Program-made: the position numbers and the translations under genes
Shown: one piece after another, positions 1 to 53,544 of the stretch
Position numbering within the stretch: position 1 is the stretch's first letter
Layout of the letters: the number at the start of each line of letters is the position of its first letter
The notes under the pieces: generated by a model
What the model was told of the DNA's origin: nothing
The model's database searches: none
Seen by the model: only the letters and a program-made list of their open reading frames with translations
Source of the DNA: a virus
Taxonomy: Duplodnaviria > Caudoviricetes
DNA: 53,544 nucleotides
Direction: 5' to 3' (one strand)
IMG/VR virus record: IMGVR_UViG_3300017767_000015
Span: 1 to 53,544 of that record

Positions 1-1
1 C

Positions 2-115
2 TGTTGCGAAGCAGATATGACTATAGAAGTAATACACTGTAGCAAAAAAGAACCTCATACCGGATGGTATGAAGCATGGGTTTGTGCTTTGTGCGGTAAT
101 ATACAGGAGGAATAA
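2..115 (+). CDS. Partial Zn-ribbon microprotein (5' end outside window or joined to window end)
   Basis: Hand translation CCEADMTIEVIHCSKKEPHTGWYEAWVCALCGNIQEE*; its 3' end holds the GGAGG SD of the next gene. Confidence 0.6.
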   Translation, partial: CCEADMTIEVIHCSKKEPHTGWYEAWVCALCGNIQEE

Positions 116-117
116 AT

Positions 118-327
118 ATGGAAAATAAAGACCCAAATTATTGTGCCGAGAGATACATGAACCCCGAAAAATGCAAGGCTAATAACTGCCGTTGTGTTCC
201 TCATATACTCGCAACACCCCTCAAATGTTATACCTGCGGTGGGAAAGTGCATTATGACTACGACCACCATAACGGTGATTGCATAACTTGTTATGTCAAT
301 AACCCAAGTAGGGGGTTATTCTCATGA
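118..327 (+). CDS. Cys-rich Zn-finger microprotein
   Basis: CYTC and CITC pairs; GGAGG SD upstream; ATGA overlap with next ORF. Confidence 0.7.
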   Translation: MENKDPNYCAERYMNPEKCKANNCRCVPHILATPLKCYTCGGKVHYDYDHHNGDCITCYVNNPSRGLFS

Positions 328-572
328 GCAACGCATTCACGGCTGATGTAATCAGCGAATCAACCAAAATCAACCAAAATCAACCTCCTACCGGAGGTTA
401 TTATATTCGCAAATACTTGCGATTGGCATTAGATTGCCTACCAAAAAATGTTAAACTTGAGGGTGCAATACGCTCACGGATAAGCGAGGCACTTGGATAT
501 GCAAAGGCTCGCCTATGTAATGGGTGTGGCGAGTGGCGTAGCGAATGTATGTGCGACAGGAGAGTGGAGTAA
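324..572 (+). CDS. Hypothetical protein with C-terminal CxxC...CxC
   Basis: Coupled ORF; LCNGCGEWRSECMC. Confidence 0.65.
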   Translation: MSNAFTADVISESTKINQNQPPTGGYYIRKYLRLALDCLPKNVKLEGAIRSRISEALGYAKARLCNGCGEWRSECMCDRRVE

Positions 573-576
573 AATG

Positions 577-598
577 TTAAATACCGAAACCCCCTATT
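577..598 (+). promoter_or_regulatory. Early promoter motif TTAAATA-N7-CCCCTATT, copy 1
   Basis: TTAAATA ccgaaac CCCCTATT; same spacing at 2902 and 3931; TATA-like box upstream of SD and ORF 624. Confidence 0.65.
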
Positions 599-623
599 TA
601 ATTGTAATATATGCAGGTGATGA

Positions 624-1106
624 ATGATGACAGGATATGATGAAAACGGACAAATGAAGAACATTGAGATTTTCAATGATGATAAAGGCAGCCCTATACT
701 ATGGGAGATAAACATGAATGGTGGCGGGTATCACCATGTAGTCTTTTACAAAGACCACGACTTGAAGATGGTTTGCGCTATGAAGATAACGCACATTGAT
801 GACTACCCCGAATCACAAGTGATTAGAGGCATACCATACTATAATGATGAGGCACACAAAGAATACATGAAGAAGCAGAATGCTTACAAAAGACAAAGAA
901 GCCGAAGCCCCGTAGGGAACAAGGTTCGCACCACTACTGCCACTTGGCATGGTGCAAAAGATTCTCGCAACAGAACGGTAGCCAAAGGCTACTCCGACAA
1001 CCAACCTATGCACAGGTCATGGGGTGAGCGTGGTGGTGGCAAGTCCATGACTACGGCACAGGTCAAGGAATTGTTGCGAGATGCTTTAGGAGAAGTGATA
1101 GAATGA
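624..1106 (+). CDS. Hypothetical protein
   Basis: 160-aa ORF with AGGTGA SD. Confidence 0.7.
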   Translation: MMTGYDENGQMKNIEIFNDDKGSPILWEINMNGGGYHHVVFYKDHDLKMVCAMKITHIDDYPESQVIRGIPYYNDEAHKEYMKKQNAYKRQRSRSPVGNKVRTTTATWHGAKDSRNRTVAKGYSDNQPMHRSWGERGGGKSMTTAQVKELLRDALGEVIE

Positions 1107-1321
1107 ATATGAGATTGTTAGAAGAAATGTATGCTGATATGTTAGACGAATGCTACCCGACTGTGAAGATTGCAGGTTATGAATACCTGCCGTCAATCGC
1201 ATTACAACGGTTAGACCACATAGCGTATATGGTAGGTATGGCTGATTATGAAAGTGCTTTGCGAGAAGATTATGAGAATGGCTACGGCTACGAAGAATTA
1301 TTTGGAGATGAAGAAGAATGA
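1103..1321 (+). CDS. Small hypothetical protein
   Basis: ATGA-coupled ORF in the early gene string. Confidence 0.7.
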   Translation: MNMRLLEEMYADMLDECYPTVKIAGYEYLPSIALQRLDHIAYMVGMADYESALREDYENGYGYEELFGDEEE

Positions 1322-1515
1322 GCGAAGAAAAAATATGCGATTTATGCTTTGGCATAATTGACAAACACTACTACACCAATGACGACGGAGAGCGCGTCAT
1401 GTATTGGGATGAAGGACACAACGGACAACCTTTGGTTGATGGTAGAGTCTGCGATTCATGTAATGAATTAGTGGTTGCATACAGGATAAAGAAAATGATG
1501 GAGGCGAGAGCATGA
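1318..1515 (+). CDS. Zn-finger microprotein
   Basis: CDLC ... GHNGQP ... CDSC. Confidence 0.75.
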   Translation: MSEEKICDLCFGIIDKHYYTNDDGERVMYWDEGHNGQPLVDGRVCDSCNELVVAYRIKKMMEARA

Positions 1516-1697
1516 AAGGAATAGCAAAAAAATTAATGAAAGCAGTTAAAGATGCGAGAGAGAAAAGAAGAATACAGGCGAATATAATCATAACACAATG
1601 GGAGGATAAATTCGATACTGCGTTTCTCGGAGATAGTGATGACTCCGAACACATACAGATGTTGATTGACGCATTAGCAAGGAGTGAGGAAGAATGA
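1512..1697 (+). CDS. Small hypothetical protein
   Basis: GGAGG SD; ATGA coupling at both ends. Confidence 0.7.
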   Translation: MKGIAKKLMKAVKDAREKRRIQANIIITQWEDKFDTAFLGDSDDSEHIQMLIDALARSEEE

Positions 1698-1915
1698 AGC
1701 AAGACGATTTGTATGAACAAATACTAACCGAGATATGCGATATCTTAGAGGCAGGTGATGTAATCGAAGATTTAGATGGGCGACCCTATGAGGTAGGTGT
1801 GTTGAGAAGTATAACTTCCATAATCCTATCGGAACTAAGAGAATTACATTCCCATAAAGAATTTATGGAACAGTTCGCAAAGATAACTGACAATTGGGAA
1901 GGTGAAGAAGAATGA
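1694..1915 (+). CDS. Small acidic hypothetical protein
   Basis: ATGA coupling at both ends. Confidence 0.7.
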   Translation: MKQDDLYEQILTEICDILEAGDVIEDLDGRPYEVGVLRSITSIILSELRELHSHKEFMEQFAKITDNWEGEEE

Positions 1916-2085
1916 TAACAAAAGACGAGTTTGATACTATTATACGAGCGTATTTCAGCCTCATGCAAAGCGGGAATGATAATTGGTGGCGTGATGTTTG
2001 GCACAGTCAAGTAGTGGCAATATTAAGAGACTACCCCGAATATGCGAATTTCTTTTTGACACCCGAAGAAAGGAGGGGTGATTAA
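1912..2085 (+). CDS. 57-aa hypothetical protein (not in ORF track)
   Basis: Hand translation MITKDEFDTIIRAYFSLMQSG...TPEERRGD*; fills the gap exactly; AGGTGA SD. Confidence 0.65.
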   Translation: MITKDEFDTIIRAYFSLMQSGNDNWWRDVWHSQVVAILRDYPEYANFFLTPEERRGD

Positions 2086-2586
2086 ATGAATATATTTGTC
2101 CTTGACAAATCTCCTACGGAGTCAGCGAAGATGTATTGCGATAAGCATGTGCCTAAAATGGTCTGCGAATTGTATCAGCAGATGGGTTCAGCCCTACGAA
2201 GACATGGTGCGGTGGATGAGCAGATGCCTTTGACAAAGTCAAACACACCCCTCAAAGGTGGGTATCACAATCATCCGGCTACCCGTTGGGTTGGAGAATC
2301 GCAGGAGAATTTCATTTGGGCAGCGTTCCATGCAGCCATGCTTTGCGAAGAATACGAAAGTAGATTCGGAAAATCGCATTACTGCGCTGATGGTATCGAG
2401 CAGATGTTCCACATGATGAGTATGATTCCCGAAGGGGAATTGACCGAGTTCGCTCAATGTATGCCCGACGAATACAAGGTCGAAGGCGACGCAGTCATGG
2501 CATACAGAAACTATTACCTGCATGAGAAAGCAAGATTCGCAAAGTGGAATAAGGGCAGGAAAGCCCCCGATTGGTGGTGGAAATAA
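2086..2586 (+). CDS. Pyrimidine-dimer DNA glycosylase-like protein (DenV-related phage family)
   Basis: MNIFVLD-P...A...CDKHV-KM..E..Q, HNHPATRW, LCEEY..RFGK.H, FAQCMPDEYK, AYRNYY...K.RFAKW. Confidence 0.75.
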   Translation: MNIFVLDKSPTESAKMYCDKHVPKMVCELYQQMGSALRRHGAVDEQMPLTKSNTPLKGGYHNHPATRWVGESQENFIWAAFHAAMLCEEYESRFGKSHYCADGIEQMFHMMSMIPEGELTEFAQCMPDEYKVEGDAVMAYRNYYLHEKARFAKWNKGRKAPDWWWK

Positions 2587-2714
2587 TGAAAGAGGAAGAA
2601 ATTTTAGCATCAGTAGATTTTGTAGTGTGGGCGATAAAAACACACCCTGCATACACAAATAATTTATTGCGAGCGTATAGACGATACAATGAGGCAAAAG
2701 GTGAAGAAGAATGA
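2586..2714 (+). CDS. 42-aa hypothetical protein (not in ORF track)
   Basis: MKEEEILASVDFVVWAIKTHP...AKGEEE*; coupled to both neighbours. Confidence 0.6.
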   Translation: MKEEEILASVDFVVWAIKTHPAYTNNLLRAYRRYNEAKGEEE

Positions 2715-2905
2715 TTAGAGATTGGGAAGAATTAGAGAAGATGAAAGAACACGCTAAGATTCTGTGCGAGAAGTGGTATATAGCCATGCGTAGCGCAGAA
2801 GAAAGGTTCGAGAGAGCAGAATGTATAAGGAACTATAACGCCTTACGAGGCGTGATAAAAGCACTACAATGGGCGCAAGGAGGGCATGAGAACCCATTGA
2901 ATTAA
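2711..2905 (+). CDS. Small helical hypothetical protein
   Basis: AGGTGA SD; ATGA overlap. Confidence 0.7.
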   Translation: MIRDWEELEKMKEHAKILCEKWYIAMRSAEERFERAECIRNYNALRGVIKALQWAQGGHENPLN

Positions 2906-2923
2906 ATATGAGAAGCCCCTATT
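2902..2923 (+). promoter_or_regulatory. Early promoter motif, copy 2
   Basis: TTAAATA tgagaag CCCCTATT upstream of ORF 2941. Confidence 0.65.
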
Positions 2924-2940
2924 AGAGATGAGGAATTGTT

Positions 2941-3381
2941 ATGAACGAAAACGAAAGAAGAATTGAGCCGAAAAACGAAGTGCCGGATGACTATGAGCAA
3001 TTGCTCATACAATGCACACCGGACACACCTAACTACTTAGTTAGGTGCAAACACCCAAATGGTAGTTATTTGGATTACCATGTGAACCTAACGGGTAGAG
3101 TGATAGCAGGTCAATGCCCTGTATGTGATGAACCAATGCGAAAGGCAAGTGTATATACATGCAGTAGTTGTGCTATACCTGTTGTTATGGCTACGCCACA
3201 CAAGAGACAAACTGCGCCGATTATCGCAAAAAGAATAACACGAACAAAGATTGAGAGTCCTAAACATATCAATGAAAAAGCCTACATACCAAGAACTTCT
3301 AAAGAAGTTGTGGATGTTAGTCTTGATGATATTAGAATCAAAGTCGCAAATGCTTTAGGTGATGTGTTTGAAAGTATTTGA
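2941..3381 (+). CDS. Zn-binding hypothetical protein
   Basis: CKH, CPVC and CSSC motifs. Confidence 0.7.
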   Translation: MNENERRIEPKNEVPDDYEQLLIQCTPDTPNYLVRCKHPNGSYLDYHVNLTGRVIAGQCPVCDEPMRKASVYTCSSCAIPVVMATPHKRQTAPIIAKRITRTKIESPKHINEKAYIPRTSKEVVDVSLDDIRIKVANALGDVFESI

Positions 3382-3934
3382 GGATAAAGACGGCAAAATA
3401 CGCTTCCCCATACTCACAACCGAGTTAGTTCCTACCGGAACATGGGGTGCAAACTTGCGTAGTCTTCTCCCGCCTTCGGGATGGAATCGCTTACGAAGAT
3501 GGGCTTACGAACAAGCCGAACACAAATGCGAGATTTGTGAGCAAGACGGCTTTTCGCAGAATCGCAAACATGCCGTTGAAGCACATGAACTTTGGTCTTA
3601 TGATGATGTGAGACACATACAGACATTGGAAGGCATACAAGCACTATGCCCTCTATGTCATTGTGTCAAGCATTTGGGTCGCAGTCTCAAGGTAGGTGCA
3701 GCAAAGCAGGTTCGTGAACACATGCAAGAAGTGAATGGGTGGGATGCCCATACACAGAAGATGTATGAGGACTTTAGTTTCTTAGTCCACAGTTTGCGTT
3801 CTCGCTTTAGATGGACAGTTGAGATTCAAGACAAATTAAAAGAGTATTTGGATATGGGCGTGATAAAGCAGAAGGATTATGATACTGCGATTGGCCGTCT
3901 CAAAAATGGTGCTTATAGTGAGGAAAAGAAATAA
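3359..3934 (+). CDS. HNH-type endonuclease
   Basis: ELVP..W..NLRS...W..LR, CEIC, EAHE.W.YDD, ALCPLCH.VKH.G. Confidence 0.75.
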   Translation: MMCLKVFEDKDGKIRFPILTTELVPTGTWGANLRSLLPPSGWNRLRRWAYEQAEHKCEICEQDGFSQNRKHAVEAHELWSYDDVRHIQTLEGIQALCPLCHCVKHLGRSLKVGAAKQVREHMQEVNGWDAHTQKMYEDFSFLVHSLRSRFRWTVEIQDKLKEYLDMGVIKQKDYDTAIGRLKNGAYSEEKK

Positions 3935-3952
3935 ATAGGGGAGACCCGTATT
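3931..3952 (+). promoter_or_regulatory. Early promoter motif, copy 3
   Basis: ATAAATA ggggaga CCCGTATT upstream of ORF 3980. Confidence 0.55.
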
Positions 3953-3979
3953 AAGGAATGGAAAACAGGAGAGATATGA

Positions 3980-4651
3980 ATGAGCAAATGGAAAGAAAAT
4001 GAAGTAGATGTAGCAGACAAAGATGAGGCGTATTTGTTTTATCATACGGTTGTGGTTGAACAGGCGTGTATAATAGACATAGACAAGGGCTTCCTCGATG
4101 ACGAAGGCAAGAGTGCGTTTAGTCACCTAACGGATAGAAGCGCAAGAGAATTACATAGATTAAACGAGCAAGCAAGAATGATTCTTGCTAAAGAAAACAT
4201 AGATGCACAGGAAGTAGTGCAAAGTTTTGAAAGTCTCTTGATAAGTCGCATAGTATTAGACGACCCACACATACAGGCTGATGGTGTGTCGCTATCCGTG
4301 ATTGAAGGACACCTTGCGATTGAGACCGAAGAAAAGAGAAAATTCCGAAGACAATGTCATTTGATAAGGTGCATTTCCGATACTTGCGAAGCACTTGCAC
4401 CGGAACATTTTGTAAAACAAGACGGGGCTATCGCTTTAGCGACAGATGCACATCCCGTATTACTACAATACTATGAGAGCATTCAATGGCGAGCATTAGA
4501 GGCAGTTCATGGTGTGTTCGATGAGAACTGCACATTAGACGAAGTCGAAAATGTAATCGCAGAAAGACAAGAAGAGATGGGTTTTGAATATCCTAAACAG
4601 GATATTGACGAGTTCGATGATGACCCATACGGAGAGGAGTATTGGGAGTGA
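3980..4651 (+). CDS. Acidic hypothetical protein
   Basis: 223-aa ORF, AGGAG SD, strongly acidic C-terminus. Confidence 0.75.
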   Translation: MSKWKENEVDVADKDEAYLFYHTVVVEQACIIDIDKGFLDDEGKSAFSHLTDRSARELHRLNEQARMILAKENIDAQEVVQSFESLLISRIVLDDPHIQADGVSLSVIEGHLAIETEEKRKFRRQCHLIRCISDTCEALAPEHFVKQDGAIALATDAHPVLLQYYESIQWRALEAVHGVFDENCTLDEVENVIAERQEEMGFEYPKQDIDEFDDDPYGEEYWE

Positions 4652-4866
4652 TTAACATGCGTAAATACAAATACAATAGCACAATAAAGGCACTTCAAAT
4701 TGCTTCGCAAATAATCGAAGAGATAGCCTACATAGACACCGAGCATGGTGTCGAGAAGGTGGAGGCGTGGAAGGTGGTCGTAGAACCCGCTATCCGTGAG
4801 ATAGAAGATAATATGGGCATACTCCTTAGTAAATTGGAGATAAAAAACAGGAAGGTGAAAAGATAA
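4642..4866 (+). CDS. Small hypothetical protein
   Basis: Coupled ORF; true start probably the later MRKY. Confidence 0.65.
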   Translation: MGVINMRKYKYNSTIKALQIASQIIEEIAYIDTEHGVEKVEAWKVVVEPAIREIEDNMGILLSKLEIKNRKVKR

Positions 4867-5342
4867 TGGAAGAAAAATGGTTGTTCTTAAGAACAGGCGG
4901 AGAAATAGAAAAGATAGTGAACGAAAAACCCACTCTTGAAGAAATGCAAGAGTTTGTAGGTGGCTACATAGAATATACGGGTGCTGAAAAGAAGTCTAAC
5001 TTCTTTGTAAATAGCGTAAGTTCTATGAAAAAGGCAAATGGTGATTTGATGCGAATGAAAGTAATTAAACAAGATGTTATAGACATTATTGTTAATCAAG
5101 AAGGGCTTATAGATGGCCTTGATTTTAACTATATCGCAACGGCAGCAAAATATAATTTGTCATACTTAGACTTGAGCAGGAGAAATATTCAGCCACTTGT
5201 AGGTAATGTAATCATACACTACGAACATACGGGAGAGGCACTTGAGGATGATAGAGAATACTCTCTAATGGAAGCAACAACGATGCTAACAGGTGTTAAA
5301 CAGGATGATACACCTATGTATGGCACTTATGGGAGTGAATGA
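4866..5342 (+). CDS. DUF3846-like protein
   Basis: PTLEEMQEFVGGYIE, IIVNQEGL..GL.FN..AT, LVGNVII. Confidence 0.65.
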   Translation: MEEKWLFLRTGGEIEKIVNEKPTLEEMQEFVGGYIEYTGAEKKSNFFVNSVSSMKKANGDLMRMKVIKQDVIDIIVNQEGLIDGLDFNYIATAAKYNLSYLDLSRRNIQPLVGNVIIHYEHTGEALEDDREYSLMEATTMLTGVKQDDTPMYGTYGSE

Positions 5343-5598
5343 TATGACAGACTTAGACGGACTTTGCGAAGAACTGAAAGATAAGGCGATAGCACTTGAT
5401 GAATTGATGAGCGCATGTGACGATGCCCTAAATGCGATTGATGAAATCAATACTGCATTAGACGAATTGTGCGCTATGCAGTTAGACCATACTGTTGAGA
5501 TGGCGATACAGGAAGTAAAGGATAATGCAGAATCAACGCAAGATACTCTTGAGACGACCTTGAAAGACTTAATATCGCAAGTGGAGGGATTGAATTGA
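5293..5598 (+). CDS. Acidic coiled-coil protein (start probably at MTDLD)
   Basis: Heptad pattern, D/E-rich; GGAGTGA SD before the internal ATG. Confidence 0.65.
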   Translation: MLNRMIHLCMALMGVNDMTDLDGLCEELKDKAIALDELMSACDDALNAIDEINTALDELCAMQLDHTVEMAIQEVKDNAESTQDTLETTLKDLISQVEGLN

Positions 5599-5801
5599 GT
5601 TTATACAACATACCCGTAGTTGATACAATGCTTGCACCGGATGGTGTGTGGTATGCAGTAATGCAATCCGGCACTTGCATACTTCCCGATGGGAGATATG
5701 CCCGTAAGATTGAGTTTGTTGATAATTGCGATTACTATATGTTAGAGTATCTAAACGATGGTTTTCAAGAGTGGAAAAAGATAGGAGAGGAAGAAGAGTG
5801 A
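5595..5801 (+). CDS. Small hypothetical protein
   Basis: TTG start with GGAGG SD; coupled. Confidence 0.6.
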   Translation: MSLYNIPVVDTMLAPDGVWYAVMQSGTCILPDGRYARKIEFVDNCDYYMLEYLNDGFQEWKKIGEEEE

Positions 5802-6073
5802 AACCGGAGTGGAATTGGATGATAGAAAAAGAAACCACTACTATGAATATTTTGCTACAAGCAACAGAAGATGCGAAATACCTCAACAGGCTGAATAAAC
5901 AAAGTTTCAAGAAACTTCTCTTCCCAAAGTCCGAAGATTCCTATGTTGATGGGAAGTGGGCGTTATTCCAAGCAGGTATGATGCCCTTCTTGTGGTCTTG
6001 TTCTAAAGATAAACTGCGATTGATTGCTAAATATATTACAGAATGCAAGTATATGACGGGTGAATGGGAATGA
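5798..6073 (+). CDS. Hypothetical protein (start moved to GTG at 5798)
   Basis: GTGA overlap with the previous stop; in frame with track ORF 5726..6073. Confidence 0.6.
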   Translation: MKPEWNWMIEKETTTMNILLQATEDAKYLNRLNKQSFKKLLFPKSEDSYVDGKWALFQAGMMPFLWSCSKDKLRLIAKYITECKYMTGEWE

Positions 6074-6207
6074 TTAACCACGAAGAAGTATTGAATGTAG
6101 CACTTGACGCTATACGATTGCTAAGAATCGCAGGGCATGACCCAACGGCTGACTTCCTACTTGAGAGGATTCTCAAGGCCACAGGTGAGGGTAATGCAAC
6201 CGTTTAG
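6070..6207 (+). CDS. 45-aa hypothetical protein (not in ORF track)
   Basis: MINHEEVLNVALDAIRLLRIAG...GEGNATV*; GGTGA SD and ATGA overlap. Confidence 0.6.
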   Translation: MINHEEVLNVALDAIRLLRIAGHDPTADFLLERILKATGEGNATV

Positions 6208-7006
6208 GTATGAAGGGGCATACATATTATCGCAACCAAAACATATTGTGGTTGAAGATTTTATTGCTCTTAGAAAGACCTCCAAAGGTAGAAGATTCAA
6301 TCCATATCTACACTTGCGTATAGACGAGTTCGATGTAGTGCTTGACGGCTACGATGCTATATGGGAGTTCTTAGATGTGATTCAGCCGAATATGTATCGC
6401 ACACAGATACAAGCAGGTATGCTTGGCAAGTTAGACTTGCCTCATACTTTCGACAAGGAAATACAGGCTCTAATAGATGAATCGCAGGTTGAATGGATTT
6501 GTTTTAATTATGACAAAAAGAAATTTGTCATTCCTAATACACGACCCAAGCGGAAGATAGAGGCACACATAGCCTCTACCGTTCACGATTGCACTATGGT
6601 AGAAGAGGGCTGGCGTTGGAAACCGGAAGGGTGCATAGCAAAAATGCTACTACCTTTTAATAACAAGGATTTGCGAACAAGATGCCCTTCTTACATATAT
6701 GGCGAACACCCACAGTTATGTATAGTCCAAGAGATAAAAGTCAAAACATGGCGAGTTTCAACAATAATACACGCAAATTGTGGTGCAGATTATAGAATCG
6801 CGCCCCAAAAGTGTTATTGGAATCCCGAAATGGATGGGTTCAAAGATATGAATAACTACATAACGAGAATGTCTTTCCACATGGCGGAGATAGCATACGA
6901 TATTAGCAACACATTATCCAACAAGGATAGGGTAGGTATGTATTCACGCGAAAGAGACCGTCTTGAGTATGATAGATATATCTTTCAAATCGGAGGAAAG
7001 AATTAA
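6194..7006 (+). CDS. Hypothetical protein (start moved to ATG 6194)
   Basis: AGGTGAGG SD before MQPFRY; no family recognised. Confidence 0.7.
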   Translation: MQPFRYEGAYILSQPKHIVVEDFIALRKTSKGRRFNPYLHLRIDEFDVVLDGYDAIWEFLDVIQPNMYRTQIQAGMLGKLDLPHTFDKEIQALIDESQVEWICFNYDKKKFVIPNTRPKRKIEAHIASTVHDCTMVEEGWRWKPEGCIAKMLLPFNNKDLRTRCPSYIYGEHPQLCIVQEIKVKTWRVSTIIHANCGADYRIAPQKCYWNPEMDGFKDMNNYITRMSFHMAEIAYDISNTLSNKDRVGMYSRERDRLEYDRYIFQIGGKN

Positions 7007-7186
7007 GAAAAAAATAAACGCAAGACTGCGAGCCTGTTGATTTTATTTTGTAATATTTCCTAAGAGATTAAACTTAAGTCCGACTATTATTTATTTAATA
7101 AATAGAGGATTAACTCTTAAGAAAGAAAAAAGAATAATTTAAAATCGCATTCAGTCATTTGATTTAATTTTTTTTAATTATTTCTA
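6996..7186. repeat. AT-rich imperfect palindromic element, copy A (candidate origin or protein-binding array)
   Basis: Arms GAAAGAATTAAGAAAAAAATAAA / TTTAATTTTTTTTAATTATTTC and TTTCCTAAGAGATTAA / TTAACTCTTAAGAAA; inner TATTTATT-T-AATAAATA; inverted homologue at 50019-50210. Confidence 0.8.
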
Positions 7187-7238
7187 TGGTCTTGAAAGTA
7201 ATGGGATTCATAAGGTCTTAGCAACATGAGGTATATAC

Positions 7239-8033
7239 ATGGGAGAGATACAGACAATAAACGAGACAGACTTTGTATGGTTTGATGGTGAGCCTAAAGG
7301 CATCACTCAAGCCATACTATACGATGCAGTAGGCACAGACCACATACCTGCGGTAGTGGGTGCATCTATGGTAAAGGAGAACGAACCGATAGGGTATATG
7401 ACGAGCAAACACATACACTCAAGCCCGCATACCTTCCTTGAAGTAGGATTCACAGGTTGGGCGATATACAGAAATGGTAATTGCCTAATCGTTGAAGTAT
7501 TAACACCCGCACACATAAGTAAGGATATAGGCCAACAGAAAAACGCATGGCTATTCAACTATCCCCCTGCGAGAGATGTAGCAAAGATGCTTGTCAATCT
7601 TGGAGTCAAAGACTTCTTTGTATTAACAAGCGATTCCTTTGATAGGATGATGGAAGAAGAAATTGATTCCTGCGTTATTGTAAAGGGTGAAGATATTGGC
7701 GGAGAAGAAGCATATAACTCCCTTCAACCTCTATGGGGTTGGCTACCTGCTTTCATGTTCAGCGTTGAAAGCGCAGGTGCAAAGATACTAATTATTCCTT
7801 CTCACGGCGCAAGAATGGAGAGCCTACCTTATGATGATAGCCACATTAGAGAGGCTTTGGGCTTACTCAAAAAGAACGGATATAATACCGTTGGTGCTAT
7901 AAAAAGGTCGAAGGGTATTTATGATAGGGCTTCCTCCGAAGCAAATGAGGCAGCGAAGATGGCGGGAGAAGTAGTGGCGAGAATGAAGACTAAAAACAAG
8001 AGAGACATAAATGCAAATGGAATGTTCGGGTGA
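7239..8033 (+). CDS. PAC2 (proteasome assembly chaperone 2)-like protein, divergent
   Basis: Length and pattern fit the family: N-terminal G.D.IP.VVG..M, IGYMTS..., central 'ARDVAKMLVNLGVKDFFVLTS', basic helical C-terminus; upstream TTCATAA box suggests a leaderless or short-leader mRNA. Confidence 0.45.
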   Translation: MGEIQTINETDFVWFDGEPKGITQAILYDAVGTDHIPAVVGASMVKENEPIGYMTSKHIHSSPHTFLEVGFTGWAIYRNGNCLIVEVLTPAHISKDIGQQKNAWLFNYPPARDVAKMLVNLGVKDFFVLTSDSFDRMMEEEIDSCVIVKGEDIGGEEAYNSLQPLWGWLPAFMFSVESAGAKILIIPSHGARMESLPYDDSHIREALGLLKKNGYNTVGAIKRSKGIYDRASSEANEAAKMAGEVVARMKTKNKRDINANGMFG

Positions 8034-9370
8034 TTAAAATGACAATGAAATATGATGAGATGGATATTTTCGATAGAGTCCTTGACTTTTGCGATAGAAA
8101 CTATATCATAGATATGGAAGATAAAGTTCCCGTATTCCTATGTAGTATTGGCGCACACTTGTTTAACACCGTCAATAAGTGTAGCATGTGTGACTTCGCA
8201 CCAAGAGAGGGTGAAGAAGGCTATCGCTTTGTAATCGCAGACTGTCCTCTAAGACATAGCGAATATCCAATATACACTCCATCATCAAGAATTGCAGATA
8301 CAAGAATACACATTATCATGCGTGGTGCTAAGGGTTCGGGAAAGAATGTATTGATTGATTTGTTCTGTGCTGAATACACAGGTCTTCTATGGAATACCGA
8401 AGGTTTCAATGGTATAGGTTTTCGCACAATGATTGGCTCAAACTCTATCACGGAGGCAGGTATGTTTGGTTCTGTGAATGACGAAGGGCAGATAATAGGT
8501 AGGCCACTCGCAAGAGAGTTATGCGGTGGCTTCCTATGTTTTGAAGAATTTTCATCGGTCTCCGATGCGAATAAGAAAGACCACAGTATAGATATGAAGA
8601 ATCAATTATTGACTTCCCTTGATAGTGGTCGTGTGAACAAAGGTATGAGAGACGGATGGGTAAAATACAATACTCGATATACGGTATGGGGAGGAACGCA
8701 ACATGGTCGTATGGATTTGGAGTCCGGTCTTGACCGAAGGTTCTTCATTATTGATATTCTAATGGATGCAGAAAAAGAGCGTCTATACAAAGAGGCACAG
8801 AACAAGCAAGCGTCTATGCCTCCCGAAGAGAGGGCATATTTAGCAAGTGAGATTATTGACATGCGAGCATGGTTCATAGACAGGCAGATGGATATTGTAA
8901 TGAATCCCCCGAAGGGAGTTAAGTTCTCGCAAGAGTTTCAAGATTGGGTAATGAAGGAATCGGTGCGTTCTTTTGAGAGTGACTTGTTCCGAAGACTTGC
9001 TATTGGTTATCACATGATGAAAGGTGAATGGGAAGGTGGAATCCTTGATGTGCAGATGGATAAAAGATTGGAGACATTGTTAGAACAATGTCTGCGAATG
9101 CGTCGTAATGTTATGGATGAAGATGTGCATTTGATTAAGACTACATTTTGGGATAAAGATGTTCCTCGTTCAACATTGATTAAAGATGTTGCTAAACTAA
9201 TCACTAACAATGATTATCAGTCTGCGAAGAGATGGATTGACGAAAATCTAAAGCAACAAATATGGTTTGGAGAGTTCACTCCTCGCAAAGAAGGAAGAGG
9301 TCGAAGGGGCGTAGTATGTAGGTTCGGTATGCCGGACTTGAAAAGCGACAATGTAAATTGGGGTGGTTAA
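8030..9370 (+). CDS. mcm: MCM-family AAA+ helicase lacking the usual N-terminal domain
   Basis: IHIIMRGAKGSGKN (Walker A), S.TEAGMFG, GGFLCFEEF (Walker B), L..LDSGRV...RDG, SGLDRRFF (Arg finger), probable C-terminal winged helix. Confidence 0.75.
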   Translation: MIKMTMKYDEMDIFDRVLDFCDRNYIIDMEDKVPVFLCSIGAHLFNTVNKCSMCDFAPREGEEGYRFVIADCPLRHSEYPIYTPSSRIADTRIHIIMRGAKGSGKNVLIDLFCAEYTGLLWNTEGFNGIGFRTMIGSNSITEAGMFGSVNDEGQIIGRPLARELCGGFLCFEEFSSVSDANKKDHSIDMKNQLLTSLDSGRVNKGMRDGWVKYNTRYTVWGGTQHGRMDLESGLDRRFFIIDILMDAEKERLYKEAQNKQASMPPEERAYLASEIIDMRAWFIDRQMDIVMNPPKGVKFSQEFQDWVMKESVRSFESDLFRRLAIGYHMMKGEWEGGILDVQMDKRLETLLEQCLRMRRNVMDEDVHLIKTTFWDKDVPRSTLIKDVAKLITNNDYQSAKRWIDENLKQQIWFGEFTPRKEGRGRRGVVCRFGMPDLKSDNVNWGG

Positions 9371-9372
9371 AC

Positions 9373-9654
9373 ATGGGAAAGAAACACAAAGTATGGAAAG
9401 ATGCAGCGTATAGATATTTGAAAGAATGCGAATTGGGGATTGCTAAGGCTACTGACTTGCCTTTCTTGGTTAAGAGTAGAAGAGGTAATGTTATGTCTAA
9501 ACTCGCACCAAGAACAAGGGGCATAACTGTCATATTGAGAGGCGACGATAGGTTTGAAGAAGTGATTATGCACGAAGGCACAGAATGGTCGGGTACTCGC
9601 AAGTGTTCCTATTGGAAGGTAAGAGATAGGAGGAAAGACGAAGATGCCGAGTAA
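9373..9654 (+). CDS. Basic winged-helix-like protein, paralog 1
   Basis: W.D.AY.YLK...P....IL.GDDRF...W.VRD; aligns by eye with 9644..9904. Confidence 0.6.
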   Translation: MGKKHKVWKDAAYRYLKECELGIAKATDLPFLVKSRRGNVMSKLAPRTRGITVILRGDDRFEEVIMHEGTEWSGTRKCSYWKVRDRRKDEDAE

Positions 9655-9904
9655 AAAGACACACTACCAAAGATGGAGAGAGAAGTGCGTTGATTATATT
9701 AAGCAACATGGTTCTTCTTATACTCGCACATTATGGTTATCGGCAGGGTGTCATAAGAGCAAGCCGGAAAATGTTATGAGTGCAACGCAGATATTGATGC
9801 GTGATGATAGATTCATAGGTGAATACGAAGAGAAAGGAAGTAAGCATGAGATTGGTAAATGGCAAGCCAAGCAGAAGATGTGGAGGTTGAGAGATGTAGA
9901 GTAA
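9644..9904 (+). CDS. Basic winged-helix-like protein, paralog 2
   Basis: WRE.C..YIK...P.....ILMRDDRF...W.LRD. Confidence 0.6.
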   Translation: MPSKKTHYQRWREKCVDYIKQHGSSYTRTLWLSAGCHKSKPENVMSATQILMRDDRFIGEYEEKGSKHEIGKWQAKQKMWRLRDVE

Positions 9905-9908
9905 ATGG

Positions 9909-10514
9909 TTGGTTGAAGAGAGAATAAAATACGAAGAAGACCCTAAAGTAATACAGGCTTTGAAGTGGGTTCTTGAATCCCCCGAATGTCCTTTGTGTAA
10001 TCACTCACAAAAAAAGGAATTAGAAACGCAAATATTCATGGGTAATATGACTCCTGCTTATCTTGATACAACTAATGGTTGGGAAGATGGTACTACTGAA
10101 ACCCACATGCAAGGACACATGACATACGACCCGCAAGAAGCGAAAGAGGTTGAGGCTACTCGCAAAGAAGCGATTAGCACTTTGGAAATGGCAGAAAATG
10201 TCTTTAGCAGAATAGAGCGTTGGTTGGATGAATGGGAAGAACAGAAAGATGCAGAAGGAATAAACGCAGAATGGATTGCTAATGCTACTCGATTAGTAGG
10301 TCAAGCAAACACAAGTCTCAAACTCATAGGAACATTGAAGCAAGAGATAGGTGTTGATTCGCAGTTGTTGTTAGCACAACAACAAGTAAATGGTGTGATG
10401 GGAATCCTCGTTGATGTTCTTAGAGCCGAACCCACTTTGCTAAATCAAATAGAATTGCGAGTAGGTGCTTTGAAAGAACCTACATACATAGACACTACAT
10501 GGGAGGAAGTGTGA
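9909..10514 (+). CDS. Zn-finger/HTH plus coiled-coil protein (candidate terminase small subunit)
   Basis: CPLC.H ... HMQGH followed by long amphipathic helices; function is inference. Confidence 0.45.
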   Translation: MVEERIKYEEDPKVIQALKWVLESPECPLCNHSQKKELETQIFMGNMTPAYLDTTNGWEDGTTETHMQGHMTYDPQEAKEVEATRKEAISTLEMAENVFSRIERWLDEWEEQKDAEGINAEWIANATRLVGQANTSLKLIGTLKQEIGVDSQLLLAQQQVNGVMGILVDVLRAEPTLLNQIELRVGALKEPTYIDTTWEEV

Positions 10515-10687
10515 TGGGCATTTCCTATGGTGAAGATAAGGGAGGTATGGGTTATTCCATGCCTACTAATAATTTGCGAAGATGCTCTAATTGTGGTCGT
10601 GAAGCAAGAGTTAGATACGCTTCGTGTAGAACTTACACAGACGGCAAGCGTAAATACTGCGGATATATGAGAGTGGTGAGAGAATGA
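10499..10687 (+). CDS. Zn-ribbon microprotein
   Basis: CSNCG ... C ... CGY. Confidence 0.7.
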   Translation: MGGSVMGISYGEDKGGMGYSMPTNNLRRCSNCGREARVRYASCRTYTDGKRKYCGYMRVVRE

Positions 10688-10962
10688 CTGCCGGAGAACC
10701 TGTCAAGTGGAGACCGCATTTCAATCAATTGATTGCGAGGCCGATACCACAGACAGAATATCCCAAGATTGCTCGTAAGATGTATGAAGATGGTCTAATA
10801 GCCATCTTGACATTAGATGGTGTAAAGTGGTATGCAGGTCGTTATCCCGTTCAAAAGAAGGTTGTTGGGGATATGTGGAACTTATCTAAAAGTCAAATGC
10901 AAAGGTTTGAACGGTGGGTTTATATGAACGATTCGTTTATAGAGATAGTGGAGGAGGAGTAG
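10684..10962 (+). CDS. Hypothetical protein
   Basis: GGTGA SD; ATGA overlap. Confidence 0.7.
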   Translation: MTAGEPVKWRPHFNQLIARPIPQTEYPKIARKMYEDGLIAILTLDGVKWYAGRYPVQKKVVGDMWNLSKSQMQRFERWVYMNDSFIEIVEEE

Positions 10963-10965
10963 AGT

Positions 10966-11082
10966 ATGGATTGTAGTTCATGTGGAATGGAAATGGAAAA
11001 TGAAGAAACAAAGTGGCTTGCAGGGGAATGTTTATGCGAAGATTGTTATATCTTTGAGAAGGGGTATAATTATGCCCAATAA
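10966..11082 (+). CDS. 38-aa Zn-finger microprotein (not in ORF track)
   Basis: MDCSSCGMEMENEETKWLAGECLCEDCYIFEKGYNYAQ*; GGAGGAG SD. Confidence 0.65.
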   Translation: MDCSSCGMEMENEETKWLAGECLCEDCYIFEKGYNYAQ

Positions 11083-11341
11083 AGCATATAGAGAACCTGC
11101 TATTCGTGCAGCAGTCCAAAGTTGGGATTTGAGCGAATGGTTCACGGCAGACCAATTATTACCAAAGGTAATGCAAGAATTACCGCAGAAGACAATGTCT
11201 GTGAATGTATATGCAGTATCGCGTTGGCTTCGTATTATGGAAGCGAGAGGACAATTGATAGGAAGAAAAACAACGAGAGGAGTTTTAGAGTTCTCTCGCA
11301 TAGAGGGTGAAGATGATGGGAGTCGTCATTTTTACGCATGA
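11072..11341 (+). CDS. Winged-helix DNA-binding protein (start moved to ATG 11072)
   Basis: FTADQL...VSRWLRIMEARGQLIGRK..G..EF, a wHTH pattern. Confidence 0.6.
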   Translation: MPNKAYREPAIRAAVQSWDLSEWFTADQLLPKVMQELPQKTMSVNVYAVSRWLRIMEARGQLIGRKTTRGVLEFSRIEGEDDGSRHFYA

Positions 11342-11975
11342 TGCTTCGCCGTATAAACAGGGCGAGTATGTTGAGGGTGAAGGAATAATTTGTTCCCCTA
11401 CAACCAAAGATTTGACAGTCATAGCACACATGCCTCGCATGACAAAGGAGGAATGTATGTCGTGGCTTGATTATGTTGCGTATCGTTTAGTGATAGTATG
11501 CAACAATCCACCAAAGATTAAACATGACAATGTCATTTACGATAAGTCAATCAAGAATAGCAAGATTGATTATATGCCCGCTATACAAGCAGTTCTCAAA
11601 TGGGATAACAAGAATAGAGCATGGGCTTTAGCAAAGGATGTTCCCATTCCACTAATGTTATCCTTCTTGCGAGAGAATCACAAAGACATAGAACTATGGA
11701 GACTGCTTGCTAAGTCATTCAAGTGGTGTCCTAATTATTATCAAATGGCAGCAATAACATTTGGATGTAATGTTGTTGCGAGACCTTCGTATCCTGCGAA
11801 AAAACGCAAGGAGGAGGAGGATATACTGCCTTACGGATTTAGAGAAAGCGATATGTATAGAGATGAAATAATACTTGGAGATACTAAGGTATCTAATGAG
11901 ATTCGTTCAGTAGCAAAAGATACTCTTCCCAAGAAAGCAAAGAAACGCAAACAGAAGGAGATGGGTTGGATATGA
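11307..11975 (+). CDS. Degenerate RFC large-subunit-like clamp-loader component
   Basis: LVIVCNNP, P..MLSFLREN, LWR...AAITFG, SYP and a Lys-rich tail ending KQKEMGWI recall archaeal RFC-L collar and PIP tail; no Walker A. Confidence 0.5.
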   Translation: MKMMGVVIFTHDASPYKQGEYVEGEGIICSPTTKDLTVIAHMPRMTKEECMSWLDYVAYRLVIVCNNPPKIKHDNVIYDKSIKNSKIDYMPAIQAVLKWDNKNRAWALAKDVPIPLMLSFLRENHKDIELWRLLAKSFKWCPNYYQMAAITFGCNVVARPSYPAKKRKEEEDILPYGFRESDMYRDEIILGDTKVSNEIRSVAKDTLPKKAKKRKQKEMGWI

Positions 11976-12148
11976 TTGATGCTCTATGCTCTATTGTATT
12001 GTTGCTTTTAGCAACTCCTTTCAAGGAAGGTTTTGCTCAATACATGATTTTGTGGATTAATCCTAAATCGAATAAATTAGATGGTGAGAATGTGGGTGAT
12101 GGGGAAGGTGATGCTAACCTTGCGTTTTTAGGTTATCTATCGGAATGA
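11966..12148 (+). CDS. Small protein with hydrophobic N-terminus
   Basis: ALCSIVLLLLA segment; coupled ORF. Confidence 0.55.
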   Translation: MDMIDALCSIVLLLLATPFKEGFAQYMILWINPKSNKLDGENVGDGEGDANLAFLGYLSE

Positions 12149-12175
12149 ATAAATACTCTTGCGACTTAGAGATAG

Positions 12176-12592
12176 GTGATGGCGCGTAATAACTCTCGTA
12201 TAAGAAGGAGAGTAGCGGAAATACTCTTTGAGAAAGGGAGAATGACGCGTATCGAAATGGCCTCTATATTATTAGCAGAAGGCGAGTTCCGTTCTCTACC
12301 AAACGACTCAAGTTTAACTGCTATGCTATCTAAGAACTTGCAGATTAAACAAGACGGTTTTGAGATGGTTGATGTTGGGAATGGTATTAAGACTAAGAAT
12401 GTAGTCTATGCTATTAACGATGAAATTATACACAATAAAGAAGATTTGTTATACACAAGACCCTACTCAACAATGACAAACAAACAAAAACAACTCTCCT
12501 CAAGATGTGTTTCTTGTGGACAGATGCGATTGATAAAGGACAGATGGGCTGAATGTCTCGTATGTCAAAGACGGCAACCGACTGATTTATAA
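12176..12592 (+). CDS. Winged-helix protein with C-terminal Zn finger (putative transcription regulator)
   Basis: IL.EKG.MT..E...P.D..L..MLSKN; CVSC and CLVC; ATAAATA box upstream. Confidence 0.6.
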   Translation: MMARNNSRIRRRVAEILFEKGRMTRIEMASILLAEGEFRSLPNDSSLTAMLSKNLQIKQDGFEMVDVGNGIKTKNVVYAINDEIIHNKEDLLYTRPYSTMTNKQKQLSSRCVSCGQMRLIKDRWAECLVCQRRQPTDL

Positions 12593-12615
12593 CGACTTGT
12601 CCTTTATCGTCAAAC

Positions 12616-12885
12616 ATGGCCGACAGAAAACTCCATGCAAGAGTCTCAATGTCAAAGACCTACAAATGCGGGGCTGACATTTATGACTACGGCATGATTA
12701 CTGACAAGACCGCACTCGCTATGAAGCCCTGTGAGATATGTTTTCCCGAAGGACTTAGTTTCTTGAGTAAGACCAAGAAGGTTAAGACTATTAAGGAGAA
12801 GTCTATCGGCAATATGAGCGAGGCGCAGAAATCACGGAAGAGGACTGAATGTCTCAAAGAGAAAAATATGGAGGAATGGATATGA
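12616..12885 (+). CDS. Small Zn-binding basic protein with C-terminal MEEWI
   Basis: H...CG...CEIC; TTTATAA box about 29 nt upstream (leaderless). Confidence 0.7.
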   Translation: MADRKLHARVSMSKTYKCGADIYDYGMITDKTALAMKPCEICFPEGLSFLSKTKKVKTIKEKSIGNMSEAQKSRKRTECLKEKNMEEWI

Positions 12886-13070
12886 GCAAATTGTATAGGA
12901 AGAAACATGAGGAAGAACAAGATGGAGTAATGGAAATAGTGACTGATTTACTTGATAGGGTATATGCACTAAAGGCAACTATAATAACGGCCACATTACA
13001 CATAGAGAGAGGCTACGCAGGTAAAGCAAAAGAGTTATTGGAAGCAGGTCTAAGGAGTGAAGAAGAATGA
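12849..13070 (+). CDS. Small hypothetical protein (start probably MSKLY at 12882)
   Basis: GGAGG SD; ATGA overlaps. Confidence 0.6.
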   Translation: MSQREKYGGMDMSKLYRKKHEEEQDGVMEIVTDLLDRVYALKATIITATLHIERGYAGKAKELLEAGLRSEEE

Positions 13071-13678
13071 CTGAAACTATACTCATAGGTATAGCGGGCA
13101 ACATGAAGTCCGGTAAATCCACACTTGCTCTAACACTCGCAACGAGATACAACCTACCTATTCTATCCTATGCGGAGTCTTTGCGTATGGAAGTAGCACA
13201 GGCGTTCTTCCCGAAGATGCGAAAGAATGAAGCGCGCTTCATGTGGGATAACCTTGAAGATTTAGACAAATCCAAGACGAGACCTCTATTACAGGCATGG
13301 GGTCAAGCAAGAAGAGACATGGAAGATGTTGATTATTGGGTCTTGCGTCTTCGCAAGTATGCACAGGAAAAGGGAATGAAGTTCGCTATTGTTGATGATG
13401 TAAGACACATCAACGAGGCAGAAGATGTATTGTCAAATGGCGGTATGATTATTCGCATACATGCAGATACAAACACACTGATTGAGCGTGGTGCAGAAGA
13501 CTTGCATCTACAACATGCAAGCGAAAACATGGTAGCATTAGATGACCATTTAGCAAATCGCTCAAGGTGCATGGTAATTGACAGTAGCGGTAGAAGCCCA
13601 CACGGTATGTTCGTGCAGGTAAAGGATGTAGTCCAAGACTTTTTGATTAGCAGGGGGCATGTAAATGGGTTTGATTGA
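13067..13678 (+). CDS. Deoxynucleoside monophosphate kinase
   Basis: IGIAGNMKSGKST P-loop, SYAESLR, RPLLQAWG..RR....YW, IVDDVRHINE, HASE. Confidence 0.85.
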   Translation: MTETILIGIAGNMKSGKSTLALTLATRYNLPILSYAESLRMEVAQAFFPKMRKNEARFMWDNLEDLDKSKTRPLLQAWGQARRDMEDVDYWVLRLRKYAQEKGMKFAIVDDVRHINEAEDVLSNGGMIIRIHADTNTLIERGAEDLHLQHASENMVALDDHLANRSRCMVIDSSGRSPHGMFVQVKDVVQDFLISRGHVNGFD

Positions 13679-13856
13679 AAAGATTAGCAAGAAGACTATG
13701 AAGTGGGTCATAAAAAGGAAGGGTCTTGGACTATGCAGAATGTGTGATGATGCAATCGCAACCGAGATGAATGAGACATGCAAAGAGTGTTATGAAGAAC
13801 TATGGCTTGAGGAAATGGCTCAATACTACAAAGATGAAATGGAGGCAACACAATGA
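13665..13856 (+). CDS. Zn-finger microprotein
   Basis: CRMC ... CKEC. Confidence 0.7.
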   Translation: MGLIEKISKKTMKWVIKRKGLGLCRMCDDAIATEMNETCKECYEELWLEEMAQYYKDEMEATQ

Positions 13857-14743
13857 GTCTATGGTTTAGCAAACACAGACCCGACTCATGGGATAGGTTT
13901 GTAGGGCAACCTATCCTAAGAGAAGAATTGTCAAATTTAACAAAAGACAATATGCAACATTATTTGTTTCATTCCCCCGAAGCAGGAACGGGAAAGACAA
14001 CTGCGGCACATCTATTAGCAAAAGAGTTAGATTTCCAATTACACATCTTCAATGCTTCCTCAAAGAGACAAAGAGGCATTGAGTTTGTTGAAGAAGATTT
14101 GATTCCATTATCGCAAAGTGGAAGATGGGAGACCATCATACTGCTTGATGAAGCAGACCGCCTAACTATACAAGCGCAAGATGCCCTCAAAGGCGTTATT
14201 GAAAATGCGACTTGTTATTTCATACTCACATGCAACGACTTGGGTAAAGTAAGTCGTTGGCTTCAATCAAGGTGTCAAGTGAGAAATTTCTCACCTATAC
14301 GATTTGGCGATATGTATCATGCACTTAACATGATAGCAACAGAAGAATTGCTTGCTATTGAGTCGGAACATTTGAAGAGTATAGCAAAGAGACATGAAGG
14401 TGATTTGCGAAACGCAATATCCTGCCTACAATCCTATTCAGTTCACCCCAATAAAGAAAAATATATCTCTATTCTCGGTGATTCAAATTTCAATAGCAAG
14501 TCTTTTCTAAAGACTGCGTGTAAAGCAAAGGCGGTTGAATCCGCACATAAGATGATAGAGTCCATGCCTTTGAGACAGACAATCAAGACTGTTCTTGATT
14601 ATGCCGTCGAATCGGGCGTAAGCACAGAAGCAAAAATGAAAGTGATAGATGCTTCAATCACAAGTGAGAGAGATATACTCATGGGTGTTGATGAAGTGAT
14701 TGTATCATGGAATTATTGTAAATTGTTGGCATCGGTTGGTTAA
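13853..14743 (+). CDS. rfcS: Replication factor C small subunit (clamp loader)
   Basis: LWFSKHRP..W...VGQ, AGTGKTT, NAS..RGI, IILLDEADRLT..AQDALK, FILTCN, LQSRC, GDLRNAI..LQ. Confidence 0.92.
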   Translation: MSLWFSKHRPDSWDRFVGQPILREELSNLTKDNMQHYLFHSPEAGTGKTTAAHLLAKELDFQLHIFNASSKRQRGIEFVEEDLIPLSQSGRWETIILLDEADRLTIQAQDALKGVIENATCYFILTCNDLGKVSRWLQSRCQVRNFSPIRFGDMYHALNMIATEELLAIESEHLKSIAKRHEGDLRNAISCLQSYSVHPNKEKYISILGDSNFNSKSFLKTACKAKAVESAHKMIESMPLRQTIKTVLDYAVESGVSTEAKMKVIDASITSERDILMGVDEVIVSWNYCKLLASVG

Positions 14744-14794
14744 TAAGGACATGGGAGTTTAGGACAAAATACAAGCAAAGTGAGGCGAAGAAAT

Positions 14795-16015
14795 ATGATA
14801 GACGAAAATATGTATGAAAGAATAGCAAAAAACATCGGGTGTTCCGTAAATGAATTGAAGCAAAAACATAACTCTCTAATGGAGAGAGAAGGTGCTTCCC
14901 TTCTAAAAGCGGGTGTCACCGAGGAGGACATGCACACAAAGACATTAAGAATGGGTGCAGCAGAAATGAGAGCGACAAAAGCAAAACTATCCCGTAGTGG
15001 TTGTATTATGCTTGAAGGTATGTTCATTAGCAGTCCGAGATACAAAGATTGGGGCAAAGTATTCTACAACAAATACAAGAACTTGATGGGAACATTGAAC
15101 GAAGAAGCAAGAAAGGCACTTGTAGCACAGGGTCTAATCACCCTATACCTACATGATGATGCGGGGGGATATGAAATTATCCACAATCCGTCTTTGACAA
15201 ACAAACAACCTTTCGCAGAAGGTTTTGATTCTATGAATGGAAGTTCCTTGCCAAAACAAGCGACAGACATAGGGGATGGAACGGGTTTCTTCGTATGTAT
15301 TGAGAATAAGAGTTCTCCTACATACCCATCCGGCTCTCCTAACTACGCATACGGAAAGGCAAGGGCAACGCAAGACCTTGAAAGAACCTGCACATTTGTA
15401 GGTAGAAAGCAAGGTGAAGACGGCATTCAAGTTATTCCTTTCGCATTTAGAGGAGACTTGGCTAAGGTAAATTACCCTACCTTCATGCCTCTAAGAATAC
15501 CTGCGAATCTATCGAAGAATGGCAAAGCATACGCTAAGGCGGGTGTTTCGCACTATACTCTTGAAAGTGAAGTCGCAAACATATTCCCTTATGCACCTTT
15601 GGATTCCGAAGGTAAAGGTATTATCGCAGATAATATGAAGGTATTAGATGGTCTTGATTCTATTGAAGAGTATGTTAATACTCTTAACGATAAAGAAAAG
15701 TGGGATGCTCTTGCATGTATTGTCATGGAAGTCGCACACATTGACCCAAGAGAGAAAGGTGGCTACATCATGGCTCTTGCAGACTTAGACTTAACGAGTA
15801 TGTCTCCTCCGCTTGACCTATATGTGAACGCAGAAGAAGAAACCAAAGTGGACTTTGGTATAGGCTCTATCTTAGCGGTTGTAGGACAACCATACATAGG
15901 AAGAGAAGGCGACGGAAGACTTGCTATTACAGGATGGCATTGTATTGAATCTCTTGGTTCGCATCAAGCGACCCTCGATGAAGCGTATGGTGAAGAAGAC
16001 GACGATTGGGAGTGA
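14795..16015 (+). CDS. RPA-like OB-fold single-stranded DNA-binding protein
   Basis: Helical N-domain, C-terminal OB-like strands (YIMALAD, FGIGSILAVVG), acidic tail, position in the replication operon. Confidence 0.55.
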   Translation: MIDENMYERIAKNIGCSVNELKQKHNSLMEREGASLLKAGVTEEDMHTKTLRMGAAEMRATKAKLSRSGCIMLEGMFISSPRYKDWGKVFYNKYKNLMGTLNEEARKALVAQGLITLYLHDDAGGYEIIHNPSLTNKQPFAEGFDSMNGSSLPKQATDIGDGTGFFVCIENKSSPTYPSGSPNYAYGKARATQDLERTCTFVGRKQGEDGIQVIPFAFRGDLAKVNYPTFMPLRIPANLSKNGKAYAKAGVSHYTLESEVANIFPYAPLDSEGKGIIADNMKVLDGLDSIEEYVNTLNDKEKWDALACIVMEVAHIDPREKGGYIMALADLDLTSMSPPLDLYVNAEEETKVDFGIGSILAVVGQPYIGREGDGRLAITGWHCIESLGSHQATLDEAYGEEDDDWE

Positions 16016-16020
16016 TTTAG

Positions 16021-16959
16021 ATGACATGGGGGAGTAACGCAAAGAAAGAAGAAAAGGTCGAAGAGAATGTCTTTGGTATAGAGCATTATAGGGAAATGTT
16101 CGCAAGAAAGCGAACTACCAATTCCCCTATTAGAATGTCTTTGACGGGTAAAGAGAATACGGCTAAAACGGGTTCTGCGGTATCTATCGCAAGAGAGTTT
16201 TTAGGTAAAGATAAGACTATTATCATTCTCGATATTGACAATTCAGCAGTTCAAACAATCGCACACGACTATGCACACGACGAGAACATTAGAGTCATTC
16301 CAATATTTGATGAGACCGATGCTTCTATCTTCAAAGAAGATAATACTACTGATTGGGTTGCTCTTGTTGATAAGATGGGTTTCTTCATCAAGATTATAGG
16401 AGAGCAAGCGAAACAAGGCGAGATAGGCGCAGTTATCATTGACGGTTGTTCCACTTTCTTAAAGTGGTGCGAACAGGCTATGACCTATGTTCTAATGAAT
16501 CGCAGTAAAAATCCTATCAATGTCGAAGATGGTGATAGATTCAATCAAGCAGAATGGAGAGTTCGCAATCAATTGTTCCGTGATGTAATGAATCGCGCAC
16601 ATCAATTACCAGTTGATGCAGTATTCTTTACCTTCCACCTAAAAGATGTGAGGCAATTCGCAGATTTGGGCAACGGACAGAAGGGCTTGATGAAAGTCGG
16701 AGAAGTTCCGGATTGGGAGAAGGGAACTATGCGATTGTTTTCGCAGCAGATATTCCTCGCAAGATACACCAAGAAAGGTGATATCGCAGCAGGTGTTAAG
16801 GCTGACCCGAATATGAAAGAAGGTTCATGGGAGATACGAGCAAGTATTGAAGAGATGAAAGGCTTTAATCAAGAAGAACTCGGAACTACTCACACTATAT
16901 TAGAGGTCAAAGACCGTAAAGCGAAGTGGTCGGGCTACCCTTTCTTGTCGTGGGGGTGA
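16021..16959 (+). CDS. RecA-fold P-loop ATPase (Sak4/AAA_24/RadA-like recombination protein)
   Basis: LTGKENTAKTG (variant Walker A), IIILDID, AVIIDG, W..RN..F, FFTFH. Confidence 0.7.
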   Translation: MTWGSNAKKEEKVEENVFGIEHYREMFARKRTTNSPIRMSLTGKENTAKTGSAVSIAREFLGKDKTIIILDIDNSAVQTIAHDYAHDENIRVIPIFDETDASIFKEDNTTDWVALVDKMGFFIKIIGEQAKQGEIGAVIIDGCSTFLKWCEQAMTYVLMNRSKNPINVEDGDRFNQAEWRVRNQLFRDVMNRAHQLPVDAVFFTFHLKDVRQFADLGNGQKGLMKVGEVPDWEKGTMRLFSQQIFLARYTKKGDIAAGVKADPNMKEGSWEIRASIEEMKGFNQEELGTTHTILEVKDRKAKWSGYPFLSWG

Positions 16960-16963
16960 AACC

Positions 16964-17206
16964 CTGCCTCTAAAAATTAGGCTTGTCCGAGAGGGTAGGC
17001 GCAAGAAGAACACTCATTATGGTGTGGTAGTAAAAGACGACTACACTTATTTTCTGTGTAGGGGAGTATCGCAGTTTGGCAAGCATGAGCATGTCGAAGG
17101 AGAAGAATCTAACTGTTCCTACTGCAATAAGATACTGAAAGGTAGAAACCTTACATTGGATTTATATGAACATGGGGAGGTTGAAGATACATGGCAACAA
17201 CGATAG
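16964..17206 (+). CDS. Small Zn-binding protein with probable CTG start
   Basis: GGGGGTGA SD at 16952-16959 followed by an in-frame CTG 20 codons above the track start 17024; H...C...CSYC. Confidence 0.55.
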   Translation: MPLKIRLVREGRRKKNTHYGVVVKDDYTYFLCRGVSQFGKHEHVEGEESNCSYCNKILKGRNLTLDLYEHGEVEDTWQQR

Positions 17207-18003
17207 AGAAGGCACAATTGGTAAAGTTATTGAAGAACACACAAAGGAAATGCACCATTAATGGGAAGCCCATTAATCAAGTTAAAGGTTGCGTTTTGCA
17301 TAGCAGAAGTGCTATCAAATTAGAGACTACCATGATTGTTAGAGATGGAAAGACAAGTCTATCGGAGTTTAGTGTGAAAGGCAACATTAATGATGATGGA
17401 GACGAAAGTATAATTGTTCCCGACATTGACATGCTTCTCGGTGTCCTATCAAAGCATAAAGGCAAAATCACCTTGACACAGGATGATGATAAATTGCGAG
17501 TCAAGTCTAACTCAAAGACTACCACACTTACGGCAGATAAGAGAGCAAAGGCTTTCCCACATACAACAGATACTATTCTTGAGTGGTCTTTAAAATCGGA
17601 AGAGAGAGCAGAAAGTATAGACGGAAATACATATATTACTGCGAATGGTGAAGTTATTTCGCCGTCAGCCTCGACTGTTGGACTTGACCCTATCGTATTC
17701 AAAGATGCTATTGAAAGCGGTTCTGTAAATTCGCAGAAAGTAAATCGCTTTGAATTGTATAGTGATGGTGACTCTTTGTTCTTGAGAGTAGGACAAGATA
17801 CCAAAGGCGAAACTACTACCTATCTTTGCGAGATAGATAAAGACTTAGACATTGAGCCTTGCTTGTTTGAAGGCGGTCTTGAGAATATTGATTACGGAAA
17901 CCTACTGACAATCCACTTTATTAACTTTGCAGAATATGGTCAAGGTATGAGCATACTATTGCGATTCGCAGGTGGCTTTCTCTTCCAAAGAGGAGTTTTG
18001 TGA
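17191..18003 (+). CDS. PCNA-like DNA sliding clamp
   Basis: 270 aa with two repeats of a strand-helix-strands pattern (IEKAQLVKLL, DIDMLLGVL, DPIVFKDAI); RFC and PolB in the same module. Confidence 0.55.
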   Translation: MATTIEKAQLVKLLKNTQRKCTINGKPINQVKGCVLHSRSAIKLETTMIVRDGKTSLSEFSVKGNINDDGDESIIVPDIDMLLGVLSKHKGKITLTQDDDKLRVKSNSKTTTLTADKRAKAFPHTTDTILEWSLKSEERAESIDGNTYITANGEVISPSASTVGLDPIVFKDAIESGSVNSQKVNRFELYSDGDSLFLRVGQDTKGETTTYLCEIDKDLDIEPCLFEGGLENIDYGNLLTIHFINFAEYGQGMSILLRFAGGFLFQRGVL

Positions 18004-18386
18004 TGCCTATTAATCTGTCCGAGTGGTCGCAAGAGATTGCCGAGAATAATCCTCGCAGACTCAAGAATATATACAGTCGGGCAGTAGCACTAAATCACGA
18101 TGATTTGATAAACACACTATCCAAGATGGGTAATGTGATGAGTCTTCGCAAATTGCACAGAAAGATAGCAGTTATGTATATCGTCTTGCAGATGGAAGAA
18201 GATGAATTGATTTCCGCTAACGATGTTCTAAAGAGAAGTTTAGATATTGTGCGATTTAGAGCAGGTATGACCGTTGATATGTGCGGTCATGCTCTAAGAT
18301 TAATAGAAAGATGGGGTTATATAGAGAAGTTATCCTCTCCAAAATGGAAAGACACAAAACAATACAGGAGGACTTCGCTTGAATGA
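18000..18386 (+). CDS. Winged-helix domain protein
   Basis: ISANDV...CGHALRLIERWGYIEK.......YRR. Confidence 0.55.
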   Translation: MMPINLSEWSQEIAENNPRRLKNIYSRAVALNHDDLINTLSKMGNVMSLRKLHRKIAVMYIVLQMEEDELISANDVLKRSLDIVRFRAGMTVDMCGHALRLIERWGYIEKLSSPKWKDTKQYRRTSLE

Positions 18387-19170
18387 AATAGTAGTCGGAG
18401 ATATAATGGAAGTCACCTTACCAACTAATCTATATCGCTCTTGTATTACAAGCCCTCCTTATTTTGGTATGCGTTCTTATGGGGATGATGATGCCGAAAT
18501 AGGGAAATCGCAGACCCTTGATGAATACATTGACAGTATGGTAAATATATTTAGGAAGGTGCGAGATAGTCTAACAGACGACGGCACACTATGGTTAAAC
18601 ATAGGAGATTGTTATAACGGTAGTGGTGGCGCAGGTTCGGACTACAAAGAAGGCGGAATCAAATCTTCAAAGAACAAGTGGGGTGCGAGAAATGTAGCAA
18701 ACCTCCCACCTAAGAATCTACTCGGTGTTGGTTGGCTTGTAGCACTTGCTTTGCAGGAAGATGGTTGGATTTTGCGAAGTGAAATAATTTGGAATAAAAG
18801 TAAAGCATATCCTCAACCGGAAGCATACATCAAAAGACCTATTCCTAAACATGAAAGAATATTTATGTTTGCTAAAAACAAAGATTACTTCTATGAACCT
18901 GCGAATCTATTTACTGTGTGGGATATGACCCCTGCTAATAACGGACACGAAGCACCGTTTCCATTGGAACTTCCGGAGAAGTGTTTGTTAGCAAGCACAG
19001 AAGAAGGGGATTGGGTTCTCGACCCTTTCGCAGGTTCGGGAACTACCGGAGTAGCAGCATCGTTAAATAATCGCAACTCGACTATGGTTGAGTTATATGA
19101 AGAGTCAGCCGAGAGAATGAAAGAGAGATTTGAGGCACTTCCTAAGAAGGAAGGTATTGATTGGTTGTGA
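18379..19170 (+). CDS. DNA amino-methyltransferase, beta class (N4-C or N6-A)
   Basis: ITSPPYF catalytic motif before VLDPFAGSGTTG SAM-binding motif; LTDDGTLWLNIGD; HEAPFP. Confidence 0.93.
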   Translation: MNEIVVGDIMEVTLPTNLYRSCITSPPYFGMRSYGDDDAEIGKSQTLDEYIDSMVNIFRKVRDSLTDDGTLWLNIGDCYNGSGGAGSDYKEGGIKSSKNKWGARNVANLPPKNLLGVGWLVALALQEDGWILRSEIIWNKSKAYPQPEAYIKRPIPKHERIFMFAKNKDYFYEPANLFTVWDMTPANNGHEAPFPLELPEKCLLASTEEGDWVLDPFAGSGTTGVAASLNNRNSTMVELYEESAERMKERFEALPKKEGIDWL

Positions 19171-19206
19171 GGCGGATTTATAAGGTCTTCATACCTATTA
19201 ATACTC

Positions 19207-19665
19207 ATGGAGTGGAGAATTTCAAAAGGATGGACATATACAGACTTAGAACATAATTGGGTAGGAGAAGGCTTAGTAAGAGCGCATGAGAGGGGTTATC
19301 CTCAAATATACAACGATGCAATATACTATGTCCTTATGGTTGATGATTACCCCGTAGGTTATACTACGGCTACACTTGTATATGATGCACACAATAAACT
19401 AAGTTTCGTATTTGTTGGCAACACCTATGTTAAGTTAGAGTTTAGAGGCAACGGGTTTCACAAAGAGTTGTTAAAGGAAAGGAATGAGCAAATCAAAAAG
19501 TTAAGCGTTCCTATTGTGGCTATCTTAAATCCTTTTGGTAAGACTCCAACGGAGAGACTAAGAGATGTTGTCGTTAGTCTCGGTTATGAACCGATAGCAC
19601 ATAATGATGAACTATTTACTAAATTGCATCTTGATATGAAAGAATACGAGATGTGGTGTTTGTAA
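19207..19665 (+). CDS. GNAT-family acetyltransferase
   Basis: FVGNTYVKLEFRGNGFHKELL acetyl-CoA motif A; TTTATAA box about 30 nt upstream. Confidence 0.75.
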   Translation: MEWRISKGWTYTDLEHNWVGEGLVRAHERGYPQIYNDAIYYVLMVDDYPVGYTTATLVYDAHNKLSFVFVGNTYVKLEFRGNGFHKELLKERNEQIKKLSVPIVAILNPFGKTPTERLRDVVVSLGYEPIAHNDELFTKLHLDMKEYEMWCL

Positions 19666-21893
19666 TGATTGTTGAGAGAGGAAGAGGAAGCACAGTCATT
19701 GTAAGGCATAGAGATAGCGAAGGCAAGAGGCAGACAACCAAAATCACAGGCCATAGACCCTACCTATATGTCGAAGAACATATTGATGTTATCCCCCTTG
19801 AAACCGAAAGTGGTTTTACAGGTCTATACGGAGAGGACATAAAGAAAGTATTTTTCGGCACAACGCAAGATTTGTCGGAGTTTCGCAGTAGCAACCCCGA
19901 CACATCAACATGGGAAGGTAATATCCCCTTCACCAATAGAGTTCTTGTTGATAGCGAATTTGAATGCCCTAAGTACGAACATAGGGTTTGGTTCTTCGAT
20001 ATGGAATGGAAGATTGATGGTGGCGAGATAACTATAATTGTAGTGCGTGATTCTATCAAGGGCGAGTTTGTTTTCTTTACACATGAAGATTATGAGGCAG
20101 GTAATTACACAAGCATACCTTGTAAGAATCACCCCTATGGTGATGAGGCTTGCGAAACAGACGGGCGTTCATTCAAGGCTTTCAACAACGAATCCGAGAT
20201 GTTATCGGCATTTGCTAAATTACTCAATTCGCATGACCCCGATATATTGACGGGTTGGAATGTAGTCAATGCAGATTGTCAGCAGTTATTCAAGAGATTC
20301 AAACACAATAACTTAGATGTGAGAATGCTCTCTCCTATGAGGAGAGTGCGTTATGAGTTCGGTGATTGGGGTCAGCCCATAGTAGGGATAAATGTCATAG
20401 ACTTGATGATTGCGTTTAGCAAACTGTGGGTTATGAAGAACGGTCAATTACCTTCTATGGGTCTCGATGCAGTTTCTTTGCATTGTCTAAAAGACAAGAA
20501 ACTTCCTCTTGAAGATGGTCACGATACATACTACACAGACTTTGGAACATATCTTGATTACGCAAGACAAGATGTTGATTTGCTACCGAGACTAAATGAT
20601 TTGGTTGATGCTCTCGGATATTATACTGCTCTACAACATATTGTAGGTTGCGATATTAGAAGCACACCATTTATCACAAAGATGTTCACCTATCTAAGTA
20701 TGAGAGATAAGGACTTTGATAGAAAGATTCCTACTAAACCGCAGTTTGGGAAGGTGGAATATGAAGGTGCGGAGATAATGAAACCGCAAGCGGGAGTCTA
20801 TAAGAATATAGGGATATTCGATGTGAGAGCCATGTATCACAGTAATGTGGATAAATACGGTATTTGTTGGACTACTCTCGATGAAGAAGGGGAAGACTGC
20901 GGTAATGGTATCAAATTCAGTATGGATAAGAAGGGTCTATTATGCAGACAGATGGATAAAATGACTGAACTTCGCAACATATACAAGAAGAAGATGAAAG
21001 AATCGGAAACCGAGATGGAGAATAAGAGATACGACGCTCTCCAATTCGCAACAAAATCCCTTGTTGCTTCTATGTACGGGGTAGCAGGAGACGCAAAGTT
21101 CGGTATGTATCACCCCGATATTGCTGCTGCGATTACATTTACTTCAAGACAGACATTGGGCGAATTGCGAGACCACGCAGAACAACTTGGATTCCCCGTT
21201 ATCTACGGACATACCGATTCTATTATGTGCGAAGTTCCAACACCGGAACAAGGGCTTGCTGCATTGTCTATTATCAATGAGGAAATGAAACCAATAATCA
21301 CGGAGTTTGAGAAGTGGTCTTCCGCTTTCTTGATAATGGCAAAAAACAGATACGCAGGTATGGTTCAATGGACTGATGGTGATTACCATGAAAGAGAGTT
21401 CTATGTCAAAGGTATAGAGATGAAGCAAAGTAGGCTACCTAAAGCCATGAAAGATGCTATGGTAGGAGTGATAGATGCTATACTGACAGACACTAAGGAA
21501 GAAGTAATAACTATGCACTTAGGTTCTCTTATATCAAAGATAGTTAGTGGAGATATACCCGTTGAGGATTTGACAATAAAGGGGAAACTCAAGAATGATT
21601 TGTCAAAATATTCTGTTCTTAGTGAAGCAAGAGCAGGTGCTAAGTGGGCTAATGATAATTTGGGTAAAGGTTATCGCAAAGGAGATTACTTTCTATGCAC
21701 CATTGATGAACATGGAAACTACATAGGTTTCGATTCTCCCGATGAGATAGAGGGAATCGCAAAAATTGGATACCAACAGTTAGCAGATAAATATATTCTC
21801 TCAAAGGTATTACCTTATTATGAAGTAATGGGATGGGATAGTATGCCACTTGAAAATAAACTTCGTGGTATAGGCGATATGGAGTGGATTTGA
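19665..21893 (+). CDS. polB: Family B DNA polymerase with 3'-5' exonuclease (start at ATG 19665)
   Basis: Exo FFDMEW, PDILTGWN, Y...DV; Pol FDVRAMYHS, KSLVASMYG, YGHTDS, KNRYAG, KGIE. Confidence 0.93.
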   Translation: MIVERGRGSTVIVRHRDSEGKRQTTKITGHRPYLYVEEHIDVIPLETESGFTGLYGEDIKKVFFGTTQDLSEFRSSNPDTSTWEGNIPFTNRVLVDSEFECPKYEHRVWFFDMEWKIDGGEITIIVVRDSIKGEFVFFTHEDYEAGNYTSIPCKNHPYGDEACETDGRSFKAFNNESEMLSAFAKLLNSHDPDILTGWNVVNADCQQLFKRFKHNNLDVRMLSPMRRVRYEFGDWGQPIVGINVIDLMIAFSKLWVMKNGQLPSMGLDAVSLHCLKDKKLPLEDGHDTYYTDFGTYLDYARQDVDLLPRLNDLVDALGYYTALQHIVGCDIRSTPFITKMFTYLSMRDKDFDRKIPTKPQFGKVEYEGAEIMKPQAGVYKNIGIFDVRAMYHSNVDKYGICWTTLDEEGEDCGNGIKFSMDKKGLLCRQMDKMTELRNIYKKKMKESETEMENKRYDALQFATKSLVASMYGVAGDAKFGMYHPDIAAAITFTSRQTLGELRDHAEQLGFPVIYGHTDSIMCEVPTPEQGLAALSIINEEMKPIITEFEKWSSAFLIMAKNRYAGMVQWTDGDYHEREFYVKGIEMKQSRLPKAMKDAMVGVIDAILTDTKEEVITMHLGSLISKIVSGDIPVEDLTIKGKLKNDLSKYSVLSEARAGAKWANDNLGKGYRKGDYFLCTIDEHGNYIGFDSPDEIEGIAKIGYQQLADKYILSKVLPYYEVMGWDSMPLENKLRGIGDMEWI

Positions 21894-21930
21894 CGATAGA
21901 TTTATATTGATAAAGGAGAGTGAGATAAAT

Positions 21931-22230
21931 ATGCCAAGCAAGAGAAAGCCGACAGTAAGAGAATTAGAGAGCAATTTAAACGGTATGGCGAGTCGAATTG
22001 ACTCGTTCCTAAATATGTTCGTTAAAGAATTAGAAAAGCACAACATGATTATATCAAAACTACTTGAGAGTCTTGATATGATGCACATAGAGGTATGTCC
22101 TCATTGTGACGGAACTATTAGAACCCCTATCCTTGAGGGAATAGATAAGGTTGATGATTGCCCTTATTGTAATGAGCCTCTAAGAGAGTCTGTGCAGACT
22201 ACCCTCCACGATGTAAAAGAAGAGGAGTAG
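21931..22230 (+). CDS. Coiled-coil plus Zn-ribbon protein
   Basis: CPHC, CPYC; VQTTL near the C-terminus; GAGTGAG SD before MPSKR. Confidence 0.7.
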   Translation: MPSKRKPTVRELESNLNGMASRIDSFLNMFVKELEKHNMIISKLLESLDMMHIEVCPHCDGTIRTPILEGIDKVDDCPYCNEPLRESVQTTLHDVKEEE

Positions 22231-22232
22231 TT

Positions 22233-23165
22233 ATGAAGAGGCCACCGGAAGGACTTACTTCTAAGGAGTTATCAAAGTTAGGTAGTTATGACCCTAACGA
22301 TGAAGATAAGTTTTTGAAATTATCAAAATCCTCCTTCATGTCCTATAATATGTGTCCTCGTAAGTTTTGGTGGGAAAAGATACAATTGAAAGACACTCGA
22401 CTCCCTGCTACGGAGGCCATGCTTGCAGGAACTTTCGTGCATGAGAACCTTGAGACTGTCTATGATAATTGGGAAGGCCAATCTGTCTTATCCCCTCTTA
22501 TACCGGAAGATAGAGAGCATAAGTCAAACGCAAGCCTCGTATTCCTTGAGGAATGTAGGATTGAAAAGTGGGGTCTTGATAAATTCAAGCCCGTAGAGTA
22601 TGAAGAGTATAGGGCAGTATGGGATGAAGAGAATGAAGTTATCCTTGTTGGTCTCATAGATGCGATTCTTGTTCACCCCGATGGCGGTCTGTGTATTTAT
22701 GAACTTAAGACAGGTAATTGGGCTTCCAACAAAATGCAAAAGACAAGGAAGGAACTTTGTTATTACGCTCGTATGTTGCGATTGATGGGAGAAACAAGAC
22801 CTATCACACACTTTGCTTATCTTGCCCCCGATGCAGAAAACCCCAAGTTCTTCGCAGAACTGTGTGGTTGGAAGGATGATTGGGGAGAGTGGGATATTGA
22901 TAGAGTTATGACCTGCAAAGGTGGATGGGTCAATACGCAGAACAAAAAAGAAATCGCATTAGGTAAAGGCGGTAAAGGAATATTAATCGTGGAAAAAGTA
23001 AATAAGAGAAGTATTACATCATTAGAAAAGTCTCTAAAGGAGGCTTGCGAGGGTATAAAGAATCATCAATGGCCTATGAAATGGTCGGATTATTTCTGTC
23101 CTCAATGGTGCGACTTTTCAATGTCTTGCGAAAGTGAAATGAATGGATTAGATAATTTGTGGTGA
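22233..23165 (+). CDS. Cas4/AddB-like PD-(D/E)xK nuclease with Fe-S cysteines
   Basis: LSKS....Y..CPR, GT.VH, GLIDA, YELKTG, EL.YYA, C-terminal CPQWCDFSMSC. Confidence 0.85.
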   Translation: MKRPPEGLTSKELSKLGSYDPNDEDKFLKLSKSSFMSYNMCPRKFWWEKIQLKDTRLPATEAMLAGTFVHENLETVYDNWEGQSVLSPLIPEDREHKSNASLVFLEECRIEKWGLDKFKPVEYEEYRAVWDEENEVILVGLIDAILVHPDGGLCIYELKTGNWASNKMQKTRKELCYYARMLRLMGETRPITHFAYLAPDAENPKFFAELCGWKDDWGEWDIDRVMTCKGGWVNTQNKKEIALGKGGKGILIVEKVNKRSITSLEKSLKEACEGIKNHQWPMKWSDYFCPQWCDFSMSCESEMNGLDNLW

Positions 23166-23169
23166 AAGA

Positions 23170-23316
23170 ATGATTTGTAAAGAATGCGATGGAGAGATGA
23201 CAATTAAGGCAGATAGCAGACCTATTATGTTAATAACGGGTGATGTTGATACTGAAAGTAAAAGAATAGCGATATGCTCTATATGTGGACATAGAGAGAT
23301 TATTAAAGACGAGTAG
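23170..23316 (+). CDS. 48-aa Zn-ribbon microprotein (not in ORF track)
   Basis: MICKECDGEM...AICSICGHREIIKDE*; GGTGA SD. Confidence 0.65.
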   Translation: MICKECDGEMTIKADSRPIMLITGDVDTESKRIAICSICGHREIIKDE

Positions 23317-23329
23317 GTTGTGACATACT

Positions 23330-24307
23330 ATGCTCAAGTTTCCCCGACAGATTGGTTTGAAGAGACAGAAATGCTACTCCAAAGAAGAGTTTGATAGTTA
23401 TATCAACAAACTCAATGGTAAGACTAACATCTATACAAGCCTCTATCACTTTGACGACCCACATGATTATGATACTGTCGTTATTGACAGGGCTTGGTGG
23501 GATTTTGATATGAATGAAGATTATCCTATGCAGATAGTCAAAGAAGATGTTGCTAATCTAATAAAGCGTTTAGAAGGTGATGTGAGGCTTGTGGCGACAG
23601 GTAGAGGTTTCCATGTGCATCAAATATTCAAGCGACCCGTAAAGGGCAGGGATTGGGCTTTTCACCTTGACCGTTATCAAAGGAAGATGGCCGAAGGTCT
23701 CACTTCCCTTGATGGTGTAGGTTATCCGGAGAAGATTACTCGCGTCTCTAATACCTTTAATGTATCAAGAGGTAAGTGGGCTACTCCAATAGAAGCAAGG
23801 GTATTCGCACAGAATCCCAGTGATTATAGCATACCGAAAAGAAAGAACCTTGATAATATGCTTGACCCTTTCTTCGGTATAGTGAATCACGATGATTGCT
23901 TCGACTTGGTTATTTGGAAGGCTGATAATCCGTATCAAGAGTCCAATAATCGCACTAATAACACGGTTAAAGTAGGGCATCATGGGGGAGAAGTAGCATT
24001 ACCTACATGCCTAAATAGGGCTATTCGTATGAGCAACCCACCGCATCATGTCCGTGTTGGTTTAGTGCAGACTATGGCTCAACAGTTAAGATGGTTCGCA
24101 GACCCCGAAGATTTGACTATTGATGAGAGGATGGGTATTGTTGATAATATATGCGATTTCATAGAAGGTCTTGGTTGGATAGATTATAATTCTGCTACTA
24201 CTCGCAAGTATGTTCGTGGAATGATGAAATACAAGCGTTCCCCTTCCCCTTCTTGGTATCGCAGACACAATTTATGCAACGGAGATTGCTGGTATTGTGG
24301 GAAATGA
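23330..24307 (+). CDS. Archaeo-eukaryotic primase, PriS catalytic domain fused to a PriL C-terminal-like domain
   Basis: WWDFD, TGRGFHVH, ITRV.NT; then LPTC...NPPH..R..L, DYN...T, terminal LCNGDCWYC. Confidence 0.85.
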   Translation: MLKFPRQIGLKRQKCYSKEEFDSYINKLNGKTNIYTSLYHFDDPHDYDTVVIDRAWWDFDMNEDYPMQIVKEDVANLIKRLEGDVRLVATGRGFHVHQIFKRPVKGRDWAFHLDRYQRKMAEGLTSLDGVGYPEKITRVSNTFNVSRGKWATPIEARVFAQNPSDYSIPKRKNLDNMLDPFFGIVNHDDCFDLVIWKADNPYQESNNRTNNTVKVGHHGGEVALPTCLNRAIRMSNPPHHVRVGLVQTMAQQLRWFADPEDLTIDERMGIVDNICDFIEGLGWIDYNSATTRKYVRGMMKYKRSPSPSWYRRHNLCNGDCWYCGK

Positions 24308-24336
24308 TTATACAGTCTGTTAATTGTATTCGCGAT

Positions 24337-25047
24337 ATGATATACGCAGACGACAGGGAAAACGACGCTTTATTACATCGTCTTTATGTTGCTGCCGGAA
24401 ATCGTAAGACCGACCCTAAAGGTAATGTTCTCGTAAAGAGACTACCTCACGGTGATTATCAAATAGGAGATTGGTTGATTGAGGCAAAGGAAATCAACGA
24501 CTTGTATCGCACAATATTAGGTATAGGAAGGAACGGAAGGACAATCAATCATCAGTTATCGGAACTTTGCGAAGTATCAGAAAAACCATTCCTTGCGATT
24601 TATGGAACGCAATTGAAACCATATTTCAAGGGAAGAAAACCAAAGGCACATGAAATGAAGAAGGAAATAGCAAAAATGAATAGGGTTATCAAGTCATTTA
24701 AGATGGTTGCCTATTCGCATTTCCCTAAACTTAGGATTATAGAGTTCGTAAATATGGAAGATTTCGTTGAGTGGCTACAAGTATCGCACTTGAAAAAACA
24801 AATAGGTAAGACATTGACTGTTGCTAAGAGAACTAAGACTTTGCCTACTGACCCAAGATTGCTTGCTCTAATGGGAGTTCAAGGAATAACAGAAGAAATA
24901 GCAACATCATTACTCAATAAGTTCGGTAGCATACCTAACTTACTCAAGACAAAGGTTAGAATCAAAGACTTGATGGCTATTAGAGGAGTAGGTAGAGTCA
25001 CCGCAAGAAGGATAAAAGAATTGAGAACCACATGGAAGGATTTATAA
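24337..25047 (+). CDS. ERCC4/XPF-family structure-specific nuclease with HhH pair
   Basis: IYADDRE, LPHGDY, IEAKE..DL..TI, QL..L; VQGITEE.A..LL.KFGS, IRGVG..TA. Confidence 0.88.
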   Translation: MIYADDRENDALLHRLYVAAGNRKTDPKGNVLVKRLPHGDYQIGDWLIEAKEINDLYRTILGIGRNGRTINHQLSELCEVSEKPFLAIYGTQLKPYFKGRKPKAHEMKKEIAKMNRVIKSFKMVAYSHFPKLRIIEFVNMEDFVEWLQVSHLKKQIGKTLTVAKRTKTLPTDPRLLALMGVQGITEEIATSLLNKFGSIPNLLKTKVRIKDLMAIRGVGRVTARRIKELRTTWKDL

Positions 25048-25070
25048 ATACAACCAACCGTGTTTAGATT

Positions 25071-25147
25071 GAGGCAGGTAACACAACCCTCTTATGGTTC
25101 TCATTCTTCATTTGCATAAACTCCTCCTGTGTTACCTCGCCTCACCA
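25071..25147 (+). ncRNA. Putative 77-nt structured small RNA ending in ACCA
   Basis: TTTATAAATA box at 25041-25050; GAGGC-AGGTAACACA pairs with TGTGTTACCT-C-GCCTC; inner TTATG/CATAA stem; ACCA at 25144-25147. Confidence 0.5.
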
Positions 25148-25148
25148 A

Positions 25149-28100
25149 TTAGTAAGGTCGGAAGTTATCACTTTCGGCAACATTAGGTTTATTCAATCTT
25201 CTTAGATTCACGGAAGTATTGTGAATGATTAGGGAATCATAAGGCGCATTGTCATTACCTTGATTAGGTTTCCTTGTTATGTCTATTTTAAGGGTGTTTC
25301 CTGCGGTGCTAAGACCCTCAATGAGGGTAGTGGGCATCAAGAGTATCTTCTCCCTGTTTTTAGAGCCTGTAAGGACTTTTGTTGTGCTAACGCTCTTGTT
25401 AGTTTCAATGCAAGTAGCAGTCATTGTTAGTTCTATATTGGTTGAGGTATCTGTTGATACTATTGACTCAAGAGAAAATAATCCCCCTGCCGAATCATTA
25501 GGAACTCGCAAAGACATGGAATAAGTATGTTGCTCATTCTGCCCCGAACCGGAGTCAAGAGGGTTTTCTATACCGGACATACAGAATCCTTCGGATGTTG
25601 CGATTGCTACTCCGGTTGTAGGTGAACTGATAACATCAACACCATCAACTGCTCTATCGAAGGAGGATTGATTACCTGTCTTCTTCATACCGAGAATGCC
25701 CCATGTTCCGCCACTTGAACCTATGTCATTGTTGAAATCGGATTTACCTTTGATTCTATTTAGTAGGCTTTGCGATATATCATTAGAAGTCATACCAGCA
25801 TAACCCATACCTTGCGAAGATGGGTCTCCACCATCCACATGACGACTCATCATTACCTTTCTTCCATCATTATCTCCCGAACCTCCGAACTTGGCGGGTG
25901 GTGGTCTTAGCGAAGGTGGTCTTGGTCTTGCGGGTTTTGCTTTTGCTTTATCTCCTCCGCCTCCGCCTCCTCCTGTTCTCTCTTTAAATGCTCTTGCGAA
26001 ATTGTATCGAGAATGGGTTGATAATTTTTCAAGACCTAATTTTACTTGTTCCACATTCCTTTCTGTTTGTTGCCAACCTATTCTCTTTATTATCATCCTC
26101 TCATTACTTATGTCAATATTAGCATCTGTATATGTTAGGCTTGTAGCAGGAATATAAGCAAAATCATCAACTATGTTTATTCTTGGTGCGTAATAAGCAG
26201 CGTGTTCCTTTGCTAAAGCACCCATCTCCGGATATTCTCTCATTCCTAATGGGAATATGGAATCAGCAGAAGTGGATAATCCTAATGACCCAAGACCTAT
26301 CTTCCCATTAGCCATTGATGATTGTCCAAAGGCTACTACATCACCGCATCTTTCTTTAATAAGCGCGCACAGATAATCATAATTAACTGAAAATATTATT
26401 TTGCGAGCATTACCATCATAACTCGATGGTATATCCATTGTGTAATATCCATTTCCGTCTATCGTAATATCCTTTCTATATGTTGAGTTTAGTGTATTTG
26501 TTACTGTATTATCCGGAGGGAAATTAGATGAAGTAGCGGTTGTATTAAAATCGCAATCCATTAAATACAATTGGAATTTTACATCTGTGCTATTCGTTCC
26601 CGAAAATAATCCAATTGCTAATCGCAACTTTTCTCCGGTAGTAGCACTTACTTTGTTAGTTCCTGCACTAACATGCACTACTTGTAGAGCATTTGACAGG
26701 CTATTTGCCCCATAGAAATAATAGGCTTCATTTTTTAGATGTTGTTCGGCAAAAGAAAAATTAATGGTATGAACTCCGGAGGAAAAAGAAGTTCCATCAT
26801 AGTATATTCTAAAATTATAGTAGTTTCCTGTGCTTCCTATTTGACATGGTAAATTATAATATCCTGCGGTAGAATAGGTGACATTAGTTCCTGTATTACC
26901 ATTATAGTCAAATCTAAATGTTGTAGAAGCAGTAGTTATTATTACTTGCCCTGCAATACCAAAAGCAGTTAGTGGAGGATTAGCAAATGTATTACTGCCA
27001 CTTGGATTAAATACGCCACCATCTGTTTTAAACAAAGATAATCCTTCCACCCCGAAAGTTTCCGGATGTGCTTCATTACCTACAACCGGATGAGCAACTT
27101 GTGAGGTTGATGTATGGGGATTGGTTTTGTCAAAGGTATGTGTGGCTTTACTTTTACCTATTTTGTGTAGTCCATTTTGTATTCCAAAGAAAGGACTAAC
27201 TCCGTTTTTATTAGACCACCAACAGGTTTCGGGTTGCGTGTGCGATATTGAGGTTGATGATGTATTCAATCTTTTTCTAAACACATCTGCGATATATCCT
27301 CTTCTACCACTAAGCATCTTGTGATTATTATTAGCATCTCTTAGCATTTCTGCTTCAATACTAATTTTTGATTCGGTTTCTCTATCAAATTCTTGTTTTG
27401 CTAATGCTTCTGCTTCTCCTCTATTCATAACTTCGGGGAATGCTAAAGTTTTCCATCTTATATCTGTATTTTCGCTTGGTGTTGGGAAATCAACAAATGA
27501 ACTATTACCATTATAATATACTCTTACATTTGTTATTTGCGAAAATCCTTCTGTTCTAAGATTTGATGTTTTTAAATTGTCACGATTTAAAGTAACGCCC
27601 AAATCATATATTTCTCTAAACTCTAATCTGTTATCTCTTCCCATTTGGAAAGTCAATCTTTTAGTATTACCAGCAATACCTACTCCTTCTTTGCTACTCA
27701 TACTATCAAGAATATCATAGATGGTTTTTGTCTTTGCATCAATAGAACATCCGAAAGTGTCCGAAGAATTATCTCTCAATATAGGAACATTGTTAATATC
27801 ACTAATTGCAGGAAGGGAAGAATTATTTAACCAAGATTCGTGAATTGCATTATTTTGAATAAATGAAATCTTCTCATCAGCAGTAAATGTTCCGCAATTA
27901 GCAGAAGTAATTTTACCTACTATGTTTAAGTTTAATCGCAGACCATATAGAGCAGCAGTAGTATTATAGACAGTGACTTTATCAAAATTAGTATCTAATT
28001 TATCATCGGATAGTAAGTCTTCGTTGCTACCAATCGCAACACTACTTCCTGTTGCACCTGCCGTTACATCTGCTTTTAATTGGTCTATTGCATGTTGAGG

Positions 28101-31100
28101 ATGCGTAACTACTGAATAAGATGTAAGATATACACCTGTTAGAGTATCAACAACAGTTCCATTTATGGTAGCAGTTCCTTTTCCTGTCCAAGCATAGTAG
28201 TATGCAGTTTTTTCTGCGGTATTATTACTACCCTTCTCGCACATTATTACTCCATATCCGGAAGTATCAAATTCTGTTATATCCTTTAGTGCTAATGTAG
28301 TATCTCCTACTACAAGATTACTTTTTAATTTAGTTCCGTCATTAATAAAATTCAAAGAGTTTTTATGTTTTTGGATAGGACTTCCCGAATTTTTATAAGA
28401 TGCAGTAGCCTCTTTCCAATAAGAATCAATAAGGTATGGGAATCCGAATGTTGCTACATTGTAATCTCCAAAATCTACAAGGCCACCTGCTGAATAACCC
28501 GGCCTTCCTCCACAAGCCATAGTGTTTAAATTCCAAAATCTGCTCACATCAACAAGTGCTATTGCACCACCTTTGTTTTGCCAATTGTGGTATCTTGTAT
28601 CGTATGGTTCATCGTTGCTTGCGCCATCTAAAGCAGACCAAGCACCGCCACTATAAGGCTCAACGGTAGAATCAATATCCCAAATATCTGCATCTGCGCC
28701 TATTTTTAAGTCTGTAAATACATCGGGTTGTCCTTCATTATCAAATTGGTCTGCAAATGTAAGTAGTAATTCGTAGTTCTGCGTAGTAGGTAAATTTAGA
28801 CCATAAGTTGTTTTTCTGTGTCCTCCGTCTGCATCTGCATTACCATCGTTTCGCATATCAGCCCAAGATAGGAATATATGTTTGTAGCCATTAGACTCAT
28901 CTACTTTTCGCAAACCAAGAATAGTATCATTTATTTTCCATTCTCTTTTTACTCCTTTTACTCCACCAATAGTTACAATACCATGTGCTGCCTTTCCTCC
29001 TGTTTCAGCAGAAGGGAAAGAACCATCCCACCCACAGTTAGTATTAACATCTGTTGCTTCAAGACTCCAATTAACTGCATCGGGGTCTTGATTGTGTCTT
29101 GCCGTTCCATCATTCCAACCCGACCCTTGTTGATACTTAGCCTGTAAAAACGCAAAAGAGTTTCTTGTAGGAACATACTTGTTAATTTTCCATGTCTTAA
29201 TGTGATTTGCTGATAATGATGAACCCGTTGATGTTGATATTTCTTTTACCATGTGGACTCCATTTAATGCAGAATTTGATTTAAAACCACAAATTGCTAT
29301 AATGTCTCCTTCTGCAAGACCATGTGCGCTTCCAAAATCCCAAGTTCCGTCTCCTTCCCAATCAATAGGAACTTCATTTTGTATTGATAATAAACTACCA
29401 ATCGCAAAATCATGTTCTCCTGTTGAGTTATCTATTAAATCTAAAATAAATTCATCTAATTTATTCATGGTAGCATGATACCAAATAGCAGGGTCTTTAA
29501 TTGTTATTGAAATAGCACCTGCGGCAATATCAGCAGTTAATTTAGCACTTGTTCTACCTGTTGATGTAGCCCAACCATTTGCCGTTGCTTGTGTTGAAGT
29601 AAAGGGATGTTCTGTAATACTACCTACACCTGCTCTTGTATATGGTTCTGCATCTATAATACCAAACTGTGCTTTAAACCAAGTAGATAAAGGCAAGTCT
29701 CGCATCCATCTTGCGTGTATTCGACTATGTATTACAGGGTCTAAGCCCACTCTTACCATTTCAGCATTAGCAGTATCGGTAGTAGCACCACTTGGAGTTT
29801 GATGTATAACGGCAGGAGTTATTACTCTTCTTTTATCATTATGCGAATTAATATCTCTTTGTCTATACACATGCAGTTCTTCTGTGGCAGCAGAAGCAGT
29901 AAAATTAGCAAGACCTGTTTTTTTTGTTGTTTCAGCATAAACTGTTCCTGCCGAAGGAACTCCTATTACAGTAAATACTTCTCCTGCGAATGGATGGTCT
30001 GCACCGGAAAAACCTACAAATTCATCTCCTATGCTTAAATTATGTGGAGAAGGAGTATTAACAATAAATTCTAATAATTCGTTGCCAAACATATTCATGT
30101 TATAACTTTGTATGTGATTTACTATATTAAAAGTAATTTGTAGATTATCGCTTGCTTGTGTTCCTGTTACTGCCAATTCAAAGGCTACATACCTGTTATC
30201 AGTTCCGCCTTGATGTTGCTTATATGTTATCGCAGAAATAATAAGGTTATCAGCGTCATTAGTTAATGTTCCTTTTAGAGACACCCTATCACCTACTGCT
30301 AACGCACGATAATGAGTAGTTCCGGAAGTATCAATAGTAAATCTTGTATCTCTTTCTATAATTACAAATAGTTTATTTGCTTCTCTATACATAGAATAAA
30401 TATCAAACATTCCCCAATTCGCTGCATTTAATCCAGCCCATTCTTTTTCAACGGAGTTTGCGCCATCTTCGTCTTCATTAATATACATCTGTATAGCAGT
30501 TCCGGAGTATAAACTCATTTTACTATTAGCAACATTATTATAATTAAGAAGCCTTCCTCTTGTATTAAAAACACCAAATCCTATATTAGAATCAAGCATC
30601 TGCAAATCAACAGAACCAAAGTCCATTTTTTGATGTAGTGCAAATGTCTCATCGTATTTTTTAGCAGTAGAAGCAGACATAGATAAATGGTTGTTAAGGG
30701 ATTGGAATGCACCTTGACCTACTTCCCAAATAGGAAGCAATCTATTAAATACACTTAAAGAATCCGAAGCACTAATTGTTGTTGTCATAGAATTATCATA
30801 AACACTTTGTTTATGTGTAATGTTTTCAATAAAGCCCCACCATAGAGGTCTATCTTCGTTTTCTTGAAATACTAATAGCCTCCAATCTTCTGCGGTAGAA
30901 GTAAGAGGAGTAAGAGTAAATGCGCTATTATCATCTAATATATCAATAGAGCATGTGCTTGTGGAATTAGCACCTAAATTCATTGTCATTTTATTAACAG
31001 GAGGTAAAGAATTTAAATCACCATTAAATTTATTTGTAAGAGGAATAGCCATACCTGCTCTATCAATAAGAGTAGTATGGTTTATGTAATCATCACTACC

Positions 31101-32366
31101 TTTTGTATAATGCAAATCTAAAGACCAACCATTAAGGCCACCCATAGTCGCTGCACTAAATGTTGTTCCAAAAGAACCATTATTAAAAGGAGTAGTATTA
31201 CCATCAGCATAAGCCTTCCATGTGTTACCAGCAAAATCCATTACTACTTGAACATCAACCCAATCTCCTACTTTTGTTTGATTTAGATTAGCAGGAGTGC
31301 CAAAAGAATCTTTGGTAATAGAACCTTTTGCTTTCTGCAAAGAGGCATGTGCTAAATCAATATCAACTGTAACAAGAGATGTTACAGAAGACCAAGTATT
31401 GTTTGCTTTTACATAAGGATTAGGATAACCTAATTTAAGTGTATATTTTGGAGTATGATTTGAATGTGGGTCGCACATTAATCGCAAGTTAAATGTCTCA
31501 CCTATACCTTTAAATCGCAACTTACCTGTGTAATTAATTACTCTATGAGTTCCCGAAGAAGCGGTTTGTTCGGGTTCAATAAATACATTATGAACAAAAA
31601 AGTTTTGTCCGGAAGGACTTGTTATTTCATGCGATTGCGAAAGTGAATATGATACTGTGGGAGTTTGTCTTGCGAATGCAGAATGATAATAAGCACCAGC
31701 AAATGAAGCCATTACTAATGTCTTATCGGGAGTATCATGACTTCCCGAAGTATTAGTAAGTCCTTTATGGAAAAAGGGTATTGGGTTTCCGGCACTTGGG
31801 CTTGCTTGTGAAGTAACTCCTGCGGTTATATCATACATGCTTACAGGTGCAGAACCATAAGACATATCCATAATACCCATAGGAACATAATATATTCCTG
31901 CCGTTTCATGTCCGTTCCGAAATGCAAGGTAGTTATGGTCTGTTGCTTCACCATTGTATTTCTGTCTATTTGCGATTATAGAATTAGGAACTTCTAAGTG
32001 CATTCTATTTTGATATAAATTTGATTCTGCTTCTCTTGGATTTAATGTAAGTGCTTCATGGAAACCTGCATTTGTTTTTAGGTTATCTCCTGCTAAAGAC
32101 TGAAATGAAGTTAAATATAATTCTTGTTCTGTTGAGTAAGTAGTATGAAGACTACCTAAATATTCTTGTCGTAGTCTATCTGCATAAGAGTAATAAAATC
32201 TTGGAATAAAAGATACATTACCAATAGAAGAACCATGATGGGATAAAGTATGGTCTAAATCTCTATACGATGCAGGATTTAAATCATCTGCAACTAATCT
32301 ACAAGAGTTAAAATCGTCGTAATATCCGGACAACCAATAATTATATTTTGTTCCAACTGTCTTCAT
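25149..32366 (-). CDS. Very large tail tip/hub and receptor-binding protein
   Basis: 2405 aa directly after the tape measure; tail-hub-like segments (LWWGFIE.I.H, ISASDSL, ITNVRVYY, EAEALAK, IIKRIGW) interrupted by beta-rich inserts. Confidence 0.75.
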   Translation of the reverse strand: MKTVGTKYNYWLSGYYDDFNSCRLVADDLNPASYRDLDHTLSHHGSSIGNVSFIPRFYYSYADRLRQEYLGSLHTTYSTEQELYLTSFQSLAGDNLKTNAGFHEALTLNPREAESNLYQNRMHLEVPNSIIANRQKYNGEATDHNYLAFRNGHETAGIYYVPMGIMDMSYGSAPVSMYDITAGVTSQASPSAGNPIPFFHKGLTNTSGSHDTPDKTLVMASFAGAYYHSAFARQTPTVSYSLSQSHEITSPSGQNFFVHNVFIEPEQTASSGTHRVINYTGKLRFKGIGETFNLRLMCDPHSNHTPKYTLKLGYPNPYVKANNTWSSVTSLVTVDIDLAHASLQKAKGSITKDSFGTPANLNQTKVGDWVDVQVVMDFAGNTWKAYADGNTTPFNNGSFGTTFSAATMGGLNGWSLDLHYTKGSDDYINHTTLIDRAGMAIPLTNKFNGDLNSLPPVNKMTMNLGANSTSTCSIDILDDNSAFTLTPLTSTAEDWRLLVFQENEDRPLWWGFIENITHKQSVYDNSMTTTISASDSLSVFNRLLPIWEVGQGAFQSLNNHLSMSASTAKKYDETFALHQKMDFGSVDLQMLDSNIGFGVFNTRGRLLNYNNVANSKMSLYSGTAIQMYINEDEDGANSVEKEWAGLNAANWGMFDIYSMYREANKLFVIIERDTRFTIDTSGTTHYRALAVGDRVSLKGTLTNDADNLIISAITYKQHQGGTDNRYVAFELAVTGTQASDNLQITFNIVNHIQSYNMNMFGNELLEFIVNTPSPHNLSIGDEFVGFSGADHPFAGEVFTVIGVPSAGTVYAETTKKTGLANFTASAATEELHVYRQRDINSHNDKRRVITPAVIHQTPSGATTDTANAEMVRVGLDPVIHSRIHARWMRDLPLSTWFKAQFGIIDAEPYTRAGVGSITEHPFTSTQATANGWATSTGRTSAKLTADIAAGAISITIKDPAIWYHATMNKLDEFILDLIDNSTGEHDFAIGSLLSIQNEVPIDWEGDGTWDFGSAHGLAEGDIIAICGFKSNSALNGVHMVKEISTSTGSSLSANHIKTWKINKYVPTRNSFAFLQAKYQQGSGWNDGTARHNQDPDAVNWSLEATDVNTNCGWDGSFPSAETGGKAAHGIVTIGGVKGVKREWKINDTILGLRKVDESNGYKHIFLSWADMRNDGNADADGGHRKTTYGLNLPTTQNYELLLTFADQFDNEGQPDVFTDLKIGADADIWDIDSTVEPYSGGAWSALDGASNDEPYDTRYHNWQNKGGAIALVDVSRFWNLNTMACGGRPGYSAGGLVDFGDYNVATFGFPYLIDSYWKEATASYKNSGSPIQKHKNSLNFINDGTKLKSNLVVGDTTLALKDITEFDTSGYGVIMCEKGSNNTAEKTAYYYAWTGKGTATINGTVVDTLTGVYLTSYSVVTHPQHAIDQLKADVTAGATGSSVAIGSNEDLLSDDKLDTNFDKVTVYNTTAALYGLRLNLNIVGKITSANCGTFTADEKISFIQNNAIHESWLNNSSLPAISDINNVPILRDNSSDTFGCSIDAKTKTIYDILDSMSSKEGVGIAGNTKRLTFQMGRDNRLEFREIYDLGVTLNRDNLKTSNLRTEGFSQITNVRVYYNGNSSFVDFPTPSENTDIRWKTLAFPEVMNRGEAEALAKQEFDRETESKISIEAEMLRDANNNHKMLSGRRGYIADVFRKRLNTSSTSISHTQPETCWWSNKNGVSPFFGIQNGLHKIGKSKATHTFDKTNPHTSTSQVAHPVVGNEAHPETFGVEGLSLFKTDGGVFNPSGSNTFANPPLTAFGIAGQVIITTASTTFRFDYNGNTGTNVTYSTAGYYNLPCQIGSTGNYYNFRIYYDGTSFSSGVHTINFSFAEQHLKNEAYYFYGANSLSNALQVVHVSAGTNKVSATTGEKLRLAIGLFSGTNSTDVKFQLYLMDCDFNTTATSSNFPPDNTVTNTLNSTYRKDITIDGNGYYTMDIPSSYDGNARKIIFSVNYDYLCALIKERCGDVVAFGQSSMANGKIGLGSLGLSTSADSIFPLGMREYPEMGALAKEHAAYYAPRINIVDDFAYIPATSLTYTDANIDISNERMIIKRIGWQQTERNVEQVKLGLEKLSTHSRYNFARAFKERTGGGGGGGDKAKAKPARPRPPSLRPPPAKFGGSGDNDGRKVMMSRHVDGGDPSSQGMGYAGMTSNDISQSLLNRIKGKSDFNNDIGSSGGTWGILGMKKTGNQSSFDRAVDGVDVISSPTTGVAIATSEGFCMSGIENPLDSGSGQNEQHTYSMSLRVPNDSAGGLFSLESIVSTDTSTNIELTMTATCIETNKSVSTTKVLTGSKNREKILLMPTTLIEGLSTAGNTLKIDITRKPNQGNDNAPYDSLIIHNTSVNLRRLNKPNVAESDNFRPY

Positions 32367-32391
32367 TAATTCACTATCCTAATACTATTCT

Positions 32392-35300
32392 CTAACTTAT
32401 CAAATTTTGGTCTCTTAACTCTTGCATTACTCCTTGCGAAACGGCATCAACCATTTCGGGAAGAGTCATTCCATTAAATACATTATGTTGCACAAGTTCA
32501 ACTTTATGTAGCAGACTTTCTACGCCACCTTGAACTACTTGCTTGTAAATTTGACCTGTAAAGTTTGCTCTTTCACCAAAGAATAATTCTTCTCTTGCAT
32601 TAGCAAATTCATTTTGTTGCTCTAAAATACTATCATATAAGTATCTTTCATTTGCGATTAGTGCATCTACCCCATCTTCTTGAACGCTAAGTAAATTACT
32701 ATAATAATCTTGCATAAATGTTATATTAATATCATCATAAGAATCATTCCCTTCAAAATCTGCAATAAACTGTTCTGCTGCGGCCTTTCCGTCTGCACCT
32801 TTACCAAATTGTTCAGAAAAATATTCTCCATTTTTCCTACCGACTACTCCATATTGTCTGTTTTCAATAACCCCTGCTCTAACTAAAGGTGCATCATCAC
32901 TAAATATACCTGTAAAACCATCTGCTTTAGGTCTATATATGTTTGCGTAAGCCTCATCCATTTCTTGTGCGCCTTGATTTACTAAGTATTGAGCATCGTC
33001 AATAGCAAGTAATTTTTCTTCTATAACCCCAAGCCTACTAACCTGTTGTTCTAATCCTCTTACTAACTCTATATCTCCTGCGGTTGTTGCCGTTTCTATA
33101 TCTTTATTGATTAAACCTATTCTTTCTTGTAGGCTTGCTAATGTAGAATCTGTAAGTTCAGCATCTTGCTTTAAATCATCATAAGAAAGACTACCAAATA
33201 ATCCTTCATTTATAGCGGTAGCACCAGCAGCACCTTGTAAGTCTGCAAGAATCTGTGAAGTTCTATCTAATTCACTATTCATAGTTTCTAAATTATCAAT
33301 ATCTGTCTCAAAGTTTTCTCCAAATATACTGTCGAATAACTCAAAACCTGCATAGGCAGCAACACCACCAAGTAACATAGCAAAAGAAGCAAGACCACCA
33401 CTCATCATTCCCGACATTATAACGCCTTCTCTTGCAGTAGCCTTGATTGCAGTTTGAAGAGTTTTAAATGACTTTACTAACATTGGGATTGTAGTTAAAG
33501 CCATACCATACATTATGGCAGACATTTGTTTGTTTTCATCAACAACACTTGGAAGAATTAGCATTGATGTTAGCAAAGCACCATTAAGCATACCTTGAGC
33601 AAACTCTTTACTTTTTATGGCTTCGCCTACTTTTTTGAAACTCATGGCTTCTTGAGCATTTCCTTGAATGCTTCTTTTTTGTCTCAAGATTGCTTGGTCG
33701 TCTGCTACAATAAGCGCAGCGACTCTTATTTCTTCTTCAACTAATTGATTTATATGTTCTTCATTTGTTACTATTTTATCTCTTATAGTAGCAGTCTCCT
33801 TTTTATTAGAGATAGCAACCGCTTCTGCTTGATTAAGTTGCATGTCTATTTGACGCGCTGATTCTATACTTGTTTTTAGTTCTGCTTGTTTTGTCATTAG
33901 ACCTTCCTTTACGATAGGGTCTAATGCCCTTGCTAAAACTATTTCCGAAGACCTTAAATCATTTAAATGTTTTATTGTTCCTGTTATACTTCGTTGTTGC
34001 TTTACGCTTTGTTGTAATTGTTCAATTGACCTTGCCCCTATTTCATTAGCCAATTGTCTATCTTTATTTAGATTTGCAGTTAATTTACTTTTAAATGCGG
34101 TTTCTGCATTTAACTGCTTAGTTAAATTCATATTTGCAGTTATTTGATAATTTATACTTCTTTTTCCCTCACCTAACTTTTTTTCAAGAGAAGTTAATTT
34201 TGAGGTTATTGCAGCAGTTTGTTTTTTACCTTTTGCACCTGCTAACTCTATTCTTGTTGCTTCAATTTCAACCTGTAATGCTACTCTTTTTTGTTCTAAT
34301 GCTGATTTTTCTACTTGTGCCTTCTTTCTTGCTGCTACCGCAGTCATTTGATAAGAATGTTGGACTTTATTTAGACCCGTTAAAGTAACTTGAGTGGATG
34401 CTAATGTCTCGCTTTTATTCATTTTTAATACGGCATTTTGTAAAATTGCGGCCTCTCTCATGGCTTGATAAGATTTTACACTCTCTTTTACATCTGCAAT
34501 ATTTTTAGGCTGAATAGCATGTAATGTCTTAAAAGCAATAACCATACCCATTATGTTTAGACCTAAATCCATAGTAGGTTGTAGAATCTTTTGATACGCA
34601 TTACCAAGACCTATAACACTACCTACAAATGGCAAAAACACTTCTTGTCCACGAACCTGTGCGCCTATAATGTCTTCTAATCTATCTAAGAAAAATGATT
34701 CAGCCCTTGCTGCTGACATAAATGCAGGTGCTAATTTTTCACCTAACTCTACTCTTTGGTTTTCTAACTTAGCATTCATAGAGTCTATCTTAAATGCAGC
34801 AGACTTCTGTTTATTTTCAAACTCTTCAATAGCAGGGAATTGCGATTCAAATGCAATAGTCTGCAATTCTGTAAGCCTTTGTTGATTTTCCATTAACTTT
34901 AGGAATTTAATATAATGTCTTGAACCTGCAATATTTACCGCTAATGCTCTTTTCTGCTCGCTATTCATATTTGCATAAGCAGGTGCGATTGCAGTTAGAA
35001 CATCTGTTAGTTTCATTTGTGCTACGCCTTGAGAATCAACACCATCAACTAATTCTGCGATTGCTTGTGTTGCGTTATTACTTGCGTTTCCGAGACGCTG
35101 GTAAATCATACGCAGACCTGTTCCTGCCCTGCTTACTTCTTCACCTGTCTCAAGTAGCAAAGCAGACATAGCAGCCATTTCACCAATGCTTTCACCTGCG
35201 ATATCCGCTTGACTTGCGAATTGGTTAAGAAAGAAAGTAATATCTTCCATTGTAGCAACAGAAGAGTTTTCAATTGTATTCAATTGATTGAGAGTATGTA

Positions 35301-35868
35301 TAGAAGATTCTCTTACTACATTTGCTTGTTTTGCTGCATCGAGAGCATCGTATTGAGCCTTAGTCATTCCACCATATAGGAATTGTGTCTGTTGCGCCAA
35401 TTGGATAAAACGATTCATTCCTTCTTCGGTTTCCATCTCACCAATCTGTGCCATTAACAGACCTGCTCTTGCTGCTTCAATAACTGCTTCTTGTTGTCCT
35501 AAGACACCCTTTAATTGAGCCGTTCTTGCTGATGCGGCAAGTGCTTCTGCACCTGTAAAGGCAAAGCCTTCACCCATTTTTACTGCGGCTTCTGCAAATC
35601 TATTTACTTCATCAACCGATTCGCTATTGTAAAATTTACGAACTCTAACAAACTGTTGCTCAAACTCAAAGAAGGCATCAGTCATTGATGCTACACCCAT
35701 TAGGATTTGATTAGTAGTCTCCATAAAGGAGTCATTAATACCTCCTAATGTATCAATAAGAATAGCCTTTTGAATTGTTGCTGCCGTTTGAGTATCACCT
35801 AAGATTCTATCGGCTGAAAATCTACCGATTACATCGAAATATACTCTTGCTGCACCCGACTTAGCCAT
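32392..35868 (-). CDS. Tail tape measure protein
   Basis: 1158 aa, Ala/Gln-rich helical; AGESIGEMAAMSALL.E.G....AGTGLRMIYQRL core; follows the chaperone pair. Confidence 0.9.
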   Translation of the reverse strand: MAKSGAARVYFDVIGRFSADRILGDTQTAATIQKAILIDTLGGINDSFMETTNQILMGVASMTDAFFEFEQQFVRVRKFYNSESVDEVNRFAEAAVKMGEGFAFTGAEALAASARTAQLKGVLGQQEAVIEAARAGLLMAQIGEMETEEGMNRFIQLAQQTQFLYGGMTKAQYDALDAAKQANVVRESSIHTLNQLNTIENSSVATMEDITFFLNQFASQADIAGESIGEMAAMSALLLETGEEVSRAGTGLRMIYQRLGNASNNATQAIAELVDGVDSQGVAQMKLTDVLTAIAPAYANMNSEQKRALAVNIAGSRHYIKFLKLMENQQRLTELQTIAFESQFPAIEEFENKQKSAAFKIDSMNAKLENQRVELGEKLAPAFMSAARAESFFLDRLEDIIGAQVRGQEVFLPFVGSVIGLGNAYQKILQPTMDLGLNIMGMVIAFKTLHAIQPKNIADVKESVKSYQAMREAAILQNAVLKMNKSETLASTQVTLTGLNKVQHSYQMTAVAARKKAQVEKSALEQKRVALQVEIEATRIELAGAKGKKQTAAITSKLTSLEKKLGEGKRSINYQITANMNLTKQLNAETAFKSKLTANLNKDRQLANEIGARSIEQLQQSVKQQRSITGTIKHLNDLRSSEIVLARALDPIVKEGLMTKQAELKTSIESARQIDMQLNQAEAVAISNKKETATIRDKIVTNEEHINQLVEEEIRVAALIVADDQAILRQKRSIQGNAQEAMSFKKVGEAIKSKEFAQGMLNGALLTSMLILPSVVDENKQMSAIMYGMALTTIPMLVKSFKTLQTAIKATAREGVIMSGMMSGGLASFAMLLGGVAAYAGFELFDSIFGENFETDIDNLETMNSELDRTSQILADLQGAAGATAINEGLFGSLSYDDLKQDAELTDSTLASLQERIGLINKDIETATTAGDIELVRGLEQQVSRLGVIEEKLLAIDDAQYLVNQGAQEMDEAYANIYRPKADGFTGIFSDDAPLVRAGVIENRQYGVVGRKNGEYFSEQFGKGADGKAAAEQFIADFEGNDSYDDINITFMQDYYSNLLSVQEDGVDALIANERYLYDSILEQQNEFANAREELFFGERANFTGQIYKQVVQGGVESLLHKVELVQHNVFNGMTLPEMVDAVSQGVMQELRDQNLIS

Positions 35869-36163
35869 TTTTCAACCAACCATTTAACTTATTTGCTACT
35901 TCCGCTTGGTCTCTTATTGATGTACTTCTCTTTTGATTTCTTCGGGCAACTGCTTTCTTCGCTTGGCGACTTCCTGCTTGACCCTTTGCTTCATCATATT
36001 GCTCGCTTATTCTTTCAGCCATTTCCGATGCAATAATCATGTCAAATTCTAACTTCATCAATCCTCCTTTGCAGTTATATTTGTCAAATAAATCGCTTGG
36101 TAATACTCCCTTAAATGCTGAACATAAACTTGGTGCGACTTGGGAGATTAATCCAAAGGGCAA
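35861..36163 (-). CDS. Tail assembly chaperone, frameshift extension (lambda gpT-like)
   Basis: Overlaps the end of 36148..36504 in the -1 frame at C CCT TTG. Confidence 0.75.
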   Translation of the reverse strand: MPFGLISQVAPSLCSAFKGVLPSDLFDKYNCKGGLMKLEFDMIIASEMAERISEQYDEAKGQAGSRQAKKAVARRNQKRSTSIRDQAEVANKLNGWLKNG

Positions 36164-36504
36164 GCACCCTCTATGTCGTCTCCTCTAACGAAATTTAATA
36201 TTGTTCTTAGTTCCTCGCTTGTTAAAACATTAATGTCAATTTCTTTATCAATGACACATTTTGGAATCCAATTGGAGATTTGGCTATCTATACCTGCGCC
36301 TTCGCTATCAAGCATATCTGCAAACTCTTGTTGTTGTTCTTCCGACCAATCAGTAGGGTTTGTACCAAAGTGTCTGCACTTTCGCAGAACTCCGGCTTGT
36401 ATTTTTTCAATCGCAAGTTTATCCATTCCGGATGCTTGTCTAACCCAAATTTTCTTTCCGTTATCTAATTCAATTTCTTTCTTCAATACTGGCATTCTTT
36501 TCAC
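36148..36504 (-). CDS. Tail assembly chaperone (lambda gpG-like)
   Basis: Lies between tail tube and tape measure; ends at a slippery heptamer. Confidence 0.8.
   Translation of the reverse strand: MKRMPVLKKEIELDNGKKIWVRQASGMDKLAIEKIQAGVLRKCRHFGTNPTDWSEEQQQEFADMLDSEGAGIDSQISNWIPKCVIDKEIDINVLTSEELRTILNFVRGDDIEGACPLD
36154..36160 (-). other. -1 ribosomal frameshift slippery site C CCU UUG
   Basis: Minus strand tgC CCT TTG gat TAA; the -1 frame continues CCC TTT GGA TTA ATC (PFGLI...). Confidence 0.8.
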
Positions 36505-36585
36505 TTTCCTTTTCTATTACTATACGAGTCATTGACTCGTTCCAAAGAGATACTACACTACTGTTGTATCTCATGGAATCTCATC

Positions 36586-36777
36586 TCATTGGTCTTCATA
36601 AGTAATAATTCCTATAAAATTATTACCAACGCTCTTTCTATTTATGCTAATATCAACAATCTTATCTCCTGCTGCTAATGCTCTTAGCGCAGTTTGTATA
36701 AGTGTATGAATTGTGGCTTGCGTTCCAACAACTACCGTAGTAGTTAGTTTCGCAGGGTCGGTGATGGTATGGCTCAT
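36586..36777 (-). CDS. Small putative virion protein
   Basis: 63 aa, in the tail operon after the tube gene. Confidence 0.65.
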   Translation of the reverse strand: MSHTITDPAKLTTTVVVGTQATIHTLIQTALRALAAGDKIVDISINRKSVGNNFIGIITYEDQ

Positions 36778-36790
36778 CTAAGAACCCCCA

Positions 36791-37831
36791 TCAAAGTGCA
36801 TCATAGTCTGCTACGGTAGTATCGCTTGTTTTACAACGAATCTGCATCATGCTATTTGCATCTGCCAAATCATAAAGAGCATGGAAGTTCACAGTCATAG
36901 TCTGTGAATCTCTACCACTTACGCTTGTTTCCGGCATTTCATAAATTACTTTAGGAAACTCAAATTGTATGTAATTATCAGCATCAACATAAAATAATGC
37001 TGAAAGTGCGGGCGCAGCAATAGAACCATTTTTCAAAGCATTAGCACCGGACATTAAATCATTAATGTTAGGTTCATTCTTTGCTACATCACTTGATATT
37101 GATGCTACAAGACTCTTATGGAAAGTAATGCTTCCTGTTATTTCTCTTGTAGTAACAGGTGGTTTGCGAATGCAAGTATCACTACTTAGAGAATAAGTAT
37201 TATCCAAATCCCTGTTTGTTCTAATCTCAAAGTCAATACTTTGAACATGAGGAGAGAAATCGCTTGTATTTACTCCTGCTTCAAAATTAACATAAGCCTT
37301 TGAGAAGTGTGCTGCATCTCCTGTATAAGCAGGAAGAGTAGTATGCAAAGCCCCGTTATCATCATTTTGTTTTGCGCCTGTAAAATTAACTGTAAGCATA
37401 GCATACTCTCCAATACTTGAAGATACGCTAATAGAATCAATTACTTGACCGGAGAAAACATGCTCGGATTCATCTCTTCCACACATTACTGTATAGGAAG
37501 GGAGGGTATCTGTTGCACCTACCCCTATTTCAGTAAATACTCTTGCATCATCAGCAGCAGAACCACTATCAACGCCTGTTATTCCGTGAAGACACATAAG
37601 AGTAAAAGCATCGGGTTGTAGTGCCATTGTTACTGCGCCACTTGACATTAGTTTGCTTGTTACTGCTTTTGCACTACCATAGTAGTTCATATCACTTCTT
37701 TTTAGTATATCGTATGTCTGTTGCATTGTTTCGCTTTCAACTTCGCCTACTGCATCTGCCGTTAATTCGGGAGAATTGTAGGTTGCTTCTTTTGCGATTG
37801 AGACATATCTTGTATGGTGTCCTACTGCCAT
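36791..37831 (-). CDS. Major tail tube protein
   Basis: YVSIAKEATY, LPSYT, FSGQVIDSISVS, REITGSITF, FPKV.Y; TATAAATA box about 25 nt upstream. Confidence 0.85.
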   Translation of the reverse strand: MAVGHHTRYVSIAKEATYNSPELTADAVGEVESETMQQTYDILKRSDMNYYGSAKAVTSKLMSSGAVTMALQPDAFTLMCLHGITGVDSGSAADDARVFTEIGVGATDTLPSYTVMCGRDESEHVFSGQVIDSISVSSSIGEYAMLTVNFTGAKQNDDNGALHTTLPAYTGDAAHFSKAYVNFEAGVNTSDFSPHVQSIDFEIRTNRDLDNTYSLSSDTCIRKPPVTTREITGSITFHKSLVASISSDVAKNEPNINDLMSGANALKNGSIAAPALSALFYVDADNYIQFEFPKVIYEMPETSVSGRDSQTMTVNFHALYDLADANSMMQIRCKTSDTTVADYDAL

Positions 37832-37868
37832 GTTCTAAGACATGAATATTATAACTAATAAAGGCTTC

Positions 37869-38984
37869 TCACACTTCTCTTAAGAACATGCGAATCTTTT
37901 TCATATAAGTTAGTGTTAGAGTATGAACACACACAACTTCATCATCATCAATCTTATGGTCTAATGTTGTAGTGTGGCCTATAAGGGAATCAACACCATC
38001 TTCTAAACCTGTCTTAGTATATAGTTCATCAAAGATTTCGCCCATTATAGATAGACCTAAGCGATAAGCATTTTTGTAATCAGTTCCTTTTGTGGTTACA
38101 TATACTATTACATTGTATTGTTGGTCTGTTCTTGTTCCACTTAGAGTTAAGAACTCCGGACTTTCTATCTTCTGTGTAATTACATGGATAGATGGTGGAT
38201 GAATACGATTAGTCATAGCATTAGAAGATAGGTCATAACCATAGACTATTCCTCCTTCTCCTACATGAGTCTTGATAAAAAATCTTCTTGATTTCTTTAG
38301 TATATTTACAATGTTAATACCTGTTCTAATTAGGCTATTAGTAGTAAAGTCGGACATATCCATTTCATCGGGGGAGTATGCGCCATAAGGAGTATAATAA
38401 ACTGAATACCAATTTATTTTTCCGCTTTGATTACCAAAAAAAGCCCCTTGATTTGCCGAAACAGGACAATTGACTTCTAAGTAGTGTGTATTTGCATCAT
38501 CGTCTTCTACTATCTCTCTTACATATAATCTTGCTATTCCGCTACTATTAAGAGTAAGACGAAGAAGACAAGGAACGGCATTAAATTCCAGCATTTTTAA
38601 ATCTAAATCTCCTGTTGTTTTACTACCACTTGGGGCAGTTCCAACAAGAGTTAATGTGCTGGTAGAAGGATTAACTCTAACATTTGCTTGATGGCTTCCG
38701 TTATCTAATGTTAGTATATCACTTGAACCATCGGGAGGATTGGTAACATCATAGGATATTCCAGCAATTATAGTTAAATCATTTTCATCATCTGCTACTG
38801 TCTGCTTCCATATTTGCCCTGCCGTTCCTTCGCCGTCAATTTCCCAAGCATTACCCGAAACTGAACCGTTTGAAGAACTACCCGCATGTAAAGTCCATGC
38901 AGTATTGTTATTACCTACGGGAGATGTAGGGTCATTACCCCCAAGTCTTGAAGTCCAAAAATGATTATTCTTTGCTATTGCCAT
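37869..38984 (-). CDS. Tail terminator-like protein with an N-terminal beta-rich extension
   Basis: C-terminal PPSIHV...YNVIVYV.TK......L.I...IFDEL; directly upstream of the tube gene. Confidence 0.55.
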   Translation of the reverse strand: MAIAKNNHFWTSRLGGNDPTSPVGNNNTAWTLHAGSSSNGSVSGNAWEIDGEGTAGQIWKQTVADDENDLTIIAGISYDVTNPPDGSSDILTLDNGSHQANVRVNPSTSTLTLVGTAPSGSKTTGDLDLKMLEFNAVPCLLRLTLNSSGIARLYVREIVEDDDANTHYLEVNCPVSANQGAFFGNQSGKINWYSVYYTPYGAYSPDEMDMSDFTTNSLIRTGINIVNILKKSRRFFIKTHVGEGGIVYGYDLSSNAMTNRIHPPSIHVITQKIESPEFLTLSGTRTDQQYNVIVYVTTKGTDYKNAYRLGLSIMGEIFDELYTKTGLEDGVDSLIGHTTTLDHKIDDDEVVCVHTLTLTYMKKIRMFLREV

Positions 38985-38986
38985 AT

Positions 38987-39682
38987 CTATACCCTACCAT
39001 ATCCTAATCCTGCGAATCTTGCTAAATTCTCTTTTATTAATTCTTTATCTTTTTCAAATTCTTTTACTACATGATTTTCTATATTTAGCATAAAATCATA
39101 AGTTCTTTTAAAGCCCGGATGTGTTTTGTTTTTCCTTAAGCCTACTGCATAATCAAATCCTCTACCTGTTTTTGAAAACCATCCGGTAGAAGACCTTACC
39201 ATAGCAGGTAAAAATGGGGAGTAAGTAAATGGTTTCATACCACCTGCTACTATTTTTGCGATTTCTCCACCACGACTACCACGAACACCAAATCTTGCCA
39301 TTCGCATTTCTTCTGCTGCATAGACACGAATAAATGTGCTTCCGGCAATAGTATCATAATTTAAATGGTCTGCTACTTTTGTATAGATATTTCTTGATGA
39401 TGTTGGAGGAGGAGGAATCCTAACACCTGCTAAAGCACCTGCCATTCTTTTTAGTTTCATTTGCGTTTCTTTAATTGCAGCATCCACTCTTTTAACAAGA
39501 GCCTGTTTAAGAATAGCATCTCCATTAAGACCTAATTTATCAAGGGCTACTCGCAATTCGTGGTCATCCCAATCTATACGATACTGACCTTGAATAGCAC
39601 CACCGGAAGAACCCCGCATTCCTTTGCGAGGAACATTCCCCTGTGCGCCACCTTTGCCATACCTAAATGTTGCGCGAACCAT
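38987..39682 (-). CDS. Basic neck/tail completion protein (HK97 gp10-like position)
   Basis: Arg/Gly-rich, HPG...DFM near the C-terminus; start moved to ATG 39682. Confidence 0.55.
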   Translation of the reverse strand: MVRATFRYGKGGAQGNVPRKGMRGSSGGAIQGQYRIDWDDHELRVALDKLGLNGDAILKQALVKRVDAAIKETQMKLKRMAGALAGVRIPPPPTSSRNIYTKVADHLNYDTIAGSTFIRVYAAEEMRMARFGVRGSRGGEIAKIVAGGMKPFTYSPFLPAMVRSSTGWFSKTGRGFDYAVGLRKNKTHPGFKRTYDFMLNIENHVVKEFEKDKELIKENLARFAGLGYGRV

Positions 39683-39686
39683 ACTA

Positions 39687-40211
39687 TCAAGCCTTACCCA
39701 AATGAGCAAGTCTTTGTAGTTCTGCATACCCACGCATACGAAGATTCTTTCCTCGTATATCGTCGGTAGTTTGATGTGTTGATTCGTCTTCAAGATAAAG
39801 ACCGCTTGCTATATCAGCACATAACTCTCTTAGAGCATGAGCCATTTGTCCTTCTTGGACTATAACTCCTACTGCATGGTCAAATGAAATTCCTGTGCAA
39901 CCTGTAAGATTTATTGATGTTTTGCCTGTCCACGAAAAGGAATCTCCATCAATATTTCCCGAACCCGATGTTGAAAAGGGAACTGCCGTTGGTAGTACAA
40001 TAGTGGTTGAGTTAGCAGAAATGGGGTCATGCGTAACGATATTTATTAATCCTTTATGTGGTTCATCTCTACCATAGTCAAGAAAGCATTGGTCTATTTT
40101 TACACCTGCCCTTCTAATACAACTATTGATTCTACTTTCTGCCCTGCTACGCTGCGCGCTATCAAGACCAAGTCTTTGACCCACATCGGCAGCAGAACAA
40201 TATGATACCAT
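39687..40211 (-). CDS. Head-tail adaptor protein with an inserted beta domain
   Basis: YCSAADV...L...I..A...ID..F and LRELCADIA helical adaptor pattern. Confidence 0.7.
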   Translation of the reverse strand: MVSYCSAADVGQRLGLDSAQRSRAESRINSCIRRAGVKIDQCFLDYGRDEPHKGLINIVTHDPISANSTTIVLPTAVPFSTSGSGNIDGDSFSWTGKTSINLTGCTGISFDHAVGVIVQEGQMAHALRELCADIASGLYLEDESTHQTTDDIRGKNLRMRGYAELQRLAHLGKA

Positions 40212-40489
40212 TACTCAATCACTTCCTCAAGTCTTGCGATTAAGTCAGCCTTAACTCCTTTAGAGTCAATCCCATGTTCTTCACATAGAGCAACAAGGTC
40301 TGCTTTCTTCATCTTTTTTACTTCGGATATGCTCGGTAAATCCTTTAGCATATCTACCGCTTCAATGACTTCATCAAGACTAATTTTACCATCGGCCATA
40401 GCCTTTTTGTAAAACTTATATCCTCTTTCAATCGCAACAACGGCTATCCCTATTCCTAATATTATTATTTCTGTTTCCATATTTTTCAC
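40211..40489 (-). CDS. Membrane-anchored protein with EF-hand-like loop and SAP-like domain
   Basis: IIILGIGIAVVAI; ADGKISLDE; MKKADL..LC...G....G.KADLIARL. Confidence 0.7.
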   Translation of the reverse strand: MKNMETEIIILGIGIAVVAIERGYKFYKKAMADGKISLDEVIEAVDMLKDLPSISEVKKMKKADLVALCEEHGIDSKGVKADLIARLEEVIE

Positions 40490-40650
40490 TCCTCCTTGTA
40501 TTCTATACTTTTAATGCACGAAAATGGGAGACTCATAAATGGCTTGCTTTCGCCTATCCTATATAGACGGTAGCCGTGTGGTGTCTCTTCAATCTTTACA
40601 TTCGTATAGCATCTTTCGGGGGGAATATAAACTACTTTTCCTTTCATCAT
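40486..40650 (-). CDS. 54-aa hypothetical protein (not in ORF track)
   Basis: MMKGKVVYIPPERCYTNVKIEETPHGY...IEYKEE*; AGGTGA SD; coupled on both sides. Confidence 0.65.
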   Translation of the reverse strand: MMKGKVVYIPPERCYTNVKIEETPHGYRLYRIGESKPFMSLPFSCIKSIEYKEE

Positions 40651-40754
40651 TTCTTATCACCTGTTACAAAATCTTTCTTTGTTTTCTTTTCGTCTTCATC
40701 AATTTCTTTTGACTTGGCATCAAACCAAGCATCTAAATAATTACATCTCGTCAT
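40647..40754 (-). CDS. 35-aa hypothetical protein (not in ORF track)
   Basis: MTRCNYLDAWFDAKSKEIDEDEKKTKKDFVTGDKK*; GGAGGT SD. Confidence 0.55.
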   Translation of the reverse strand: MTRCNYLDAWFDAKSKEIDEDEKKTKKDFVTGDKK

Positions 40755-40755
40755 T

Positions 40756-43050
40756 TTATCTACCTCCGCCCATCTTGCCTCCACCTGTTATGTCTTTAGT
40801 GGTAAAGCCGTAGTTAGGAATCAATTGTGGCTCTTTAGTGATTGGATTTTGAATTAAATGCACTTGATGGTCGCAGATTAACAATAGTCTGCAAGGGTCG
40901 CCATCTTCCCCTTCGTCGGGAACTTCGGGTTCTTCTTGTGATAAATCAAGAGGTAATATATCGTGAACTCCGGCATCTAATACTCTAACATTACTTACAT
41001 TTTCTAACCCAATAATTATAATTTCACTACTAACAGGAGTAATACCTCCACCACCTGCATTAACAACACTCATACTTCTAACAAAATATGTCGCAACACC
41101 GCCCATATTACTCGTCATATCTAATTTGTATTTTGTTATATTTGTAAATTCATAATTCCCCACTTGTCCGTAAAAGATGTATTCACGGCCTGTATTTGTT
41201 CCTACTGCACCTATTCTATTCGCAGTAATAACATCTGTGGCTGGCGACGAGTCATTTGTTGTTTTGGGAGTAAATACTGATACATCTTTATCATGAGTTC
41301 CACCCGTTGATACTCCTATTTCTATTGTATCGCCATCTTGTAGTTTTCTAAATGGAGAAAAATTATTAGCCGAAGGTTGCTCATCGTGCTTGAATAATGG
41401 ATAGCCACCCCCACCACCACCACCACCACTTGATGCAAATGTAATTGTATCAGTAGAAGCATTAGTAGTAATAGTCATATTGCTACCCGCAGCAAAAGTA
41501 AGTGTATCAGTAGCCGAATCTGCTACTACATTAGTTTGTCCTGCTACTGCTATTGTCTCAAAGAGATTCTGCGTAGAGCCTCCACTTACTGTTTGCCAAG
41601 AACAAGTGCCGTCACCATCTTCTCTTAAAAATTTAGTGCCACCTGTCTCACCTGTTGATTTTAATTCTGTGCCTTCTAAATCACAACCAATAGTTATAGT
41701 ATCTGTTGCGCTTGCTACCGATGTAATACCCGTTCCTTGAGCAATTGTTAAGGTGTTGCCGTCAGTGATTGTTTGGTTTGAGCCACTTGAACCTGCAACA
41801 GTAAAAGAGGTCATACCTCCTCCTCCTCCGCCCCCACCTACGGCTGAACCATCAAGATAAAGGGCATTTGAAGCACCGCTATTTAACCATAAAGTGTTGC
41901 TTACAGAAGGTTGAGATGAAATAGGATTAAGTGTTATACCATTACCTGCACTTAGTAATCCACCACTAAAAGTAAAAGTCGAAGATGTAGCCAATTTTTG
42001 AACACTATCACCATAAGGTATTCTACCATTTATTACCATATTTAGACCTGTTCCTCCATAGGCAACATCTAAGTTAGGAGTTCCACTAATATACATACCA
42101 TCTGCTACTTGCTTTAGACCTAATGTTCCTCTAATCTTTGGTCTATTTATTGTCAGTAAAGTAGCACCTGCGCTTGGTCTATTCCCAAACCATATACCAC
42201 TATTTACTGTTAGATTATCAAGATATAATGTTCCTTGTAGTGTTGTTTTAGGATTAGTAAGACCTGCTCTATTAGATAACTCTACATTTCTCCATGTGAA
42301 CCTAAGTCCAACTGTATTAAAATCACCATAAAGGTTTGATGAAGAAGTAGGGAATCTAAAACCTGCTTGAAAATCCCAAGTTCCATAACCACCATCAAAT
42401 GCTTCTGCGGTATTTGTAGCAGGGATATGAAAAGAATTATCAGCAGAAGCATTGTATTGACCGTCTATTTCCCAACGAAGGTCTCTATCATTTTGCGAAG
42501 GTATATAACTTCCAACGGCAGAAGGAGTCGCATAAGTAAATGATTGCATAGATATTTTATTTGCATTTGTGCTAAGAGTATTTGATACATACTTTGGTGA
42601 AAATTTACTACCATTATATCTTACATGGGGGTATTTTCCTGTATCTAATAATACCGGAGTGCTACCATTACCTGTAAATATATATTCTAAGTTTGCCCTT
42701 CCTGCTGCATTAACAAAGGGGTCTGTGCAATTATTCTTTACATAAGTTTGATTTGTATTATAAAATGCCGTTCCTGTAAAGGTTAATGATTTAGCAGAAC
42801 CCGCAGTTATGCAGTTTTCTGCTTCTAATGTAAAACTTGATGCTATTGATACATTGGTAGCAAAAGTTATTTCTCCTGTATAAGTTGCTTCAATAGAAAT
42901 AGCATTTACAGAAGCAATATCCCAATTACAATTATTAGCATTAAGAGCGAATCTTGCTATATCTAAAGCACCGGGCGAACCGCTTGGAAACCAATTACCT
43001 GCCGTACTTGCATTACCAGCACCGGAAGCAACCCATAATTTAACTGCCAA
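40756..43050 (-). CDS. Fibre/spike protein encoded in the head-neck region
   Basis: Beta-helix-like N-half; LDVAYGGTG; two fibre-shaft repeats (NTLTIAQGTGI, DTLTFAAGSNM); KFLREDGDG..SW; poly-Gly hinges. Confidence 0.7.
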   Translation of the reverse strand: MAVKLWVASGAGNASTAGNWFPSGSPGALDIARFALNANNCNWDIASVNAISIEATYTGEITFATNVSIASSFTLEAENCITAGSAKSLTFTGTAFYNTNQTYVKNNCTDPFVNAAGRANLEYIFTGNGSTPVLLDTGKYPHVRYNGSKFSPKYVSNTLSTNANKISMQSFTYATPSAVGSYIPSQNDRDLRWEIDGQYNASADNSFHIPATNTAEAFDGGYGTWDFQAGFRFPTSSSNLYGDFNTVGLRFTWRNVELSNRAGLTNPKTTLQGTLYLDNLTVNSGIWFGNRPSAGATLLTINRPKIRGTLGLKQVADGMYISGTPNLDVAYGGTGLNMVINGRIPYGDSVQKLATSSTFTFSGGLLSAGNGITLNPISSQPSVSNTLWLNSGASNALYLDGSAVGGGGGGGGMTSFTVAGSSGSNQTITDGNTLTIAQGTGITSVASATDTITIGCDLEGTELKSTGETGGTKFLREDGDGTCSWQTVSGGSTQNLFETIAVAGQTNVVADSATDTLTFAAGSNMTITTNASTDTITFASSGGGGGGGGYPLFKHDEQPSANNFSPFRKLQDGDTIEIGVSTGGTHDKDVSVFTPKTTNDSSPATDVITANRIGAVGTNTGREYIFYGQVGNYEFTNITKYKLDMTSNMGGVATYFVRSMSVVNAGGGGITPVSSEIIIIGLENVSNVRVLDAGVHDILPLDLSQEEPEVPDEGEDGDPCRLLLICDHQVHLIQNPITKEPQLIPNYGFTTKDITGGGKMGGGR

Positions 43051-43051
43051 T

Positions 43052-43438
43052 TTAGTTCACCTGCCGAGAATCGGTTTTACCAACGCTAAAAGCACTACCA
43101 CCCTTCTCGGATATTGCAGACATTAATTCATCTGCTCTTTGTTCAAACCTTGCTAACTGCGCTCTTACTCTTATATCGTGGCTTCTTTGCTCGTTATCGG
43201 GCAAATATGAAGGAATAGTATCTAACATAACTCGCAAACAATCTGTTGCGACTAACATTTTAATCGCAGATTCTTTTTCTATTTCTTCAACACCTGTTGT
43301 AATACCATACTTAGAAGCAGAACGAGCCTTTTTTGCGACTTCTTGCGTTCTCATAGTGAGATATTCAGCAATAGTCTCCTCATTTAGACCTCTTGGCCTA
43401 TTGAGTAAGTCTCTAATTTGAGTTGTCGTTACCGCCAT
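43052..43438 (-). CDS. Putative head completion/adaptor-like protein
   Basis: VT..QIR.LL....L.EETI.EYL..., AIKMLVA helical pattern. Confidence 0.55.
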   Translation of the reverse strand: MAVTTTQIRDLLNRPRGLNEETIAEYLTMRTQEVAKKARSASKYGITTGVEEIEKESAIKMLVATDCLRVMLDTIPSYLPDNEQRSHDIRVRAQLARFEQRADELMSAISEKGGSAFSVGKTDSRQVN

Positions 43439-43841
43439 TCTCTTTCACCTTCTTACTACTTGACTTCTTCTTAGGTGTTGATTTCTTTTTTGGTGTAACT
43501 TTTTTTTCCGCTTTAGGTTCTGTGTAAGTTTCAGTCTTAGGAACATCAATAAGAGTGTGAAGTTTTGAATCGTATTCTGCACGACCTAATGGAAACATAG
43601 CACCTGTTTTCATAACCTTACGAGCAAACTCACTTGCAGGAACAAAAATAACTGTTCCTAAAGGAATTTCAACAGGTAATTGTTGTCTTGCATAGAATCT
43701 TGTTTTTATTCTTCTAAACAAAAATCCTCTTGATGCTTCCCAAGTATTCAAACGGTGCATCATAGCATCGTATGAATCTTCTTCGGGAAGAGGAAGACCT
43801 TTATCTTTTAGAGCCTTTGCGACTGCTGCCTTACTCTTCAT
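43413..43841 (-). CDS. Hypothetical protein with Lys-rich tail
   Basis: 142 aa; KKVTPKKKSTPKKKSSSKK. Confidence 0.7.
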   Translation of the reverse strand: MKSKAAVAKALKDKGLPLPEEDSYDAMMHRLNTWEASRGFLFRRIKTRFYARQQLPVEIPLGTVIFVPASEFARKVMKTGAMFPLGRAEYDSKLHTLIDVPKTETYTEPKAEKKVTPKKKSTPKKKSSSKKVKENGGNDNSN

Positions 43842-44022
43842 CCTTAACTACCTCTTTTTTAGGGGTCGTTTTCTTAGTGGAAGAAGGTTTGGGTTTTTTA
43901 AACTCCGCAAGCAAAACCCTAACACCAGCATAACTTGTCTCTTTCGACACAAGTTCTTTCTGTGAATCACTTAAGGCTTTACCGCCTTTGGATTCTGCAT
44001 ACTCTATGAACTTTTTAGACAA
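43831..44022 (-). CDS. Small Lys-rich protein
   Basis: GGTGA SD with TTG start; follows the capsid gene. Confidence 0.65.
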   Translation of the reverse strand: MSKKFIEYAESKGGKALSDSQKELVSKETSYAGVRVLLAEFKKPKPSSTKKTTPKKEVVKDEE

Positions 44023-44040
44023 CTAAATCACCGCCTAACC

Positions 44041-44958
44041 TCAAGCGGAGATGTTAGAAATCTTAGCAATTCGGTTGTTCTTGCCGTCACCAGCAGTAGC
44101 CCCGTCTTGCATTTCGTGAACAATGCAACCCATGTATCCTGTTAGCATCCAATCGAAACCGACACCCGGAATACGAGTCAATTCAGTTTCTCTAAATCCA
44201 TCACCGTTGTATTGGAAGAACTCCGCAGTCTCCGACCCCGGAACTAATAGAAGTGCGGTATCAGCAAGACGAGCGTTTCTTGAGTAGTATAGAGTAATGT
44301 TAGCCATTCTCTTCAAGTGACCTTCAAGAGATTCAACAACATTTCCGTATAGAGTAGTCTGCAATAGAACATTTCTGTGCTTTGCAGGAACTACAAGAGC
44401 AAGAGGCTCATTACCGGAAACACGACCATTCTCAAAAATCAAGTCCATAGCCTTTAGGATGTTTGCTTCTGCGTCACCGCTTGCGGTATCCCATTCGCTA
44501 CCACCTGCTACTGTTACTGTTTGATTTGCACCAGCAATAAGAGTCTCAAGGATTAGGTCATCAATTACATCAGCCATGTTTCTAACGATAGCCAATTGTT
44601 GTCTGTCCATGTTTTCAAAGGATTCTCCACGAAGTAGTGTAGAGTCAAGGAAGATACATCGGCCTTGTCCTTTCTTCAAGTGAACTGAATAGTTAAGTGT
44701 TCCGACTTTTGTTGGGTCGGTTACTGCGTTATCAGCAAGAGGATAAGTAAATGTTCCTTCTGCACCTGTGTAGAATGTGTATTCTAACCATCCTACTTTT
44801 CGGACACCAACCAATTGAGTTCCTACTGCGATAGTAGTGGACTGTAATTGGATAAAGTCTCTTAGGGTTTGTTCAAGGACTGCATCGGCTTGTCCGAATG
44901 CGCCTGTTGCTGCTTCTACTGTTAATATTTGTTCCAAACTGTTATTCATATTTTTCAT
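44041..44958 (-). CDS. Major capsid protein (HK97 fold, compact)
   Basis: Follows protease and decoration genes; long helix QLAIVRNMADVIDDLILETL, W.T...D....I..A...I...G, LVVP. Confidence 0.8.
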   Translation of the reverse strand: MKNMNNSLEQILTVEAATGAFGQADAVLEQTLRDFIQLQSTTIAVGTQLVGVRKVGWLEYTFYTGAEGTFTYPLADNAVTDPTKVGTLNYSVHLKKGQGRCIFLDSTLLRGESFENMDRQQLAIVRNMADVIDDLILETLIAGANQTVTVAGGSEWDTASGDAEANILKAMDLIFENGRVSGNEPLALVVPAKHRNVLLQTTLYGNVVESLEGHLKRMANITLYYSRNARLADTALLLVPGSETAEFFQYNGDGFRETELTRIPGVGFDWMLTGYMGCIVHEMQDGATAGDGKNNRIAKISNISA

Positions 44959-44978
44959 CTCCTATGTTATATTACTGC

Positions 44979-45404
44979 TTAGTTAGCAGTTCCAACTCCT
45001 GTCATTACAGGGATTAATTCACCTGCGGTTGTTGAAGCGACTCCTTCACCAATGTAAATACCAATAATTTTTCCTGCGGTTGAACTGCCGGAGTCGTCGC
45101 CATCAGCAACAAGTCCTCCATCGTCAGCATAAACAGGTAATCCTGTGGTAAATGCTTGACTTGCTTTTGCTGCTATCATCATTACACCACCAAGAGGTCG
45201 GAAACCGACTCTTGCACCTGCGGCAGTCACAAGACCCGAAGAATCTCTTTCGGACTCGTCTGCGGAGACACCAAGAACGGTCTCTCCCCATGTAACCAAG
45301 TCAAGTGTGTTATTTGTGCTATCGTTGGTGAGCAGATAACCTGCACCAGCAACAGTAGTTCCTGTCTTCAAAATTGCGCTTCTTACTTCTTCTTTATTAG
45401 TCAT
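44979..45404 (-). CDS. Capsid decoration/cement protein
   Basis: Gly/Thr/Ala-rich, LGVS, G.PVYA...G.V, IG......AGELI.V; lies between scaffold and capsid genes. Confidence 0.7.
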   Translation of the reverse strand: MTNKEEVRSAILKTGTTVAGAGYLLTNDSTNNTLDLVTWGETVLGVSADESERDSSGLVTAAGARVGFRPLGGVMMIAAKASQAFTTGLPVYADDGGLVADGDDSGSSTAGKIIGIYIGEGVASTTAGELIPVMTGVGTAN

Positions 45405-45416
45405 ATTAAATCACCT

Positions 45417-45938
45417 TCAAATTTTCTCCTTTATTTCAGCATATAGTGGTGCTTTGTGAGTGGATTCAAATTGATTCCACGACTTAGCCCATACATTCCA
45501 TGCTTTTTCGTATATTTCTTCGGGAGTGTTTAGTCTTCTTTGGTTTAACCAATTTGAGACTACACTTGTTGAAGCAACTTTGCTCTCAACAGGTGCGGAT
45601 TCGCTTGCTATTACAGGTTTCATCTCAACGACTTCTTCTGCAACAGGCATTTTTGCTTCAAAGGAAGCGATAATAGATTGGATTGTCTCGGAAGGCAAAT
45701 CAGTTACGCCAGCAATACCAAGTTCGGTTGCTTTCTCAACAAGAGAAAGACGGGCTTCTTCTGCCTTTGCTTCTTCGTCTGCTTTGATTGCGTTTAGTTC
45801 TGCTTCCTTTTCTGCAAGGGAAGCCTTTAGTGCTTCAAGTTCTGCGGAATGATTAGGTTCAACAACCTCTTCTTCTGCAACGGGGGTCTCAACTACCTCT
45901 TCGGTTGCTTCGACTTCAATAATTTCTTCTTCGGACAT
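45417..45938 (-). CDS. Nested in-frame scaffold protein
   Basis: Internal TTTAATA box (45986-45980) and AGGTGA SD (45949-45944) precede the ATG of MSEEEIIEVEA. Confidence 0.6.
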   Translation of the reverse strand: MSEEEIIEVEATEEVVETPVAEEEVVEPNHSAELEALKASLAEKEAELNAIKADEEAKAEEARLSLVEKATELGIAGVTDLPSETIQSIIASFEAKMPVAEEVVEMKPVIASESAPVESKVASTSVVSNWLNQRRLNTPEEIYEKAWNVWAKSWNQFESTHKAPLYAEIKEKI

Positions 45939-47750
45939 TATATTCACCTTTTGTTGATTTAAGCCATTATGGGTATCCCTATTAAAGACTTCGGAAGATT
46001 CAGCCAATTTTACCCTTTCTACTCCATCTATCTTTGCGCCAGCGTATGCAGGTTTGTGAACAATAGCCAAATGGTCAAACTCAAAATCACTTTCAAATAC
46101 CATTATAGTCTTTCCATCTTCTGCCTCAATCATTTCATCGGGAATACCCGTTCCACCAATTGAGACACCATAGCCTTTTCTTAACCATAGTCCGGATTCA
46201 AGACTTTCAAACAATTCGCTTCTATACACATCTGCTTTAAAACGAACTTCCCATTCTCCGCCTGTCTTGTCAATTGTCTGTGCTTCTGTCACAATACCTA
46301 CTACGGCATCATTGACTCCGCCATCCATGTTTCTACGGAATCTACCATTTTCGGAAGGAGGGTGATTTAGTGTTAGGTCTGCACCTATCATTTGTGGAAC
46401 TGCTACATTAGCACCTGCTCTTGTAATTTCCCAACCGTTCTTATTGACCCCTTGATGGAATGCAATACCACTAATTCTAATGACTTCTTTACCCGTTGAG
46501 GCTTCAAGTATAGTTTCATCAACGGATATATCTAAATCAAGAACCCATGCTACTTTTACACACATACCATCTTTCTTTTCGTATCCTTCTTTACAAGAAC
46601 CACTATCAGTATGATATGATGCTTCTTCTTTGAAACTGTGTCCTTTGTGTGCTTCCATGCACTCTTCGCTTGAATATCCCATTTCTTGACAACGACTCAT
46701 GTATTCATCGTGTGTCTCATCGTCTTTTGGTGTAGGTTCTGCTGCTTCAACAGAATTACCACTACAACCACAACCGCAACCGCCCATGTCTGTTTCTAAG
46801 GTTTCGTCTGTCTTATTAAACTCGCTACTTGTATAATCTGTCACAGACTTTCCTCTTTCCCACATTTTACAAGACCAATAGCCAGCCGTTGTTTTATCTG
46901 TCTTGCTTGCACAATTATGTCTGTCACGGAATGCTTTTCGTCTCTTAGGGTCATCACGCTTGATTTCCATGTTAGGGTCGCCAAATCTAACGATAACTAC
47001 TTTACCACTTGCATTCTGCACATAGACTGCAAACTTCTTTTTCTCTTTGGGAGTTCTAAATGGTTTATTGAGTTTTACTTTACGACCTTTGTATTCTGCG
47101 CCTTGAAAGACCTCACTATCCCAATCTTCATAGTCTTCTCCTTCACTTGCGCCTCTTGGGTGTGATTTAGGCAATAAGTCATTGTCTTGCTTGTAGTTTG
47201 GGTTGCTTGGCCTTCCATTTCGCAAAAGATAAAGGAATGCTTTGACTCTTGCGATACCCCAACCTGTTCTTGACATATTGGGTGCATGACTACGGCTAAA
47301 AGCACCAGCACCACGACGGAAAACTGACTTGAGGCGACCCAATGAGGCTTTACTACCCTTTTTCTTTTTTGCGACCTTTGCATTGTGTTCCCTCATCATT
47401 GATTTTAATTTATTTTCTGTCTCTTTGCTCATGCTGATTGACTTATTAGGTTTGCTTGCAGAATCTTTTTTATTTTTCTTTGAGCCTTTTCTACGCTCGC
47501 TTGGTTTAGCAGGAGTCTTACGAGGGTCGTTTTTCCCCGGCTTTCCATATTGTAAAGCACTAAACTCCTGTTCTGCATCGGGGTCATTCTTGCGATACCA
47601 TGTGATAAACTCTTCTTCCGTTTTTGCAGGGGAATATAGTTTAGTTCCATCTGCTAATGTGGACTCATGTATCTCTCCGTCAAATCCTATTTCTTGCGAT
47701 TTCTTTCTTGCCCCTTCCGGAGTTCGGAATAGATAATCTTCCATAGCCAT
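45417..47750 (-). CDS. Prohead protease-scaffold fusion with several N-terminal accessory modules
   Basis: ISGIAFH.GVNKNG, LTLNH, VG.V, GVSIG, FDHLAIV.KPAY protease motifs; acidic coiled-coil C-terminus. Confidence 0.85.
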   Translation of the reverse strand: MAMEDYLFRTPEGARKKSQEIGFDGEIHESTLADGTKLYSPAKTEEEFITWYRKNDPDAEQEFSALQYGKPGKNDPRKTPAKPSERRKGSKKNKKDSASKPNKSISMSKETENKLKSMMREHNAKVAKKKKGSKASLGRLKSVFRRGAGAFSRSHAPNMSRTGWGIARVKAFLYLLRNGRPSNPNYKQDNDLLPKSHPRGASEGEDYEDWDSEVFQGAEYKGRKVKLNKPFRTPKEKKKFAVYVQNASGKVVIVRFGDPNMEIKRDDPKRRKAFRDRHNCASKTDKTTAGYWSCKMWERGKSVTDYTSSEFNKTDETLETDMGGCGCGCSGNSVEAAEPTPKDDETHDEYMSRCQEMGYSSEECMEAHKGHSFKEEASYHTDSGSCKEGYEKKDGMCVKVAWVLDLDISVDETILEASTGKEVIRISGIAFHQGVNKNGWEITRAGANVAVPQMIGADLTLNHPPSENGRFRRNMDGGVNDAVVGIVTEAQTIDKTGGEWEVRFKADVYRSELFESLESGLWLRKGYGVSIGGTGIPDEMIEAEDGKTIMVFESDFEFDHLAIVHKPAYAGAKIDGVERVKLAESSEVFNRDTHNGLNQQKVNIMSEEEIIEVEATEEVVETPVAEEEVVEPNHSAELEALKASLAEKEAELNAIKADEEAKAEEARLSLVEKATELGIAGVTDLPSETIQSIIASFEAKMPVAEEVVEMKPVIASESAPVESKVASTSVVSNWLNQRRLNTPEEIYEKAWNVWAKSWNQFESTHKAPLYAEIKEKI

Positions 47751-47756
47751 ATAGCA

Positions 47757-48191
47757 TCACTTTTTCTTTACAATGGGTCTTAATTCTGCTGCCATGTCAA
47801 GTTTAATCTTTTCAATTTCTTGTTCATGTAGTTGAGCAGAAGTTTTCATTTCATTCTCATGTTGTTGAGATGCTTTTTCTAAAGCAATTGTATGGTCATC
47901 CATAGCAGTTCTAAGTTCTCTTTGATGCTTTAGTTCAGTTGGAATATTATCAACCTCTTGAGTCTGTTCGGATTCCCACATACGGAGAACCGTTGAAAGA
48001 GCAGGGGCAGCGACACCACCGATAATGGCGATAAGTGCTATGAAACCATCTAAGTTTTCAAGAACTACATCGGGTTTCCATATACCCATACCTACTACTG
48101 CACCACAAGCAAGCAACCAAAGATAGATTGCTGGTTTAACTGTGCTTGATACCATTCTGTCATTAAAACTATTATTATTATTTTTTTTCAC
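47757..48191 (-). CDS. Two-TM plus coiled-coil membrane protein (holin-like candidate)
   Basis: AIYLWLLACGAVVGMGIW and FIALIAIIGGVAA; GTG start after GGTGA SD. Confidence 0.55.
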   Translation of the reverse strand: MKKNNNNSFNDRMVSSTVKPAIYLWLLACGAVVGMGIWKPDVVLENLDGFIALIAIIGGVAAPALSTVLRMWESEQTQEVDNIPTELKHQRELRTAMDDHTIALEKASQQHENEMKTSAQLHEQEIEKIKLDMAAELRPIVKKK

Positions 48192-48436
48192 ATCATCACC
48201 TGCCCGCCAAGAACTGCCGTAATTATTATTGAACCTACACCCATTAACCACTTAACGATAGATTTCCCTATATCGCTAATCATATCTTGAGTGCCTTTTT
48301 GAGTTTCCGCTAATACAGTAAATTGTTCATCTGTTCTAACTTGCGATTCAACAAGACTTGCTAACATTTCATCATGCTTGTCAAGTCTTCGTTCAATGCT
48401 ATCAAGCCTATGATTTTGCACCGCATCATTCGTCAT
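48188..48436 (-). CDS. Coiled-coil plus C-terminal TM protein (XhlA-like lysis candidate)
   Basis: RLDSIERRLDKHD heptads, then WLMGVGSIIITAVLG. Confidence 0.6.
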   Translation of the reverse strand: MTNDAVQNHRLDSIERRLDKHDEMLASLVESQVRTDEQFTVLAETQKGTQDMISDIGKSIVKWLMGVGSIIITAVLGGQVMM

Positions 48437-49817
48437 TTAAATCACTTGCCCCATCTTGAGAGTTCTCTCTTGGAAGTTCCCCTGTGTTTGCTTTACCACC
48501 TTGTTTTCTTACATCTCCTCCCTCTTCTTCGGGCTGACCTAATATCTCAAGTGCTTGATTAAGGGTCAGTATGCCGTTTGAATAACCGATATTTGCCCTT
48601 TGCATCTTATTGAGTCTTGTTTCTTCATCAATAGGCTCAAAAACTAACTTTGGTAGGTCTTTCATTTCATGTTGTATTTTTAGAAGTTCAAGGTGTTTTG
48701 AAAATACCTTCTTGACTGCTTGATTAAGAATACTTTGCATTCTTCGTATAGCCTGTGAAGACCATGTGCTTGCAGTATAGGTTGCAGCGAAGGTTGAGCC
48801 TCTTTCTTGACCTGCTGCTACTCTTGGAACTTGAAGGACTGCGGCTATGTCTGCATTGACATTATCAAGGAATGAGGTTGTGTCCGGTATAGCGGTTCTT
48901 TGGTCTATGTGTTGTATTGTCACATAGTCGGGGAATATCGGTGTTTGGTCTCCTCTTAGAGACTCAAGAGTATCAACGACTTGATTCATAATGAATGATA
49001 GTCTTTCTTGTTGCTCATTCGGGTCTTGTATGTGGTCTATTGCTGATTTGTCAATAGTAATGTATTGCTTTGTCATAGCATCCTCAAGAGCGATACGATT
49101 GTTCATACTGTTATATTTTGCTCGTATAGCCTGTTTTAGTGAAGTGAATCGTGATGCGCCCCATATACCGTATGTCATTTTAGTATCGCCATCTTCAAAC
49201 CAATTACTGCGATAGTCAGTCTTTATGTGTAGTATCTCTTTTACAGGAAACTCTTGCTCGGTCTGTTCTCCTTTACGCAAGATGTATCTTTCTGCTACTA
49301 TAATTGGATTATCTTCGTCGGCAGTTTCGTTATTTCCTCTTGAGTCCATAATGAATATCTGTTTTACAGGTAGGCTTTGTAGGTCTGTAAGACCCTTTCT
49401 TGATGTGCCTACATACTTATTTACATCATTTCCATAGACCATTAGGTTTCTCATGGAGTTAATTAGAAAATCATCAAAGTCAAGAGTCTCTTCTGTGAGT
49501 ATTCGTATTGCTTCTCTTATTTTCTTATTCTTTGCTGCCCTGTAATCAATCTTGTAGTTGTTAGCAGTTAGGCTAACGGCTCGTACTGCGCCGTTAAGTT
49601 CGGGGTCAAGTTTAAGCATCTCGTCGAATAACTCAAAATCATTATCAAAGTTAGTGTTATCTCTTAGTTTATTTGTTTCTTCAACAATATCCTGCATACC
49701 CGCAGTAAGCGCAAAAGGGCTTTGATGTTTGACAGGGTATGAATAAACAAGAGGCTTACTTGCTACTACCCCTTTTTTAGATTTTCCCCCGATTTGTCCT
49801 ATAAATGGAATCCTCAT
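48426..49817 (-). CDS. Portal protein (start moved to ATG 49817)
   Basis: DPEL.GAV, L.VYGN, EILHIK, G.WGAS, IAAVLQVP, GILTLNQA.E.LG; TTTAAG box about 30 nt upstream of MRIPF. Confidence 0.9.
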   Translation of the reverse strand: MRIPFIGQIGGKSKKGVVASKPLVYSYPVKHQSPFALTAGMQDIVEETNKLRDNTNFDNDFELFDEMLKLDPELNGAVRAVSLTANNYKIDYRAAKNKKIREAIRILTEETLDFDDFLINSMRNLMVYGNDVNKYVGTSRKGLTDLQSLPVKQIFIMDSRGNNETADEDNPIIVAERYILRKGEQTEQEFPVKEILHIKTDYRSNWFEDGDTKMTYGIWGASRFTSLKQAIRAKYNSMNNRIALEDAMTKQYITIDKSAIDHIQDPNEQQERLSFIMNQVVDTLESLRGDQTPIFPDYVTIQHIDQRTAIPDTTSFLDNVNADIAAVLQVPRVAAGQERGSTFAATYTASTWSSQAIRRMQSILNQAVKKVFSKHLELLKIQHEMKDLPKLVFEPIDEETRLNKMQRANIGYSNGILTLNQALEILGQPEEEGGDVRKQGGKANTGELPRENSQDGASDLNDE

Positions 49818-49920
49818 AACGGATGTTAGGATGTCTTTCTTTCTTAAATGTATGGTTGTGTTAGGTCTGTATTGGAAAGCATATATTAATGACTCATAAT
49901 TATTACTATGTATGCACCAC

Positions 49921-50070
49921 ATGGAGATTTTAGATTTGGGCGCACCTACTATTATTGCTCTTGCTATATTAGAAATCACCTTTTGGTGTGTTGTGGGTTA
50001 TCTATTCTTTCGGAGGCTTAGAAAAAATAAAAAAAGAAATAAACACTCTACTGAAAACAAATGGGTCTAA
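49921..50070 (+). CDS. 49-aa single-pass membrane peptide (not in ORF track)
   Basis: MEILDLGAPTIIALAILEITFWCVVGYLFFRRLRKNKKRNKHSTENKWV*; TATA-like sequence upstream. Confidence 0.55.
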   Translation: MEILDLGAPTIIALAILEITFWCVVGYLFFRRLRKNKKRNKHSTENKWV

Positions 50071-50210
50071 TTCTTTTTTCTTTCTTAAGAGTTAATATTT
50101 TATTATTATAATAATATAGGTTGGCATCTTTGACTACAACCTTTAAGAAATAATAAAGAATAAACAAAACAGGCTCTTAGTACAACGATTATTTTTTTCT
50201 TAATTCTTTC
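50019..50210. repeat. AT-rich imperfect palindromic element, copy B
   Basis: 50070-50096 is the exact reverse complement of 7109-7135 (27 nt); 50189-50210 of 6996-7017 (22 nt); inner perfect palindrome TATTATTATAATAATA at 50101-50116. Confidence 0.8.
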
Positions 50211-50261
50211 AGAAACATCAAAATAATTACATTTATATGGTATATGGTGTGTGCTATTAAC

Positions 50262-51497
50262 ATGAAGACGGCAGATAGACTCAAATTGATAAAAGACAAT
50301 CTCGGTGAATGGCAAGGTGTAGTAAGAGGATTTGCAGAAATTCTGCAAAGTAAGGCAGACAAAGAATTTACTCTTGAGTCATGGTGTCAGTTTATTAATA
50401 GAACAAAAAAGAAACATCCCGAATGGTTTAGTTATGATACCTTTAATTATTATGATATGATTCCTAAAGAGTGGGATGGTTCGGATGCCGAGTTAGCAAG
50501 AAGGCTTTGGAGACAAAATCCTTCTATAAGTGTAAATGCTTGGACACATAAGGTAAGACTACAAAGACAAAGAGGGGCAATCACCAAGAGCCATAAACCA
50601 CATTTCGTTGTTGAGCATCTAAAGAAAGCAGCATCGAATCCCGAAGATTTATGGGCTAACATAGAAAAGGTATGTAAAAAAGCAATAGAGGGTGTTGAAC
50701 ATGCTCGATGGGCTGATATACACATGAGAAACATTGATAATGATAAATTTATTGGTATTGCATTCCAAAGTGACCAACACATAGGTAATCCTTTCTGTGA
50801 CCTTGAAAAGTTAAGACTTGATACTGAAATGATTAACAGTAGCAAAAATGTCTTTGTTATACATGCGGGTGACTATATTGATAACTTTATGATTGATAAA
50901 CCACGACCTGCTATGAAAGCACCAATTCCCCCTTCTGTTCAATGGAAGTTATGTGAGCATTATATTGATATGACTCCGGAATGTCTAATGGCTATTGTTG
51001 CAGGTAATCACGACCTTTGGACTGCTGGTGCAACAGATTATGACCCTCTAAAGAGACTTGCAGAAGAAAGAGGCATTTTGTATCATGCACATGAATTAAA
51101 TCTTAGAGTATGGGTAAATGATATACCATACTGTATTTCTGTTAGGCATAAGCGAAGAGGTAACAGTCAGTTAGACCCAAGCCGTGTTATCAAAAAGATG
51201 TGGGATGACGGAGAAGCAGACTTTGATATTGGGGTAGTAGGGCATCACCATACTCCTTCCGTAGTTCCATTTACTAAACATGGTATTGAAAGATGGGCTA
51301 TAAGACCGGGCGCGTATAAAATTGTTGATTCGTTTAGTGAAATGTGCGGATTTTCAAGAGAAAGACCTACATCCCCTATGGTAATACTTAATCCTCATAC
51401 AAAAGAAGTACAGGCTTTCACAGATTTGCGACATGGTTTAAGGACACTCGCTGCATTAAATGGAGATGAGTATGATGAAAATTTGGGCATCGAATGA
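50262..51497 (+). CDS. Calcineurin-like metallophosphoesterase with N-terminal helical/HTH-like region
   Basis: SDQHIG, AGDYIDN, AGNHD, VRH, VGHHH; TTTATAT box about 30 nt upstream of ATG 50262. Confidence 0.88.
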   Translation: MKTADRLKLIKDNLGEWQGVVRGFAEILQSKADKEFTLESWCQFINRTKKKHPEWFSYDTFNYYDMIPKEWDGSDAELARRLWRQNPSISVNAWTHKVRLQRQRGAITKSHKPHFVVEHLKKAASNPEDLWANIEKVCKKAIEGVEHARWADIHMRNIDNDKFIGIAFQSDQHIGNPFCDLEKLRLDTEMINSSKNVFVIHAGDYIDNFMIDKPRPAMKAPIPPSVQWKLCEHYIDMTPECLMAIVAGNHDLWTAGATDYDPLKRLAEERGILYHAHELNLRVWVNDIPYCISVRHKRRGNSQLDPSRVIKKMWDDGEADFDIGVVGHHHTPSVVPFTKHGIERWAIRPGAYKIVDSFSEMCGFSRERPTSPMVILNPHTKEVQAFTDLRHGLRTLAALNGDEYDENLGIE

Positions 51498-51669
51498 TAG
51501 AGAACTACGCTTTACTGAAATAGAAGATAATTATGTTGCAGTAAATCTTTTTACAGACCAATTTATTGTAGGCGTTACTTTAAGTAGAAGAGAAATTGAA
51601 AGATTATGCGGTTGCCTTGCTGAATGGTGCGGTATTCCCCTATTCATAGATACTAAGGAAGAGGAATAA
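51460..51669 (+). CDS. Small hypothetical protein
   Basis: Lies between phosphoesterase and terminase; coupled. Confidence 0.65.
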   Translation: MEMSMMKIWASNDRELRFTEIEDNYVAVNLFTDQFIVGVTLSRREIERLCGCLAEWCGIPLFIDTKEEE

Positions 51670-51670
51670 T

Positions 51671-53188
51671 ATGAAAAGAATAATGACTGCTTTCCACATG
51701 GAGAGAAGTCGTTATGATATTAAACACTTCTATGAGTGGCTTGGCTACAAATGGGGCGACCATATAGGCGAATGGTTAAATCTCTATGGCGATAGACAAA
51801 ATAAACAAGTTCATCGTGTATGTGTTATTGCACCAAGAGACCACAGTAAATCTACTACTCTTCGTGTAAAAGTGCTACATCAATTGATATTTGAAAGATG
51901 GCGTGAAAAACCCTTTACAATATGGCTTTTTTCTGCTAACAAAGATTTGGCTATGAATCGTCTTGATGAAATAAGACAAGACATGAAGAGGCATCCGGAA
52001 CTTAGTAGGTTGATTGATGATAAAAAGGGTAATAGATTTGAACTTCGTCTAACAAATGGTGCATGGATTAAGGCAACATCGGTTGGTTCGGGTATTCGTG
52101 GTGAACACCCCGCAGCAATAGCACTTGATGATATACTTGACGACCAAAATGATATGTCCTATGAAATGTATCAACAATGGTTTAGAAAGAAACTTACTCC
52201 CATGTTATCGCCCGGAACTTCGATTTACTGTGTAGGAACTCCTATGTCAATGAATGACTTGTATCACACCGAGATGTTAGAGAATGAGGCTTGGGAATCT
52301 TGGCGTAAAGGCGCAATTATCAATTATGATGAGTGGAGAATAAATCCCGATGAGACAAAACCTATTTGTCTGTGGGAAAGTGAAAGGCCGTTTGAGTTTC
52401 TGTTAGAGCAGAAAAAGGCAATAGGTGAATTAGCATTTGCTCAAGAGTATCTATGTAAGGTTGTTGATGATGATTCAGCAGTATATCCACAGATAATCAC
52501 TCGTAAGAACTTAGATATGTCTTCCACATTACAGACTCATAAGATATATGATGGAGAGTATGTTATAGGTTTTGACCCTTCACATGGTATAGGTCAAGAC
52601 TATTCGGTAATGTGTATTTTGCGAAAGGATGAAGACGGTAATATTCATATCGCAAACCTATGGAGGCGTAATGACTTCCCTCCCGATAAACAAGTTGATG
52701 TTATACAAGAGTATGACAAGGCTTACGAGAGACCTAAGTTCGCTTTTGAGAGTGCAGGTTTTCAACATCTGTATAAAGCAATCATAAATCAAAGAGGAAT
52801 TACCTTAGATGTAAATATGTCAAAGGTATCAAACAGAACTCTCAAGCAGGGTCTATTGACAAGACTCCGTTCATGGTTTGAACAAGGCAAAATAATCATC
52901 CCATACGGCAACGATGAGACACGAAAATTGATGAATATTGTCCTCCAAGAGTTAGAATCGCATACTTGGAAAAGTGGCGTAATAGTGGACAAAGGCAAGC
53001 ACAATGACACCGTAATGGCACTTGCACACGCCATAGACCAATACAAAACAACAGAAAACTCCCCATTACCTGTCGCTTCGGCATCAGTAAATATGTCAAA
53101 TTGGGGAAAACCGACTACTTCTAACTCTAAATTTTCAAGGAATAGAGGGAATGCAAGAAGAAGTGGCAAATATAGGACTTTTTTCTAA
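51671..53188 (+). CDS. terL: Terminase large subunit
   Basis: APRDHSKST (Walker A), IRGEHP..IALDD (Walker B), VGTP, FAQEY, IGFDPS...DYS, HNDTVMALA nuclease motifs. Confidence 0.93.
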   Translation: MKRIMTAFHMERSRYDIKHFYEWLGYKWGDHIGEWLNLYGDRQNKQVHRVCVIAPRDHSKSTTLRVKVLHQLIFERWREKPFTIWLFSANKDLAMNRLDEIRQDMKRHPELSRLIDDKKGNRFELRLTNGAWIKATSVGSGIRGEHPAAIALDDILDDQNDMSYEMYQQWFRKKLTPMLSPGTSIYCVGTPMSMNDLYHTEMLENEAWESWRKGAIINYDEWRINPDETKPICLWESERPFEFLLEQKKAIGELAFAQEYLCKVVDDDSAVYPQIITRKNLDMSSTLQTHKIYDGEYVIGFDPSHGIGQDYSVMCILRKDEDGNIHIANLWRRNDFPPDKQVDVIQEYDKAYERPKFAFESAGFQHLYKAIINQRGITLDVNMSKVSNRTLKQGLLTRLRSWFEQGKIIIPYGNDETRKLMNIVLQELESHTWKSGVIVDKGKHNDTVMALAHAIDQYKTTENSPLPVASASVNMSNWGKPTTSNSKFSRNRGNARRSGKYRTFF

Positions 53189-53193
53189 GATTT

Positions 53194-53369
53194 TCAAAAA
53201 ATTATAAAAAATTTTTTTGAGGTGCTTGGCGACTCCTAACTCCGTTAGGAGTCGGATTTTTGGCGATTTTTTGAATCGCAACTAAAATTTTTAGGTTGCC
53301 CTAATCTAACCATTTTAGGCTCTCAGTCTATCGTTTTTCTATTGTTTTTCTGTTGGGGTTTTCCCAACA
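53194..53369. other. Cluster of inverted repeats downstream of terminase (terminator and/or packaging site)
   Basis: Perfect 11-bp stem CGACTCCTAAC-tcc-GTTAGGAGTCG at 53230-53254, plus four weaker palindromes. Confidence 0.55.
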
Positions 53370-53416
53370 AACAACTAATAACTACCGATTTTGACCGAAC
53401 TGACAAGGTAGTAAAT

Positions 53417-53544
53417 ATGAATAACCGAATAAAATGTATTGAATGGAACTGTGAAATAATGATTGAAATTGAAAGACCATGTGAAAACTATGGTGTTTTA
53501 CTTTCAATGGCTGATGATGGAAGTTTGAACCTTCTATGTTTGAA
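53417..53544 (+). CDS. Partial Cys-containing ORF running off the window end
   Basis: MNNRIKCIEWNCEIMIEIERPCENYGVLLSMADDGSLNLLCL..; AAGGT SD. Confidence 0.5.
   Translation, partial: MNNRIKCIEWNCEIMIEIERPCENYGVLLSMADDGSLNLLCL

Follow-up and report, generated by a model that had tools for sequence, protein, structure and literature searches.

What does an AT-rich palindromic element of about 190 bp do at two places in a tailed-virus genome, in inverted orientation and 43 kb apart? The question is raised by the 53,544-nt stretch of viral DNA analysed here (the window), for which a preliminary description had suggested twin replication origins, looping or packaging sites, or the ends of an invertible segment. 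The element is very probably a selected protein-binding cis-element of some kind, and the 'twin origins' reading appears to be the best fit to its anatomy.

Two inverted copies of one element

The two copies, A and B, are the sole long inverted repeat of the window genome.

6996..7186, + strand: whole core of copy A (nhmmer 154.5 bits forward, 67.3 reverse)
50019..50210, - strand: whole core of copy B (nhmmer 170.4 bits forward, 66.6 reverse)

A repeat search of the window recovered them as inverted pairs I1 (7091-7186 / 50019-50114, 96 nt, 71% identity) and I2 (6996-7063 / 50143-50210, 68 nt, 79% identity). The next longest inverted pair is 34 nt, and non-coding DNA rich in repeats was not found elsewhere in the window, where the remaining repeats are six trivial tandem arrays and inverted pairs of at most 34 nt. 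The coordinates, the exact blocks of 22, 9 and 27 nt and the spacer lengths in the preliminary description were reproduced exactly, the 9-nt block and the spacers of 12/12 and 70/71 nt being present in the A-B alignment. Over 191 aligned core columns the copies are 67% identical, and their longest exact runs measure 27, 22 and 9. When the match vector was shuffled, a run of at least 27 arose in 51 of 100,000 shuffles, and jointly with a run of at least 22 in 0 of 100,000. For the 27-nt block (7109-7135 / 50070-50096) as for the 22-nt block (6996-7017 / 50189-50210), the genome has two occurrences and no more, also with up to 3 mismatches allowed, and two matches to either block were seen in 0 of 100 shuffles. 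Chance does not account for these exact blocks, which are far beyond it. The genome's two most AT-rich 100-nt windows also fall in the two copies (0.82 and 0.81; next 0.79), in keeping with the AT-richness originally ascribed to both.

Four boxes around an AT-rich centre

In an alignment of 12 copies, each copy has four related A/T-rich boxes of 22-27 bp in the order -> <- centre -> <-, such that an outer and an inner inverted pair surround a G+C knot and an A/T-only run.

6996..7019, + strand: copy A outer box L1 (GAAAGAATTAAGAAAAAAATAAAC; outer-box matrix, 36.0 bits)
7041..7069, + strand: copy A inner box L2, T-rich, reverse complement of the R2 type (inner-box matrix, 29.1 bits, - strand at 7045)
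7070..7108, no strand: copy A centre, a short G+C knot and then an A/T-only run, candidate unwinding region
7109..7135, + strand: copy A inner box R2, the 27-nt block identical in copy B (37.8 bits)
7161..7185, + strand: copy A outer box R1, T-rich, reverse complement of the L1 type (outer-box matrix, 25.4 bits, - strand at 7161)
7194-7202, + strand: box-like tail GAAAGTAAT after the core of copy A
50187..50210, - strand: copy B outer box L1 (34.6 bits)
50135..50161, - strand: copy B inner box L2 (28.6 bits)
50097..50134, no strand: copy B centre, a G+C knot and an A/T-only palindromic run
50070..50096, - strand: copy B inner box R2 (37.8 bits)
50021..50044, - strand: copy B outer box R1 (33.9 bits)

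Each copy is a nested imperfect palindrome, as first described: 76% of cells pair when the arms are paired about the centre, and a shift of 1-3 columns between the partners lowers this to 49-60%. By alignment, pairing, matrices and AT windows alike, the AT-rich stretch has repeated boxes of opposite polarity on either side, which is the ORB-DUE-ORB layout; the A/T-only run in the centre is short, at about 20-25 bp. Boxes occur in the copies and nowhere else: in the window genome and two relatives (G001 and G004), the four best matches to the outer-box matrix and the four best to the inner-box matrix all lie in A or B (21.5-38.3 bits), and the best site elsewhere scores at most 20.1 bits. Runs of T5 or longer occur on both strands of every copy, among them T8 in R1, T7 in the complement of L1 and T6 in the complement of R2, and TTCAGT at 7150-7155 precedes box R1 of copy A.

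A structured RNA, or a selected hairpin or cruciform, was considered and rejected. Covariation stayed at the shuffle level under a nested model (0.100 versus 0.106 in shuffles; 362 of 500 reach the observed value) and under a two-hairpin model (0.092 versus 0.084; 106 of 500), RNAalifold placed 0 pairs on the element alignment, and no Rfam family matched the element. DNA fold z-scores were -2.47 for copy A and -1.28 for copy B.

Neighbouring genes and putative promoters

Copy A lies upstream of a PAC2-like/MCM-like operon, the stop codon of the preceding ORF (6137-7006) falling within its box L1. Copy B lies between divergent portal and phosphoesterase-terminase units, and the large terminase gene starts 1.4 kb downstream of it.

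7207..7215, + strand: TATA-like TTCATAAGG, putative promoter, outside the repeated core and 24 nt before the ATG at 7239
7239..8033, + strand: first gene after copy A, PAC2-family (PbaA/PbaB-like) fold protein (model pLDDT 83.3)
8030..9370, + strand: second gene after copy A, short (446 aa) MCM-like AAA+ protein (model pLDDT 82.3)
48426..49979, - strand: portal gene, first of the structural unit pointing away from copy B (Pfam Phage_portal, PHROG 12)
49998..50013, - strand: conserved tail GAAAGAATAGATAA of copy B, TATA-like, putative promoter about 20 nt before the portal start
50232..50240, + strand: TATA-like TTTATATGG, putative promoter of the phosphoesterase-terminase unit
50244..53188, + strand: unit on the other side of copy B, with a Mre11-like phosphoesterase (50244-51497) and the large terminase (51671-53188)

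The labels first given to the two genes after copy A agree with their predicted folds, although sequence profiles miss both, with no match to either identity in Pfam, PHROGs, NCBIfam or PDB sequence searches. In Foldseek the model of the first product matched 5y9n_A, 3wz2_A and 3vr0_C (E 2e-6 to 4e-6, TM 0.46-0.54), and the top matches of the second were MCM subunits, including archaeal MCMs (E 2e-9 to 1e-7, TMq 0.38-0.48). The profile of the MCM-like protein gave weak matches against the PDB (ClpX 4.6e-4, MCM9 7e-3) and none to the Pfam MCM domain. The protein is without a full N-terminal domain and has an N-terminal Cys/His cluster (invariant C51, C54, C72 and H76); intein-bearing relatives of it exist. 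The absence of a recognisable Orc1/Cdc6 reported earlier holds for the 57 window proteins, for the 10 proteins of an 8-kb stretch of the viral genome that is absent from the window, and for an NCBIfam search, and neither the window nor those 8 kb yielded any other known initiator. The absent stretch encodes a 498-aa AAA protein with weak AAA_5/AAA_22 matches and no PDB sequence match.

TATA-like boxes, called by eye and marking putative core promoters, lie 10-25 nt beyond the repeated core on each side that bears a gene. The box at 50232..50240 suggests that the true phosphoesterase start is the in-frame ATG at 50262. The motif seen before 7239 also stands ahead of 19207, at the same spacing.

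Conservation in related viruses

The paired arrays are borne by marine tailed viruses that form a widespread group and have replication genes of archaeal type. Of 13 near-complete relatives, 12 have a copy at both syntenic positions, so that the two-copy state proposed for the element holds among them. The window genome, G001 and G004 have exactly two copies each. G015 has a third copy (C) at another strand switch, into which no gene reads, and G018 has only the MCM-side copy, a single palindrome of about 270 bp with different boxes (self-versus-reverse-complement score 84; shuffles 15.3 +/- 2.9). The element stands one gene upstream of the MCM-like gene in 51 of 80 loci with MCM-like homologues, and in 29 of 31 loci where the homologue is at least 68% identical, the two misses being loci with no more than 580 and 96 nt of sequence ahead of the match. 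The link persists in clades where the element is detected only by de novo self-comparison.

Among paralogues and distant orthologues the boxes are 70-86% identical and the spacers 34-59%. Judged by these identities, the boxes are constrained while the spacers drift to random, as expected of the protein-binding-type arrays initially envisaged. Within one genome, local alignments of A with B score 44-79 in all 12 genomes (shuffles give 12.1 +/- 2.0 and at most 21), whereas orthologous copies across distant clades score mostly 11-30, the top clade-to-clade pairs reaching 36-42. Copies that are alike within a genome but decayed between clades point to a lineage-specific binding factor. In all alignable relatives A and B are equally oriented towards the downstream operon (forward 130-170 bits, reverse 49-72). 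The third copy of G015, read on the + strand, obeys the same rule, yet reversed it also matches copy A (66 and 63 versus 71 and 37). From the centre of the element to the portal-side start the distance is 132-332 nt (8 of 12 genomes measured).

The viral map is circular or permuted. The ends of G001 abut inside the window, and 7 of 10 newly fetched genomes have end overlaps of 60-716 nt, found by self-comparison for G009, G010, G013, G014, G015 and G018 and through IMG/VR classing for G012.

Stability of the arrangement

An assembly artefact was considered and rejected: contigs from all 3 independent runs span copy B with an unchanged arrangement, and both copies recur in relatives. The 'loose ends' at 50070 and 50210 correspond to the flanks of copy A itself.

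Two inverted copies sharing exact 22- and 27-nt blocks could be a recombination substrate, either bounding a segment of 43 kb (or 18 kb) that can invert or representing a mobile insertion of the MITE kind. Like MITEs, the element is about 200 bp, AT-rich, non-coding and intergenic, with inverted ends. This explanation is extremely improbable and already largely refuted. Four marker genes (MCM-like, PolB, portal and TerL) do not change strand relative to one another in 12 of the 13 near-complete genomes, the exception being G018, which lacks the second copy and has TerL on the portal strand. Contigs of the 3 runs contained reference junctions only and no inversion isomer, although rare isomers could escape contigs, and the window proteins and the 10 proteins of the absent 8 kb showed no recombinase or transposase domain. 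Unlike MITEs, the element occupies two fixed syntenic sites per genome across deep divergence, with no visible target-site duplication at A or B. Matches listed for the L1 pattern numbered at least 120, and the rest of the element was absent from all 80 prokaryotic loci fetched from among them (at most 12.2 bits, versus 130-170 bits for true copies). Internal boxes that are kept while spacers drift to random are the opposite of a recent insertion.

Function of the element

The anatomy of the copies, their conservation and co-evolution, the restriction of the boxes to them and their gene context are what an account of function has to explain. Of the earlier interpretation, the binding-type boxes, the gene labels, the absence of Orc1/Cdc6 and the two copies stood, while the ends of an invertible segment did not. 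Our best reading, to which we give slightly less than even weight, is that the elements are replication origins of the ORB-DUE-ORB type. In its favour, boxes of opposite polarity flank an AT-rich centre as in archaeal origins and HSV OriS; no 100-nt windows of the genome are more AT-rich than the two in the copies; a single gene separates copy A from the MCM-like gene downstream; the boxes are constrained and the spacers are not; the copies co-evolve within a genome; and the boxes are confined to them. A circular or permuted map needs an internal origin, and several origins per replicon are normal in archaea, HSV-1 having three.

We infer binding, unwinding and initiation at the element as follows. 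A lineage-specific initiator, viral or host, would bind the boxes, and its binding would bend and destabilise the A/T centre. The virus's short MCM-like helicase, encoded with the PAC2-like protein directly beside copy A, could then be loaded in both directions. As all genes diverge from copy B, forks from B would be co-directional with transcription over the whole circular map. The origin reading is weakened by the lack of an Orc1/Cdc6 or other known initiator among the proteins searched, by a box order that is not the commonest ORB arrangement around a short A/T-only run, and by the finding that no hairpin or cruciform is selected. In the GC-skew analysis proposed earlier, both GC skew and purine skew reverse at copy B and at copy C of G015, where gene orientation flips too; at copy A the skew does not change. 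Since the skew of G015 tracks a 4-kb inverted gene block, it reports the coding strand, not replication.

Every copy also heads a major transcription unit, which makes transcription control at least as simple an explanation and a serious rival, in our view the main one, though somewhat unlikely. Here a lineage-specific regulator (activator, repressor or architectural protein) on the four boxes would switch the major units jointly: the replication unit by way of copy A, and by way of copy B both the structural and the terminase/early units, that is three units, or five in G015. The position of A before its operon and of B between divergent units agrees with this, as do the third copy of G015, exactly where purine bias flips from - to +, and the TATA-like boxes that abut the core on every gene-bearing side. 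The shared orientation of A and B towards the downstream operon fits as well, although the third copy of G015 matches copy A in reverse too, and co-evolution of copies within a genome is as in operator-regulator pairs. On the excerpted accounts in PMC1904284 and PMC3100819, phi29 p4 works through inverted, A-tract-rich sites located where early and late promoters diverge. However, the boxes are 22-27 bp long and not individually palindromic in an array of about 190 bp, the putative core promoters lie outside that array rather than under it, and centre-to-start distances vary. Other probable promoters in the genome have no box, and G018 retains the MCM-side copy alone though other unit heads must exist. 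One array on replication, structural and packaging units also gives no temporal order.

Two further proposals are less probable. Oligo-T tracts terminate archaeal transcription, and the T-runs on both strands of every copy could make the element a transcription-unit boundary, with bidirectional archaeal terminators or insulators; the ORF 6137-7006 ends inside L1 of copy A, and T-runs follow on the + strand. This is quite improbable: no gene reads into copy B or into copy C of G015, where both neighbours diverge, and termination needs T-runs alone, leaving the 70-86% conserved boxes of 22-27 bp, the lineage-specific co-evolution and the fixed four-box layout unexplained. A packaging (pac) recognition site for the terminase of a headful-packaging virus is very improbable, even with a circularly permuted map, as expected for headful packaging, with copy B 1.4 kb upstream of the large terminase gene, and with A-tract-rich repeated boxes in some pac sites. 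Against it, we know of no precedent for a second pac copy in opposite orientation beside a replication operon, as copy A would be; G018 retains the MCM-side copy alone, far from its terminase; and no small terminase was identified.

Returning to the origin reading, the same array is probably also the upstream control region of the abutting promoters, because putative core promoters abut every copy. Origin and transcription-control functions may coincide, polyomavirus control regions being a parallel. An unlikely, stronger form is that the copies are where a viral initiation system is loaded that is self-contained and does without Orc1/Cdc6, and in which a PAC2-like ring chaperone and the short MCM-like helicase would assemble on the four-box palindrome. 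The sequence of the palindrome would drift by lineage together with its reader, and the copies would be kept matched because one reader must fire all two (or three) of them, possibly bringing them together. If true, abundant marine archaeal viruses would have their own origin-specificity code.

Comparison with known systems

Among control regions, parallels are the early-late switch region of phi29 (p4/p6) and the OL/OR operators of lambda, whose two operator arrays are oppositely oriented and co-evolve with the repressor. In phi29, as far as the portions of PMC1904284 and PMC3100819 describe it, the bent AT-rich DNA that separates divergent promoters contains several regulator sites composed of A-tracts and inverted half-sites. 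The element likewise appears as an array of A-tract/inverted sites in AT-rich DNA between divergent promoters. In phi29 and lambda, however, the sites are shorter and overlap promoters, whereas here boxes of 22-27 bp form an array between, not on, putative core promoters, and one copy always accompanies the MCM-like operon. Phi29 also has only one such region.

HSV OriL and OriS lie between divergently transcribed genes. According to part of PMC12543377, HSV-1 has three redundant origins, two of them inverted copies in inverted repeats, and OriS has inversely oriented binding boxes with an AT-rich spacer whose destabilisation starts unwinding. On that partial account, redundant inverted copies and inversely oriented boxes around an AT-rich spacer are common to both systems. 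HSV differs in infecting animals, in its unrelated origin-binding helicase of the SF2 type, in having its OriS copies inside kilobase-long inverted repeats where here the 190-bp element alone is repeated, and in its hairpin form OriS*, which matters there, whereas no pairing is selected here.

Archaea have one to four origins per replicon, and in the sections of PMC6742236 on these origins, boxes of opposite polarity surround an AT-rich stretch, the box sequences are diverse and initiator-specific, and the origin lies beside a replication-initiation gene. The element differs from archaeal chromosomal origins in its neighbours, which are PAC2-like and MCM-like with no Orc1/Cdc6 gene found, and in its box order of -> <- centre -> <-; its boxes are A-tract-rich, and the likeness is one of layout. 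Within the bounds of that source, it resembles these origins in that boxes of opposite polarity flank an AT-rich stretch and that a replication gene adjoins, in this case an MCM-like one.

Two inverted copies of an AT-rich element

Copies A (6996-7186, plus strand) and B (50019-50210, minus strand) are mutual reverse complements, recovered in a repeat search of the window as one arm of 96 nt (71% identity) adjoining another of 68 nt (79%); the longest other inverted pair is 34 nt. The two most AT-rich 100-nt stretches of the genome fall in these copies. Identity between A and B is 67% over 191 aligned columns, a level at which an exact run of at least 27 nt arose in 51 of 100,000 shuffles and runs of at least 27 and at least 22 nt jointly in none of 100,000. 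Across the whole window, with up to three mismatches allowed, the 27-nt and 22-nt exact blocks were found in copies A and B only, and two matches were reached in 0 of 100 shuffles. Inspection of the sequence and alignment showed that the preliminary description had its coordinates, block lengths and spacer lengths right. The presence of the element in three runs and many relatives rules out an assembly artefact.

The window is the entire record, a single contig of 53,544 bases, and its source, a tailed virus, has a replication module of archaeal type. The relative G001 (61.6 kb; about 89% identity, completeness rated at 97%) is collinear with it yet circularly permuted. As both ends of G001 meet inside the window, the map is circular or permuted and the record is missing about 8.2 kb where its end meets its start. 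The absent stretch (G001 28053-36314) encodes a 498-aa AAA protein, a DUF7192 protein and proteins of 507 and 331 aa without a family match; a contig of another run extends 1.4 kb beyond the window end.

Gene arms of the circular map
50244 to window end, then window start to 25047, plus strand: genes including RFC-like AAA+, N6/N4 methylase, family B polymerase, PD-(D/E)XK nuclease and ERCC4-HhH nuclease
49979 to 25149, minus strand: portal, tail tube, tape measure and a 2405-aa protein

On this map copy B is the divergence point of all transcription, while copy A lies inside the plus arm, 16-23 kb from copy B in 11 genomes. Both copies have the same orientation relative to the operon that follows (A toward 7239, B toward the portal gene). 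The 2405-aa ORF (25149-32366) that closes the tail module is without a Pfam match, and G+C is 0.33-0.36 over 26000-35000 against about 0.40 elsewhere. Family searches of the window and the absent 8 kb or so found no Orc1/Cdc6, as first reported from the sequence.

Neighbouring genes

The genes following copy A had been labelled PAC2-like and MCM, and both labels hold at the level of the fold but not in Pfam, PHROGs, NCBIfam or PDB sequence searches. The 446-aa protein (8030-9370), modelled from 31 diverse homologues (pLDDT 82.3), matches almost exclusively MCM subunits in structure, archaeal homohexameric MCMs among them (E 2e-9 to 1e-7, TMq 0.38-0.48). This helicase family has 325 matches at E <= 0.001. 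Of 12 relatives of the MCM-like protein scanned, six (P0168, P0202, P0219, P0255, P0259 and P0264; 700-1149 aa) contain inteins, one or two per protein, that bear LAGLIDADG homing endonuclease domains. The model of the 264-aa protein (7239-8033; pLDDT 83.3) matches PbaA and PbaB, which are PAC2-family proteins of archaea (E about 2e-6, TM 0.46-0.54). Its C-terminal G-x-M-F-x, kept in 26 aligned homologues, presumably resembles the HbYX tail, the docking element of proteasome activators. A PbaA-like protein of a virus could have the host proteasome as its target, or it could be a ring chaperone that serves the MCM-like protein.

In gene set these viruses are similar to those reported from Marine Group II archaea, and by gene content as listed in PMC10160649 they may count as magroviruses. 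Protein names were uninformative on host or virus group. One cluster of close family B polymerase homologues, P0335, is named at NCBI after a 'Legionellales bacterium' MAG; the sequence is probably a viral contig that binning assigned to a bacterial genome.

Distribution among related viruses

Nine of 12 portal loci have the element upstream of the portal gene, the other three having at most 360 nt available upstream of the match; at 51 of 80 loci it lies one gene upstream of the MCM-like gene (29 of 31 at 68% identity or more). In a clade with about 30% identity in the MCM-like protein, the homologue P0128 led to no confirmed locus. With ten more near-complete genomes added, 13 were compared. 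De novo self-comparison placed the best distant inverted pair at exactly the A and B positions in ten of them, including four clades invisible to a profile from the window's clade, and profile scans added both copies in the relative G009 and the B copy in the relative G015. Both positions are thus occupied in 12 of 13 genomes, and the element is neither absent nor generally single-copy among relatives. The copy-B region was present in 20 of 22 listed runs, from 13 studies that possibly belong to one campaign.

G015 has a third copy, in a 1.25-kb ORF-poor gap (36123-37374, locus L274) where purine bias flips from minus to plus; this copy heads another pair of divergent units. G+C-rich repeats of the pattern GGCCAA.CCCCAAGCCC occur in the gap as well, and the 4-kb gene block headed by the third copy is inverted with respect to the other genomes. 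The only relative with a single copy is G018, in which terminase and portal share a strand. Its palindrome of about 270 bp, at the MCM-side position (39923-40190, locus L286/L287), has quite different boxes (GGAATTAAGTTGGTA ... TACCAACTTAATTC), the same CACTG...CAGTG motif and an AT-rich centre of ATACT/ATACTAT repeats.

A degenerate pattern for the outer left box L1 gave at least 120 scattered single matches in unrelated taxa. The rest of the element was found at none of the 80 prokaryotic loci examined further, which excludes a MITE or host element; a MITE is likewise excluded by the two syntenic copies per genome. The match at locus L004 (G003) is a chance hit to one box, and no target duplication is visible at copies A and B.

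Anatomy and constraint

An alignment of 12 copies (four of A type, eight of B type) resolves the element into a nested imperfect palindrome.

Parts of the element, left to right
1: outer box L1, GAAAGAATTAAGAAAAAAATAAAC
2: spacer containing ACTG
3: inner box L2, T-rich, with the end TTTC-TTAAGAG
4: centre, a short G+C knot and an A/T-only run
5: inner box R2, complement of L2
6: spacer containing CAGT
7: outer box R1, complement of L1
8: tail, box-like

The palindromic symmetry is real, with 76% of cells pairing against 49-60% when partners are slid. A selected hairpin or cruciform was rejected, as covariation stayed at control level under both the nested model (0.100 against 0.106 in shuffles) and the two-hairpin model (0.092 against 0.084) and RNAalifold placed 0 pairs in the alignment. 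The full hairpin folds in copy A only (z -2.47, against -1.28 for B), and no known RNA family or tRNA matched at the element. Box identity is 70-86% and spacer identity 34-59% across paralogues and distant orthologues, so selection keeps the box sequence itself, a signature of protein binding. Comparison of relatives thereby favours the original suggestion of protein-binding arrays.

Box sequence drifts between clades while the layout is kept, for example from TTTC-TTAAG/CTTAA-GAAA to TTTC-ATAG/CTAT-GAAA. Local alignment scores between A and B of one genome are 44-79 in all 12 genomes (shuffled background 12.1 +/- 2.0, maximum 21), whereas orthologous copies from distant clades mostly score 11-30, the highest clade-to-clade pairs reaching only 36-42. 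Since the spacers of same-genome copies are near random, recent gene conversion does not explain this likeness. Both copies seem to follow one shared reader that is specific to the lineage.

The boxes are also confined to the element: in the window, G001 and the relative G004, the top four matches of each box matrix (21.5-38.3 bits) fall in A or B, and the best site elsewhere reaches at most 20.1 bits. A lone weak outer-box-like site (1515-1538, 20.0 bits) lies in the 1321-1694 gap, with an orthologue in G001 at 26852 (16.7 bits).

TATA-like boxes flank both copies and are similar to one before 19207, again by inspection.

TATA-like boxes near copies A and B, found by inspection
7207-7215: TTCATAAGG, outside the repeated core
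50232-50240: TTTATATGG, outside the repeated core
49998-50006: AATAGATAA, outside the repeated core

Their position outside the core rules out a duplicated core promoter. Bacterial sigma-70-type promoters around copy A number 4 against 4.0 expected, and the available text of PMC5069720 holds nothing on Marine Group II promoters. Distances from element to start codon, measured in eight of 12 genomes, are compact yet variable and not decisive.

CCCCTATT occurs seven times in the window (591, 2916, 3934 on the minus strand, 16124, 34035, 37522 and 51637) against 1.22 expected, a count reached in 0 of 100 shuffles. Three sites lie 25-35 nt upstream of plus-strand start codons (624, 2941 and 51671), and the motif may belong to promoters of a second type.

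Possible roles of the element

Replication origins are, tentatively, the leading reading of the element. A genome with a circular map and its own helicase, clamp loader and polymerase needs an internal origin, and repeat searches revealed no other candidate origin region in the window. The layout, AT-richness, MCM-like neighbour, restriction of the boxes and lineage specificity all match replication origins, and on these grounds together origins rank first. The main rival, an array controlling transcription, is appreciably less probable. Every copy, the third in G015 included, heads a transcription unit, and the phage phi29 protein p4, in the part of the literature available, offers a parallel in that it works via arrays of A-tract sites between divergent promoters. 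The two roles are compatible and need not exclude each other. GC skew, proposed earlier as a check, and purine skew were rejected as origin evidence because they follow the coding strand, and so cannot decide between an origin and transcription control. Of the readings first proposed, twin origins suit the anatomy best.

The proposal that the copies are the ends of an invertible segment was abandoned. The relative strands of four marker genes are constant in 12 of 13 genomes, no recombinase was found in the window or the absent 8 kb, and no inversion isomers were seen in assembled contigs, where rare isomers would escape notice. The apparent loose ends and joint at copy B proved to come from the contig of copy A itself, which aligns to the exact blocks. 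A terminator or insulator is an improbable role for the element, a pac site more improbable still, and a recombination or mobile element the hardest of all to credit.

These viruses recur in many marine metagenomes. Their element is short, alignable, lineage-specific and fixed in place, and gives assays of binding and replication with the MCM-like, PAC2-like and other viral proteins a concrete piece of DNA to work on; the paired-copy arrangement is directly testable. It is also a possible marker for sorting these viruses by specificity group and a test case for the co-evolution of a cis-site and its reader in uncultured archaeal viruses. Were transcription control its role, it would be a master switch for all of the virus's transcription, a result of use as well.

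In the literature we found no origin or such element described for magroviruses or archaeal tailed viruses, and the available main text of PMC10160649, supplements aside, does not mention repeats, palindromes or origins. The kind of element is already known; what is new is a co-evolving inverted pair, sometimes a trio, at fixed positions in abundant uncultured marine viruses. The OriS and OriL of HSV (PMC12543377, as far as that text was available) serve as a comparison system for origin-like features. With archaeal origins, as described in section 6 of PMC6742236, the element would share its layout, AT-richness, replication-gene neighbour and specificity.

What the first reader, a model, noticed from the sequence alone, without database searches (positions are those of the whole stretch)
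20820..21221. PolB with substitutions in all three polymerase motifs
Seen: motif A DVRAMYHS, motif B KSLVASMYG, motif C YGHTDS; Exo II reads WNVVNAD. Established consensus: DxxSLYPS, KxxxNSxYG, YGDTDS and NxxxFD. The two essential aspartates, the steric-gate Tyr and the Lys remain, so the enzyme is probably active, but P>H, N>A and D>H all lie around the dNTP pocket. Inference: a co-evolved active site with changed selectivity or fidelity, possibly for a modified nucleotide (a dNMP kinase, GNAT and phosphoesterase are also encoded). No base-modification pathway is recognisable, so it may just be a clade signature.
Basis: partly seen in the sequence, partly recalled or inferred. Interest (0 to 1): 0.7.

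Follow-up and report, generated by a model that had tools for sequence, protein, structure and literature searches.

The report
Marine archaeal-virus DNA polymerase, rewired active site
This is the replicative family B DNA polymerase of an uncultured ocean virus, probably of archaea, whose unusual active-site residues are a fixed signature of its lineage and include a paired swap at two positions that laboratory polymerases cannot lose one at a time.

Summary
The ORF 19653..21893 (likely ATG start at 19665) is a full-length family B DNA polymerase. It carries DVRAMYHS, KSLVASMYG, YGHTDS and WNVVNAD at the stated coordinates.

These residues are a lineage signature, not a chance oddity. A207, M394, H396, A472 and H520 are invariant in 121 of 121 relatives (50-95% identity), as are all catalytic residues.

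The three sites did not change together:
- **Motif C D>H** is older. It is shared with a wider group that includes the split polymerases of group B magroviruses, and it arose about five times.
- **Motif B N>A** is recurrent.
- **Motif A P>H** is specific to this clade.

Every polymerase with the motif C His has also lost the KxY lysine (KNRY here). That lysine senses the primer minor groove and is near-essential in RB69, Pol epsilon and KOD. Position 565 is the only conserved column that changes in all four independent His lineages.

My best reading is an active replicase with a charge-neutral His/small-residue replacement of an Asp-Lys pair. No base-modification pathway was found. The neighbouring methylase and GNAT are dispensable in relatives that keep the signature.

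Verdict: a new variant of a known enzyme kind, of moderate interest.

The parts
19665..21893 (+). Family B DNA polymerase gene. The mechanical ORF starts at GTG 19653. The likely start is ATG 19665, overlapping the TAA stop of the upstream gene (TAATG), which gives 742 aa. Residue numbers in this report count from 19653.
   Evidence: Pfam PF00136 scores 124.9 bits against a cut-off of 23, and PF03104 scores 36.9 bits. Relatives align from query residue 5 and are mostly 741-747 aa. AlphaFold2 gives pLDDT 94.0 and pTM 0.87. Foldseek gives TM 0.83 to KOD-type polymerase 5vu9_A.
19992..20009 (+). Exo I motif, FFDMEW. Catalytic D116 and E118 are present.
   Evidence: D116 and E118 are present in 121 of 121 relatives.
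20256..20276 (+). Exo II motif, WNVVNAD. N203 and catalytic D208 are kept. The aromatic residue before the Asp is Ala (F>A, A207).
   Evidence: A207 and D208 are present in 121 of 121 rows. Phe is found at this column in 94% of 110 other PolBs. Ala also occurs in P0140, P0165 and P0196 and in P0272, P0283 and P0345.
20559..20573 (+). Exo III motif, YARQD (Y303, D307).
   Evidence: Both residues are present in 121 of 121 rows.
20820..20843 (+). Motif A, DVRAMYHS. Catalytic D390 and steric-gate Y395 are kept. L>M at 394 and P>H at 396.
   Evidence: H396 and M394 are present in 121 of 121 rows. H396 was found only in this clade among the 141 rows, and in one further clade member (P0401) among the 117 rows.
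21054..21080 (+). Motif B, KSLVASMYG. K468, S473, Y475 and G476 are kept. N>A at 472.
   Evidence: A472 is present in 121 of 121 rows. N>A needs 6 changes on the tree and also occurs with the canonical Asp.
21102..21104 (+). G484, at a position where 91% of other PolBs have Arg (12 residues after the motif B Asn).
   Evidence: Gly is present in 105 of 121 clade rows.
21204..21221 (+). Motif C, YGHTDS. The metal-binding D522 is kept. The first Asp is replaced by H520.
   Evidence: H520 and D522 are present in 121 of 121 rows. In the model the residues sit at the turn of a beta-hairpin (strands 516-520 and 523-527).
21303..21311 (+). EFE (E551, E553). I take this to be the counterpart of the KOD third-metal glutamates E578/E580. 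That equivalence is by motif position only and was not shown by any alignment here.
   Evidence: The KOD roles come from PMC5718519 (passages).
21342..21353 (+). KxY motif reading KNRY. The conserved lysine (RB69 K706, Pol epsilon K967, KOD K592) is N565. Y567 and the preceding K564 are kept.
   Evidence: The alignment to Pol alpha KKKY places N565 on the second Lys. N565 is present in 121 of 121 rows. It co-varies perfectly with H520.
21423..21434 (+). KQSR, in place of the usual (V/K)RRD after the GxE strand. R>Q at 592 and D>R at 594.
   Evidence: Q592 is present in 121 of 121 rows and R594 in 119 of 121.
13853..14743 (+). RFC-like clamp-loader AAA+ ATPase. It is part of the same conserved replication module.
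   Evidence: Pfam AAA 1.9e-11 and RCF1-5-like lid 2.7e-6. Present in 14 of 24 related loci (44-94% identity). The other 10 have little upstream DNA.
22233..25047 (+). Downstream replication/repair genes conserved with the polymerase: a PD-(D/E)XK nuclease (22233-23165), a primase-like ORF (23330-24307) and an ERCC4/XPF nuclease with HhH (24253-25047).
   Evidence: Pfam hits and PHROGs hits. Conserved in relatives. The primase reading rests only on motifs seen by eye.

Best explanation
This is the sole, active, proofreading replicative family B DNA polymerase of an uncultured marine tailed virus of the magrovirus kind. The host is probably a Poseidoniales archaeon, and the virus most resembles what the literature calls group C.

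Its unusual motifs are a fixed lineage signature that built up in steps.

**Step 1, old and recurrent.** The first Asp of motif C became His, and at the same time the KxY lysine was lost (Asn here). In canonical enzymes that lysine reads the minor groove at primer position n-2. I infer three things:
- In canonical enzymes this Asp and Lys form a buried ion pair at the primer terminus.
- The longer His side chain occupies the place of the lysine amine, so the lysine has to shrink to Asn, Thr, Ala or Gly. The swap is charge-neutral.
- The His, alone or with the Asn, takes over holding and sensing the primer terminus.

**Step 2, recurrent.** The motif B Asn, which contacts the beta-phosphate and 3'-OH of the dNTP, became Ala.

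**Step 3, this clade only.** Pro>His next to the steric gate, Phe>Ala in Exo II, and five further changes at conserved charged residues.

**What is shown and what is inferred.** Shown: the residues, their invariance, the phylogenetic order and the covariation. Inferred: the physical contact, the takeover of function by His, and continued activity. [quoted passage not shown] Use of an exotic nucleotide is less likely.
For: **Identity and fold**
- Pfam PF00136 scores 124.9 bits and PF03104 36.9 bits.
- The best PDB sequence match is Pol alpha at 3.4e-29, one of 100 matches.
- The model has pLDDT 94.0 and TM 0.83 to KOD over the full length.
- It is the only PF00136 match in the record, which CheckV rates 84% complete.

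**Constraint**
- The catalytic residues and the variant residues are equally invariant, 121 of 121 rows at 50-95% identity.

**Order of events**
- FastTree, 141 rows: the query clade has support 100. It is sister (support 99) to 7 rows with His in motif C, Pro in motif A and Asn or Ala in motif B. A 31-row superclade (support 97) holds 30 His rows.
- IQ-TREE, 53 rows: the clade is sister (SH-aLRT 98) to a group holding the N-terminal halves of split polymerases.
- Those split polymerases carry VYGHTDSIY and KNRN in 60 of 60 C-terminal halves found, from 80 loci examined.

**Covariation of positions 520 and 565**
- 141 rows: Asp with Lys in 108, His with a non-Lys in 33, no mixed rows. Each site needs 5 changes. 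Independent pairs go the same way in 4 of 4.
- 117 further PolBs: Asp/Lys 104, His/Asn 3, Asp/Cys 3, gaps 7.
- Of the 50 columns that are at least 90% conserved in Asp-type rows, only 520 itself and 565 change in all 4 independent His rows.
- The P0177 lineage has a second member, P0243, with His; there an intein follows YGH.

**Literature (passages read)**
- Almost all substitutions of KOD D540 and K592 inactivate PCR (PMC5568139).
- RB69 K706A nearly abolishes synthesis, and yeast Pol epsilon K967A is lethal. This lysine hydrogen-bonds the base at n-2 (PMC4333401).
- Only D404 and D542 bind metals A and B in KOD (PMC5718519).
- piPolB has Thr for the first Asp and a changed KxY motif, yet is a proficient replicase (PMC5695915).

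**Context**
- The replication module is syntenic across 24 related loci.
- Split DNAP, the absence of a ligase and a nuclease gene inside the structural module all match descriptions of magroviruses (PMC5434244, passages).
Against: - No enzyme of this type has been assayed, so activity is inferred from conservation only.
- The Asp-Lys contact could not be measured, because the model's coordinates are not returned. It rests on covariation and on a paper I recall but could not open (Xia et al. 2012, Biochemistry; searches failed).
- The sign test on independent pairs gives p = 0.125. Four pairs cannot reach significance.
- Three of the independent His lineages (P0143, P0201, P0261) are single sequences on 3.4-3.6 kb contigs. 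P0261 sits on a long branch.
- The coupling is not absolute in the other direction. Three rows keep Asp but have CHY instead of KxY. piPolB keeps a Lys in its KTRG motif although its first Asp is Thr (PMC5695915).
- The FastTree and IQ-TREE trees place the outer His lineages slightly differently, and neither tree is rooted.
- The group C label rests on gene content described in the literature, not on comparison with reference genomes. The nuclease showed no sequence similarity to any solved PolD DP1 or Mre11 structure.
Confidence: 0.72

Rival explanations
1. The altered pocket (N>A, P>H, D>H, Exo II F>A) is an adaptation to copying or incorporating a modified or non-canonical nucleotide used by the virus.
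For: - N472 corresponds to KOD N491, which touches the beta-phosphate, the 3'-OH and the nascent base pair (PMC5718519, passages).
- Exo II F>A would enlarge the pocket for the 3' terminal base (inference).
- A dNMP-kinase-like ORF (13067-13678; AAA_18 3.7e-7, DNMK 3.1e-4, the latter below its cut-off) is conserved in 12 of 24 related loci.
- About half of the + strand ORFs have no recognised family, so an unknown pathway cannot be excluded.
Against: - No thymidylate-synthase-like, deaminase, glycosyl/aminoacyl transferase, 7-deazaguanine, PurZ or similar family appeared among the 30 + strand ORFs and the polymerase scanned.
- The only DNA-modifying gene is an N6/N4 methylase. It is missing from 6 relatives with enough flank (L014-L017, L021, L026) that keep the signature. 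The GNAT is missing from L019, L021 and L022.
- D>H with K>N and N>A occur in other virus lineages with different gene content and several times independently.
Confidence: 0.08
2. The motif C His changes metal use. It would act as a direct or second-shell ligand that favours Mn2+ or another ion at site A. The lysine loss would be a side effect.
For: [quoted passage not shown]
- I recall, but did not re-read, that Pol alpha D1002N altered metal-specific catalysis (Copeland and Wang 1993).
- His is a good Mn/Fe/Zn ligand (general chemistry).
Against: - In KOD ternary complexes metals A and B are bound by D404 and D542 only (PMC5718519 and PMC7763228, passages).
- The strict loss of the lysine, and its replacement by any small neutral residue (Asn, Thr, Ala, Gly), fits a steric and charge pairing better than a metal switch.
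- The third-metal glutamates appear to be kept as EFE; this equivalence is by motif position only.
Confidence: 0.1
3. The enzyme is not the replicase. It would be a weakened, specialised repair or translesion polymerase, like archaeal PolB2, or an inactive scaffold.
For: - Archaeal B2/G2 polymerases also have a single Asp and a conserved His in motif C, and they act in translesion synthesis (PMC7544198, section 15 read).
- Single substitutions at the two positions inactivate KOD (PMC5568139, passage).
Against: - Unlike B2/G2, all three Exo motifs are intact.
- It is the only polymerase found in the record.
- It sits in a conserved module with a clamp loader, a primase-like gene and nucleases.
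- Its variant residues are invariant over a clade down to 43% identity.
- piPolB shows that the first Asp is dispensable for efficient synthesis (PMC5695915, passages).
Confidence: 0.05

Closest known systems
Magrovirus DNA polymerase B: Philosof et al. 2017 (PMC5434244) and the 'Magro' group of the PolII-like clade in Kazlauskas et al. 2020 (PMC7544198)
   Same: - Marine metagenomic tailed-virus PolB with the GWN Exo II signature of the PolII-like clade.
- It clusters (SH-aLRT 98) with N-terminal halves of split polymerases on 60-98 kb contigs, which match the split DNAP reported for group B magroviruses.
- It shares His in motif C and Asn in KxY with them.
- The gene content resembles group C as described: no ligase or DnaQ seen, and a nuclease gene inside the structural module.
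   Different: - This clade adds P>H (motif A), F>A (Exo II), R592Q, D594R, D706G and D90N, and its gene is not split.
- Its contigs are 50-78 kb, not about 100 kb.
- The papers' main texts do not mention the motif changes. 'YGHTDS' occurs in 0 held papers.
- Their figures and supplements could not be seen, and the logos of Fig. 4 in PMC7544198 may already show the His.
Thermococcales B3 polymerases (KOD, 9 degrees N, Tgo), the closest solved structures
   Same: - Same full-length fold (TM 0.83, 20% identity).
- Same catalytic Asp pair, steric-gate Tyr and motif B Lys, and the same Exo I-III motifs.
   Different: KOD has D540 and K592, both intolerant of almost any substitution (PMC5568139), plus N491 and P410. 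The virus enzyme has H520, N565, A472 and H396 at the matching positions.
RB69/T4 gp43 and yeast Pol epsilon and Pol delta (the KKRY lysine K706/K967/K814)
   Same: Homologous palm with motif C next to the KxY strand. Same PolII-like or general PolB architecture.
   Different: In those enzymes the lysine hydrogen-bonds the n-2 base, and its loss nearly abolishes synthesis or is lethal (PMC4333401). Here it is naturally Asn, always together with His in motif C.
Primer-independent PolB (piPolB) of pipolins
   Same: The first Asp of motif C is replaced (by Thr) and the KxY motif is altered (KTRG), yet the enzyme is a proficient proofreading replicase (PMC5695915).
   Different: piPolB belongs to a different major PolB group (protein-primed-like, with TPR1/2). 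It keeps a Lys in KTRG, has Thr rather than His, and primes de novo. None of this is suggested for the virus enzyme.
Archaeal PolB2 and bacterial G2 polymerases
   Same: Only one conserved Asp in motif C, and a conserved His in that motif (PMC7544198, section 15).
   Different: B2/G2 have lost Exo I and Exo III, belong to the B1-3-like clade, and act in translesion synthesis. The virus enzyme has intact Exo motifs and a replisome gene context.

Membership tests
Family B DNA polymerase (Pfam PF00136 + PF03104) | Profile match above the curated cut-off, and a full-length PolB fold | tested here: met
   PF00136 scores 124.9 bits and PF03104 36.9 bits, each against a cut-off of 23. Model pLDDT is 94.0. 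Foldseek gives E 1.4e-40 and TM 0.83 to 5vu9_A.
Family B DNA polymerase | 3'-5' exonuclease motifs: Exo I DxE, Exo II Nx3(F/Y)D, Exo III Yx3D | tested here: met
   D116, E118, N203, D208, Y303 and D307 are present. The five catalytic residues are present in 121 of 121 rows. The aromatic residue of Exo II is Ala, which is not canonical.
Family B DNA polymerase | Motif A DxxSLYPS, with the catalytic Asp and the steric-gate Tyr | tested here: met
   D390 and Y395 are present. S>A, L>M and P>H are deviations within the motif.
Family B DNA polymerase | Motif B Kx3NSxYG | tested here: inconclusive
   K468, S473, Y475 and G476 are present, but the Asn is Ala. Asn is found in 92% of 110 other PolBs.
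Family B DNA polymerase | Motif C YGDTDS with two aspartates | tested here: not met
   Only the second, metal-binding Asp (D522) is present. The first is H520. Literature shows the first Asp is not required for activity in piPolB (PMC5695915).
Family B DNA polymerase | KxY (KKRY) primer-terminus motif | tested here: not met
   The motif reads KNRY. The KxY lysine is N565, while Y567 is kept.
PolII-like clade (Kazlauskas et al. 2020) | A 'GWN' Exo II motif with a conserved Trp | tested here: met
   The sequence reads TGWNVVNAD. The definition is taken from PMC7544198, section 16.
Magrovirus ('Magro') PolB group | Clusters with magrovirus polymerases to the exclusion of halovirus/B5 and T4-like PolBs | tested here: inconclusive
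   It is sister (SH-aLRT 98) to a group holding split polymerases that fit the published description of group B. Halovirus PolBs fall elsewhere. No named magrovirus reference sequence was available, so the labels are inferred.
Magrovirus group C (Philosof et al. 2017) | Caudoviral structural module, an archaeal-type replisome, no DNA ligase, no DnaQ, and a PolD-DP1-like nuclease gene inside the structural module | tested here: inconclusive
   - Found: TerL 8.4e-39, a weak portal hit and tail proteins, and an RFC-like ATPase.
- No ligase or DnaQ was found among the ORFs scanned, in a record rated 84% complete.
- A Metallophos nuclease lies between the portal and TerL genes, but it has no sequence match to solved DP1 or Mre11.
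- PCNA, MCM and SSB were not identified.
Archaeal PolB2/G2 (translesion type) | Loss of Exo I and Exo III, and a D(K/R) motif substituting for the missing Asp | tested here: not met
   Exo I and Exo III are intact in 121 of 121 rows. The D(K/R) motif was not looked for.

The most novel reading that the evidence does not exclude
The first Asp of motif C and the KxY lysine form an obligate functional pair in family B polymerases. Nature has replaced that pair at least four or five times with a His plus a small neutral residue.

In the hugely abundant magrovirus polymerases the His itself would then be the sensor and holder of the primer terminus. This would mean:
- The main job of the 'third catalytic aspartate' is to position the lysine, not the metal.
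- A second, workable solution exists for minor-groove checking.
- That solution may give different mismatch-extension behaviour, different polymerase/exonuclease partitioning, or different tolerance of minor-groove-altered or sugar-altered substrates. All of these could be transferred to KOD-type enzymes as a double mutation.
Probability: 0.4. Interest if true: 0.7.

Novelty: new variant of a known kind. Interest (0 to 1): 0.55.

Why it matters
Family B polymerases are the best-studied replicases and the workhorses of PCR, sequencing and XNA engineering. Their motifs are usually treated as fixed.

Here a whole, globally abundant group of ocean viruses replicates with an enzyme that lacks two residues. 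Each of those residues is near-essential on its own in KOD, RB69, phi29 and yeast Pol epsilon. The two are always replaced together.

This gives three things:
- A clean natural experiment on what the first motif C aspartate and the KxY lysine really do.
- A simple double-mutant test that can be run in existing laboratory enzymes.
- A new scaffold for polymerase engineering.

It also corrects the tempting reading that odd polymerase motifs imply odd DNA chemistry. Nothing in this genome supports that reading.

Tried and rejected
- **Paper searches that gave nothing useful:**
  - One search was too general.
  - One search yielded only the KOD mutagenesis paper.
  - One search returned mostly unrelated USP7 papers.
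  - The passages of PMC6342957 say nothing about the first Asp.
- **Papers not held:** I tried to open Xia et al. 2012 by DOI and Wang et al. 2011 by PMC id. Their content is cited only as recalled.
- **Model coordinates:** the AlphaFold model is returned without coordinates.
- **Unassigned ORFs:** NCBIfam on 10 such ORFs gave only sub-threshold noise. PHROGs on 10 gave one HNH endonuclease and one weak RadA/Sak4-like hit.
- **The nuclease:** the Metallophos nuclease has no match in the PDB sequence search, so 'DP1-like' is not shown.
- **Control genomes:** those are only tallied, so archaeal PolB2 could not be checked for the KxY state.
- **Cultured phages and haloviruses:** the collection has no close relative. 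The best match is 23.7% identity and all 1699 matching records are under 60%. Three halovirus PolBs have canonical motifs.
- **Rejected reading, sequencing error or pseudogene:** the ORF is open and the residues are invariant in 121 of 121 rows.
- **Rejected reading, three-site co-evolution as one unit:** the trees rule it out.
Full report
**1. What is there**

The window is an IMG/VR virus record of 53,544 bp. It is linear and CheckV rates it 84% complete.

Genes run on the + strand to about 25 kb. They then run on the - strand to about 50 kb, with a matching switch in GC skew.

The ORF 19653..21893 (746 aa from a GTG) is a family B DNA polymerase:
- Pfam PF00136 scores 124.9 bits and PF03104 36.9 bits, each against a cut-off of 23.
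- PHROG 262 'DNA polymerase' matches at 1.4e-84.
- 100 distinct PDB sequences match at E <= 0.01, the best being yeast Pol alpha at 3.4e-29.

Relatives align from residue 5. An ATG at 19665 overlaps the TAA stop of the upstream gene as TAATG. The real product is therefore probably 742 aa. I keep the numbering from 19653.

An AlphaFold2 model built on a 65-row alignment has mean pLDDT 94.0 and pTM 0.87. It superposes over its whole length on KOD-type polymerases (5vu9_A, E 1.4e-40, TM 0.83).

It is the only PF00136 match in the record.

**2.

Exo II lies upstream of the stated span.

The HMMER alignment to Pol alpha puts H396 on the Pro of SLYPS, A472 on the Asn of NSMYG and H520 on the first Asp of YGDTDS.

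The KxY motif (KKKY in Pol alpha) reads KNRY, so the KxY lysine is N565.

**3. It is a lineage signature under strong constraint**

The word-indexed search found 357 proteins at E <= 1e-10 among 4,867 candidates. The 120 listed are 50-95% identical, come from marine metagenomes (Tara and others), and sit on contigs up to 50-78 kb.

In the alignment of these with the query, two sets of residues are present in 121 of 121 rows:
- Catalytic residues: D116, E118, D208, Y303, D307, D390, Y395, K468, Y475 and D522.
- Variant residues: A207, M394, H396, A472, H520, N565, Q592 and G706.

Less strictly kept are R594 (119 of 121), N90 (119), S498 (117) and G484 (105).

The exhaustive representative search found 7,694 homologues at E <= 0.001. 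Among the 150 listed, identity drops sharply from 43% (P0125) to about 30%.

A scan for positions where the clade is fixed for a residue that differs from one at least 70% conserved in 110 other PolBs gave 15 sites. They are D90N, F207A, W293Y, L359I, L394M, P396H, L437M, N472A, R484G, G498S, D520H, K565N, R592Q, D594R and D706G.

**4. The three sites did not change together**

The 141-row alignment comprised the query, 15 clade members, 122 representatives of 600-1000 aa and three halovirus PolBs. Inteined or fragmentary rows were left out.

| Combination | Rows |
|---|---|
| Canonical at all sites (69 with Leu at 394; the rest vary at the Exo II aromatic or at 394) | most of the rest |
| Full clade signature | 19 |
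| His in motif C, Asn in motif B, Pro in motif A | 9 |
| His in motif C, Ala in motif B, Pro in motif A | 5 |
| Ala in motif B with the canonical Asp | 2 |

The tree results, with the tested columns removed, are:
- FastTree gives the clade support 100. It is sister (support 99) to seven His/Pro rows, inside a 31-row group (support 97) with 30 His rows. Three further His rows lie elsewhere.
- A better alignment and an IQ-TREE quick search on 53 rows agree. The clade has support 100 and is sister (SH-aLRT 98) to a 13-row group. The His state needs 6 changes, of which starred branches force 5.
- On the 141-row tree His needs 5 changes, Ala472 needs 6, a non-aromatic Exo II residue needs 3 and His396 needs 1.
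- Halovirus PolBs (HRTV-27, HCTV-5, HF1) are canonical.

**5. The relatives are magrovirus-type polymerases**

A profile of the sister lineages retrieved 665 proteins at E <= 1e-20 among 8,000 scored candidates. Of the 120 listed, 113 are 540-577 aa.

One of these (P0356) aligns at 50% identity to residues 12-511 of the unsplit P0140 and stops just before motif C. It carries DFAGLYPS and KRLMASFYG.

I fetched 80 IMG/VR loci around such genes. In 60 of them a C-terminal half was found downstream, and all 60 begin near VYGHTDSIY. All 60 carry KNRN in place of KxY.

Philosof et al. 2017 (PMC5434244, passages read) describe exactly such a split DNAP in seven group B magroviruses. They also describe group C as lacking ligase and DnaQ, and as carrying a PolD-exonuclease-like gene inside the structural module.

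The window shows the following:
- TerL, a weak portal hit and tail genes.
- A Metallophos 'DNA repair exonuclease' gene between the portal and TerL genes.
- An RFC-like ATPase.
- PD-(D/E)XK and ERCC4/HhH nucleases.
- No ligase among the ORFs scanned.

I therefore read it as a magrovirus-type archaeal virus, most like group C. I could not compare it with named reference genomes, and the nuclease has no sequence match to solved DP1 or Mre11.

Kazlauskas et al. 2020 (PMC7544198, sections 15 and 16 and passages read) define a 'Magro' group inside the PolII-like clade, whose Exo II reads GWN as it does here. Their text says nothing about its motif C. Their logo figure and supplements could not be seen.

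'YGHTDS' occurs in none of the held papers.

**6. The real covariation: motif C Asp with the KxY Lys**

- In the 141 rows there are 108 Asp-with-Lys rows and 33 His-with-non-Lys rows (Asn 28, Thr 2, Gly 1, Ala 1, and one that reads Arg or Asn depending on the alignment). There are no mixed rows.
- Both characters need 5 changes, and independent sister contrasts go the same way in 4 of 4. The sign test gives p = 0.125, because four pairs cannot reach significance.
- The contrasts are P0143 (His/Gly) against P0161 (Asp/Lys), support 99; P0201 (His/Thr) against P0249, support 96; P0177 (His/Ala) against P0134 and P0211, support 100; P0261 (His/Thr); and the magro group against the rest.
- Among 117 further PolBs there are 104 Asp/Lys, 3 His/Asn, 3 Asp/Cys (a 'CHY' lineage) and 7 with gaps.
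- Of the 50 columns at least 90% conserved in Asp-type rows, only 520 itself and 565 are changed in all four independent His rows. The next best association score is 0.72, against 1.0.

Caveats:
- P0143, P0201 and P0261 are singletons on contigs of about 3.5 kb.
- P0177 is backed by P0243, which has an intein inserted right after YGH.

**7. What the residues do in known enzymes (passages read)**

- **The KKRY lysine** (RB69 K706, phi29 K498, Pol delta K814, Pol epsilon K967) hydrogen-bonds the primer base at n-2. K706A nearly abolishes synthesis, and K967A is lethal and turns Pol epsilon into an exonuclease (PMC4333401).
- **KOD D540, T541, K591, K592 and G607.** In saturation mutagenesis of residues near the primer and template, these tolerate almost no substitution (PMC5568139).
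- **Metals.** Metals A and B in KOD and Tgo are bound by D404 and D542 only.
- **KOD N491** contacts the beta-phosphate and can bond the 3'-OH of the dNTP, and it stacks on the nascent pair (PMC5718519, PMC7763228).
- **RB69 L415M** behaves like wild type (PMC3799440), so M394 is unremarkable.
- **piPolB** has Thr for the first Asp and KTRG for KxY, yet is a proficient replicase (PMC5695915). B2/G2 and PolB_SITDG also lack the first Asp (PMC7544198).

I recall, but could not open, a statement in Xia et al. 2012 (Biochemistry 51:4343). It says that the n-2 minor-groove bond fixes the rotamers of K706 and D621 and the position of metal A.

**8. Mechanism proposed**

Shown: the paired replacement, its recurrence and its invariance.

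Inferred:
- The Asp and Lys form a buried ion pair at the primer terminus.
- A His in place of the Asp reaches to where the lysine amine sits. The lysine must therefore give way to a small neutral residue, which keeps the net charge unchanged.
- The His, alone or bonded to Asn565, holds and senses the primer terminus. K564 is retained and may help.

The later changes re-tune the dNTP and exonuclease pockets in this clade. They are N472A, H396 beside the steric gate, the Exo II F>A, and the loss of two Arg and three Asp with the gain of R594. Their effect cannot be read from sequence.

The most probable consequence is a change in mismatch extension and in polymerase/exonuclease partitioning.

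**9. The modified-nucleotide idea**

Thirty + strand ORFs and the polymerase were scanned with Pfam, and many of them also with PHROGs or NCBIfam. The hits were:
- A kinase-like P-loop protein (AAA_18 3.7e-7; DNMK 3.1e-4, below its cut-off).
- An N6/N4 methylase (1.2e-41).
- A weak GNAT hit (1.5e-3, below its cut-off).
- An HNH endonuclease.
- A pyrimidine-dimer glycosylase.

No base-modification pathway was found.

In 24 related loci the replication module is syntenic. The methylase is missing from 6 loci and the GNAT from 3 loci that have enough flank, and the polymerase signature is kept in all of them.

About half of the ORFs remain unassigned, so the idea is not excluded. It has no positive support.

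**10. Verdict**

The enzyme is a member of a known family and of a known virus group. Its active-site variant, above all the His/Asn replacement of the Asp/Lys pair, is not discussed in any text I could search. It is a new variant of a known kind, with a direct experimental test.

Limits:
- There is no biochemical evidence.
- No coordinates were available.
- The independent events are few.
- The figures and supplements of the two key papers were not seen.

Noticed in passing
L030-L109 (IMG/VR loci around split polymerase genes): The C-terminal halves of the split magrovirus-type polymerases start just before motif C. They read KNRN where KxY should be, so both the Lys and the Tyr of the motif are replaced. 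This holds in 60 of 60 halves found, from 80 loci. The halves lie 1.3-2.4 kb downstream of the N-terminal gene in the ten loci printed.
   Followed up: partly
P0243 (relative of P0177, 1189 aa): An intein is inserted exactly between YGH and TDS of motif C, in a polymerase that also has His for the first Asp.
   Followed up: partly
P0404, P0408, P0425: A small lineage keeps the first motif C Asp but has CHY instead of KxY, and Ala instead of Leu in motif A (DLxSAYP). It is the only exception to Asp-with-Lys seen.
   Followed up: no
window 25149-32366 (-) and 32392-35868 (-): Two very long ORFs (2405 and 1158 aa) lie in the structural half. They are presumably tail-fibre or adhesin-like and were not examined. 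This region also has a lower GC content (0.34-0.38, against 0.40-0.43 elsewhere).
   Followed up: no
window 2086-2586 (+): An ORF matches the pyrimidine-dimer DNA glycosylase family (Pyr_excise, E 1.1e-5, 26.1 bits against a cut-off of 23). This is a UV-repair gene in a virus of the sunlit ocean.
   Followed up: no
window 23330-24307 (+): This 325-aa ORF has no family hit. It does show WWDFDM and GRGFHVH strings, which resemble archaeo-eukaryotic primase motifs. It is conserved next to the polymerase in 18 of 24 related loci.
   Followed up: partly
window 24253-25047 (+): An ERCC4/XPF-type nuclease with a C-terminal helix-hairpin-helix pair. This is an archaeal/eukaryotic-type repair nuclease.
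   Followed up: no
window 50244-51497 (+): A Metallophos 'DNA repair exonuclease' gene (phrog_7339, 3.4e-37) lies between the portal and large terminase genes. This fits the published description of group C magroviruses, but the protein has no sequence match to any solved structure.
   Followed up: partly
window 18379-19170 (+) and 19207-19665 (+): The N6/N4 DNA methylase and the small GNAT-like ORF just upstream of the polymerase are accessory. Each is absent from several relatives that have enough flanking DNA.
   Followed up: yes
window 3359-3934 (+): An HNH endonuclease (phrog_5200, 1.1e-37) lies among the early genes.
   Followed up: no

Follow-up and report, generated by a model that had tools for sequence, protein, structure and literature searches.

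A hairpin between two convergent modules

What occupies the 101-nt gap (25048-25148) that separates the replication module, on the plus strand, from the convergent tail module, on the minus strand, in the genome of an uncultured tailed virus? The stretch analysed here, referred to as the window, is the virus record IMGVR_UViG_3300017767_000015 over its full 53,544 nt, and an earlier note on it had proposed that the gap encodes a tRNA-sized RNA that silences Shine-Dalgarno (SD)-led messages in trans and spares leaderless ones. The features on which the argument rests are the following.

24337-25047, plus strand: gene for a nuclease with ERCC4 and helix-hairpin-helix domains (Pfam ERCC4 6e-09, HHH_5 3e-07), the final gene of the replication module
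25034-25040, plus strand: GGAAGGA, a run of purines that abuts the TATA box on its 5' side, where a BRE would lie
25041-25050, plus strand: TATA box TTTATAAATA, overlapping the nuclease TAA stop codon (25045-25047), 30 nt upstream of G25071
25071-25147, plus strand: predicted 77-nt small RNA, from fold energy and the covariance model R1
25071-25085, plus strand: 5' arm of the terminal helix, from the minimum-energy fold and covariation across the family
25086-25127, plus strand: pyrimidine-rich loop of 42 nt with a weak inner stem, UCAUUCUUC (25101-25109) and CUCCUCC (25121-25127)
25128-25143, plus strand: 3' arm of the terminal helix with C25138 bulged, from the minimum-energy fold
25144-25147, plus strand: unpaired ACCA tail; in the family the A is nearly invariant and CC frequent, and CCA is not conserved
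25149-32366, minus strand: convergent gene for a 2405-aa tail protein, its stop codon 1 nt past the ACCA tail

The gap, box, stem, ACCA, inner stem and loop matches that the note had described are all correctly placed. The two ends of the predicted RNA, G25071-A25085 and U25128-C25143, pair over 15 bp with C25138 as the one bulge and leave ACCA unpaired, and the minimum-energy fold also includes the weak inner stem, formed by UUAUG (25092-25096) and CAUAA (25115-25119). The 77-nt RNA folds with -24.6 kcal/mol, compared with -9.5 +/- 2.6 for 200 shuffles (z -5.9), none of which folds as well, and R1, a covariance model of the family described below, has it as its sole match in the window with filters off (45.9 bits, E 5e-10). 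The hairpin goes beyond chance: 37 distinct relatives have one at this junction too, and its arms covary. No recognisable signal for the 3' end of the RNA was found in the window.

The genes on either side are well defined at this junction. The nuclease is likely to start at the ATG at 24337 rather than at the TTG at 24253; its relatives align only from residues 19-29 onward, and the upstream extension in one of them (L001) has an in-frame stop. Homologues of the C-terminal part of the tail protein end at the same junction in 96 of the 98 related loci with a called minus-strand ORF.

A family of covarying hairpins

Related loci were collected in three scans, which gave 10, 23, and 80 of 151. 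Exact duplicates were removed before counting, as were loci in which the match falls short of the nuclease C-terminus (L055, L076), in which the contig ends within the element (L045, L070) or in which the stem finder saw no comparable stem (L077, L079, L090, L091). By eye, L079 has a similar-looking hairpin despite this miss. The family set comprises 38 sequences, the window and 37 distinct relatives with a comparable stem, and in all 37 the hairpin lies at the same junction of nuclease and tail gene. Indeed, no locus lacks it when the nuclease reaches about 59% identity or more and the sequence extends beyond the stop codon. In the relatives it begins 21-26 nt past the nuclease stop and finishes a few nucleotides short of the tail-gene stop, and the element is single-copy, with one match per genome. 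In 33 more distant loci the nuclease and tail genes overlap by 4-27 nt and there is no hairpin. Across the family the helix measures 11-16 bp and encloses a nearly unstructured loop of 30-62 nt, 74% of it pyrimidine. Among the 100 stretches listed in a pattern scan of viral contigs with the commonest stem, we recovered known clade members and two further copies; the remaining stretches proved to be genuine tRNA genes or fortuitous matches within GC-rich coding regions, with no new home for the family. One unrelated pyrimidine-loop hairpin (L145 type) was also seen among these stretches.

The stem sequences vary between relatives and the pairing is kept. In an alignment that was fitted to the structure of R1 and hence leans towards it, 98.3% of 400 cells (34 distinct rows) are paired, a value that drops to 39-50% when the partners are slid as a control; 11 of the 12 stem pairs have changed on both sides, none of 500 shuffles reaches any of the covariation measures, and RNAalifold recovers the same 12 pairs. 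R1 itself was built from a 19-sequence subset and misses three of the 38 (L030, L067 and L085) at E up to 1, and a MAFFT alignment of all 38, which put the arms out of register, was left out. The check that the note had proposed, for homologues at this junction in relatives and covariation of the stem, thus came out positive.

The structure also appears to belong to one strand. The cells of the structural alignment that are not Watson-Crick comprise 23 G.U or U.G and 2 A.C, the latter both artefacts of a bulge or a shifted row, and a Watson-Crick-only stem finder applied to the unaligned sequences counted 23 internal G.T or T.G and no A.C or C.A; in 32 of the 38, folding is better for the plus strand than for the minus strand. 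As G.U and U.G lie far above A.C, the plus strand would fold as a single strand, although a mutation bias from C to T on the plus strand could contribute to the asymmetry of G.T over A.C. Compensatory changes in the pairs are found together with a strand-specific tolerance of G.U, the combination by which a selected structured RNA is recognised, and we consider it very likely that a single-stranded structure of the plus strand is under selection, much as the note had supposed.

These data bear directly on an alternative that the note itself had raised, a mini-ORF on the minus strand in which GGAGGAG (25121-25127, opposite CUCCUCC) precedes MQMKNENHKRVVLPASI and a stop codon. The ORF and its upstream GGAGGAG are present in the window and in two relatives, L012 and L035, but in 11 of the 38 elements no ORF of 5 residues or more begins with an ATG inside the element, the peptides of the others are unrelated and lie in different frames, and conservation tracks base pairing, not codons; we give the peptide practically no credence. 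Tolerance of G.T on one strand would also fit a hairpin in single-stranded DNA, with the plus strand serving as a priming or initiation signal, or as a replication, packaging or recombination site when unwound. The neighbouring gene belongs to a structure-specific nuclease family and the site lies opposite the divergent region near 50 kb, both of which suit such a role. However, a DNA hairpin would leave unexplained the promoter architecture at a fixed distance, the tRNA genes on the same strand and the anti-SD-like motif, all presented below, and the nuclease is retained in relatives without the element, which together make the DNA explanation improbable.

A predicted promoter of archaeal type

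Archaeal promoters combine a TATA box about 26-27 nt before the start with a BRE rich in purines, an A/T element around -10 and an initiator in which a pyrimidine is followed by a purine. The same elements, as judged by sequence, appear in the position table of the 38 family members. All 38 have a TATA-like box at about -30 to -23. None has a C between -29 and -23; 37 carry T at -29, 32 carry A at -27 and 37 carry A at -24. This conservation may be partly coding or partly descent, as the box overlaps the stop codon(s) and last codons of the nuclease and the sequences are related. Further downstream, 28 members have A at -11 and 26 have it at -10; T(-1) is found in 36, and every member has G at +1. 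Positions -36 to -32 are G/A-rich, in a stretch that is also coding sequence, and the other TTTATAW promoters of the window are, like the one at the hairpin, preceded by GGA, GA or GG.

The distance from box to start is the same as in leaderless ORFs. In the window, an ORF begins with its ATG exactly 30 nt past five of the six other plus-strand TTTATAW boxes that lie in plus-coding sequence (leaderless ATGs at 12616, 17191, 19207, 21931 and 50262), and at the hairpin this spacing leads to G25071. The leaderless genes of five relatives have TTGATAAG or TTTATAT at -30/-31, the same variants that lie upstream of their hairpins. The 5' end of the small RNA would therefore be G25071, as placed by promoter geometry and by analogy with leaderless genes whose own transcript starts are predicted from sequence. 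The note's view of TTTATAAATA as a promoter that starts transcription at G25071 gains from both comparisons, and a promoter model is obtained for these uncultured viruses, namely a TATA box 30 nt ahead of the ATG of a leaderless gene.

The promoters are also among the few pointers to the host. We found no DNA match to the window and no match to the nuclease in the phage collection; the PolB of the virus is nearest to those of haloarchaeal tailed viruses, at only 23-24% identity, and in species genomes the nuclease has only five relatives, with 24-28% identity and all in archaeal MAGs. The promoters, an RFC-like clamp loader, PolB and ERCC4 suggest a host that is archaeal in type, and define it to that level only.

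In light of the promoter, we regard an independently transcribed RNA gene as probable. The covariation and the plus-strand asymmetry would fit equally well with a cis-acting element at the 3' end of the replication-module mRNA, one that protects it from 3' exonucleases or acts as a stop or insulator at the junction with no separate RNA gene. Such an element would be expected where the hairpin lies, after the last plus-strand gene and ahead of the convergent tail gene, and the runs of U4+ within the loop in 22 of 38 members could halt some archaeal polymerases. It would, however, give no role to the constant 30-nt distance to the conserved TATA-like box, nor to T(-1)G(+1) at the base of the helix; T5+ follows the stem in none of the 38, 8 of 37 relatives have a tRNA gene immediately past the hairpin, 33 related loci have no spacer at all, and end protection needs no conserved CCUCC. 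We therefore see a cis-acting 3'-end element as the lesser, though by no means negligible, possibility.

A terminator at the junction is unlikely

Termination in archaea is reported to rely on oligo-T, the criterion being a coding-strand run of about five T or longer where the transcript ends. In the family, T4+ occurs within 15 nt after the stem in 4 of 38 members and T5+ in none, T5+ occurs on the minus strand within 32 nt in a single member, and T5+ lies inside the loop in eight. An archaeal oligo-T terminator was rejected on these counts for either strand, and a bacterial-type intrinsic terminator was rejected for its loops of 30-62 nt and the mostly absent U-tract. A scan of 20000-30000 with a terminator consensus likewise found no site at the hairpin.

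Transcription, moreover, seems to continue past the element. In 8 of the 37 relatives a plus-strand gene for tRNA-Pro (six) or tRNA-Ala (two) begins 7-15 nt past the hairpin, and none of the eight, when read by eye, has a T/A-rich box of its own, so that their transcription must pass through the hairpin. The scarcity of T-runs, these downstream tRNA genes without their own TATA box and the 33 loci in which the genes overlap without a hairpin make a plain terminator unlikely. The note had also considered a bidirectional intrinsic terminator that serves both convergent modules, and the element resembles terminators between convergent operons in being a GC-rich inverted repeat in the gap, of which both strands fold in the window (-29.2 and -34.3 kcal/mol). 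It differs from them in its large loop, where a few nucleotides would be expected, in having no T-run on either side and in its own predicted promoter with tRNA genes downstream; the minus-strand form would be weakened by A.C mismatches, the promoters are archaeal in type, where termination is reported to depend on oligo-T, and the relatives with overlapping genes manage without it. A bidirectional terminator is, in our estimation, very improbable.

The loop displays an anti-Shine-Dalgarno core

The only conserved single-stranded sequence of the element lies in the loop. All 38 loops contain CCUC, where shuffles average 21.3, and 28 of the 38 contain CCUCC, where shuffles average 7.6 and none of 500 reaches 28. 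Each loop has one to four copies of CCUC(C), and the motif is unpaired in 10 of 10 single folds. CCUC(C) is the core of the anti-SD sequence at the 3' end of 16S rRNA, and the anti-SD-like motif that the note had seen in one loop is therefore a conserved feature. The SD sites of these viruses are of the form GGAGG/GGUGA; GGAG, GAGG or GGTG occurs at -20 to -3 of 32 of the 63 starts in the window compared with 9 of 63 mid-gene controls, and the other five genomes are similar. By sequence and by folds, the loop exposes a motif complementary to the SD sequences in use, as an SD-masking sRNA should.

A more specific pairing, with the start regions of the virus itself, fared less well. The note had pointed to UCAUUCUUC as the complement of GAAGAATGA, which occurs five times on the plus strand, spanning the ATGs at 1318, 1694, 1912, 2711 and 13067, with a single minus-strand copy at 25101-25109; 0.86 copies would be expected by chance, and none of 100 shuffles reaches six. 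This loop match is not conserved, being confined to two distinct, near-identical relatives, L012 and L035. The loop is exactly complementary, over 9-mers, to 7 of the 68 start regions of the window, compared with 1.26 in shuffles. An excess of exact complementarity to start regions has a p of about 0.001-0.01 in the window; of five other genomes, one shows it weakly and four lack it. The duplexes predicted by RNAduplex between the window loop and the 68 start regions are no better than those of shuffles (mean -14.5 versus -13.8 +/- 0.55, p about 0.1). Pairing of the loop with start regions in the same genome is therefore not general, since four of five other genomes have no excess and the duplex energies are like those of shuffles.

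Silencing of SD-led mRNAs by the predicted RNA is plausible. A motif of five bases, CCUCC, is slender ground for a mechanism when the loop around it is rich in C and U, and we put forward anti-SD pairing as a tentative one that may well prove wrong.

The tail and its likeness to tRNA

The unpaired tail starts with A in 32 of the 38 members, with ACC in 18 and with ACCA in four, and it is AUCU in the nearest relatives, L012 and L035, so the ACCA to which the note had drawn attention is not conserved. ARAGORN predicts no tRNA anywhere in the window. In 40 related loci it likewise leaves the element uncalled, and in 8 of them it picks out the true tRNAs next to it. The proposal that the RNA is matured like a tRNA or acts as a tRNA decoy loses ground with the absence of tRNA-like arms, its sole positive point being the co-location with tRNA genes.

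A reduced form of this idea is a tRNA-like minihelix, in which a blunt helix closed by G-C and an A-CC overhang would be read by tRNA-processing or CCA-adding enzymes as a mimic or decoy, perhaps derived from a tRNA. The element is of tRNA size, its closing G-C is followed by the nearly invariant unpaired A and often by CC, real tRNA genes are its same-strand neighbours in the eight relatives, and the outer stem GGGUCGG/CCGACCC-A-C is the acceptor stem in phage tRNA-Lys, -Tyr, -Met and -Leu genes. Unlike tRNA genes, it has no D, anticodon or T arms and its CCA is rare; the invariant A could instead pair with the conserved T at -1, and G-rich 7-bp stems shared with tRNAs are to be expected by chance alone. 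The minihelix is, on this evidence, quite unlikely.

A possible role in translation

We propose, as the reading that we favour on balance, that the virus is an archaeal-type tailed virus and that the gap is occupied by a small non-coding RNA gene in its own right. From an archaeal promoter, with its TATA box over the nuclease stop and a T(-1)G(+1) initiator, transcription would start at about G25071, the first base of the helix, and yield a hairpin RNA of about 75-80 nt, in which the helix would seal both ends and the pyrimidine loop would display its CCUC(C) copies. We infer that such an RNA would be made and stable and would act in trans through the exposed CCUCC motifs. These could pair with the purine-rich SD regions of host or viral mRNAs and thereby block ribosome docking, and leaderless messages, which head viral operons, would be spared; alternatively, the RNA could be a decoy for something that recognises the anti-SD tail of the rRNA. 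What remains of the note's interpretation is the structured plus-strand RNA, the promoter and the anti-SD-like motif, but not the UCAUUCUUC match, the ACCA or the tRNA-like maturation.

The boldest version of this proposal is speculative, and we think it rather unlikely as it stands: the RNA would be an abundant viral mimic of the 16S rRNA 3' end, a nuclease-proof hairpin with several anti-SD cores that soaks up SD sites or a factor that reads the rRNA tail, and so shifts translation in the infected archaeon to leaderless messages. If true, a virus-encoded RNA would reprogramme start-site selection by imitating the docking sequence of the ribosome. A whole clade of marine archaeal-type viruses keeps a covarying hairpin with a predicted promoter at one fixed junction and, if the RNA is expressed, it would offer a testable handle on the bias of archaeal viruses between SD-led and leaderless translation, as well as a new RNA family for marine virome annotation.

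Comparison with known RNAs

The available text of two studies of magroviruses and Poseidoniales viruses (PMC5434244, PMC11706807) makes no mention of such an RNA. No ncRNA of marine archaeal tailed viruses came up in the literature searched, whose supplements could hold annotations of these contigs. The Infernal/Rfam comparison suggested in the note gave no family in the window or in 18 relatives: with Rfam 15, the region 24500-25700 had four chance-level matches elsewhere and none on the element at E up to 10, and the 18 relatives had one unrelated match only at E up to 1. The families of Rfam 15 that the element fails to match include Y RNA, YrlA and the marine IMES RNAs.

RsaE/RoxS of Firmicutes are sRNAs whose exposed C-rich motifs mask SD sites, and sRNA162 of Methanosarcina mazei is an archaeal sRNA reported to mask ribosome-binding sites. 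The element is like both in its size, from tens to about 100 nt, and in its unpaired C-rich motifs complementary to GGAGG-type sites, and it is unlike them in being viral, with an archaeal-type promoter, a single large loop on one long helix, no terminator hairpin and no matching Rfam family. Y RNAs and their YrlA-type relatives are tRNA-sized, with ends that form a long helix around a large pyrimidine-rich loop, and some are phage-encoded and have tRNA-like features. Size, end helix and loop are shared by our element, whereas its helix lacks the conserved bulged Ro-binding motif and Rfam gives no match; a scan of 38 window proteins gave no TROVE/Ro domain.

The OOP RNA of phage lambda, 77 nt long, has a promoter of its own and is convergent with the neighbouring gene, to whose 3' end it is antisense. 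Our element would likewise be a short, promoter-driven junction RNA (the promoter being predicted here), fully complementary to the untranslated 3' end of the convergent transcript; its host and promoter type are archaeal and its sequence is unrelated. As the predicted RNA stops 1 nt before the tail ORF, the overlap would be with untranslated sequence only.

Genomic setting and predicted structure

The virus record comprises 53,544 bases, with an estimated completeness of 84%, and its two modules converge on a 101-nt gap at 25048-25148. The sequence features in and around this gap, from which an earlier note had proposed a tRNA-sized, trans-acting small RNA, are all present at the positions it gave.

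Gene modules and features of the convergent junction
left end to 25047, plus strand: replication module (DNA methylase, RFC-like AAA+ clamp loader, family B DNA polymerase, PD-(D/E)XK nuclease)
ending at 25047, plus strand: final plus-strand gene, ERCC4 and helix-hairpin-helix nuclease
49979 down to 25149, minus strand: tail module (portal protein, tail tube protein, tape-measure-like protein, 2405-aa tail protein)
25041-25050, plus strand: box TTTATAAATA, overlapping the TAA stop codon at 25045-25047
G25071-A25085 with U25128-C25143, plus strand: 15-bp helix, C25138 bulged
25092-25096 with 25115-25119, plus strand: weak inner stem
25101-25109, plus strand: loop string UCAUUCUUC
25121-25127, plus strand: loop string CUCCUCC
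25144-25147, plus strand: unpaired ACCA

The predicted 77-nt RNA folds at -24.6 kcal/mol, with a z score of -5.9 against 200 shuffles. No tRNA was detected in the window by ARAGORN, no Rfam family matched the element even at E <= 10, and R1, a covariance model of the hairpin, found a single copy in an unfiltered search of the window. For the nuclease ORF, ATG 24337 is likely to be the true start and the annotated TTG (extension 24253-24336) probably an error: alignments to relatives begin only at residues 19-29, and the extension in L001, a related locus, contains an in-frame stop.

The same junction in related viruses

Related loci were fetched with the nuclease protein and then with a nuclease alignment, A1, yielding 10 and then 23 viral loci, and 80 metagenome loci were kept out of 151 relatives found. 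Homologues at the same junction, for which the earlier note had proposed a search, were found and carry the hairpin: it is present in every locus whose nuclease is at least ~59% identical and whose contig runs beyond the stop codon, with its 5' end 21-26 nt past the nuclease stop and its 3' end a few nucleotides short of the stop of the convergent tail-gene homologue. Removing exact duplicates, loci that were truncated and four in which no comparable stem was recognised left 38 distinct elements, the window's among them.

Twelve or more unrelated sequences make up the stems, among them GGGUCGGAGAC, UGUCGGAGGGGG, GAGCGAGUCGCAC, GCGGGAGAGCGAC and GCUACGAGACC, each complementary to its own partner arm. 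In the nearest relatives of the window, L012 and L035 (nuclease 98-99% identical), the loop is nearly unchanged, with one difference, the inner half of the helix is swapped for a different but still complementary sequence, and the tail reads AUCU where the window has ACCA. The exchanged segments are 25080-25085 and 25128-25133 of the window, compared with L012 3734-3816 (nuclease 98% identical), where the loop differs at a single base; the stem changes far more quickly than the sequence around it. Farther out, 33 loci (L078, L080-L084, L086-L089 and L092-L114; nuclease 43-54% identical) have neither a spacer nor any intergenic DNA here, the two genes overlapping tail to tail by 4-27 nt, and L085 (47% identical) carries a short version of the hairpin. 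The element has the appearance of an accessory gene belonging to a single clade.

Covariation and strand

The training set of R1 comprised 19 elements, with a helix of 12 bp, and in 74 sources (349,546 bases, both strands) the model gave 35 matches, all on the plus strand at the nuclease/tail junction; 16 of these lay outside the training set, 11 of them with E < 0.01. No match was obtained in 35 more distant loci. Among five whole viral records, one strong match was found in each of four and none in G003, whose element (L030) R1 missed. In the 34-row alignment of distinct sequences, whose fitting to R1 introduces a bias in favour of structure, standard pairs occupy 98.3% of 400 cells, as against 39-50% after displacing the 3' partners by 1-3 columns, and 11 of the 12 pairs show changes on both sides; none of 500 shuffles matched the observed values. 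RNAalifold predicted the identical 12 pairs. Independent support comes from a stem finder limited to Watson-Crick pairs, which recovered the same helices from unaligned sequences. The stem covariation that the earlier note had proposed to test is present.

The stem-finder helices have 23 internal single mismatches, every one G.T or T.G when read in the plus orientation, with no A.C or C.A; the relatedness of the sequences reduces these to perhaps 10-12 independent events. The structural alignment likewise contains 23 G.U/U.G against two A.C cells, both explained, one by the bulge of the window and the other by a row shifted by two columns, and in 32 of 38 elements the better fold is that of the plus strand. 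The mismatch asymmetry indicates selection acting on the plus strand as a single-stranded molecule, in line with the plus-strand RNA of the earlier note. Such a molecule might also be a hairpin formed by the plus-strand DNA itself, to which we give low odds.

A probable archaeal-type promoter

The upstream regions of the window's genes fall into two classes, internal genes with a GGAGG/GGTGA-type Shine-Dalgarno (SD) sequence and genes with TTTATA(A/T) exactly 30 nt before the ATG and no SD. A TATA box at a fixed distance before an ATG that lacks an SD is the pattern of archaeal leaderless transcripts. TTTATAW occurs 14 times in the window on both strands, and seven occurrences lie on the plus strand inside plus-coding sequence.

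Boxes on the plus strand within plus-coding sequence
12586, plus strand: TTTATA(A/T), ORF ATG at 12616
17161, plus strand: TTTATA(A/T), ORF ATG at 17191
19177, plus strand: TTTATA(A/T), ORF ATG at 19207
21901, plus strand: TTTATA(A/T), ORF ATG at 21931
50232, plus strand: TTTATA(A/T), ORF ATG at 50262
10919-10965, plus strand: TTTATAT and 5' leader, predicted start ~10949
25041, plus strand: box before the hairpin, leading to G25071

Five of the seven have the ATG at +30, are preceded by GGA, GA or GG and show no SD between box and ATG, which gives a clean set of putative archaeal-type promoters for leaderless transcripts. For the ORF listed from 50244, the box spacing points to 50262 as the actual start. 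The predicted leader behind the sixth box would begin GUGGAGGAGGAG, the exact complement of CUCCUCC in the hairpin loop.

The same spacing from the seventh box leads to the helix's first base. In the genomes of five relatives, leaderless genes have TTGATAAG or TTTATAT at -30/-31, and the same variants precede their hairpins. Counted from the helix base, the 38 elements have T at -29 in 37, A at -27 in 32, A at -24 in 37 and no C across -29 to -23, followed by A at -11 in 28, A at -10 in 26, T at -1 in 36 and G at +1 in all 38. The box overlaps the nuclease stop codon, which is tandem in many relatives (TAATAA, TGATAA or TAATAG), and part of its conservation could reflect coding constraint or common descent; the C-terminal residues of the nuclease vary among subclades, whereas neither the T/A box nor its spacing changes. 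Based on the conserved box, the fixed spacing, the T(-1)G(+1) pattern and the geometry of the leaderless genes, we infer that transcription starts at the base of the helix.

The loop and its antisense match

The loop interior is rich in pyrimidines (10.7% A, 32.6% C, 15.7% G, 41.0% U). CCUC is found in 38/38 loops (shuffle mean 21.3), CCUCC in 28 (7.6; reached by 0/500 shuffles), UUCGG in 21 (4.0) and GGUUU in 23 (6.1), the p-values being generous as shuffling ignores relatedness. One CCUC(C) usually lies 0-10 nt ahead of the 3' arm, and it was unpaired in 10/10 single-sequence folds. CCUCC is the core of the 16S rRNA anti-SD sequence, and the viral genes clearly use its complement: GGAG, GAGG or GGTG lies at -20 to -3 of 32/63 window starts against 9/63 mid-gene controls, with similar ratios in five other genomes.

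The earlier note had also read the loop as antisense to early-gene starts. GAAGAAUGA does span five early-gene start codons in the window, and the window loop has exact 9-mer complements in 7/68 start regions, where shuffled loops give 1.26 +/- 1.26 and a fraction of 0.003 of them reach the observed count. When genes were called automatically in six genomes, the excess held for the window (p 0.001-0.01), was marginal in G001 (p 0.03-0.07) and was absent in G002-G005; duplex energies between window loop and start regions are no better than those of shuffled loops, and outside the window UCAUUCUUC occurs only in L012 and L035, its two distinct near-identical relatives. On these grounds the match is probably a lineage-specific feature or chance, and not the conserved function of the family. 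The five junctions (1300-2720 and 13050-13070) share (G)GTGAAGAAGAATGA, the upstream stop overlapping the next start as ATGA, which points to a cassette for translational coupling that recurs among small early genes.

Alternative readings and a possible role

T4 or longer follows the stem within 15 nt in only 4/38 elements on the plus strand, and T5 or longer in none; on the minus strand, within 32 nt, the counts are 10 and 1. Loops measure 30-62 nt and a consensus terminator scan found no site at the hairpin. In 8/37 relatives a plus-strand tRNA gene lies 7-15 nt downstream.

tRNA genes following the hairpin
L030 3811-3883, same strand as the hairpin: tRNA-Pro (UGG); also in L033, L037, L059, L071 and L074
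L050 1717-1792 and L063 2306-2381, same strand as the hairpin: tRNA-Ala (UGC)

No T/A-rich box was seen by eye in the 30 nt before these tRNAs, so they must be transcribed through the hairpin, and the convergent arrangement itself needs no hairpin since the 33 distant loci overlap without a spacer. The bidirectional terminator considered by the earlier note is therefore close to excluded, as is its minus-strand mini-ORF, the peptide being unconserved across the elements. Two distinct tRNA genes have settled directly 3' of the hairpin in different subclades, and the tRNA-Ala of L063 has an encoded CCA.

The hairpin's own encoded ACCA does not hold as a family feature (4/38); the base after the helix is a nearly invariant A, with ACC in 18/38, and this A may do no more than pair with the conserved T at -1. 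Tested as a tRNA, as either kind of terminator and against the Rfam families, the element did not qualify, and a tRNA-like minihelix has low odds.

The evidence best fits a gene for a small RNA: transcribed from an archaeal promoter, the RNA would have a blunt 5' end where the helix begins, a long helix to protect it and an open loop, rich in pyrimidines, that displays anti-SD-like motifs. Action of these motifs in trans, by masking SD sites or imitating the rRNA tail, would be the likeliest mechanism, if a tentative one. The chief competing reading has the hairpin act in cis, as a structure at the 3' end of the replication-module mRNA; this accords with its place behind the module's last gene but gives the box and the G at +1 no role. 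The observation of the earlier note is thus confirmed and its interpretation supported in part.

In this possible mode of action the RNA resembles C-rich-loop sRNAs that mask ribosome-binding sites, and in shape it resembles Y RNAs (terminal helix, large pyrimidine loop, tRNA size, link with tRNAs), although it is a member of neither the Y RNAs nor any other Rfam family. No report of such an RNA was found in the literature consulted. The element appears to represent a new RNA family, though one whose general kind is already known, restricted so far to one clade of uncultured marine archaeal-type tailed viruses. Unrelated viral contigs (L145 4578-4641; also L227, L240 and L243) carry a hairpin of a different kind whose outer stem is identical (UGGGUCGG...CCGACCCA) and whose interior is 74% pyrimidine and contains CUCCUCCC.
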